In this document: positions 1 to 24,835 of the stretch, one piece after another
How the letters are laid out: every line of letters begins with the position of its first letter
Numbering within the stretch: position 1 is the stretch's first letter
Origin: Azolla caroliniana
Lineage: Eukaryota > Plantae > Polypodiophyta
Assembly (NCBI GenBank): GCA_043228905.1
Contig: JBHGNT010000449.1
Span: 1 to 24,835, forward strand
Direction: 5' to 3'
DNA: 24,835 bases
The notes under the pieces: generated by a model
Seen by the model: only the letters and a program-made list of their open reading frames with translations
Databases searched by the model: none
Told to the model about the DNA's origin: nothing
Position numbers and translations under genes: made by a program

Positions 1-403
1 TTTTTAGGGTGTTGGTTCTCTCCACGAAAACGTTATCGGTGGTTGTGGCCACGAGGGGGTTTAGAATCCATTGCGACCAACATACGGACGACGACACGCG
101 TTTTCATTGTGATTACAAGATCCGTCGTCGTTGTGGACGCTGCAACCACCGGAGGAATATGAAGGTGGCACCATTCAAGGACAACATTTCTAGGTGAAAC
201 ATGCGTGGGTTGGTTGGTTCACACGATGATGAAAATGGTAGATAGACATGGGAATTTCATGTGGAATCATGTTTGTAGTAGGAGTTACGATCAGCCACTA
301 CTATTGCGCACATCATGGTACGGCGAGACACGGCATTGTATGAGGGTGGCTTCAATACAACATTGTGATGGCATCGACGTTTGACGAGTTTCGCGTTGCT
401 CGT

Positions 404-471
404 GAGAGAGATAGCGATAGATGGATAGAGATAGATATAGGTAGGGTGGGAGTGGGTAGTGTGCGTGTGGG
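404..471 (+). repeat. Degenerate GA/GATA simple-sequence tract followed by a G-run tract in the spacer, in each unit
   Basis: gagagagatagcgatagatggatagagatagatataggtagggtgggagtgggtag...tggg. Confidence 0.6.
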
Positions 472-545
472 CACGTTACCTAATCATGTGTGCGTGGAGT
501 TTCATTTTGCTTGTGCAATGAGCGAGCGAGGGCACGCGACCTGAT

Positions 546-565
546 CGTGCGTGCGTGCGTGCGTG
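546..565 (+). repeat. (CGTG)5 microsatellite downstream of the stop codon, in each unit
   Basis: cgtgcgtgcgtgcgtgcgtg read directly. Confidence 0.85.
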
Positions 566-690
566 TTGTGCGCGAGCGTGGGAGAAATATGATTGAGAGG
601 GTTATGAGAACGTCAAGACACCACACAGAGCACACCATTTACATTTACGATGTTCAGAAAGTGTATAGTTGAAAAAGTTATGTACGTTCT

Positions 691-1728
691 TTAAAAGTGG
701 CGAATACAAGCGCGTGGGCGAAGATCACATTGTTGGAGAAGGCGAGAGGTTGCCACGCTTAGAAGTTGTTCCTCCTCACCGGCCTTGAAACGACGACGTT
801 GTTCCTCATCTTGTCGTCCGGTCATGCGATAACGGCGCTCGTCCTCCTCGCGCTCGCTACTGTCTCTCTCTCGCTCGGCATCCTCTTCCCATTGACGACG
901 TTCCCTTGACACTTGGTTATGGCGGTGACCATCATTGCGTGCCTCTTCTCCGCTAATGTATAAGGCCTCGCGGAGGCGGTTGCAACGCTCTTCTACGGGG
1001 ATTTGTTCCACGTTCCTGCAGCATCTTTCGGAGGGCCTTGCATATCGGCTGATTTCATCCCAAGAGGTGCGACGGCTTCGTCCACGTTCTTCCTTCTCAT
1101 TACGTTCTTGTAGGTGGCGGACCTGCCTATCGACGAAGTTTTGGCACTCTTGCCTCAACTCTCGGTCTCGTGGCTCATCGCGATCGCGGCCGCGACGATC
1201 CCGTTCCTCTTCGGACTCTCTCTTGTTGTCTCTGCGACGTCCTTCATCGAGGGATCCTTCACGACGTCGGTCGCGCCTCTCCTGCTCGACATCCTCCTCC
1301 CTGCGTCGATCGCGCCTCTCGTCACGTGACTCATCACGATCGCGACCGCGACGATCCCGTTCCTCTTCGGACTCTCTCTTGTTGTCTCCGTAGCGCCCCT
1401 CCTCGATGGACCCCTCGCGACGTCCCCCGCGCCTCTCCTCATCGAAATCCTCCTCCCTGCGTCGATCGCGCCTCTCCTCACGTGGCTCATCGCGATCGTG
1501 ACTGCGACGATCCCGGTCCTCATCCGACTCTCTCTTGTTGTCTCTGTAGCGCCTCTCATCGATGGATCCCTCACGACGTCCGCTGCGCCTCTCCTCGTCG
1601 ACATCCTCCTCCCTACGTCGATCGCGCCTCTCCTCTTCGCGATCCCGTCCTACAGATCTAGCATTGGCCGCGCCGCAGGCGGCTAGCATGATAACCGCCA
1701 TGAGGAATATGATAGTGAGCTTCGCCAT
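691..1728 (-). CDS. Arg/Glu/Asp-rich 2S-albumin-like (prolamin superfamily) storage protein precursor, copy 1 (N271)
   Basis: 345-aa ORF with ATG in a good plant context (gcaATGGC). Hydrophobic signal peptide MAKLTIIFLMAVIMLAACGAANA with an AxA cleavage site. Cys at 195, 236-237, 249, 334 and 341 in albumin-like spacing (QECQNF...PSERCC...ERC...QQC...RAC). TATA/RY/ABRE promoter upstream. The family call is from motif recognition, not a database search. Confidence 0.85.
   Translation of the reverse strand: MAKLTIIFLMAVIMLAACGAANARSVGRDREEERRDRRREEDVDEERRSGRREGSIDERRYRDNKRESDEDRDRRSHDRDEPREERRDRRREEDFDEERRGGRREGSIEEGRYGDNKRESEEERDRRGRDRDESRDERRDRRREEDVEQERRDRRREGSLDEGRRRDNKRESEEERDRRGRDRDEPRDRELRQECQNFVDRQVRHLQERNEKEERGRSRRTSWDEISRYARPSERCCRNVEQIPVEERCNRLREALYISGEEARNDGHRHNQVSRERRQWEEDAERERDSSEREEDERRYRMTGRQDEEQRRRFKAGEEEQLLSVATSRLLQQCDLRPRACIRHF
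1168..1635 (-). repeat. Intragenic tandem repeat: 3 x 156 bp (3 x 52 aa, aa 32-187), present in every complete gene copy
   Basis: DNKRES occurs at aa 63, 115 and 167 (52-aa period). At DNA level 'actctctcttgttgtctc' recurs at a 156-bp period. Confidence 0.95.
1660..1728 (-). other. Signal peptide coding segment (aa 1-23), present in all complete copies
   Basis: Basic n-region (MAK), hydrophobic h-region (LTIIFLMAVIMLAA), small residues at -3/-1 (A-N-A|R). Confidence 0.85.
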
Positions 1729-1794
1729 TGCTTGTGTTCGGAACTACCCCGGTTCTCTCTCCGCCTATTTGAGTGTGTCATGGTTGATCCACCC

Positions 1795-1801
1795 TTATAT
1801 A
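1795..1801 (-). promoter_or_regulatory. TATA box (TATATAA) of copy 1
   Basis: Lies 67-73 nt upstream of the ATG, with an initiator-like CTCA about 30 nt downstream (near 1770). Recurs at 3956, 6117, 8252, 10413, 12574, 14735, 16896, 19057, 21218 and 23379. Confidence 0.75.
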
Positions 1802-1809
1802 CACAAGGC

Positions 1810-1832
1810 CATGCATGTCTAGTACATGCATG
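1810..1832. promoter_or_regulatory. Double RY/Sph element (CATGCATG x2), the B3-domain factor (ABI3/FUS3/LEC2) site
   Basis: Exact CATGCATG at 1810-1817 and 1825-1832, immediately upstream of the TATA box; repeated in every unit. Confidence 0.8.
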
Positions 1833-1839
1833 TCCCTTC

Positions 1840-1845
1840 CCACGT
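1840..1845 (-). promoter_or_regulatory. ABRE/G-box-like element (ACGTGG)
   Basis: Plus strand CCACGT, 8 nt from the second RY element; repeated in every unit. Confidence 0.55.
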
Positions 1846-1921
1846 CCATTCCTATAGACGTTAAAGGCATGATCCATACTTGGGCCACGGAAGAGACCAT
1901 TCACTTTTATCCACCCCCCTT

Positions 1922-1929
1922 TACGTGTC
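1922..1929 (+). promoter_or_regulatory. ABRE (TACGTGTC)
   Basis: Matches the PyACGTG(G/T)C ABRE consensus, about 195 bp upstream of the ATG; repeated in every unit. Confidence 0.6.
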
Positions 1930-2253
1930 CAGGATCCTCCTGCTTCGACCTACCATATCACTAGCCCTATACTCACCTCCATCACACCAGGAGTGGGATT
2001 ATGCACTTGGGCATTTCAAATCTACTAACCTATGGACGCTTCGTCCATATTGCAACGTAGACAGTATGTAACCTCATGATAGCCACCTACACATGTGATG
2101 CCATTGAGGTTGTAGAGTGCGTATGGGCCTCGTAAAACGAGGATAAGGTGGTGAGAAAAGGTTTTTAGGGTGTTGGTTCTCTCCACGAAAACGTTATCGG
2201 TGGTTGTGGCCACGAGGGGGTTTAGAATCCATTGCGACCAACATACGGACGAC

Positions 2254-2262
2254 GACACGCGT
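2254..2262 (-). promoter_or_regulatory. CE3-like coupling element (ACGCGTGTC)
   Basis: Plus strand GACACGCGT, about 530 bp upstream of the copy 1 ATG; also at 93-101 and in each unit. Confidence 0.4.
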
Positions 2263-2851
2263 TTTCATTGTGATTACAAGATCCGTCGTCGTTGTGGACG
2301 CTGCAACCACCGGAGGAATATGAAGGTGGCACCATTCAAGGACAACATTTCTAGGTGAAACATGCGTGGGTTGGTTGGTTCACACGATGATGAAAATGGT
2401 AGATAGACATGGGAATTTCATGTGGAATCATGTTTGTAGTAGGAGTTACGATCAGCCACTACTATTGCGCACATCATGGTACGGCGAGACACGGCATTGT
2501 ATGAGGGTGGCTTCAATACAACATTGTGATGGCATCGACGTTTGACGAGTTTCGCGTTGCTCGTGAGAGAGATAGCGATAGATGGATAGAGATAGATATA
2601 GGTAGGGTGGGAGTGGGTAGTGTGCGTGTGGGCACGTTACCTAATCATGTGTGCGTGGAGTTTCATTTTGCTTGTGCAATGAGCGAGCGAGGGCACGCGA
2701 CCTGATCGTGCGTGCGTGCGTGCGTGTTGTGCGCGAGCGTGGGAGAAATATGATTGAGAGGGTTATGAGAACGTCAAGACACCACACAGAGCACACCATT
2801 TACATTTACGATGTTCAGAAAGTGTATAGTTGAAAAAGTTATGTACGTTCT

Positions 2852-3889
2852 TTAAAAGTGGCGAATACAAGCGCGTGGGCGAAGATCACATTGTTGGAGA
2901 AGGCGAGAGGTTGCCACGCTTAGAAGTTGTTCCTCCTCACCGGCCTTGAAACGACGACGTTGTTCCTCATCTTGTCGTCCGGTCATGCGATAACGGCGCT
3001 CGTCCTCCTCGCGCTCGCTACTGTCTCTCTCTCGCTCGGCATCCTCTTCCCATTGACGACGTTCCCTTGACACTTGGTTATGGCGGTGACCATCATTGCG
3101 TGCCTCTTCTCCGCTAATGTATAAGGCCTCGCGGAGGCGGTTGCAACGCTCTTCTACGGGGATTTGTTCCACGTTCCTGCAGCATCTTTCGGAGGGCCTT
3201 GCATATCGGCTGATTTCATCCCAAGAGGTGCGACGGCTTCGTCCACGTTCTTCCTTCTCATTACGTTCTTGTAGGTGGCGGACCTGCCTATCGACGAAGT
3301 TTTGGCACTCTTGCCTCAACTCTCGGTCTCGTGGCTCATCGCGATCGCGGCCGCGACGATCCCGTTCCTCTTCGGACTCTCTCTTGTTGTCTCTGCGACG
3401 TCCTTCATCGAGGGATCCTTCACGACGTCGGTCGCGCCTCTCCTGCTCGACATCCTCCTCCCTGCGTCGATCGCGCCTCTCGTCACGTGACTCATCACGA
3501 TCGCGACCGCGACGATCCCGTTCCTCTTCGGACTCTCTCTTGTTGTCTCCGTAGCGCCCCTCCTCGATGGACCCCTCGCGACGTCCCCCGCGCCTCTCCT
3601 CATCGAAATCCTCCTCCCTGCGTCGATCGCGCCTCTCCTCACGTGGCTCATCGCGATCGTGACTGCGACGATCCCGGTCCTCATCCGACTCTCTCTTGTT
3701 GTCTCTGTAGCGCCTCTCATCGATGGATCCCTCACGACGTCCGCTGCGCCTCTCCTCGTCGACATCCTCCTCCCTACGTCGATCGCGCCTCTCCTCTTCG
3801 CGATCCCGTCCTACAGATCTAGCATTGGCCGCGCCGCAGGCGGCTAGCATGATAACCGCCATGAGGAATATGATAGTGAGCTTCGCCAT
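2852..3889 (-). CDS. 2S-albumin-like Arg-rich storage protein precursor, copy 2 (N271)
   Basis: Translation identical to copy 1. Confidence 0.85.
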   Translation of the reverse strand: MAKLTIIFLMAVIMLAACGAANARSVGRDREEERRDRRREEDVDEERRSGRREGSIDERRYRDNKRESDEDRDRRSHDRDEPREERRDRRREEDFDEERRGGRREGSIEEGRYGDNKRESEEERDRRGRDRDESRDERRDRRREEDVEQERRDRRREGSLDEGRRRDNKRESEEERDRRGRDRDEPRDRELRQECQNFVDRQVRHLQERNEKEERGRSRRTSWDEISRYARPSERCCRNVEQIPVEERCNRLREALYISGEEARNDGHRHNQVSRERRQWEEDAERERDSSEREEDERRYRMTGRQDEEQRRRFKAGEEEQLLSVATSRLLQQCDLRPRACIRHF

Positions 3890-5012
3890 TGCTTGTGTTC
3901 GGAACTACCCCGGTTCTCTCTCCGCCTATTTGAGTGTGTCATGGTTGATCCACCCTTATATACACAAGGCCATGCATGTCTAGTACATGCATGTCCCTTC
4001 CCACGTCCATTCCTATAGACGTTAATGGCATGATCCATACTTGGGCCACGGAAGAGACCATTCACTTTTATCCACCCCCCTTTACGTGTCCAGGATCCTC
4101 CTGCTTCGACCTACCATATCACTAGCCCTATACTCACCTCCATCACACCAGGAGTGGGATTATGCACTTGGGCATTTCAAATCTACTAACCTATGGACGC
4201 TTCGTCCATATTGCAACGTAGACAGTATGTAACCTCATGATAGCCACCTACACATGTGATGCCATTGAGGTTGTAGAGTGCGTATGGGCCTCGTAAAACG
4301 AGGATAAGGTGGTGAGAAAAGGTTTTTAGGGTGTTGGTTCTCTCCACGAAAACGTTATCGGTGGTTGTGGCCACGAGGGGGTTTAGAATCCATTGCGACC
4401 AACATACGGACGACGACACGCGTTTTCATTGTGATTACAAGATCCGTCGTCGTTGTGGACGCTGCAACCACCGGAGGAATATGAAGGTGGCACCATTCAA
4501 GGACAACATTTCTAGGTGAAACATGCGTGGGTTGGTTGGTTCACACGATGATGAAAATGGTAGATAGACATGGGAATTTCATGTGGAATCATGTTTGTAG
4601 TAGGAGTTACGATCAGCCACTACTATTGCGCACATCATGGTACGGCGAGACACGGCATTGTATGAGGGTGGCTTCAATACAACATTGTGATGGCATCGAC
4701 GTTTGACGAGTTTCGCGTTGCTCGTGAGAGAGATAGCGATAGATGGATAGAGATAGATATAGGTAGGGTGGGAGTGGGTAGTGTGCGTGTGGGCACGTTA
4801 CCTAATCATGTGTGCGTGGAGTTTCATTTTGCTTGTGCAATGAGCGAGCGAGGGCACGCGACCTGATCGTGCGTGCGTGCGTGCGTGTTGTGCGCGAGCG
4901 TGGGAGAAATATGATTGAGAGGGTTATGAGAACGTCAAGACACCACACAGAGCACACCATTTACATTTACGATGTTCAGAAAGTGTATAGTTGAAAAAGT
5001 TATGTACGTTCT

Positions 5013-6050
5013 TTAAAAGTGGCGAATACAAGCGCGTGGGCGAAGATCACATTGTTGGAGAAGGCGAGAGGTTGCCACGCTTAGAAGTTGTTCCTCCTCA
5101 CCGGCCTTGAAACGACGACGTTGTTCCTCATCTTGTCGTCCGGTCATGCGATAACGGCGCTCGTCCTCCTCGCGCTCGCTACTGTCTCTCTCTCGCTCGG
5201 CATCCTCTTCCCATTGACGACGTTCCCTTGACACTTGGTTATGGCGGTGACCATCATTGCGTGCCTCTTCTCCGCTAATGTATAAGGCCTCGCGGAGGCG
5301 GTTGCAACGCTCTTCTACGGGGATTTGTTCCACGTTCCTGCAGCATCTTTCGGAGGGCCTTGCATATCGGCTGATTTCATCCCAAGAGGTGCGACGGCTT
5401 CGTCCACGTTCTTCCTTCTCATTACGTTCTTGTAGGTGGCGGACCTGCCTATCGACGAAGTTTTGGCACTCTTGCCTCAACTCTCGGTCTCGTGGCTCAT
5501 CGCGATCGCGGCCGCGACGATCCCGTTCCTCTTCGGACTCTCTCTTGTTGTCTCTGCGACGTCCTTCATCGAGGGATCCTTCACGACGTCGGTCGCGCCT
5601 CTCCTGCTCGACATCCTCCTCCCTGCGTCGATCGCGCCTCTCGTCACGTGACTCATCACGATCGCGACCGCGACGATCCCGTTCCTCTTCGGACTCTCTC
5701 TTGTTGTCTCCGTAGCGCCCCTCCTCGATGGACCCCTCGCGACGTCCCCCGCGCCTCTCCTCATCGAAATCCTCCTCCCTGCGTCGATCGCGCCTCTCCT
5801 CACGTGGCTCATCGCGATCGTGACTGCGACGATCCCGGTCCTCATCCGACTCTCTCTTGTTGTCTCTGTAGCGCCTCTCATCGATGGATCCCTCACGACG
5901 TCCGCTGCGCCTCTCCTCGTCGACATCCTCCTCCCTACGTCGATCGCGCCTCTCCTCTTCGCGATCCCGTCCTACAGATCTAGCATTGGCCGCGCCGCAG
6001 GCGGCTAGCATGATAACCGCCATGAGGAATATGATAGTGAGCTTCGCCAT
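5013..6050 (-). CDS. 2S-albumin-like Arg-rich storage protein precursor, copy 3 (N271)
   Basis: Translation identical to copy 1. Confidence 0.85.
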   Translation of the reverse strand: MAKLTIIFLMAVIMLAACGAANARSVGRDREEERRDRRREEDVDEERRSGRREGSIDERRYRDNKRESDEDRDRRSHDRDEPREERRDRRREEDFDEERRGGRREGSIEEGRYGDNKRESEEERDRRGRDRDESRDERRDRRREEDVEQERRDRRREGSLDEGRRRDNKRESEEERDRRGRDRDEPRDRELRQECQNFVDRQVRHLQERNEKEERGRSRRTSWDEISRYARPSERCCRNVEQIPVEERCNRLREALYISGEEARNDGHRHNQVSRERRQWEEDAERERDSSEREEDERRYRMTGRQDEEQRRRFKAGEEEQLLSVATSRLLQQCDLRPRACIRHF

Positions 6051-7207
6051 TGCTTGTGTTCGGAACTACCCCGGTTCTCTCTCCGCCTATTTGAGTGTGT
6101 CATGGTTGATCCACCCTTATATACACAAGGCCATGCATGTCTAGTACATGCATGTCCCTTCCCACGTCCATTCCTATAGACGTTAATGGCATGATCCATA
6201 CTTGGGCCACGGAAGAGACCATTCACTTTTATCCACCCCCCTTTACGTGTCCAGGATCCTCCTGCTTCGACCTACCATATCACTAGCCCTATACTCACCT
6301 CCATCACACCAGGAGTGGGATTATGCACTTGGGCATTTCAAATCTACTAACCTATGGACGCTTCGTCCATATTGCAACGTAGACAGTATGTAACCTCATG
6401 ATAGCCACCTACACATGTGATGCCATTGAGGTTGTAGAGTGCGTATGGGCCTCGTAAAACGAGGATAAGGTGGTGAGAAAAGGTTTTTAGGGTGTTGGTT
6501 CTCTCCACGAAAACGTTATCGGTGGTTGTGGCCACGAGGGGGTTTAGAATCCATTGCGACCAACATACGGACGACGACACGCGTTTTCATTGTGATTACA
6601 AGATCCGTCGTCGTTGTGGACGCTGCAACCACCGGAGGAATATGAAGGTGGCACCATTCAAGGACAACATTTCTAGGTGAAACATGCGTGGGTTGGTTGG
6701 TTCACACGATGATGAAAATGGTAGATAGACATGGGAATTTCATGTGGAATCATGTTTGTAGTAGGAGTTACGATCAGCCACTACTATTGCGCACATCATG
6801 GTACGGCGAGACACGGCATTGTATGAGGGTGGCTTCAATACAACATTGTGATGGCATCGACGTTTGACGAGTTTCGCGTTGCTCGTGAGAGAGATAGCGA
6901 TAGATGGATAGAGATAGATATAGGTAGGGTGGGAGTGGGTAGTGTGCGTGTGGGCACGTTACCTAATCATGTGTGCGTGGAGTTTCATTTTGCTTGTGCA
7001 ATGAGCGAGCGAGGGCACGCGACCTGATCGTGCGTGCGTGCGTGCGTGTTGTGCGCGAGCGTGGGAGAAATATGATTGAGAGGGTTATGAGAACGTCAAG
7101 ACACCACACAGAGCACACCATTTACATTTACGATGTTCAGAAAGTGTATAGTTGAAAAAGTTATGTACGTTCTTTAAAAGTGGCGAATACAAGCGCGTGG
7201 GCGAAGA

Positions 7208-8185
7208 TCACATTGTTGGAGAAGGCGAGAGGTTGCCACGCTTAAAACGACGACGTTGTTCCTCATCTTGTCGTCCGGTCATGCGATAACGGCGCTCGTC
7301 CTCCTCGCGCTCGCTACTGTCTCTCTCTCGCTCGGCATCCTCTTCCCATTGACGACGTTCCCTTGACACTTGGTTATGGCGGTGACCATCATTGCGTGCC
7401 TCTTCTCCGCTAATGTATAAGGCCTCGCGGAGGCGGTTGCAACGCTCTTCTACGGGGATTTGTTCCACGTTCCTGCAGCATCTTTCGGAGGGCCTTGCAT
7501 ATCGGCTGATTTCATCCCAAGAGGTGCGACGGCTTCGTCCACGTTCTTCCTTCTCATTACGTTCTTGTAGGTGGCGGACCTGCCTATCGACGAAGTTTTG
7601 GCACTCTTGCCTCAACTCTCGGTCTCGTGGCTCATCGCGATCGCGGCCGCGACGATCCCGTTCCTCTTCGGACTCTCTCTTGTTGTCTCTGCGACGTCCT
7701 TCATCGAGGGATCCTTCACGACGTCGGTCGCGCCTCTCCTGCTCGACATCCTCCTCCCTGCGTCGATCGCGCCTCTCGTCACGTGACTCATCACGATCGC
7801 GACCGCGACGATCCCGTTCCTCTTCGGACTCTCTCTTGTTGTCTCCGTAGCGCCCCTCCTCGATGGACCCCTCGCGACGTCCCCCGCGCCTCTCCTCATC
7901 GAAATCCTCCTCCCTGCGTCGATCGCGCCTCTCCTCACGTGGCTCATCGCGATCGTGACTGCGACGATCCCGGTCCTCATCCGACTCTCTCTTGTTGTCT
8001 CTGTAGCGCCTCTCATCGATGGATCCCTCACGACGTCCGCTGCGCCTCTCCTCGTCGACATCCTCCTCCCTACGTCGATCGCGCCTCTCCTCTTCGCGAT
8101 CCCGTCCTACAGATCTAGCATTGGCCGCGCCGCAGGCGGCTAGCATGATAACCGCCATGAGGAATATGATAGTGAGCTTCGCCAT
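7208..8185 (-). pseudogene. Copy 4, frameshifted near the C-terminus (325 aa, lacks the last two Cys); probable defective copy
   Basis: 26-bp deletion at junction 7244/7245 (removes the equivalent of 762-787 in copy 1). The ORF ends ...RRRFKRGNLSPSPTM* instead of ...RRRFKAGEEEQ...QQCDLRPRACIRHF*. The promoter is intact, so it may still be expressed. Confidence 0.75.
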
Positions 8186-9308
8186 TGCTTGTGTTCGGAA
8201 CTACCCCGGTTCTCTCTCCGCCTATTTGAGTGTGTCATGGTTGATCCACCCTTATATACACAAGGCCATGCATGTCTAGTACATGCATGTCCCTTCCCAC
8301 GTCCATTCCTATAGACGTTAATGGCATGATCCATACTTGGGCCACGGAAGAGACCATTCACTTTTATCCACCCCCCTTTACGTGTCCAGGATCCTCCTGC
8401 TTCGACCTACCATATCACTAGCCCTATACTCACCTCCATCACACCAGGAGTGGGATTATGCACTTGGGCATTTCAAATCTACTAACCTATGGACGCTTCG
8501 TCCATATTGCAACGTAGACAGTATGTAACCTCATGATAGCCACCTACACATGTGATGCCATTGAGGTTGTAGAGTGCGTATGGGCCTCGTAAAACGAGGA
8601 TAAGGTGGTGAGAAAAGGTTTTTAGGGTGTTGGTTCTCTCCACGAAAACGTTATCGGTGGTTGTGGCCACGAGGGGGTTTAGAATCCATTGCGACCAACA
8701 TACGGACGACGACACGCGTTTTCATTGTGATTACAAGATCCGTCGTCGTTGTGGACGCTGCAACCACCGGAGGAATATGAAGGTGGCACCATTCAAGGAC
8801 AACATTTCTAGGTGAAACATGCGTGGGTTGGTTGGTTCACACGATGATGAAAATGGTAGATAGACATGGGAATTTCATGTGGAATCATGTTTGTAGTAGG
8901 AGTTACGATCAGCCACTACTATTGCGCACATCATGGTACGGCGAGACACGGCATTGTATGAGGGTGGCTTCAATACAACATTGTGATGGCATCGACGTTT
9001 GACGAGTTTCGCGTTGCTCGTGAGAGAGATAGCGATAGATGGATAGAGATAGATATAGGTAGGGTGGGAGTGGGTAGTGTGCGTGTGGGCACGTTACCTA
9101 ATCATGTGTGCGTGGAGTTTCATTTTGCTTGTGCAATGAGCGAGCGAGGGCACGCGACCTGATCGTGCGTGCGTGCGTGCGTGTTGTGCGCGAGCGTGGG
9201 AGAAATATGATTGAGAGGGTTATGAGAACGTCAAGACACCACACAGAGCACACCATTTACATTTACGATGTTCAGAAAGTGTATAGTTGAAAAAGTTATG
9301 TACGTTCT

Positions 9309-10346
9309 TTAAAAGTGGCGAATACAAGCGCGTGGGCGAAGATCACATTGTTGGAGAAGGCGAGAGGTTGCCACGCTTAGAAGTTGTTCCTCCTCACCGG
9401 CCTTGAAACGACGACGTTGTTCCTCATCTTGTCGTCCGGTCATGCGATAACGGCGCTCGTCCTCCTCGCGCTCGCTACTGTCTCTCTCTCGCTCGGCATC
9501 CTCTTCCCATTGACGACGTTCCCTTGACACTTGGTTATGGCGGTGACCATCATTGCGTGCCTCTTCTCCGCTAATGTATAAGGCCTCGCGGAGGCGGTTG
9601 CAACGCTCTTCTACGGGGATTTGTTCCACGTTCCTGCAGCATCTTTCGGAGGGCCTTGCATATCGGCTGATTTCATCCCAAGAGGTGCGACGGCTTCGTC
9701 CACGTTCTTCCTTCTCATTACGTTCTTGTAGGTGGCGGACCTGCCTATCGACGAAGTTTTGGCACTCTTGCCTCAACTCTCGGTCTCGTGGCTCATCGCG
9801 ATCGCGGCCGCGACGATCCCGTTCCTCTTCGGACTCTCTCTTGTTGTCTCTGCGACGTCCTTCATCGAGGGATCCTTCACGACGTCGGTCGCGCCTCTCC
9901 TGCTCGACATCCTCCTCCCTGCGTCGATCGCGCCTCTCGTCACGTGACTCATCACGATCGCGACCGCGACGATCCCGTTCCTCTTCGGACTCTCTCTTGT
10001 TGTCTCCGTAGCGCCCCTCCTCGATGGACCCCTCGCGACGTCCCCCGCGCCTCTCCTCATCGAAATCCTCCTCCCTGCGTCGATCGCGCCTCTCCTCACG
10101 TGGCTCATCGCGATCGTGACTGCGACGATCCCGGTCCTCATCCGACTCTCTCTTGTTGTCTCTGTAGCGCCTCTCATCGATGGATCCCTCACGACGTCCG
10201 CTGCGCCTCTCCTCGTCGACATCCTCCTCCCTACGTCGATCGCGCCTCTCCTCTTCGCGATCCCGTCCTACAGATCTAGCATTGGCCGCGCCGCAGGCGG
10301 CTAGCATGATAACCGCCATGAGGAATATGATAGTGAGCTTCGCCAT
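9309..10346 (-). CDS. 2S-albumin-like Arg-rich storage protein precursor, copy 5 (N271)
   Basis: Translation identical to copy 1. Confidence 0.85.
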   Translation of the reverse strand: MAKLTIIFLMAVIMLAACGAANARSVGRDREEERRDRRREEDVDEERRSGRREGSIDERRYRDNKRESDEDRDRRSHDRDEPREERRDRRREEDFDEERRGGRREGSIEEGRYGDNKRESEEERDRRGRDRDESRDERRDRRREEDVEQERRDRRREGSLDEGRRRDNKRESEEERDRRGRDRDEPRDRELRQECQNFVDRQVRHLQERNEKEERGRSRRTSWDEISRYARPSERCCRNVEQIPVEERCNRLREALYISGEEARNDGHRHNQVSRERRQWEEDAERERDSSEREEDERRYRMTGRQDEEQRRRFKAGEEEQLLSVATSRLLQQCDLRPRACIRHF

Positions 10347-11469
10347 TGCTTGTGTTCGGAACTACCCCGGTTCTCTCTCCGCCTATTTGAGTGTGTCATG
10401 GTTGATCCACCCTTATATACACAAGGCCATGCATGTCTAGTACATGCATGTCCCTTCCCACGTCCATTCCTATAGACGTTAATGGCATGATCCATACTTG
10501 GGCCACGGAAGAGACCATTCACTTTTATCCACCCCCCTTTACGTGTCCAGGATCCTCCTGCTTCGACCTACCATATCACTAGCCCTATACTCACCTCCAT
10601 CACACCAGGAGTGGGATTATGCACTTGGGCATTTCAAATCTACTAACCTATGGACGCTTCGTCCATATTGCAACGTAGACAGTATGTAACCTCATGATAG
10701 CCACCTACACATGTGATGCCATTGAGGTTGTAGAGTGCGTATGGGCCTCGTAAAACGAGGATAAGGTGGTGAGAAAAGGTTTTTAGGGTGTTGGTTCTCT
10801 CCACGAAAACGTTATCGGTGGTTGTGGCCACGAGGGGGTTTAGAATCCATTGCGACCAACATACGGACGACGACACGCGTTTTCATTGTGATTACAAGAT
10901 CCGTCGTCGTTGTGGACGCTGCAACCACCGGAGGAATATGAAGGTGGCACCATTCAAGGACAACATTTCTAGGTGAAACATGCGTGGGTTGGTTGGTTCA
11001 CACGATGATGAAAATGGTAGATAGACATGGGAATTTCATGTGGAATCATGTTTGTAGTAGGAGTTACGATCAGCCACTACTATTGCGCACATCATGGTAC
11101 GGCGAGACACGGCATTGTATGAGGGTGGCTTCAATACAACATTGTGATGGCATCGACGTTTGACGAGTTTCGCGTTGCTCGTGAGAGAGATAGCGATAGA
11201 TGGATAGAGATAGATATAGGTAGGGTGGGAGTGGGTAGTGTGCGTGTGGGCACGTTACCTAATCATGTGTGCGTGGAGTTTCATTTTGCTTGTGCAATGA
11301 GCGAGCGAGGGCACGCGACCTGATCGTGCGTGCGTGCGTGCGTGTTGTGCGCGAGCGTGGGAGAAATATGATTGAGAGGGTTATGAGAACGTCAAGACAC
11401 CACACAGAGCACACCATTTACATTTACGATGTTCAGAAAGTGTATAGTTGAAAAAGTTATGTACGTTCT

Positions 11470-12507
11470 TTAAAAGTGGCGAATACAAGCGCGTGGGCGA
11501 AGATCACATTGTTGGAGAAGGCGAGAGGTTGCCACGCTTAGAAGTTGTTCCTCCTCACCGGCCTTGAAACGACGACGTTGTTCCTCATCTTGTCGTCCGG
11601 TCATGCGATAACGGCGCTCGTCCTCCTCGCGCTCGCTACTGTCTCTCTCTCGCTCGGCATCCTCTTCCCATTGACGACGTTCCCTTGACACTTGGTTATG
11701 GCGGTGACCATCATTGCGTGCCTCTTCTCCGCTAATGTATAAGGCCTCGCGGAGGCGGTTGCAACGCTCTTCTACGGGGATTTGTTCCACGTTCCTGCAG
11801 CATCTTTCGGAGGGCCTTGCATATCGGCTGATTTCATCCCAAGAGGTGCGACGGCTTCGTCCACGTTCTTCCTTCTCATTACGTTCTTGTAGGTGGCGGA
11901 CCTGCCTATCGACGAAGTTTTGGCACTCTTGCCTCAACTCTCGGTCTCGTGGCTCATCGCGATCGCGGCCGCGACGATCCCGTTCCTCTTCGGACTCTCT
12001 CTTGTTGTCTCTGCGACGTCCTTCATCGAGGGATCCTTCACGACGTCGGTCGCGCCTCTCCTGCTCGACATCCTCCTCCCTGCGTCGATCGCGCCTCTCG
12101 TCACGTGACTCATCACGATCGCGACCGCGACGATCCCGTTCCTCTTCGGACTCTCTCTTGTTGTCTCCGTAGCGCCCCTCCTCGATGGACCCCTCGCGAC
12201 GTCCCCCGCGCCTCTCCTCATCGAAATCCTCCTCCCTGCGTCGATCGCGCCTCTCCTCACGTGGCTCATCGCGATCGTGACTGCGACGATCCCGGTCCTC
12301 ATCCGACTCTCTCTTGTTGTCTCTGTAGCGCCTCTCATCGATGGATCCCTCACGACGTCCGCTGCGCCTCTCCTCGTCGACATCCTCCTCCCTACGTCGA
12401 TCGCGCCTCTCCTCTTCGCGATCCCGTCCTACAGATCTAGCATTGGCCGCGCCGCAGGCGGCTAGCATGATAACCGCCATGAGGAATATGATAGTGAGCT
12501 TCGCCAT
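11470..12507 (-). CDS. 2S-albumin-like Arg-rich storage protein precursor, copy 6 (N271)
   Basis: Translation identical to copy 1. Confidence 0.85.
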   Translation of the reverse strand: MAKLTIIFLMAVIMLAACGAANARSVGRDREEERRDRRREEDVDEERRSGRREGSIDERRYRDNKRESDEDRDRRSHDRDEPREERRDRRREEDFDEERRGGRREGSIEEGRYGDNKRESEEERDRRGRDRDESRDERRDRRREEDVEQERRDRRREGSLDEGRRRDNKRESEEERDRRGRDRDEPRDRELRQECQNFVDRQVRHLQERNEKEERGRSRRTSWDEISRYARPSERCCRNVEQIPVEERCNRLREALYISGEEARNDGHRHNQVSRERRQWEEDAERERDSSEREEDERRYRMTGRQDEEQRRRFKAGEEEQLLSVATSRLLQQCDLRPRACIRHF

Positions 12508-13630
12508 TGCTTGTGTTCGGAACTACCCCGGTTCTCTCTCCGCCTATTTGAGTGTGTCATGGTTGATCCACCCTTATATACACAAGGCCATGCATGTCTA
12601 GTACATGCATGTCCCTTCCCACGTCCATTCCTATAGACGTTAATGGCATGATCCATACTTGGGCCACGGAAGAGACCATTCACTTTTATCCACCCCCCTT
12701 TACGTGTCCAGGATCCTCCTGCTTCGACCTACCATATCACTAGCCCTATACTCACCTCCATCACACCAGGAGTGGGATTATGCACTTGGGCATTTCAAAT
12801 CTACTAACCTATGGACGCTTCGTCCATATTGCAACGTAGACAGTATGTAACCTCATGATAGCCACCTACACATGTGATGCCATTGAGGTTGTAGAGTGCG
12901 TATGGGCCTCGTAAAACGAGGATAAGGTGGTGAGAAAAGGTTTTTAGGGTGTTGGTTCTCTCCACGAAAACGTTATCGGTGGTTGTGGCCACGAGGGGGT
13001 TTAGAATCCATTGCGACCAACATACGGACGACGACACGCGTTTTCATTGTGATTACAAGATCCGTCGTCGTTGTGGACGCTGCAACCACCGGAGGAATAT
13101 GAAGGTGGCACCATTCAAGGACAACATTTCTAGGTGAAACATGCGTGGGTTGGTTGGTTCACACGATGATGAAAATGGTAGATAGACATGGGAATTTCAT
13201 GTGGAATCATGTTTGTAGTAGGAGTTACGATCAGCCACTACTATTGCGCACATCATGGTACGGCGAGACACGGCATTGTATGAGGGTGGCTTCAATACAA
13301 CATTGTGATGGCATCGACGTTTGACGAGTTTCGCGTTGCTCGTGAGAGAGATAGCGATAGATGGATAGAGATAGATATAGGTAGGGTGGGAGTGGGTAGT
13401 GTGCGTGTGGGCACGTTACCTAATCATGTGTGCGTGGAGTTTCATTTTGCTTGTGCAATGAGCGAGCGAGGGCACGCGACCTGATCGTGCGTGCGTGCGT
13501 GCGTGTTGTGCGCGAGCGTGGGAGAAATATGATTGAGAGGGTTATGAGAACGTCAAGACACCACACAGAGCACACCATTTACATTTACGATGTTCAGAAA
13601 GTGTATAGTTGAAAAAGTTATGTACGTTCT

Positions 13631-14668
13631 TTAAAAGTGGCGAATACAAGCGCGTGGGCGAAGATCACATTGTTGGAGAAGGCGAGAGGTTGCCACGCTT
13701 AGAAGTTGTTCCTCCTCACCGGCCTTGAAACGACGACGTTGTTCCTCATCTTGTCGTCCGGTCATGCGATAACGGCGCTCGTCCTCCTCGCGCTCGCTAC
13801 TGTCTCTCTCTCGCTCGGCATCCTCTTCCCATTGACGACGTTCCCTTGACACTTGGCTATGGCGGTGACCATCATTGCGTGCCTCTTCTCCGCTAATGTA
13901 TAAGGCCTCGCGGAGGCGGTTGCAACGCTCTTCTACGGGGATTTGTTCCACGTTCCTGCAGCATCTTTCGGAGGGCCTTGCATATCGGCTGATTTCATCC
14001 CAAGAGGTGCGACGGCTTCGTCCACGTTCTTCCTTCTCATTACGTTCTTGTAGGTGGCGGACCTGCCTATCGACGAAGTTTTGGCACTCTTGCCTCAACT
14101 CTCGGTCTCGTGGCTCATCGCGATCGTGGCCGCGACGATCCCGTTCCTCTTCGGACTCTCTCTTGTTGTCTCTGCGACGTCCTTCATCGAGGGATCCTTC
14201 ACGACGTCGGTCGCGCCTCTCCTGCTCGACATCCTCCTCCCTGCGTCGATCGCGCCTCTCGTCACGTGACTCATCACGATCGCGACCGCGACGATCCCGT
14301 TCCTCTTCGGACTCTCTCTTGTTGTCTCCGTAGCGCCCCTCCTCGATGGACCCCTCGCGACGTCCCCCGCGCCTCTCCTCATCGAAATCCTCCTCCCTGC
14401 GTCGATCGCGCCTCTCCTCACGTGGCTCATCGCGATCGTGACTGCGACGATCCCGGTCCTCATCCGACTCTCTCTTGTTGTCTCTGTAGCGCCTCTCATC
14501 GATGGATCCCTCACGACGTCCGCTGCGCCTCTCCTCGTCGACATCCTCCTCCCTACGTCGATCGCGCCTCTCCTCTTCGCGATCCCGTCCTACAGATCTA
14601 GCATTGGCCGCGCCGCAGGCGGCTAGCATGATAACCGCCATGAGGAATATGATAGTGAGCTTCGCCAT
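13631..14668 (-). CDS. 2S-albumin-like Arg-rich storage protein precursor, copy 7 (R181H, N271S)
   Basis: 345 aa. Differs from copy 1 by C>T at 14127 (R181H) and T>C at 13857 (N271S), + strand bases. Confidence 0.85.
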   Translation of the reverse strand: MAKLTIIFLMAVIMLAACGAANARSVGRDREEERRDRRREEDVDEERRSGRREGSIDERRYRDNKRESDEDRDRRSHDRDEPREERRDRRREEDFDEERRGGRREGSIEEGRYGDNKRESEEERDRRGRDRDESRDERRDRRREEDVEQERRDRRREGSLDEGRRRDNKRESEEERDRRGHDRDEPRDRELRQECQNFVDRQVRHLQERNEKEERGRSRRTSWDEISRYARPSERCCRNVEQIPVEERCNRLREALYISGEEARNDGHRHSQVSRERRQWEEDAERERDSSEREEDERRYRMTGRQDEEQRRRFKAGEEEQLLSVATSRLLQQCDLRPRACIRHF

Positions 14669-15791
14669 TGCTTGTGTTCGGAACTACCCCGGTTCTCTCT
14701 CCGCCTATTTGAGTGTGTCATGGTTGATCCACCCTTATATACACAAGGCCATGCATGTCTAGTACATGCATGTCCCTTCCCACGTCCATTCCTATAGACG
14801 TTAATGGCATGATCCATACTTGGGCCACGGAAGAGACCATTCACTTTTATCCACCCCCCTTTACGTGTCCAGGATCCTCCTGCTTCGACCTACCATATCA
14901 CTAGCCCTATACTCACCTCCATCACACCAGGAGTGGGATTATGCACTTGGGCATTTCAAATCTACTAACCTATGGACGCTTCGTCCATATTGCAACGTAG
15001 ACAGTATGTAACCTCATGATAGCCACCTACACATGTGATGCCATTGAGGTTGTAGAGTGCGTATGGGCCTCGTAAAACGAGGATAAGGTGGTGAGAAAAG
15101 GTTTTTAGGGTGTTGGTTCTCTCCACGAAAACGTTATCGGTGGTTGTGGCCACGAGGGGGTTTAGAATCCATTGCGACCAACATACGGACGACGACACGC
15201 GTTTTCATTGTGATTACAAGATCCGTCGTCGTTGTGGACGCTGCAACCACCGGAGGAATATGAAGGTGGCACCATTCAAGGACAACATTTCTAGGTGAAA
15301 CATGCGTGGGTTGGTTGGTTCACACGATGATGAAAATGGTAGATAGACATGGGAATTTCATGTGGAATCATGTTTGTAGTAGGAGTTACGATCAGCCACT
15401 ACTATTGCGCACATCATGGTACGGCGAGACACGGCATTGTATGAGGGTGGCTTCAATACAACATTGTGATGGCATCGACGTTTGACGAGTTTCGCGTTGC
15501 TCGTGAGAGAGATAGCGATAGATGGATAGAGATAGATATAGGTAGGGTGGGAGTGGGTAGTGTGCGTGTGGGCACGTTACCTAATCATGTGTGCGTGGAG
15601 TTTCATTTTGCTTGTGCAATGAGCGAGCGAGGGCACGCGACCTGATCGTGCGTGCGTGCGTGCGTGTTGTGCGCGAGCGTGGGAGAAATATGATTGAGAG
15701 GGTTATGAGAACGTCAAGACACCACACAGAGCACACCATTTACATTTACGATGTTCAGAAAGTGTATAGTTGAAAAAGTTATGTACGTTCT

Positions 15792-16829
15792 TTAAAAGTG
15801 GCGAATACAAGCGCGTGGGCGAAGATCACATTGTTGGAGAAGGCGAGAGGTTGCCACGCTTAGAAGTTGTTCCTCCTCACCGGCCTTGAAACGACGACGT
15901 TGTTCCTCATCTTGTCGTCCGGTCATGCGATAACGGCGCTCGTCCTCCTCGCGCTCGCTACTGTCTCTCTCTCGCTCGGCATCCTCTTCCCATTGACGAC
16001 GTTCCCTTGACACTTGGCTATGGCGGTGACCATCATTGCGTGCCTCTTCTCCGCTAATGTATAAGGCCTCGCGGAGGCGGTTGCAACGCTCTTCTACGGG
16101 GATTTGTTCCACGTTCCTGCAGCATCTTTCGGAGGGCCTTGCATATCGGCTGATTTCATCCCAAGAGGTGCGACGGCTTCGTCCACGTTCTTCCTTCTCA
16201 TTACGTTCTTGTAGGTGGCGGACCTGCCTATCGACGAAGTTTTGGCACTCTTGCCTCAACTCTCGGTCTCGTGGCTCATCGCGATCGCGGCCGCGACGAT
16301 CCCGTTCCTCTTCGGACTCTCTCTTGTTGTCTCTGCGACGTCCTTCATCGAGGGATCCTTCACGACGTCGGTCGCGCCTCTCCTGCTCGACATCCTCCTC
16401 CCTGCGTCGATCGCGCCTCTCGTCACGTGACTCATCACGATCGCGACCGCGACGATCCCGTTCCTCTTCGGACTCTCTCTTGTTGTCTCCGTAGCGCCCC
16501 TCCTCGATGGACCCCTCGCGACGTCCCCCGCGCCTCTCCTCATCGAAATCCTCCTCCCTGCGTCGATCGCGCCTCTCCTCACGTGGCTCATCGCGATCGT
16601 GACTGCGACGATCCCGGTCCTCATCCGACTCTCTCTTGTTGTCTCTGTAGCGCCTCTCATCGATGGATCCCTCACGACGTCCGCTGCGCCTCTCCTCGTC
16701 GACATCCTCCTCCCTACGTCGATCGCGCCTCTCCTCTTCGCGATCCCGTCCTACAGATCTAGCATTGGCCGCGCCGCAGGCGGCTAGCATGATAACCGCC
16801 ATGAGGAATATGATAGTGAGCTTCGCCAT
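15792..16829 (-). CDS. 2S-albumin-like Arg-rich storage protein precursor, copy 8 (N271S)
   Basis: 345 aa; T>C at 16018. Confidence 0.85.
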   Translation of the reverse strand: MAKLTIIFLMAVIMLAACGAANARSVGRDREEERRDRRREEDVDEERRSGRREGSIDERRYRDNKRESDEDRDRRSHDRDEPREERRDRRREEDFDEERRGGRREGSIEEGRYGDNKRESEEERDRRGRDRDESRDERRDRRREEDVEQERRDRRREGSLDEGRRRDNKRESEEERDRRGRDRDEPRDRELRQECQNFVDRQVRHLQERNEKEERGRSRRTSWDEISRYARPSERCCRNVEQIPVEERCNRLREALYISGEEARNDGHRHSQVSRERRQWEEDAERERDSSEREEDERRYRMTGRQDEEQRRRFKAGEEEQLLSVATSRLLQQCDLRPRACIRHF

Positions 16830-17952
16830 TGCTTGTGTTCGGAACTACCCCGGTTCTCTCTCCGCCTATTTGAGTGTGTCATGGTTGATCCACCCTTATA
16901 TACACAAGGCCATGCATGTCTAGTACATGCATGTCCCTTCCCACGTCCATTCCTATAGACGTTAATGGCATGATCCATACTTGGGCCACGGAAGAGACCA
17001 TTCACTTTTATCCACCCCCCTTTACGTGTCCAGGATCCTCCTGCTTCGACCTACCATATCACTAGCCCTATACTCACCTCCATCACACCAGGAGTGGGAT
17101 TATGCACTTGGGCATTTCAAATCTACTAACCTATGGACGCTTCGTCCATATTGCAACGTAGACAGTATGTAACCTCATGATAGCCACCTACACATGTGAT
17201 GCCATTGAGGTTGTAGAGTGCGTATGGGCCTCGTAAAACGAGGATAAGGTGGTGAGAAAAGGTTTTTAGGGTGTTGGTTCTCTCCACGAAAACGTTATCG
17301 GTGGTTGTGGCCACGAGGGGGTTTAGAATCCATTGCGACCAACATACGGACGACGACACGCGTTTTCATTGTGATTACAAGATCCGTCGTCGTTGTGGAC
17401 GCTGCAACCACCGGAGGAATATGAAGGTGGCACCATTCAAGGACAACATTTCTAGGTGAAACATGCGTGGGTTGGTTGGTTCACACGATGATGAAAATGG
17501 TAGATAGACATGGGAATTTCATGTGGAATCATGTTTGTAGTAGGAGTTACGATCAGCCACTACTATTGCGCACATCATGGTACGGCGAGACACGGCATTG
17601 TATGAGGGTGGCTTCAATACAACATTGTGATGGCATCGACGTTTGACGAGTTTCGCGTTGCTCGTGAGAGAGATAGCGATAGATGGATAGAGATAGATAT
17701 AGGTAGGGTGGGAGTGGGTAGTGTGCGTGTGGGCACGTTACCTAATCATGTGTGCGTGGAGTTTCATTTTGCTTGTGCAATGAGCGAGCGAGGGCACGCG
17801 ACCTGATCGTGCGTGCGTGCGTGCGTGTTGTGCGCGAGCGTGGGAGAAATATGATTGAGAGGGTTATGAGAACGTCAAGACACCACACAGAGCACACCAT
17901 TTACATTTACGATGTTCAGAAAGTGTATAGTTGAAAAAGTTATGTACGTTCT

Positions 17953-18990
17953 TTAAAAGTGGCGAATACAAGCGCGTGGGCGAAGATCACATTGTTGGAG
18001 AAGGCGAGAGGTTGCCACGCTTAGAAGTTGTTCCTCCTCACCGGCCTTGAAACGACGACGTTGTTCCTCATCTTGTCGTCCGGTCATGCGATAACGGCGC
18101 TCGTCCTCCTCGCGCTCGCTACTGTCTCTCTCTCGCTCGGCATCCTCTTCCCATTGACGACGTTCCCTTGACACTTGGTTATGGCGGTGACCATCATTGC
18201 GTGCCTCTTCTCCGCTAATGTATAAGGCCTCGCGGAGGCGGTTGCAACGCTCTTCTACGGGGATTTGTTCCACGTTCCTGCAGCATCTTTCGGAGGGCCT
18301 TGCATATCGGCTGATTTCATCCCAAGAGGTGCGACGGCTTCGTCCACGTTCTTCCTTCTCATTACGTTCTTGTAGGTGGCGGACCTGCCTATCGACGAAG
18401 TTTTGGCACTCTTGCCTCAACTCTCGGTCTCGTGGCTCATCGCGATCGCGGCCGCGACGATCCCGTTCCTCTTCGGACTCTCTCTTGTTGTCTCTGCGAC
18501 GTCCTTCATCGAGGGATCCTTCACGACGTCGGTCGCGCCTCTCCTGCTCGACATCCTCCTCCCTGCGTCGATCGCGCCTCTCGTCACGTGACTCATCACG
18601 ATCGCGACCGCGACGATCCCGTTCCTCTTCGGACTCTCTCTTGTTGTCTCCGTAGCGCCCCTCCTCGATGGACCCCTCGCGACGTCCCCCGCGCCTCTCC
18701 TCATCGAAATCCTCCTCCCTGCGTCGATCGCGCCTCTCCTCACGTGGCTCATCGCGATCGTGACTGCGACGATCCCGGTCCTCATCCGACTCTCTCTTGT
18801 TGTCTCTGTAGCGCCTCTCATCGATGGATCCCTCACGACGTCCGCTGCGCCTCTCCTCGTCGACATCCTCCTCCCTACGTCGATCGCGCCTCTCCTCTTC
18901 GCGATCCCGTCCTACAGATCTAGCATTGGCCGCGCCGCAGGCGGCTAGCATGATAACCGCCATGAGGAATATGATAGTGAGCTTCGCCAT
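17953..18990 (-). CDS. 2S-albumin-like Arg-rich storage protein precursor, copy 9 (N271)
   Basis: Translation identical to copy 1; T at 18179. Confidence 0.85.
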   Translation of the reverse strand: MAKLTIIFLMAVIMLAACGAANARSVGRDREEERRDRRREEDVDEERRSGRREGSIDERRYRDNKRESDEDRDRRSHDRDEPREERRDRRREEDFDEERRGGRREGSIEEGRYGDNKRESEEERDRRGRDRDESRDERRDRRREEDVEQERRDRRREGSLDEGRRRDNKRESEEERDRRGRDRDEPRDRELRQECQNFVDRQVRHLQERNEKEERGRSRRTSWDEISRYARPSERCCRNVEQIPVEERCNRLREALYISGEEARNDGHRHNQVSRERRQWEEDAERERDSSEREEDERRYRMTGRQDEEQRRRFKAGEEEQLLSVATSRLLQQCDLRPRACIRHF

Positions 18991-20113
18991 TGCTTGTGTT
19001 CGGAACTACCCCGGTTCTCTCTCCGCCTATTTGAGTGTGTCATGGTTGATCCACCCTTATATACACAAGGCCATGCATGTCTAGTACATGCATGTCCCTT
19101 CCCACGTCCATTCCTATAGACGTTAATGGCATGATCCATACTTGGGCCACGGAAGAGACCATTCACTTTTATCCACCCCCCTTTACGTGTCCAGGATCCT
19201 CCTGCTTCGACCTACCATATCACTAGCCCTATACTCACCTCCATCACACCAGGAGTGGGATTATGCACTTGGGCATTTCAAATCTACTAACCTATGGACG
19301 CTTCGTCCATATTGCAACGTAGACAGTATGTAACCTCATGATAGCCACCTACACATGTGATGCCATTGAGGTTGTAGAGTGCGTATGGGCCTCGTAAAAC
19401 GAGGATAAGGTGGTGAGAAAAGGTTTTTAGGGTGTTGGTTCTCTCCACGAAAACGTTATCGGTGGTTGTGGCCACGAGGGGGTTTAGAATCCATTGCGAC
19501 CAACATACGGACGACGACACGCGTTTTCATTGTGATTACAAGATCCGTCGTCGTTGTGGACGCTGCAACCACCGGAGGAATATGAAGGTGGCACCATTCA
19601 AGGACAACATTTCTAGGTGAAACATGCGTGGGTTGGTTGGTTCACACGATGATGAAAATGGTAGATAGACATGGGAATTTCATGTGGAATCATGTTTGTA
19701 GTAGGAGTTACGATCAGCCACTACTATTGCGCACATCATGGTACGGCGAGACACGGCATTGTATGAGGGTGGCTTCAATACAACATTGTGATGGCATCGA
19801 CGTTTGACGAGTTTCGCGTTGCTCGTGAGAGAGATAGCGATAGATGGATAGAGATAGATATAGGTAGGGTGGGAGTGGGTAGTGTGCGTGTGGGCACGTT
19901 ACCTAATCATGTGTGCGTGGAGTTTCATTTTGCTTGTGCAATGAGCGAGCGAGGGCACGCGACCTGATCGTGCGTGCGTGCGTGCGTGTTGTGCGCGAGC
20001 GTGGGAGAAATATGATTGAGAGGGTTATGAGAACGTCAAGACACCACACAGAGCACACCATTTACATTTACGATGTTCAGAAAGTGTATAGTTGAAAAAG
20101 TTATGTACGTTCT

Positions 20114-21151
20114 TTAAAAGTGGCGAATACAAGCGCGTGGGCGAAGATCACATTGTTGGAGAAGGCGAGAGGTTGCCACGCTTAGAAGTTGTTCCTCCTC
20201 ACCGGCCTTGAAACGACGACGTTGTTCCTCATCTTGTCGTCCGGTCATGCGATAACGGCGCTCGTCCTCCTCGCGCTCGCTACTGTCTCTCTCTCGCTCG
20301 GCATCCTCTTCCCATTGACGACGTTCCCTTGACACTTGGCTATGGCGGTGACCATCATTGCGTGCCTCTTCTCCGCTAATGTATAAGGCCTCGCGGAGGC
20401 GGTTGCAACGCTCTTCTACGGGGATTTGTTCCACGTTCCTGCAGCATCTTTCGGAGGGCCTTGCATATCGGCTGATTTCATCCCAAGAGGTGCGACGGCT
20501 TCGTCCACGTTCTTCCTTCTCATTACGTTCTTGTAGGTGGCGGACCTGCCTATCGACGAAGTTTTGGCACTCTTGCCTCAACTCTCGGTCTCGTGGCTCA
20601 TCGCGATCGCGGCCGCGACGATCCCGTTCCTCTTCGGACTCTCTCTTGTTGTCTCTGCGACGTCCTTCATCGAGGGATCCTTCACGACGTCGGTCGCGCC
20701 TCTCCTGCTCGACATCCTCCTCCCTGCGTCGATCGCGCCTCTCGTCACGTGACTCATCACGATCGCGACCGCGACGATCCCGTTCCTCTTCGGACTCTCT
20801 CTTGTTGTCTCCGTAGCGCCCCTCCTCGATGGACCCCTCGCGACGTCCCCCGCGCCTCTCCTCATCGAAATCCTCCTCCCTGCGTCGATCGCGCCTCTCC
20901 TCACGTGGCTCATCGCGATCGTGACTGCGACGATCCCGGTCCTCATCCGACTCTCTCTTGTTGTCTCTGTAGCGCCTCTCATCGATGGATCCCTCACGAC
21001 GTCCGCTGCGCCTCTCCTCGTCGACATCCTCCTCCCTACGTCGATCGCGCCTCTCCTCTTCGCGATCCCGTCCTACAGATCTAGCATTGGCCGCGCCGCA
21101 GGCGGCTAGCATGATAACCGCCATGAGGAATATGATAGTGAGCTTCGCCAT
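20114..21151 (-). CDS. 2S-albumin-like Arg-rich storage protein precursor, copy 10 (N271S)
   Basis: 345 aa; T>C at 20340. Confidence 0.85.
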   Translation of the reverse strand: MAKLTIIFLMAVIMLAACGAANARSVGRDREEERRDRRREEDVDEERRSGRREGSIDERRYRDNKRESDEDRDRRSHDRDEPREERRDRRREEDFDEERRGGRREGSIEEGRYGDNKRESEEERDRRGRDRDESRDERRDRRREEDVEQERRDRRREGSLDEGRRRDNKRESEEERDRRGRDRDEPRDRELRQECQNFVDRQVRHLQERNEKEERGRSRRTSWDEISRYARPSERCCRNVEQIPVEERCNRLREALYISGEEARNDGHRHSQVSRERRQWEEDAERERDSSEREEDERRYRMTGRQDEEQRRRFKAGEEEQLLSVATSRLLQQCDLRPRACIRHF

Positions 21152-22274
21152 TGCTTGTGTTCGGAACTACCCCGGTTCTCTCTCCGCCTATTTGAGTGTG
21201 TCATGGTTGATCCACCCTTATATACACAAGGCCATGCATGTCTAGTACATGCATGTCCCTTCCCACGTCCATTCCTATAGACGTTAATGGCATGATCCAT
21301 ACTTGGGCCACGGAAGAGACCATTCACTTTTATCCACCCCCCTTTACGTGTCCAGGATCCTCCTGCTTCGACCTACCATATCACTAGCCCTATACTCACC
21401 TCCATCACACCAGGAGTGGGATTATGCACTTGGGCATTTCAAATCTACTAACCTATGGACGCTTCGTCCATATTGCAACGTAGACAGTATGTAACCTCAT
21501 GATAGCCACCTACACATGTGATGCCATTGAGGTTGTAGAGTGCGTATGGGCCTCGTAAAACGAGGATAAGGTGGTGAGAAAAGGTTTTTAGGGTGTTGGT
21601 TCTCTCCACGAAAACGTTATCGGTGGTTGTGGCCACGAGGGGGTTTAGAATCCATTGCGACCAACATACGGACGACGACACGCGTTTTCATTGTGATTAC
21701 AAGATCCGTCGTCGTTGTGGACGCTGCAACCACCGGAGGAATATGAAGGTGGCACCATTCAAGGACAACATTTCTAGGTGAAACATGCGTGGGTTGGTTG
21801 GTTCACACGATGATGAAAATGGTAGATAGACATGGGAATTTCATGTGGAATCATGTTTGTAGTAGGAGTTACGATCAGCCACTACTATTGCGCACATCAT
21901 GGTACGGCGAGACACGGCATTGTATGAGGGTGGCTTCAATACAACATTGTGATGGCATCGACGTTTGACGAGTTTCGCGTTGCTCGTGAGAGAGATAGCG
22001 ATAGATGGATAGAGATAGATATAGGTAGGGTGGGAGTGGGTAGTGTGCGTGTGGGCACGTTACCTAATCATGTGTGCGTGGAGTTTCATTTTGCTTGTGC
22101 AATGAGCGAGCGAGGGCACGCGACCTGATCGTGCGTGCGTGCGTGCGTGTTGTGCGCGAGCGTGGGAGAAATATGATTGAGAGGGTTATGAGAACGTCAA
22201 GACACCACACAGAGCACACCATTTACATTTACGATGTTCAGAAAGTGTATAGTTGAAAAAGTTATGTACGTTCT

Positions 22275-23312
22275 TTAAAAGTGGCGAATACAAGCGCGTG
22301 GGCGAAGATCACATTGTTGGAGAAGGCGAGAGGTTGCCACGCTTAGAAGTTGTTCCTCCTCACCGGCCTTGAAACGACGACGTTGTTCCTCATCTTGTCG
22401 TCCGGTCATGCGATAACGGCGCTCGTCCTCCTCGCGCTCGCTACTGTCTCTCTCTCGCTCGGCATCCTCTTCCCATTGACGACGTTCCCTTGACACTTGG
22501 CTATGGCGGTGACCATCATTGCGTGCCTCTTCTCCGCTAATGTATAAGGCCTCGCGGAGGCGGTTGCAACGCTCTTCTACGGGGATTTGTTCCACGTTCC
22601 TGCAGCATCTTTCGGAGGGCCTTGCATATCGGCTGATTTCATCCCAAGAGGTGCGACGGCTTCGTCCACGTTCTTCCTTCTCATTACGTTCTTGTAGGTG
22701 GCGGACCTGCCTATCGACGAAGTTTTGGCACTCTTGCCTCAACTCTCGGTCTCGTGGCTCATCGCGATCGCGGCCGCGACGATCCCGTTCCTCTTCGGAC
22801 TCTCTCTTGTTGTCTCTGCGACGTCCTTCATCGAGGGATCCTTCACGACGTCGGTCGCGCCTCTCCTGCTCGACATCCTCCTCCCTGCGTCGATCGCGCC
22901 TCTCGTCACGTGACTCATCACGATCGCGACCGCGACGATCCCGTTCCTCTTCGGACTCTCTCTTGTTGTCTCCGTAGCGCCCCTCCTCGATGGACCCCTC
23001 GCGACGTCCCCCGCGCCTCTCCTCATCGAAATCCTCCTCCCTGCGTCGATCGCGCCTCTCCTCACGTGGCTCATCGCGATCGTGACTGCGACGATCCCGG
23101 TCCTCATCCGACTCTCTCTTGTTGTCTCTGTAGCGCCTCTCATCGATGGATCCCTCACGACGTCCGCTGCGCCTCTCCTCGTCGACATCCTCCTCCCTAC
23201 GTCGATCGCGCCTCTCCTCTTCGCGATCCCGTCCTACAGATCTAGCATTGGCCGCGCCGCAGGCGGCTAGCATGATAACCGCCATGAGGAATATGATAGT
23301 GAGCTTCGCCAT
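22275..23312 (-). CDS. 2S-albumin-like Arg-rich storage protein precursor, copy 11 (N271S)
   Basis: 345 aa; T>C at 22501. Confidence 0.85.
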   Translation of the reverse strand: MAKLTIIFLMAVIMLAACGAANARSVGRDREEERRDRRREEDVDEERRSGRREGSIDERRYRDNKRESDEDRDRRSHDRDEPREERRDRRREEDFDEERRGGRREGSIEEGRYGDNKRESEEERDRRGRDRDESRDERRDRRREEDVEQERRDRRREGSLDEGRRRDNKRESEEERDRRGRDRDEPRDRELRQECQNFVDRQVRHLQERNEKEERGRSRRTSWDEISRYARPSERCCRNVEQIPVEERCNRLREALYISGEEARNDGHRHSQVSRERRQWEEDAERERDSSEREEDERRYRMTGRQDEEQRRRFKAGEEEQLLSVATSRLLQQCDLRPRACIRHF

Positions 23313-24435
23313 TGCTTGTGTTCGGAACTACCCCGGTTCTCTCTCCGCCTATTTGAGTGTGTCATGGTTGATCCACCCTTATATACACAAGGCCATGCAT
23401 GTCTAGTACATGCATGTCCCTTCCCACGTCCATTCCTATAGACGTTAATGGCATGATCCATACTTGGGCCACGGAAGAGACCATTCACTTTTATCCACCC
23501 CCCTTTACGTGTCCAGGATCCTCCTGCTTCGACCTACCATATCACTAGCCCTATACTCACCTCCATCACACCAGGAGTGGGATTATGCACTTGGGCATTT
23601 CAAATCTACTAACCTATGGACGCTTCGTCCATATTGCAACGTAGACAGTATGTAACCTCATGATAGCCACCTACACATGTGATGCCATTGAGGTTGTAGA
23701 GTGCGTATGGGCCTCGTAAAACGAGGATAAGGTGGTGAGAAAAGGTTTTTAGGGTGTTGGTTCTCTCCACGAAAACGTTATCGGTGGTTGTGGCCACGAG
23801 GGGGTTTAGAATCCATTGCGACCAACATACGGACGACGACACGCGTTTTCATTGTGATTACAAGATCCGTCGTCGTTGTGGACGCTGCAACCACCGGAGG
23901 AATATGAAGGTGGCACCATTCAAGGACAACATTTCTAGGTGAAACATGCGTGGGTTGGTTGGTTCACACGATGATGAAAATGGTAGATAGACATGGGAAT
24001 TTCATGTGGAATCATGTTTGTAGTAGGAGTTACGATCAGCCACTACTATTGCGCACATCATGGTACGGCGAGACACGGCATTGTATGAGGGTGGCTTCAA
24101 TACAACATTGTGATGGCATCGACGTTTGACGAGTTTCGCGTTGCTCGTGAGAGAGATAGCGATAGATGGATAGAGATAGATATAGGTAGGGTGGGAGTGG
24201 GTAGTGTGCGTGTGGGCACGTTACCTAATCATGTGTGCGTGGAGTTTCATTTTGCTTGTGCAATGAGCGAGCGAGGGCACGCGACCTGATCGTGCGTGCG
24301 TGCGTGCGTGTTGTGCGCGAGCGTGGGAGAAATATGATTGAGAGGGTTATGAGAACGTCAAGACACCACACAGAGCACACCATTTACATTTACGATGTTC
24401 AGAAAGTGTATAGTTGAAAAAGTTATGTACGTTCT

Positions 24436-24835
24436 TTAAAAGTGGCGAATACAAGCGCGTGGGCGAAGATCACATTGTTGGAGAAGGCGAGAGGTTGCCA
24501 CGCTTAGAAGTTGTTCCTCCTCACCGGCCTTGAAACGACGACGTTGTTCCTCATCTTGTCGTCCGGTCATGCGATAACGGCGCTCGTCCTCCTCGCGCTC
24601 GCTACTGTCTCTCTCTCGCTCGGCATCCTCTTCCCATTGACGACGTTCCCTTGACACTTGGCTATGGCGGTGACCATCATTGCGTGCCTCTTCTCCGCTA
24701 ATGTATAAGGCCTCGCGGAGGCGGTTGCAACGCTCTTCTACGGGGATTTGTTCCACGTTCCTGCAGCATCTTTCGGAGGGCCTTGCATATCGGCTGATTT
24801 CATCCCAAGAGGTGCGACGGCTTCGTCCACGTTCT
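24436..24835 (-). CDS. Copy 12, 5'-partial (cut by window edge; about aa 214-345 visible, N271S)
   Basis: Same sequence as the 3' part of the other copies; T>C at 24662. The track's 106-aa start is an internal GTG (Val240), not the true start. Confidence 0.82.
   Translation of the reverse strand, partial: ERGRSRRTSWDEISRYARPSERCCRNVEQIPVEERCNRLREALYISGEEARNDGHRHSQVSRERRQWEEDAERERDSSEREEDERRYRMTGRQDEEQRRRFKAGEEEQLLSVATSRLLQQCDLRPRACIRHF

What the first reader, a model, noticed from the sequence alone, without database searches (positions are those of the whole stretch)
1..24835. Satellite-like array of at least 12 near-identical complete storage-protein genes
Seen: a 2,161-bp unit made only of one gene plus its promoter and 3' region is repeated about 11.5 times with no interruption. 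I found only four variable sites, and the spacers are as conserved as the CDS. Known: 2S albumin genes are usually small tandem families with diverged spacers (e.g. Arabidopsis At2S1-4), whereas whole-unit homogeneity is typical of rDNA or histone-type arrays. Inference: this is a very recent amplification or a concertedly evolving dosage array for mass production of a nitrogen-reserve protein. Total copy number is unknown because both ends lie outside the window.
Basis: partly seen in the sequence, partly recalled or inferred. Interest (0 to 1): 0.85.

Follow-up and report, generated by a model that had tools for sequence, protein, structure and literature searches.

The report
rDNA-like array of plant storage-protein genes
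A plant, likely a fern, carries a gene for an unusually nitrogen-rich, likely spore- or seed-storage protein as a head-to-tail run of near-identical copies, likely hundreds per genome; related lineages carry their own diverged versions of the same repeat unit, so the array is likely old and kept uniform the way ribosomal RNA genes are, probably to mass-produce the protein.

Summary
The window holds 11 whole 2,161-bp units plus part of a twelfth, differing at 4 sites; 10 of 11 whole genes are intact, one is frameshifted. Independent short-read contigs bridge gene to gene, so this is no assembly artefact or transgene. Contig depth against diverged low-depth pieces suggests roughly 200-450 copies (assumes those pieces are single-copy). 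Four metagenome contigs are each one circularised unit. Three are diverged: domain DNA 94-95% identical to the window, dN/dS 0.11-0.14, spacers only 73-79%, against 0.04% diversity inside the window. That is the pattern of concerted evolution in an old array rather than one recent burst. The 345-aa protein has a signal-peptide-like start, 29% Arg, 22% nitrogen by mass, a weak prolamin-superfamily match and 6 of the 8 canonical cysteines. The RY/ACGT/TATA promoter is conserved. Storage function, expression and dosage selection are inferred, not shown. New variant of a known kind.

The parts
1..24835 (.). Head-to-tail array, 11 whole units of 2,161 bp (unit 4: 2,135 bp) plus 1,090 bp of a twelfth; both ends run out of the window
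691..1728 (-). Unit 1 gene: uninterrupted 345-aa ORF, Arg/Glu/Asp-rich prolamin-superfamily-like protein
1657..1728 (-). Hydrophobic N-terminus, likely signal peptide (about residues 1-24; no signal-peptide predictor was run)
   Evidence: hydropathy and charge
1169..1635 (-). Three 156-bp (52-aa) internal repeats, 87% alike; Arg, Glu and Asp rich, charge balanced
691..1170 (-). C-terminal six-cysteine domain (C195, C236-C237, C249, C334, C341) with an Arg/Glu-rich insert; PF00234 22.7 bits, cut-off 21.7
1795..1801 (-). TATA box 73 nt before the ATG, kept in all 4 related units
1810..1832 (-). Two CATGCATG (RY) elements at -89 and -104; the proximal one kept in all 4 related units, the distal one changed in L002-L004
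1841..1845 (-). ACGTG (G-box/ABRE-like) at -117, kept in all related units; a second ACGT core near -198 (window about 1923-1927) is also kept
1729..2851 (.). 1,123-bp spacer: promoter of gene 1 and 3' region of gene 2; no tRNA, no Rfam match
2852..3889 (-). Unit 2 gene, intact
5013..6050 (-). Unit 3 gene, intact
7208..8185 (-). Unit 4 gene, frameshifted by a 26-bp deletion (325 aa, last two cysteines lost)
9309..10346 (-). Unit 5 gene, intact
11470..12507 (-). Unit 6 gene, intact
13631..14668 (-). Unit 7 gene, intact, two substitutions (Arg to His, Asn to Ser)
15792..16829 (-). Unit 8 gene, intact, Ser variant
17953..18990 (-). Unit 9 gene, intact
20114..21151 (-). Unit 10 gene, intact, Ser variant
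22275..23312 (-). Unit 11 gene, intact, Ser variant
24436..24835 (-). Unit 12 gene, last 133 codons only (cut by the window end), Ser variant

Best explanation
This is a genuine head-to-tail array of one plant gene, likely hundreds of copies long and likely inherited from the common ancestor of several related lineages, whose copies are likely kept uniform by unequal crossing-over and gene conversion and would together mass-produce a likely nitrogen-storage protein during spore or seed maturation. Shown: the array, its homogeneity, gene-to-gene contigs in independent data, diverged circular units in three other lineages, purifying selection on the protein, conserved promoter motifs and extreme Arg content. 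Inferred: (1) copy number of about 200-450, i.e. 0.4-1 Mb; (2) ABI3/LEC2-type B3 factors and bZIPs switch the copies on through the RY and ACGT boxes; (3) the precursor enters the ER by its N-terminus, folds a reduced three-disulfide helical core, is stored in protein vacuoles or bodies, and is broken down for nitrogen at germination; (4) selection for output holds copy number high while recombination spreads or removes variants, including broken copies such as unit 4.
For: Array and four variable sites. Gene-to-gene bridging with 249-255 letters on the short side in 3 of 4 runs laid (X1, X6, X12; X11 has only 22 letters). X1's 1,934-bp contig runs from one gene's 5' CDS through the whole spacer into the next gene with 0 differences. 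20 of 24 listed runs hold the unit or part of it, 17 at least half, in 15 studies. 4 of 4 metagenome loci are single circularised units of 2,129-2,161 bp at named coverage 56-557, each with an intact 345-374-aa ORF. Window against L002-L004: domain 94-95%, dS 0.16-0.21, dN/dS 0.12-0.14 (Fisher p 2e-7 to 1e-5), spacer 73-79% with 180-262 gap columns; inside the window pi = 0.0004. The C allele at 917 is clustered in the right half of the window (4 of 792 arrangements as extreme, two-sided p 0.01), is at 3,888 of 8,963 depth in X11 (43%; 5 of 12 units in the window), near-fixed or fixed in X15, X12, X6, X22 and X4, and not seen in X1. Main-class to diverged-piece depth: about 198 (X11), 445 (X12), 455 (X15), 318 (X22). 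Last 223 nt of the promoter 68-87% identical across 4 lineages against 18-60% elsewhere in the spacer; 2 CATGCATG in 300 nt, reached in 0 of 5,000 shuffles. RY plus G-box is the ABI3 target signature and extends to ferns and mosses (PMC3458547, passages). 28.7% Arg, 1.98 N atoms per residue, 22% N by mass. PF00234 in 5 of 7 aligned members, best E 4.4e-5. 8 of 9 PDB sequence hits at E<=10 are prolamin-superfamily proteins by molecule name.
Against: No expression shown. The depth tool warns that contig depth is no copy number. My ratios use hand-picked displayed rows (314 and 206 pieces were not shown) and assume the low-depth diverged pieces are single-copy. Two runs do not give such ratios: X6 (spacer 91.5 against pieces at 2.6-4.3, about 20-35) and X4 (11 against 3.5-6.1, probably other multi-copy classes); X1 and X21 had no usable calibrator. 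Homogeneity inside the arrays of L002-L004 is inferred from collapse into one contig only. Family match is weak: whole protein 19.9 bits, under the Pfam cut-off; best PDB E-values 0.03-0.06, the top one unrelated; only 6 of 8 cysteines. The AlphaFold model was poor (pLDDT 62). No named homologue exists in any search. In maize, most alpha-zein copies contribute little mRNA (2 of 26 19-kDa copies highly expressed; PMC3121756, passages), so many copies need not mean many active copies. L001 is identical to the window unit and may come from the same plant stock.
Confidence: 0.68

Rival explanations
1. The gene is a real storage gene, but the array is a satellite-like or repeatedly re-amplified by-product: each lineage expanded its ortholog or turned the array over without selection on dosage, and most copies are silent.
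For: Zein precedent, where few copies supply most mRNA (PMC3121756, passages). Samples labelled organism A differ in array-wide fixed indels (X1 against X15), so turnover is fast. One of 11 copies is broken. TpG is in excess in the spacer (1.36-1.42). A second, diverged high-depth class exists (X12 about 1,390).
Against: The majority sequence of each array keeps an intact ORF with dN/dS 0.11-0.14 and a conserved promoter; a silent satellite should drift at all sites. Unit length stays 2,129-2,161 bp and the unit holds one gene in all 4 lineages. CpG is not depleted (spacer 0.93-1.04, CDS 1.38-1.48), a weak argument.
Confidence: 0.15
2. The array is real and concerted, but the product is not mainly a nutrient reserve: it is a defence protein (antifungal or amylase/protease inhibitor type) or a structural or desiccation-protective protein of the spore or seed.
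For: The best related PDB hits are amylase/trypsin inhibitors and the chitin-binding 2S albumin Mo-CBP4. 2S albumins can be antifungal (PMC4366206, abstract and passages). RY/G-box promoters also drive LEA and oleosin genes (PMC3458547, passages). dN/dS near 0.12 is tighter than I would expect of a pure reserve protein (recalled expectation).
Against: About three quarters of the mature chain is charge-balanced Arg/Glu/Asp-rich low-complexity sequence whose repeat number varies between lineages (345, 368, 374 aa), as expected for nitrogen packing rather than a binding surface. Nearest Atlas clusters are cereal globulin and hordein/gliadin storage proteins, at 0.75-0.77, lead level only. Near-identical copies fit dosage, not the diversification usual for defence genes (recalled).
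Confidence: 0.13
3. The repeat is an artefact: an over-expanded assembly, a rolling-circle concatemer of a small DNA circle, or a transgene concatemer.
For: Short-read circular contigs cannot tell a chromosomal array from 2.2-kb circles. No long read or array junction was seen, and both ends lie outside the window.
Against: The unit occurs in 15 studies and in diverged form in other lineages. The window's commonest variant has the same share in independent data (43% against 5 of 12) and is ordered along the window. No match in 72,556 plasmids. The unit holds no vector or marker sequence.
Confidence: 0.03

Closest known systems
2S albumins of the prolamin superfamily (PF00234; PMC4366206 passages), including fern spore matteuccin (seen only as a citation in PMC4973428; its sequence was not compared)
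   Same: Signal-peptide-like start, no intron apparent, tandem genes, polar Arg/Glu bias, C...CC...C...C...C spacing, RY/G-box promoter.
   Different: 6 of 8 cysteines (the first of CxC is Glu and one N-terminal Cys is missing); 40-kDa chain with a 165-aa repeat region and an Arg/Glu-rich insert; whole-unit homogeneity and likely hundreds of copies, against 0-7 genes in gymnosperms (PMC10006428, passage).
Cereal alpha-globulin and HMW glutenin type of altered eight-cysteine proteins (PMC4973428 section 5; Atlas 'Globulin 1')
   Same: Eight-cysteine scaffold altered by deletions and long low-complexity insertions; storage role.
   Different: Repeats here are Arg/Glu/Asp, not Pro/Gln; no sequence-level homologue found; host probably not a grass.
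Maize alpha-zein clusters (PMC3121756 passages)
   Same: Multi-copy, tandemly amplified storage-protein genes with some broken copies.
   Different: Zein loci hold a few to about nine copies over 80-500 kb with transposons between and many damaged copies; here one 2.16-kb unit repeats without interruption, 10 of 11 intact, pi 0.0004.
rDNA, 5S and histone gene arrays (concerted evolution; recalled, plus search listings)
   Same: Whole-unit homogeneity within a genome, conserved gene and fast-diverging spacer between species, variants spreading locally, likely hundreds of copies.
   Different: The cargo is a likely tissue-specific Pol II storage-protein gene, not a housekeeping RNA or histone gene.
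Arabidopsis halleri HMA4 triplication (PMC3749932 abstract) and the Cycas vicilin-like tandem array (PMC9023351 passage)
   Same: Plant tandem protein-coding copies; gene conversion and dosage selection (HMA4); a storage-related tandem array (Cycas).
   Different: HMA4 has three copies and conversion among coding sequences; the Cycas genes are cupins, and the passage I saw gives no copy number or identity.

Membership tests
Canonical 2S albumin | Eight-cysteine motif C..C../..CC..CxC..C..C | tested here: not met
   Six cysteines in the domain, CxC reads E-R-C in the window and L002-L004; motif definition from PMC4366206. The missing pair would be one whole disulfide by the pairing I recall (C1-C5), not checked.
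Canonical 2S albumin | Small precursor of about 155-165 aa giving about 4 + 8 kDa chains | tested here: not met
   Precursor 345-374 aa, 40 kDa after the signal region; processing into smaller chains not testable here.
Canonical 2S albumin | N-terminal signal peptide | tested here: met
   Hydropathy 2-3 over the first 20 residues, no acidic residue; hydropathy only, no predictor.
Canonical 2S albumin | Accumulates in seed or spore storage vacuoles | not testable with these tools
   Needs tissue RNA, proteomics and localisation.
Prolamin superfamily (PF00234) | Profile match at the curated cut-off | tested here: met
   Domain alone 22.7 bits against 21.7, E 1.2e-4; whole protein 19.9, below cut-off; 5 of 7 members of A2 match, best E 4.4e-5. 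Marginal.
Prolamin superfamily (PF00234) | Disulfide-held helical fold | tested here: inconclusive
   All-helical model, pLDDT 62, pTM 0.48; Foldseek no match at E<=0.001; VIA best Z 4.5, with a 2S albumin (5dom, Z 3.6, rmsd 4.2, 67 aligned, 24% id) and DIR1 (Z 3.6) among the tied low rows.
ABI3/LAFL-type maturation gene | RY and G-box-like motifs within 250 nt of the start | tested here: met
   criterion from PMC3458547, which also notes that the motifs are common in non-targets.
Concertedly evolving tandem array (rDNA type) | Uninterrupted head-to-tail units, near-identical within a genome | tested here: met
Concertedly evolving tandem array (rDNA type) | Divergence between lineages far above diversity within an array, spacer faster than gene | tested here: met
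   dS 0.16-0.23 and spacer 71-79% between lineages against pi 0.0004; within-array diversity measured only for the window.
Concertedly evolving tandem array (rDNA type) | Hundreds of copies | tested here: inconclusive
   Ratios of 198-455 in 4 of 8 runs laid, on an unverified single-copy assumption; X6 and X4 give far lower ratios, X1 and X21 none.
Concertedly evolving tandem array (rDNA type) | Arrays of different species sit at the orthologous locus | not testable with these tools
   No flanks in the window or loci; no genome held.

The most novel reading that the evidence does not exclude
A fern genus has kept, since before its species split, a megabase-scale rDNA-like array of several hundred active copies of one Arg-rich spore storage-protein gene (with a second paralogous array beside it), because very few nuclei must stock a large spore with nitrogen in a short time. 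It would be a plant parallel to the amplified histone and oocyte 5S gene sets of animal eggs, and would explain why genome surveys report no 2S-albumin-type genes outside seed plants: the locus collapses or is masked as a repeat.
Probability: 0.3. Interest if true: 0.88.

Novelty: new variant of a known kind. Interest (0 to 1): 0.72.

Why it matters
Storage-protein families are known as small or moderate clusters with diverged spacers and many dead copies. A tissue-specific protein gene run as an rDNA-style array, conserved across species, would be a rare case of dosage by massive tandem copy number in plants. It is directly testable: copy number and array variants differ among accessions and can be set against protein content. 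If the host is a fern, it also gives a genomic handle on the spore ancestors of seed storage proteins; a recent genome survey found no 2S albumin genes outside seed plants (PMC10006428, passage) although a fern 2.2S spore protein is on record (citation in PMC4973428). It also shows how short-read assemblies hide such loci as one collapsed contig.

Tried and rejected
No whole genome was held, so flanks, junctions and direct copy counts were out of reach; the loci's records were not searchable. X6 shows ORF contigs at 450-1,057 against a spacer contig at 91.5 and might be RNA, but its kind is unknown and contig depth cannot rank parts of a gene, so it is not counted as expression. In one search the wrap-around joint lies inside the ORF and does not itself show tandem order; the spacer of X21 and X22 was not covered at 80% likeness, so tandem order is not shown for those two runs. 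Single-sequence PDB search: 0 hits. Domain-only homologue search: 0 of 62 candidates. Structure prediction and both fold searches were uninformative. The second Atlas query did not complete. No Rfam family or tRNA in the unit. The Pfam 'Conotoxin' row (E 0.25, far under cut-off, signal region) was taken as chance. The opposite-strand and out-of-frame ORFs of 145-176 aa are shadows of the repeat region. The runs test on the 917 allele was not significant (p 0.076) although the rank test was. Not-in-print claim rests (listings; 0 papers) and word searches in two water-fern genome papers (PMC12400808, PMC6786969; passages only, no mention of storage proteins or albumin). Their supplements were not read, and most subscription journals are not in the library. 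The genus Azolla used in those searches is my own guess from recall (leaf and sediment metagenome holders, several congeners); no call identifies the host.
Full report
Observation. The window is a pure tandem array. A 24-nt anchor recurs 12 times at 2,161-bp steps, with one step of 2,135. Aligning the units gives four variable sites: a 26-bp deletion in unit 4, T/C at unit position 917 (C in units 7, 8, 10, 11, 12), C/T at 1187 (unit 7) and A/T at 1865 (unit 1). Two units differ on average at 0.87 sites, pi = 0.0004. Each unit carries one uninterrupted 345-codon ORF on the minus strand. Ten of the 11 whole genes are intact, unit 4 is frameshifted to 325 aa and loses its last two cysteines, and unit 12 is cut by the window end after 133 codons.

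Is it real? 20 of 24 listed public runs hold the unit or part of it, 17 of them at least half, from 15 studies; one of these may be the window's own source. I laid 8 of the 24. In one search a contig joins the end of the unit to its start in 4 of 4 runs, with 249-255 letters on the short side in three and only 22 in X11. X1's 1,934-bp contig runs from the 5' part of one gene through the whole spacer into the next gene without a difference. The window's commonest variant stands at 3,888 of 8,963 depth in X11 (43%; 5 of 12 units in the window). It is clustered in the right half of the window (two-sided rank p = 0.01; runs test p = 0.076). There is no plasmid match. An assembly error or transgene is very unlikely; small circles are not formally excluded, since no long read or junction was seen.

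How many copies? Main-class contigs have k-mer depth of about 8,700 (X11), 3,200 (X12), 5,300 (X15) and 3,300 (X22). Diverged pieces of the same family in those runs have medians of 44, 7, 12 and 10. The ratios are 198, 445, 455 and 318, range 117-868, or 0.4-1 Mb of array. This assumes the diverged pieces are single-copy and uses only rows that were displayed; the tool itself warns that depth is no copy number. X6 (about 20-35) and X4 (about 2-3) do not give such ratios, and X1 and X21 had no usable calibrator; X21's three pieces stand at about 6,000-6,300. Independently, the four metagenome contigs carry named coverage of 249, 56, 557 and 287 at node numbers 2,280-12,698. If nodes are numbered by length (recalled), little single-copy host DNA was assembled in those samples while this unit was deep. 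'Hundreds' is likely, not measured.

How old? The metagenome scan found 4 loci among 299 pattern matches. Each is one unit with a terminal overlap (11, 55, 77, 55 nt), of 2,161, 2,158, 2,129 and 2,158 bp, with an intact ORF of 345, 368, 374 and 374 aa. L001 is identical to the window unit. Against L002-L004 the cysteine domain is 94-95% identical in DNA with no gaps, the repeat region 89-93% with 111-159 gap columns, and the spacer 73-79% with 180-262 gap columns; L002 against L003/L004 spacers are 71%, L003 against L004 95%. dS is 0.16-0.23 and dN/dS 0.11-0.14 (Fisher p 2e-7 to 1e-5). Divergence between lineages is thus several hundred times the diversity inside the window. Runs labelled organisms B, C and D also hold the gene at depth in the thousands, though tandem order is shown only for B. 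Even samples labelled organism A differ in array-wide indels and substitutions (X1 like the window, X15 with several high-depth indels, X6 with the haplotype of organism B); labels may be wrong or plants hybrid. The simplest reading is one ancestral array homogenised separately in each lineage. Parallel amplification of a single ortholog is not excluded without flanking sequence.

The protein. Residues 1-24 are hydrophobic and free of acidic residues; 25-189 are three 52-aa repeats with 61 basic and 66 acidic residues; 190-345 hold six cysteines and an Arg/Glu-rich insert. After the signal region the chain is 28.7% Arg, 20.6% Glu, 11.2% Asp, 22% nitrogen by mass (ordinary proteins are near 16%, recalled). 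The domain just passes the PF00234 cut-off and the whole protein does not; 5 of 7 aligned members match. A profile finds 9 PDB sequences at E<=10, 8 of them amylase/protease inhibitors or 2S albumins by name, best related E 0.042. Atlas neighbours are cereal globulin and hordein clusters at 0.75-0.77, leads only. The model was poor and fold searches inconclusive. Homologue searches gave only unnamed proteins: P0001, P0003 (246 aa, 46%, same six cysteines) and 44-46-aa fragments. It works like a 2S albumin or alpha-globulin reserve protein but fails the eight-cysteine and size tests (definition from PMC4366206, passages), so I file it as a derived prolamin-superfamily protein.

The promoter. 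TATA at -73, CATGCATG at -89 and -104, ACGTG at -117 and an ACGT core near -198. Two RY octamers in 300 nt were reached in 0 of 5,000 shuffles. TATA, the proximal RY and both ACGT cores are kept in all four related units, and the last 223 nt are 68-87% invariant against 18-60% in the rest of the spacer. RY plus G-box marks ABI3 targets, storage genes among them, and the link extends to ferns and mosses (PMC3458547, passages); LEC2- and ABI3-type genes are expressed in maturing fern sporangia (PMC5379062, passages).

Host. No call names it. Unreviewed notes on other pieces of this genome call it a seed-free plant, likely a fern; I did not test this. My own guess from recall is the water fern Azolla, because holders include leaf and sediment metagenomes and several congeners. 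The conclusions on the array do not depend on it; the spore-against-seed wording does.

Mechanism. Shown: array, homogeneity, independent head-to-tail contigs, diverged units in relatives, purifying selection, conserved promoter. Inferred: hundreds of copies; activation by B3 and bZIP factors at maturation; secretory entry, storage and breakdown for nitrogen; homogenisation by unequal crossing-over and conversion; selection for output. The main gaps are expression and the share of active copies; in maize only 2 of 26 19-kDa zein copies are highly expressed (PMC3121756, passages).

Comparison and novelty. 2S albumin genes are usually several, intronless and tandem (PMC4366206), 0-7 in gymnosperms and reported absent from earlier plants in one survey (PMC10006428, passage), while a fern 2.2S spore protein is cited in PMC4973428 (passages and section 5). 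Zein loci are loose clusters with damaged copies. HMA4 shows concerted evolution and dosage selection with three copies (PMC3749932, abstract). Cycas has a tandem array of vicilin-like genes (PMC9023351, passage). I found no report of an rDNA-like storage-gene array in the searches (listings) or in passages of PMC12400808 and PMC6786969; supplements were not read and subscription journals are largely missing. The scan's own notes hold nothing like it. Both parts are known kinds; their combination at this scale and age is not, as far as I could search. Verdict: new variant of a known kind, interest 0.72.

Noticed in passing
Runs X12, X4, X15 laid on window 2162-5160; proteins P0002, P0004, P0006-P0010: A second, more diverged class of the gene at high depth (about 1,390 in X12 with a spacer shorter by about 279 bp; 29 in X4 against 11 for the window class) and JGI fragments 72-76% identical at the C-terminus (P0002, P0004) on contigs of 1.5-5.1 kb: probably a paralogous family, perhaps also arrayed.
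   Followed up: partly
Run X6 on window 2162-4322: ORF contigs at 450-1,057, spacer contig at 91.5, longest record 6,111 bp, kind unknown; could be an RNA run with some DNA or read-through. It is labelled organism A but shares array variants with organism B.
   Followed up: partly
Run X15 on window 3000-5160: Labelled organism A but with several high-depth indels and substitutions absent from the window and X1, so array variants turn over within one species label.
   Followed up: partly
Window 7244-7245 (unit 4): The 26-bp deletion was not listed in any of the 8 runs laid (tables of letters left out, partly cut), so it is a rare copy-level variant or private to this assembly.
   Followed up: partly
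P0003 (unnamed ENA protein, 246 aa): Distant relative, 46% identical, with the same six-cysteine pattern and Glu/Arg/His-rich inserts; shows that the reduced motif is older than the array-bearing lineages.
   Followed up: partly
Window 1169-1635 and L002-L004: The internal Arg/Glu repeat region has been rebuilt by in-frame duplications and deletions in each lineage (495, 564, 582 bp) while the cysteine domain has no indel.
   Followed up: yes
X11, X12, X15, X22 low-depth pieces: Many diverged, partly deleted copies at low depth (for example skips of 218-219, 160 and 53 bp), likely orphan copies or array edges; some loose ends may be array junctions.
   Followed up: no

Follow-up and report, generated by a model that had tools for sequence, protein, structure and literature searches.

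A several-hundred-copy array of an arginine- and glutamate-rich 2S-albumin-like gene in Azolla caroliniana, likely a spore nitrogen store

The window analysed here is the whole of a 24,835-nt contig of Azolla caroliniana (JBHGNT010000449.1, C449). An intronless open reading frame of 345 amino acids on its reverse strand (691..1728, -; type I) had been described, in an original prediction, as encoding an unusual albumin in which a long polyampholyte is fused to a 2S-albumin-like core. The locus raises the question of what such a protein is and why its gene is not alone: the reading frame is real, but it belongs to one of 11.5 copies in the window, and arrays of hundreds of copies were not part of that prediction. 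The account that we regard as probable is that the window samples a homogenised, several-hundred-copy array of an Arg/Glu-rich 2S-albumin-like gene, which likely serves as a spore nitrogen store of this water fern and was likely amplified for dosage.

Protein layout and origin of the charged extension

The predicted layout, in which a hydrophobic start is followed by a Cys-free mixed-charge stretch and then by a Cys domain, held when hydropathy and composition were examined. The N-terminus is a likely ER signal peptide (aa 1-23; 1660..1728, -) as judged by Kyte-Doolittle hydropathy only, the 11-mer value reaching 3.0 at aa 4-14 and the segment ending in ANA before an R; it is conserved in the type II paralogue described below (dN/dS 0.10 across the first 39 codons). 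Three 52-aa Arg/Glu/Asp repeats follow at aa 32-187 (1168..1635, -), with a DNA period of 156 bp, 3.0 copies and 87% matches, and each contains one Asn, in DNKR. The hand count given originally for repeat 1 (aa 32-83; 18 R, 1 K, 11 E and 10 D) was exact, as was the total of six Lys in the protein. Residues 24-191 comprise 0 Cys, 59 R, 3 K, 28 D and 39 E; 77% are charged, the net charge is -0.03 per residue, and the extension has three aromatic residues. Overlapping open reading frames of 145, 149 and 86 aa were set aside as presumed shadows of the repeat.

The Cys domain (aa 188-345; 691..1167, -) has six Cys (C195, C236, C237, C249, C334 and C341), with an extra one at position 18 in the signal peptide. 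A second charged insert, recognised by its composition and by low pLDDT in the model, lies between the B and C regions (aa 256-320; 769..963, -). The mature chain is 29% Arg, 21% Glu and 11% Asp, and nitrogen makes up 22% of its mass. The architecture is therefore as predicted, but the nitrogen-rich composition is not confined to the extension, because the Cys domain, including its 65-aa Arg/Glu insert, is itself 46% charged and 21% N.

The view of the extension as a fused domain was not borne out. Type II (261 aa) carries the charged N-terminal region about once, and N content is about 21-22% across the whole albumin-like family and still 20.7% in the repeat-less type III. The type I repeats differ from one another by a dS of 0.22-0.33, against 0.96 between the type I and type II domains, which suggests that internal duplication enlarged the extension once the two arrays had separated. 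From these comparisons, the type I extension is a recent internal tandem expansion and not a fused foreign domain. The protein had also been likened to cyanophycin as a nitrogen-dense reserve. Its 22% N by mass, against 25.8% for the Asp-Arg unit of cyanophycin, favours that comparison; however, its acid residue is mostly Glu, and the analogy is therefore one of composition only.

It had been suggested that the mixed-charge repeats might drive condensation. The charges are well mixed (kappa 0.088, compared with 0.108 +/- 0.034 in shuffles) and, with three aromatic residues, give no special support to self-condensation. A broader alternative, which extends a secondary idea of the original prediction, is that the polyampholyte is the functional part of the protein, which would then be a desiccation protectant, a condensate scaffold or a component of the spore wall. 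A Cys-free, near-neutral and 77% charged extension that is under some purifying selection would suit such a role, and Azolla sporocarps, which are resting stages with nutrient reserves, are described as surviving drying and freezing (PMC8386757). However, repeat number varies freely among copies and paralogues (0, about 1, 3, and 3 plus 13 aa), the mixing of charges and scarcity of aromatics disfavour a scaffold, and a signal peptide with an albumin core fits vacuolar storage. No LEA family was among the Pfam matches of the type I protein at E<=10. A protectant or scaffold role is considered quite unlikely.

Family membership of the Cys domain

Residues 188-345 matched PF00234 at 22.7 bits (E 1.2e-4), a narrow pass over the cut-off of 21.7, and the type II domain scored 23.2 bits. 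Whole proteins scored below the cut-off: 19.9 for type I, 21.6 for type II, 17.1 for type III and 20.7 for a database relative, P0002. A scan of the genome with the same profile returned 25 LTP/HyPRP-type loci, and the arrays were not among them. Conotoxin and Zip rows among the Pfam results (E 0.06-0.7) were dismissed as signal-peptide or His-rich noise.

Relatives were sought in collections that are mostly microbial. HMMER over 1.84 billion representatives found two: P0001 (45 aa), which is close to the type II C-terminus, and P0002 (246 aa), which resembles type III and was found again by a profile search. A third candidate from the profile search, P0004 (E 2.5), was rejected as a compositional match. 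Word-index searches gave 0 of 420 candidates for aa 190-345 and 0 of 43 for the 158-aa domain, and no conifer albumin, with which the PSERCC segment had been likened to pine albumins, was among the matches of any search. A single-sequence search of the PDB likewise gave 0 matches. A profile built from four relatives matched eight PDB sequences at E<=10, all of them 2S albumins or cereal inhibitors, the best being RATI-type inhibitors (E 0.03).

The six Cys occur in the same order (C..CC..C..C..C) in types I, II and III and in P0002. The complete eight-cysteine motif of a strict 2S albumin was not found: six of the eight Cys are present, and all four relatives lack both the initial Cys and the one that opens CXC (here E-R-C). 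The two missing Cys are presumably partners of one bridge in the 2S disulfide pattern, which would leave three bridges. Other features of strict 2S albumins are present, namely an ER signal peptide (by hydropathy only) and intronless genes in tandem. The albumin-like core of the original prediction was thus upheld, through the narrow PF00234 match and the PDB profile matches, as a prolamin-superfamily domain, but with an incomplete albumin motif. Because only six of the eight motif Cys are present, the domain is classed by profile and Cys pattern as a 2S-albumin-like member of the prolamin superfamily and not as a strict 2S albumin.

Two AlphaFold models, made from four-sequence alignments, have helices in the expected order at low confidence (pLDDT 64.5 and 61.4). 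With these models (pLDDT 61-65), Foldseek gave no match at E<=0.001, and a VIA fold search gave best Z scores of 4.6 and 4.9 to unrelated chains, with the LTP DIR1 at rank 19 (Z 3.6); a 2S albumin fold was matched by neither model. The nearest ESM Atlas cluster was 'Prolamin' (scores 0.79 and 0.82), which is treated as a lead only.

Arrays, copy number and selection

The entire window (1..24835) is a head-to-tail array of 11.5 copies of a 2161-bp unit consisting of gene, promoter and spacer, with unit starts at 1, 2162, 4323, 6484, 8619, 10780, 12941, 15102, 17263, 19424, 21585 and 23746. Further full-length type I copies lie at 2852, 5013, 9309, 11470, 13631, 15792, 17953, 20114 and 22275, and 10 of 11 copies are full length. 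The units differ at only three variable sites and by one 26-bp deletion, which in copy 4 (7208..8185, -) shifts the frame to give a product of 325 aa from which the last two Cys are lost. No Rfam family was found in window positions 1-4400. In the 523-Mb assembly, a 29-mer from the type I domain has 169 occurrences (control 0), and most type I copies are nearly identical and lie on unplaced contigs.

A second contig, C59 (161 kb), contains 2200-bp type I units spanning 130 kb and a single-copy left flank. A variant there encodes 358 aa, with 13 aa added beyond the three repeats. Among C59 copies with an intact start, 31 of 40 are full length and 9 are not. The C59 array contains distinct variants, insertions and divergence that is graded along its length. 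A fructose-bisphosphate aldolase gene (C59:14,450-16,200, -), 75-82% identical to a paralogue on C5, lies about 2.7 kb from the start of the array. Transposon insertions occupy C59 positions 70,529-84,562, 99,211-106,534, 117,644-125,007, 129,944-142,028 and 151,052-159,277; they include LTR elements with near-identical LTRs (one a tandem pair sharing an LTR, another with 802-bp LTRs that are 99.6% identical) and a 12-kb element with terminal inverted repeats. Such young insertions could be used to date segments of the array. Decayed type I pieces (87-97% identical) occupy 13.06-13.10 Mb of chromosome C12. An assembly gap lies about 12 kb away, and this region is the likely home of the unplaced type I contigs. 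Dispersed orphan or decayed copies were seen at C21:10,387,968, C12:12,734,778, C12:12,987,741 and C6:14,817,295.

Near-identical copies on unplaced contigs could have arisen if a few genes had been multiplied by the assembler. Copy number was also gauged from public sequencing runs, as the rough ratio of contig depth in the unit to that in the adjacent single-copy flank (C59 left flank plus first unit). Flank depths were 17-18 in run X15, 35-40 in X11, about 16-24 summed over alleles in X12 and 11.7 in X22, and unit depths were in the thousands. Per haploid genome, these rough contig-depth ratios give 362-429 (X15) and 360-459 (X11) type I copies in the two runs from this species, and 196-296 (X12, organism B) and 274-339 (X22, organism D) in runs with other organism labels. 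X11 may be the assembled genotype, since its long flank contigs show no differences. The unit thus stands several hundred times above the single-copy flank in four of four runs, and the head-to-tail joint was recovered in the independent run X12 at a depth of 3372. With the distinct variants, insertions and graded divergence of C59 also against it, an assembly artefact is scarcely credible.

Two features of these runs are recorded separately. In run X12 the array is present in two types, one at a depth of about 3260 and the other at about 1390, and the flank in two alleles, a picture expected of a hybrid or heterozygote. Run X21 (organism C) reaches a depth of about 6000 in only 4 of 30 bins; it is uncalibrated and was left out of the copy counts.

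Type II (261 aa) forms an array of its own with a unit of 1643-1652 bp (about 1.65 kb). A 26-mer from it occurs in 436 exact copies in the assembly, a degenerate motif search gave 614 matches (control 0), most of them type II, and 18 of the 18 type II copies examined were full length. Type II copies, which have an extra Cys56, were seen on C113, C109, C162, C238 and other contigs, with a decayed edge at C3:10,402,997-10,413,450. Odd spacings of about 16-24 kb in C117 and 2140 bp in C138 possibly represent array edges or longer unit variants. Together the two arrays occupy about 1.1 Mb of the assembly and hold about 600 gene copies. Type III is a single gene of about 256 aa (C3:10,293,410-10,294,180, -), without repeats and with His/Glu/Arg inserts. 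It lies about 110 kb away from the edge of the type II array and is a candidate for the ancestral, unamplified state. Cupin genes, with any storage globulins counted among them, were not amplified to a similar degree (78 of 96 candidates in the assembly matched). At C8:17.10-18.02 Mb, over 20 genes with a cupin domain, probably of the germin-like kind, lie clustered together.

Types I and II align only across the coding sequence and about 130 nt of promoter, their spacers having diverged. In the domain, type I and type II differ by a dS of 0.96 and a dN of 0.21 (dN/dS about 0.2), and in the repeats dN/dS is 0.29-0.46. Between species, 17 of the 29 full-depth coding changes listed for X22, from a table with 126 further rows, are synonymous, against 22% expected (p 2e-5), and in this run high depth covers the coding sequence and proximal promoter only, the spacer being without high-depth cover. 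These values indicate that the coding sequence of the array genes is under purifying selection.

The arrays could instead be a gene-derived satellite, amplified by drift or selfishly, in which most copies are methylated and silent, function being left to a few of them or to type III. Within C59, new variants look unselected (25 nonsynonymous and 8 synonymous, where 22% synonymous is expected), and C-to-T changes, reckoned per site, are 4-7 times commoner in CG/CHG contexts than in CHH, a pattern typical of methylated DNA, although the counts are small. Interruption by LTR elements and DNA transposons, damaged copies and decay at the array edges also fit a satellite. Because the new C59 variants are not depleted for amino-acid changes and carry this methylation-type bias, some of the array is probably silent, a situation also seen in rDNA. 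However, CpG in the units is not depleted (o/e 1.18-1.25, compared with 0.18-0.70 at 25 LTP-family loci; some transposon inserts also exceed 1), and most copies are intact in each set (10/11, 31/40 and 18/18). A satellite would also have to keep coding sequence and promoter, and nothing else, in two separate arrays while the spacers diverged, and to hold dN/dS at about 0.2 over a dS of about 1 with a synonymous excess between species. A satellite origin is accordingly held to be unlikely, and selected amplification of a functional gene is preferred.

The suggestion that the host is not an angiosperm was supported by a cyanobacterial-type squalene-hopene cyclase (SHC) and by 22 chromosome-scale contigs in the 523-Mb assembly. 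On these sequence markers a fern is highly probable and an Azolla-like one probable. For Azolla, n=22. The SHC gene is intronless (C21:2,875,796-2,877,931, -; 771 bits) and, among the 80 loci kept, is 50-59% identical to cyanobacterial SHCs, compared with 35-45% for named non-cyanobacterial ones; one MAG labelled Gracilibacteria and several unnamed MAGs are 53-57% identical to it. Fern SHCs are reported to nest within cyanobacteria, whereas those of bryophytes do not and seed plants are without SHC; the same source gives small fern genomes only in Salviniales, and about twice the chromosome number of relatives for Azolla (PMC6786969).

Promoter, proposed role and known systems

A TATA box lies at 1795..1801 (-), 73 nt upstream of the ATG, with counterparts at -77 (type II) and -70 (type III). 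Two RY elements (CATGCATG) are located at 1810-1817 and 1825-1832 (-), at -89 and -104, and none of 5000 shuffles reached two within the proximal 200 nt. An ACGT-core (ABRE-like) box, which has no separate chance estimate, is found at 1840..1845 (-), at -117. RY motifs recur at -108/-91 in type II and at -91/-165 in type III. RY boxes bind ABI3/LEC2-type B3 factors. The maturation-stage reserve that had been envisaged is in keeping with the promoter, which by its sequence is of maturation type (RY plus TATA) and conserved in types II and III. Promoters of the RY/ABRE kind also drive LEA genes, a point in favour of the protectant alternative. Fern AFL genes are described as expressed in mature sporangia (PMC5379062).

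Conservation of the RY-type promoter in all three paralogues also bears on a vegetative or symbiotic role, in which the protein would store fixed nitrogen in fronds or act on leaf-cavity microbes. A host with a nitrogen-fixing symbiont would presumably have surplus nitrogen, and some 2S albumins are reported to be antifungal (PMC4366206). The conserved promoter speaks against such a role, however, and the near-neutral net charge is unlike that of cationic antimicrobial albumins, as far as can be reasoned from composition. A vegetative or symbiotic function is very unlikely.

A spore nitrogen store would be expected to work as follows. As sporangia or spores mature, B3 factors of the ABI3/LEC2 type would act on the RY boxes to activate the genes, and the type I protein would enter the ER, where three disulfides would form. 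It would then be stored in vacuolar protein bodies and perhaps be cut behind the Asn of each repeat. With four N per residue, Arg would carry the nitrogen, Glu and Asp would neutralise its charge, and the Arg nitrogen would be released at germination. Unequal crossover or conversion would keep the arrays homogenised and erode their edges. The most speculative step concerns dosage. The megaspore is one large haploid cell that very few nuclei would have to stock, and gene copies may for this reason replace the numerous and often polyploid cells in which a seed lays down its reserves. In its fullest form, the proposal is that two storage-albumin paralogues are permanent rDNA-like arrays (about 600 copies assembled, perhaps at least 800 in the genome), selected across species to supply a 22%-nitrogen megaspore reserve, comparable to the ribosome supply of animal oocytes; this is put forward tentatively, as somewhat less than an even prospect. 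The arrays make it testable whether heterospory, with its large, well-stocked megaspores, drove the amplification.

With 2S albumins (PF00234) the family shares a signal peptide, an N-terminal extension, an A-B-C Cys pattern with CC and an RY-type promoter, and 2S albumin genes are usually several, intronless and in tandem (PMC4366206). It is unlike them in having six motif Cys rather than eight and, in type I, long Arg/Glu inserts; the type I protein runs to 345 aa, whereas the precursor of mabinlin II has about 155 (PMC4366206). A survey of 19 plant species gives 0-21 2S albumin genes per genome in its Supplementary Data 7 (PMC10006428), compared with the roughly 600 assembled copies here. 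Azolla filiculoides and every other seed-free plant score 0 in the same source, which concludes that seed storage proteins arose in seed plants (PMC10006428); the existence in a fern of genes that combine an albumin-like domain with RY promoters speaks against that origin. If correct, the present reading would place 2S-type storage genes, under the RY promoter logic of seeds, in the genome of a seed-free plant. Cereal alpha-globulin and HMW glutenin have a long, variable B-C loop and have lost motif Cys (PMC4973428). The Azolla protein resembles these, and alpha-amylase/trypsin inhibitors, in its ABC domain, long B-C loop and loss of motif Cys; it differs from the cereal members in lineage and in that the type I inserts are rich in Arg/Glu/Asp and not in Pro/Gln.

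Among ferns, the nearest parallel is matteuccin, reportedly described by Rodin and Rask in 1990 as a small, 2S-albumin-related 2.2S storage protein in spores of the ostrich fern. The likeness (fern, spore, relation to 2S albumins) is by description only, the spore role being putative here, and the arrays give a genetic handle on that old observation. The literature searched, with most subscription journals and fern genome supplements outside its scope, gave no description of these arrays, of gene arrays for matteuccin or of an Azolla albumin. Like cyanophycin, the protein balances Arg with acids (N 22-23% against 25.8%; C:N 2.3-2.5 against 2.0). Unlike cyanophycin, a non-ribosomal Asp backbone with Arg side chains, it is encoded by an open reading frame, dominated by Glu, secretory and joined to a Cys domain.

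Taken by itself, the architecture of the protein departs only modestly from a known storage family; what surprises is the pair of rDNA-like arrays with hundreds of selected copies, shared with related organisms. Arrays kept uniform over hundreds of copies are well known for rRNA and histone genes. If the proposed role is right, about 600 assembled copies of a storage gene specific to one tissue, arranged as two arrays that related organisms share, would add a new example of concerted evolution serving dosage, and such arrays may have been missed elsewhere because they collapse or are repeat-masked in assemblies. Like rDNA, 5S and histone arrays, those of Azolla consist of hundreds of near-identical head-to-tail units with conserved coding sequence, diverged spacers, decayed edges and transposon insertions. 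Unlike them, and with no Rfam match, the repeated unit is a putatively tissue-specific, RNA polymerase II-type gene for a secretory protein.
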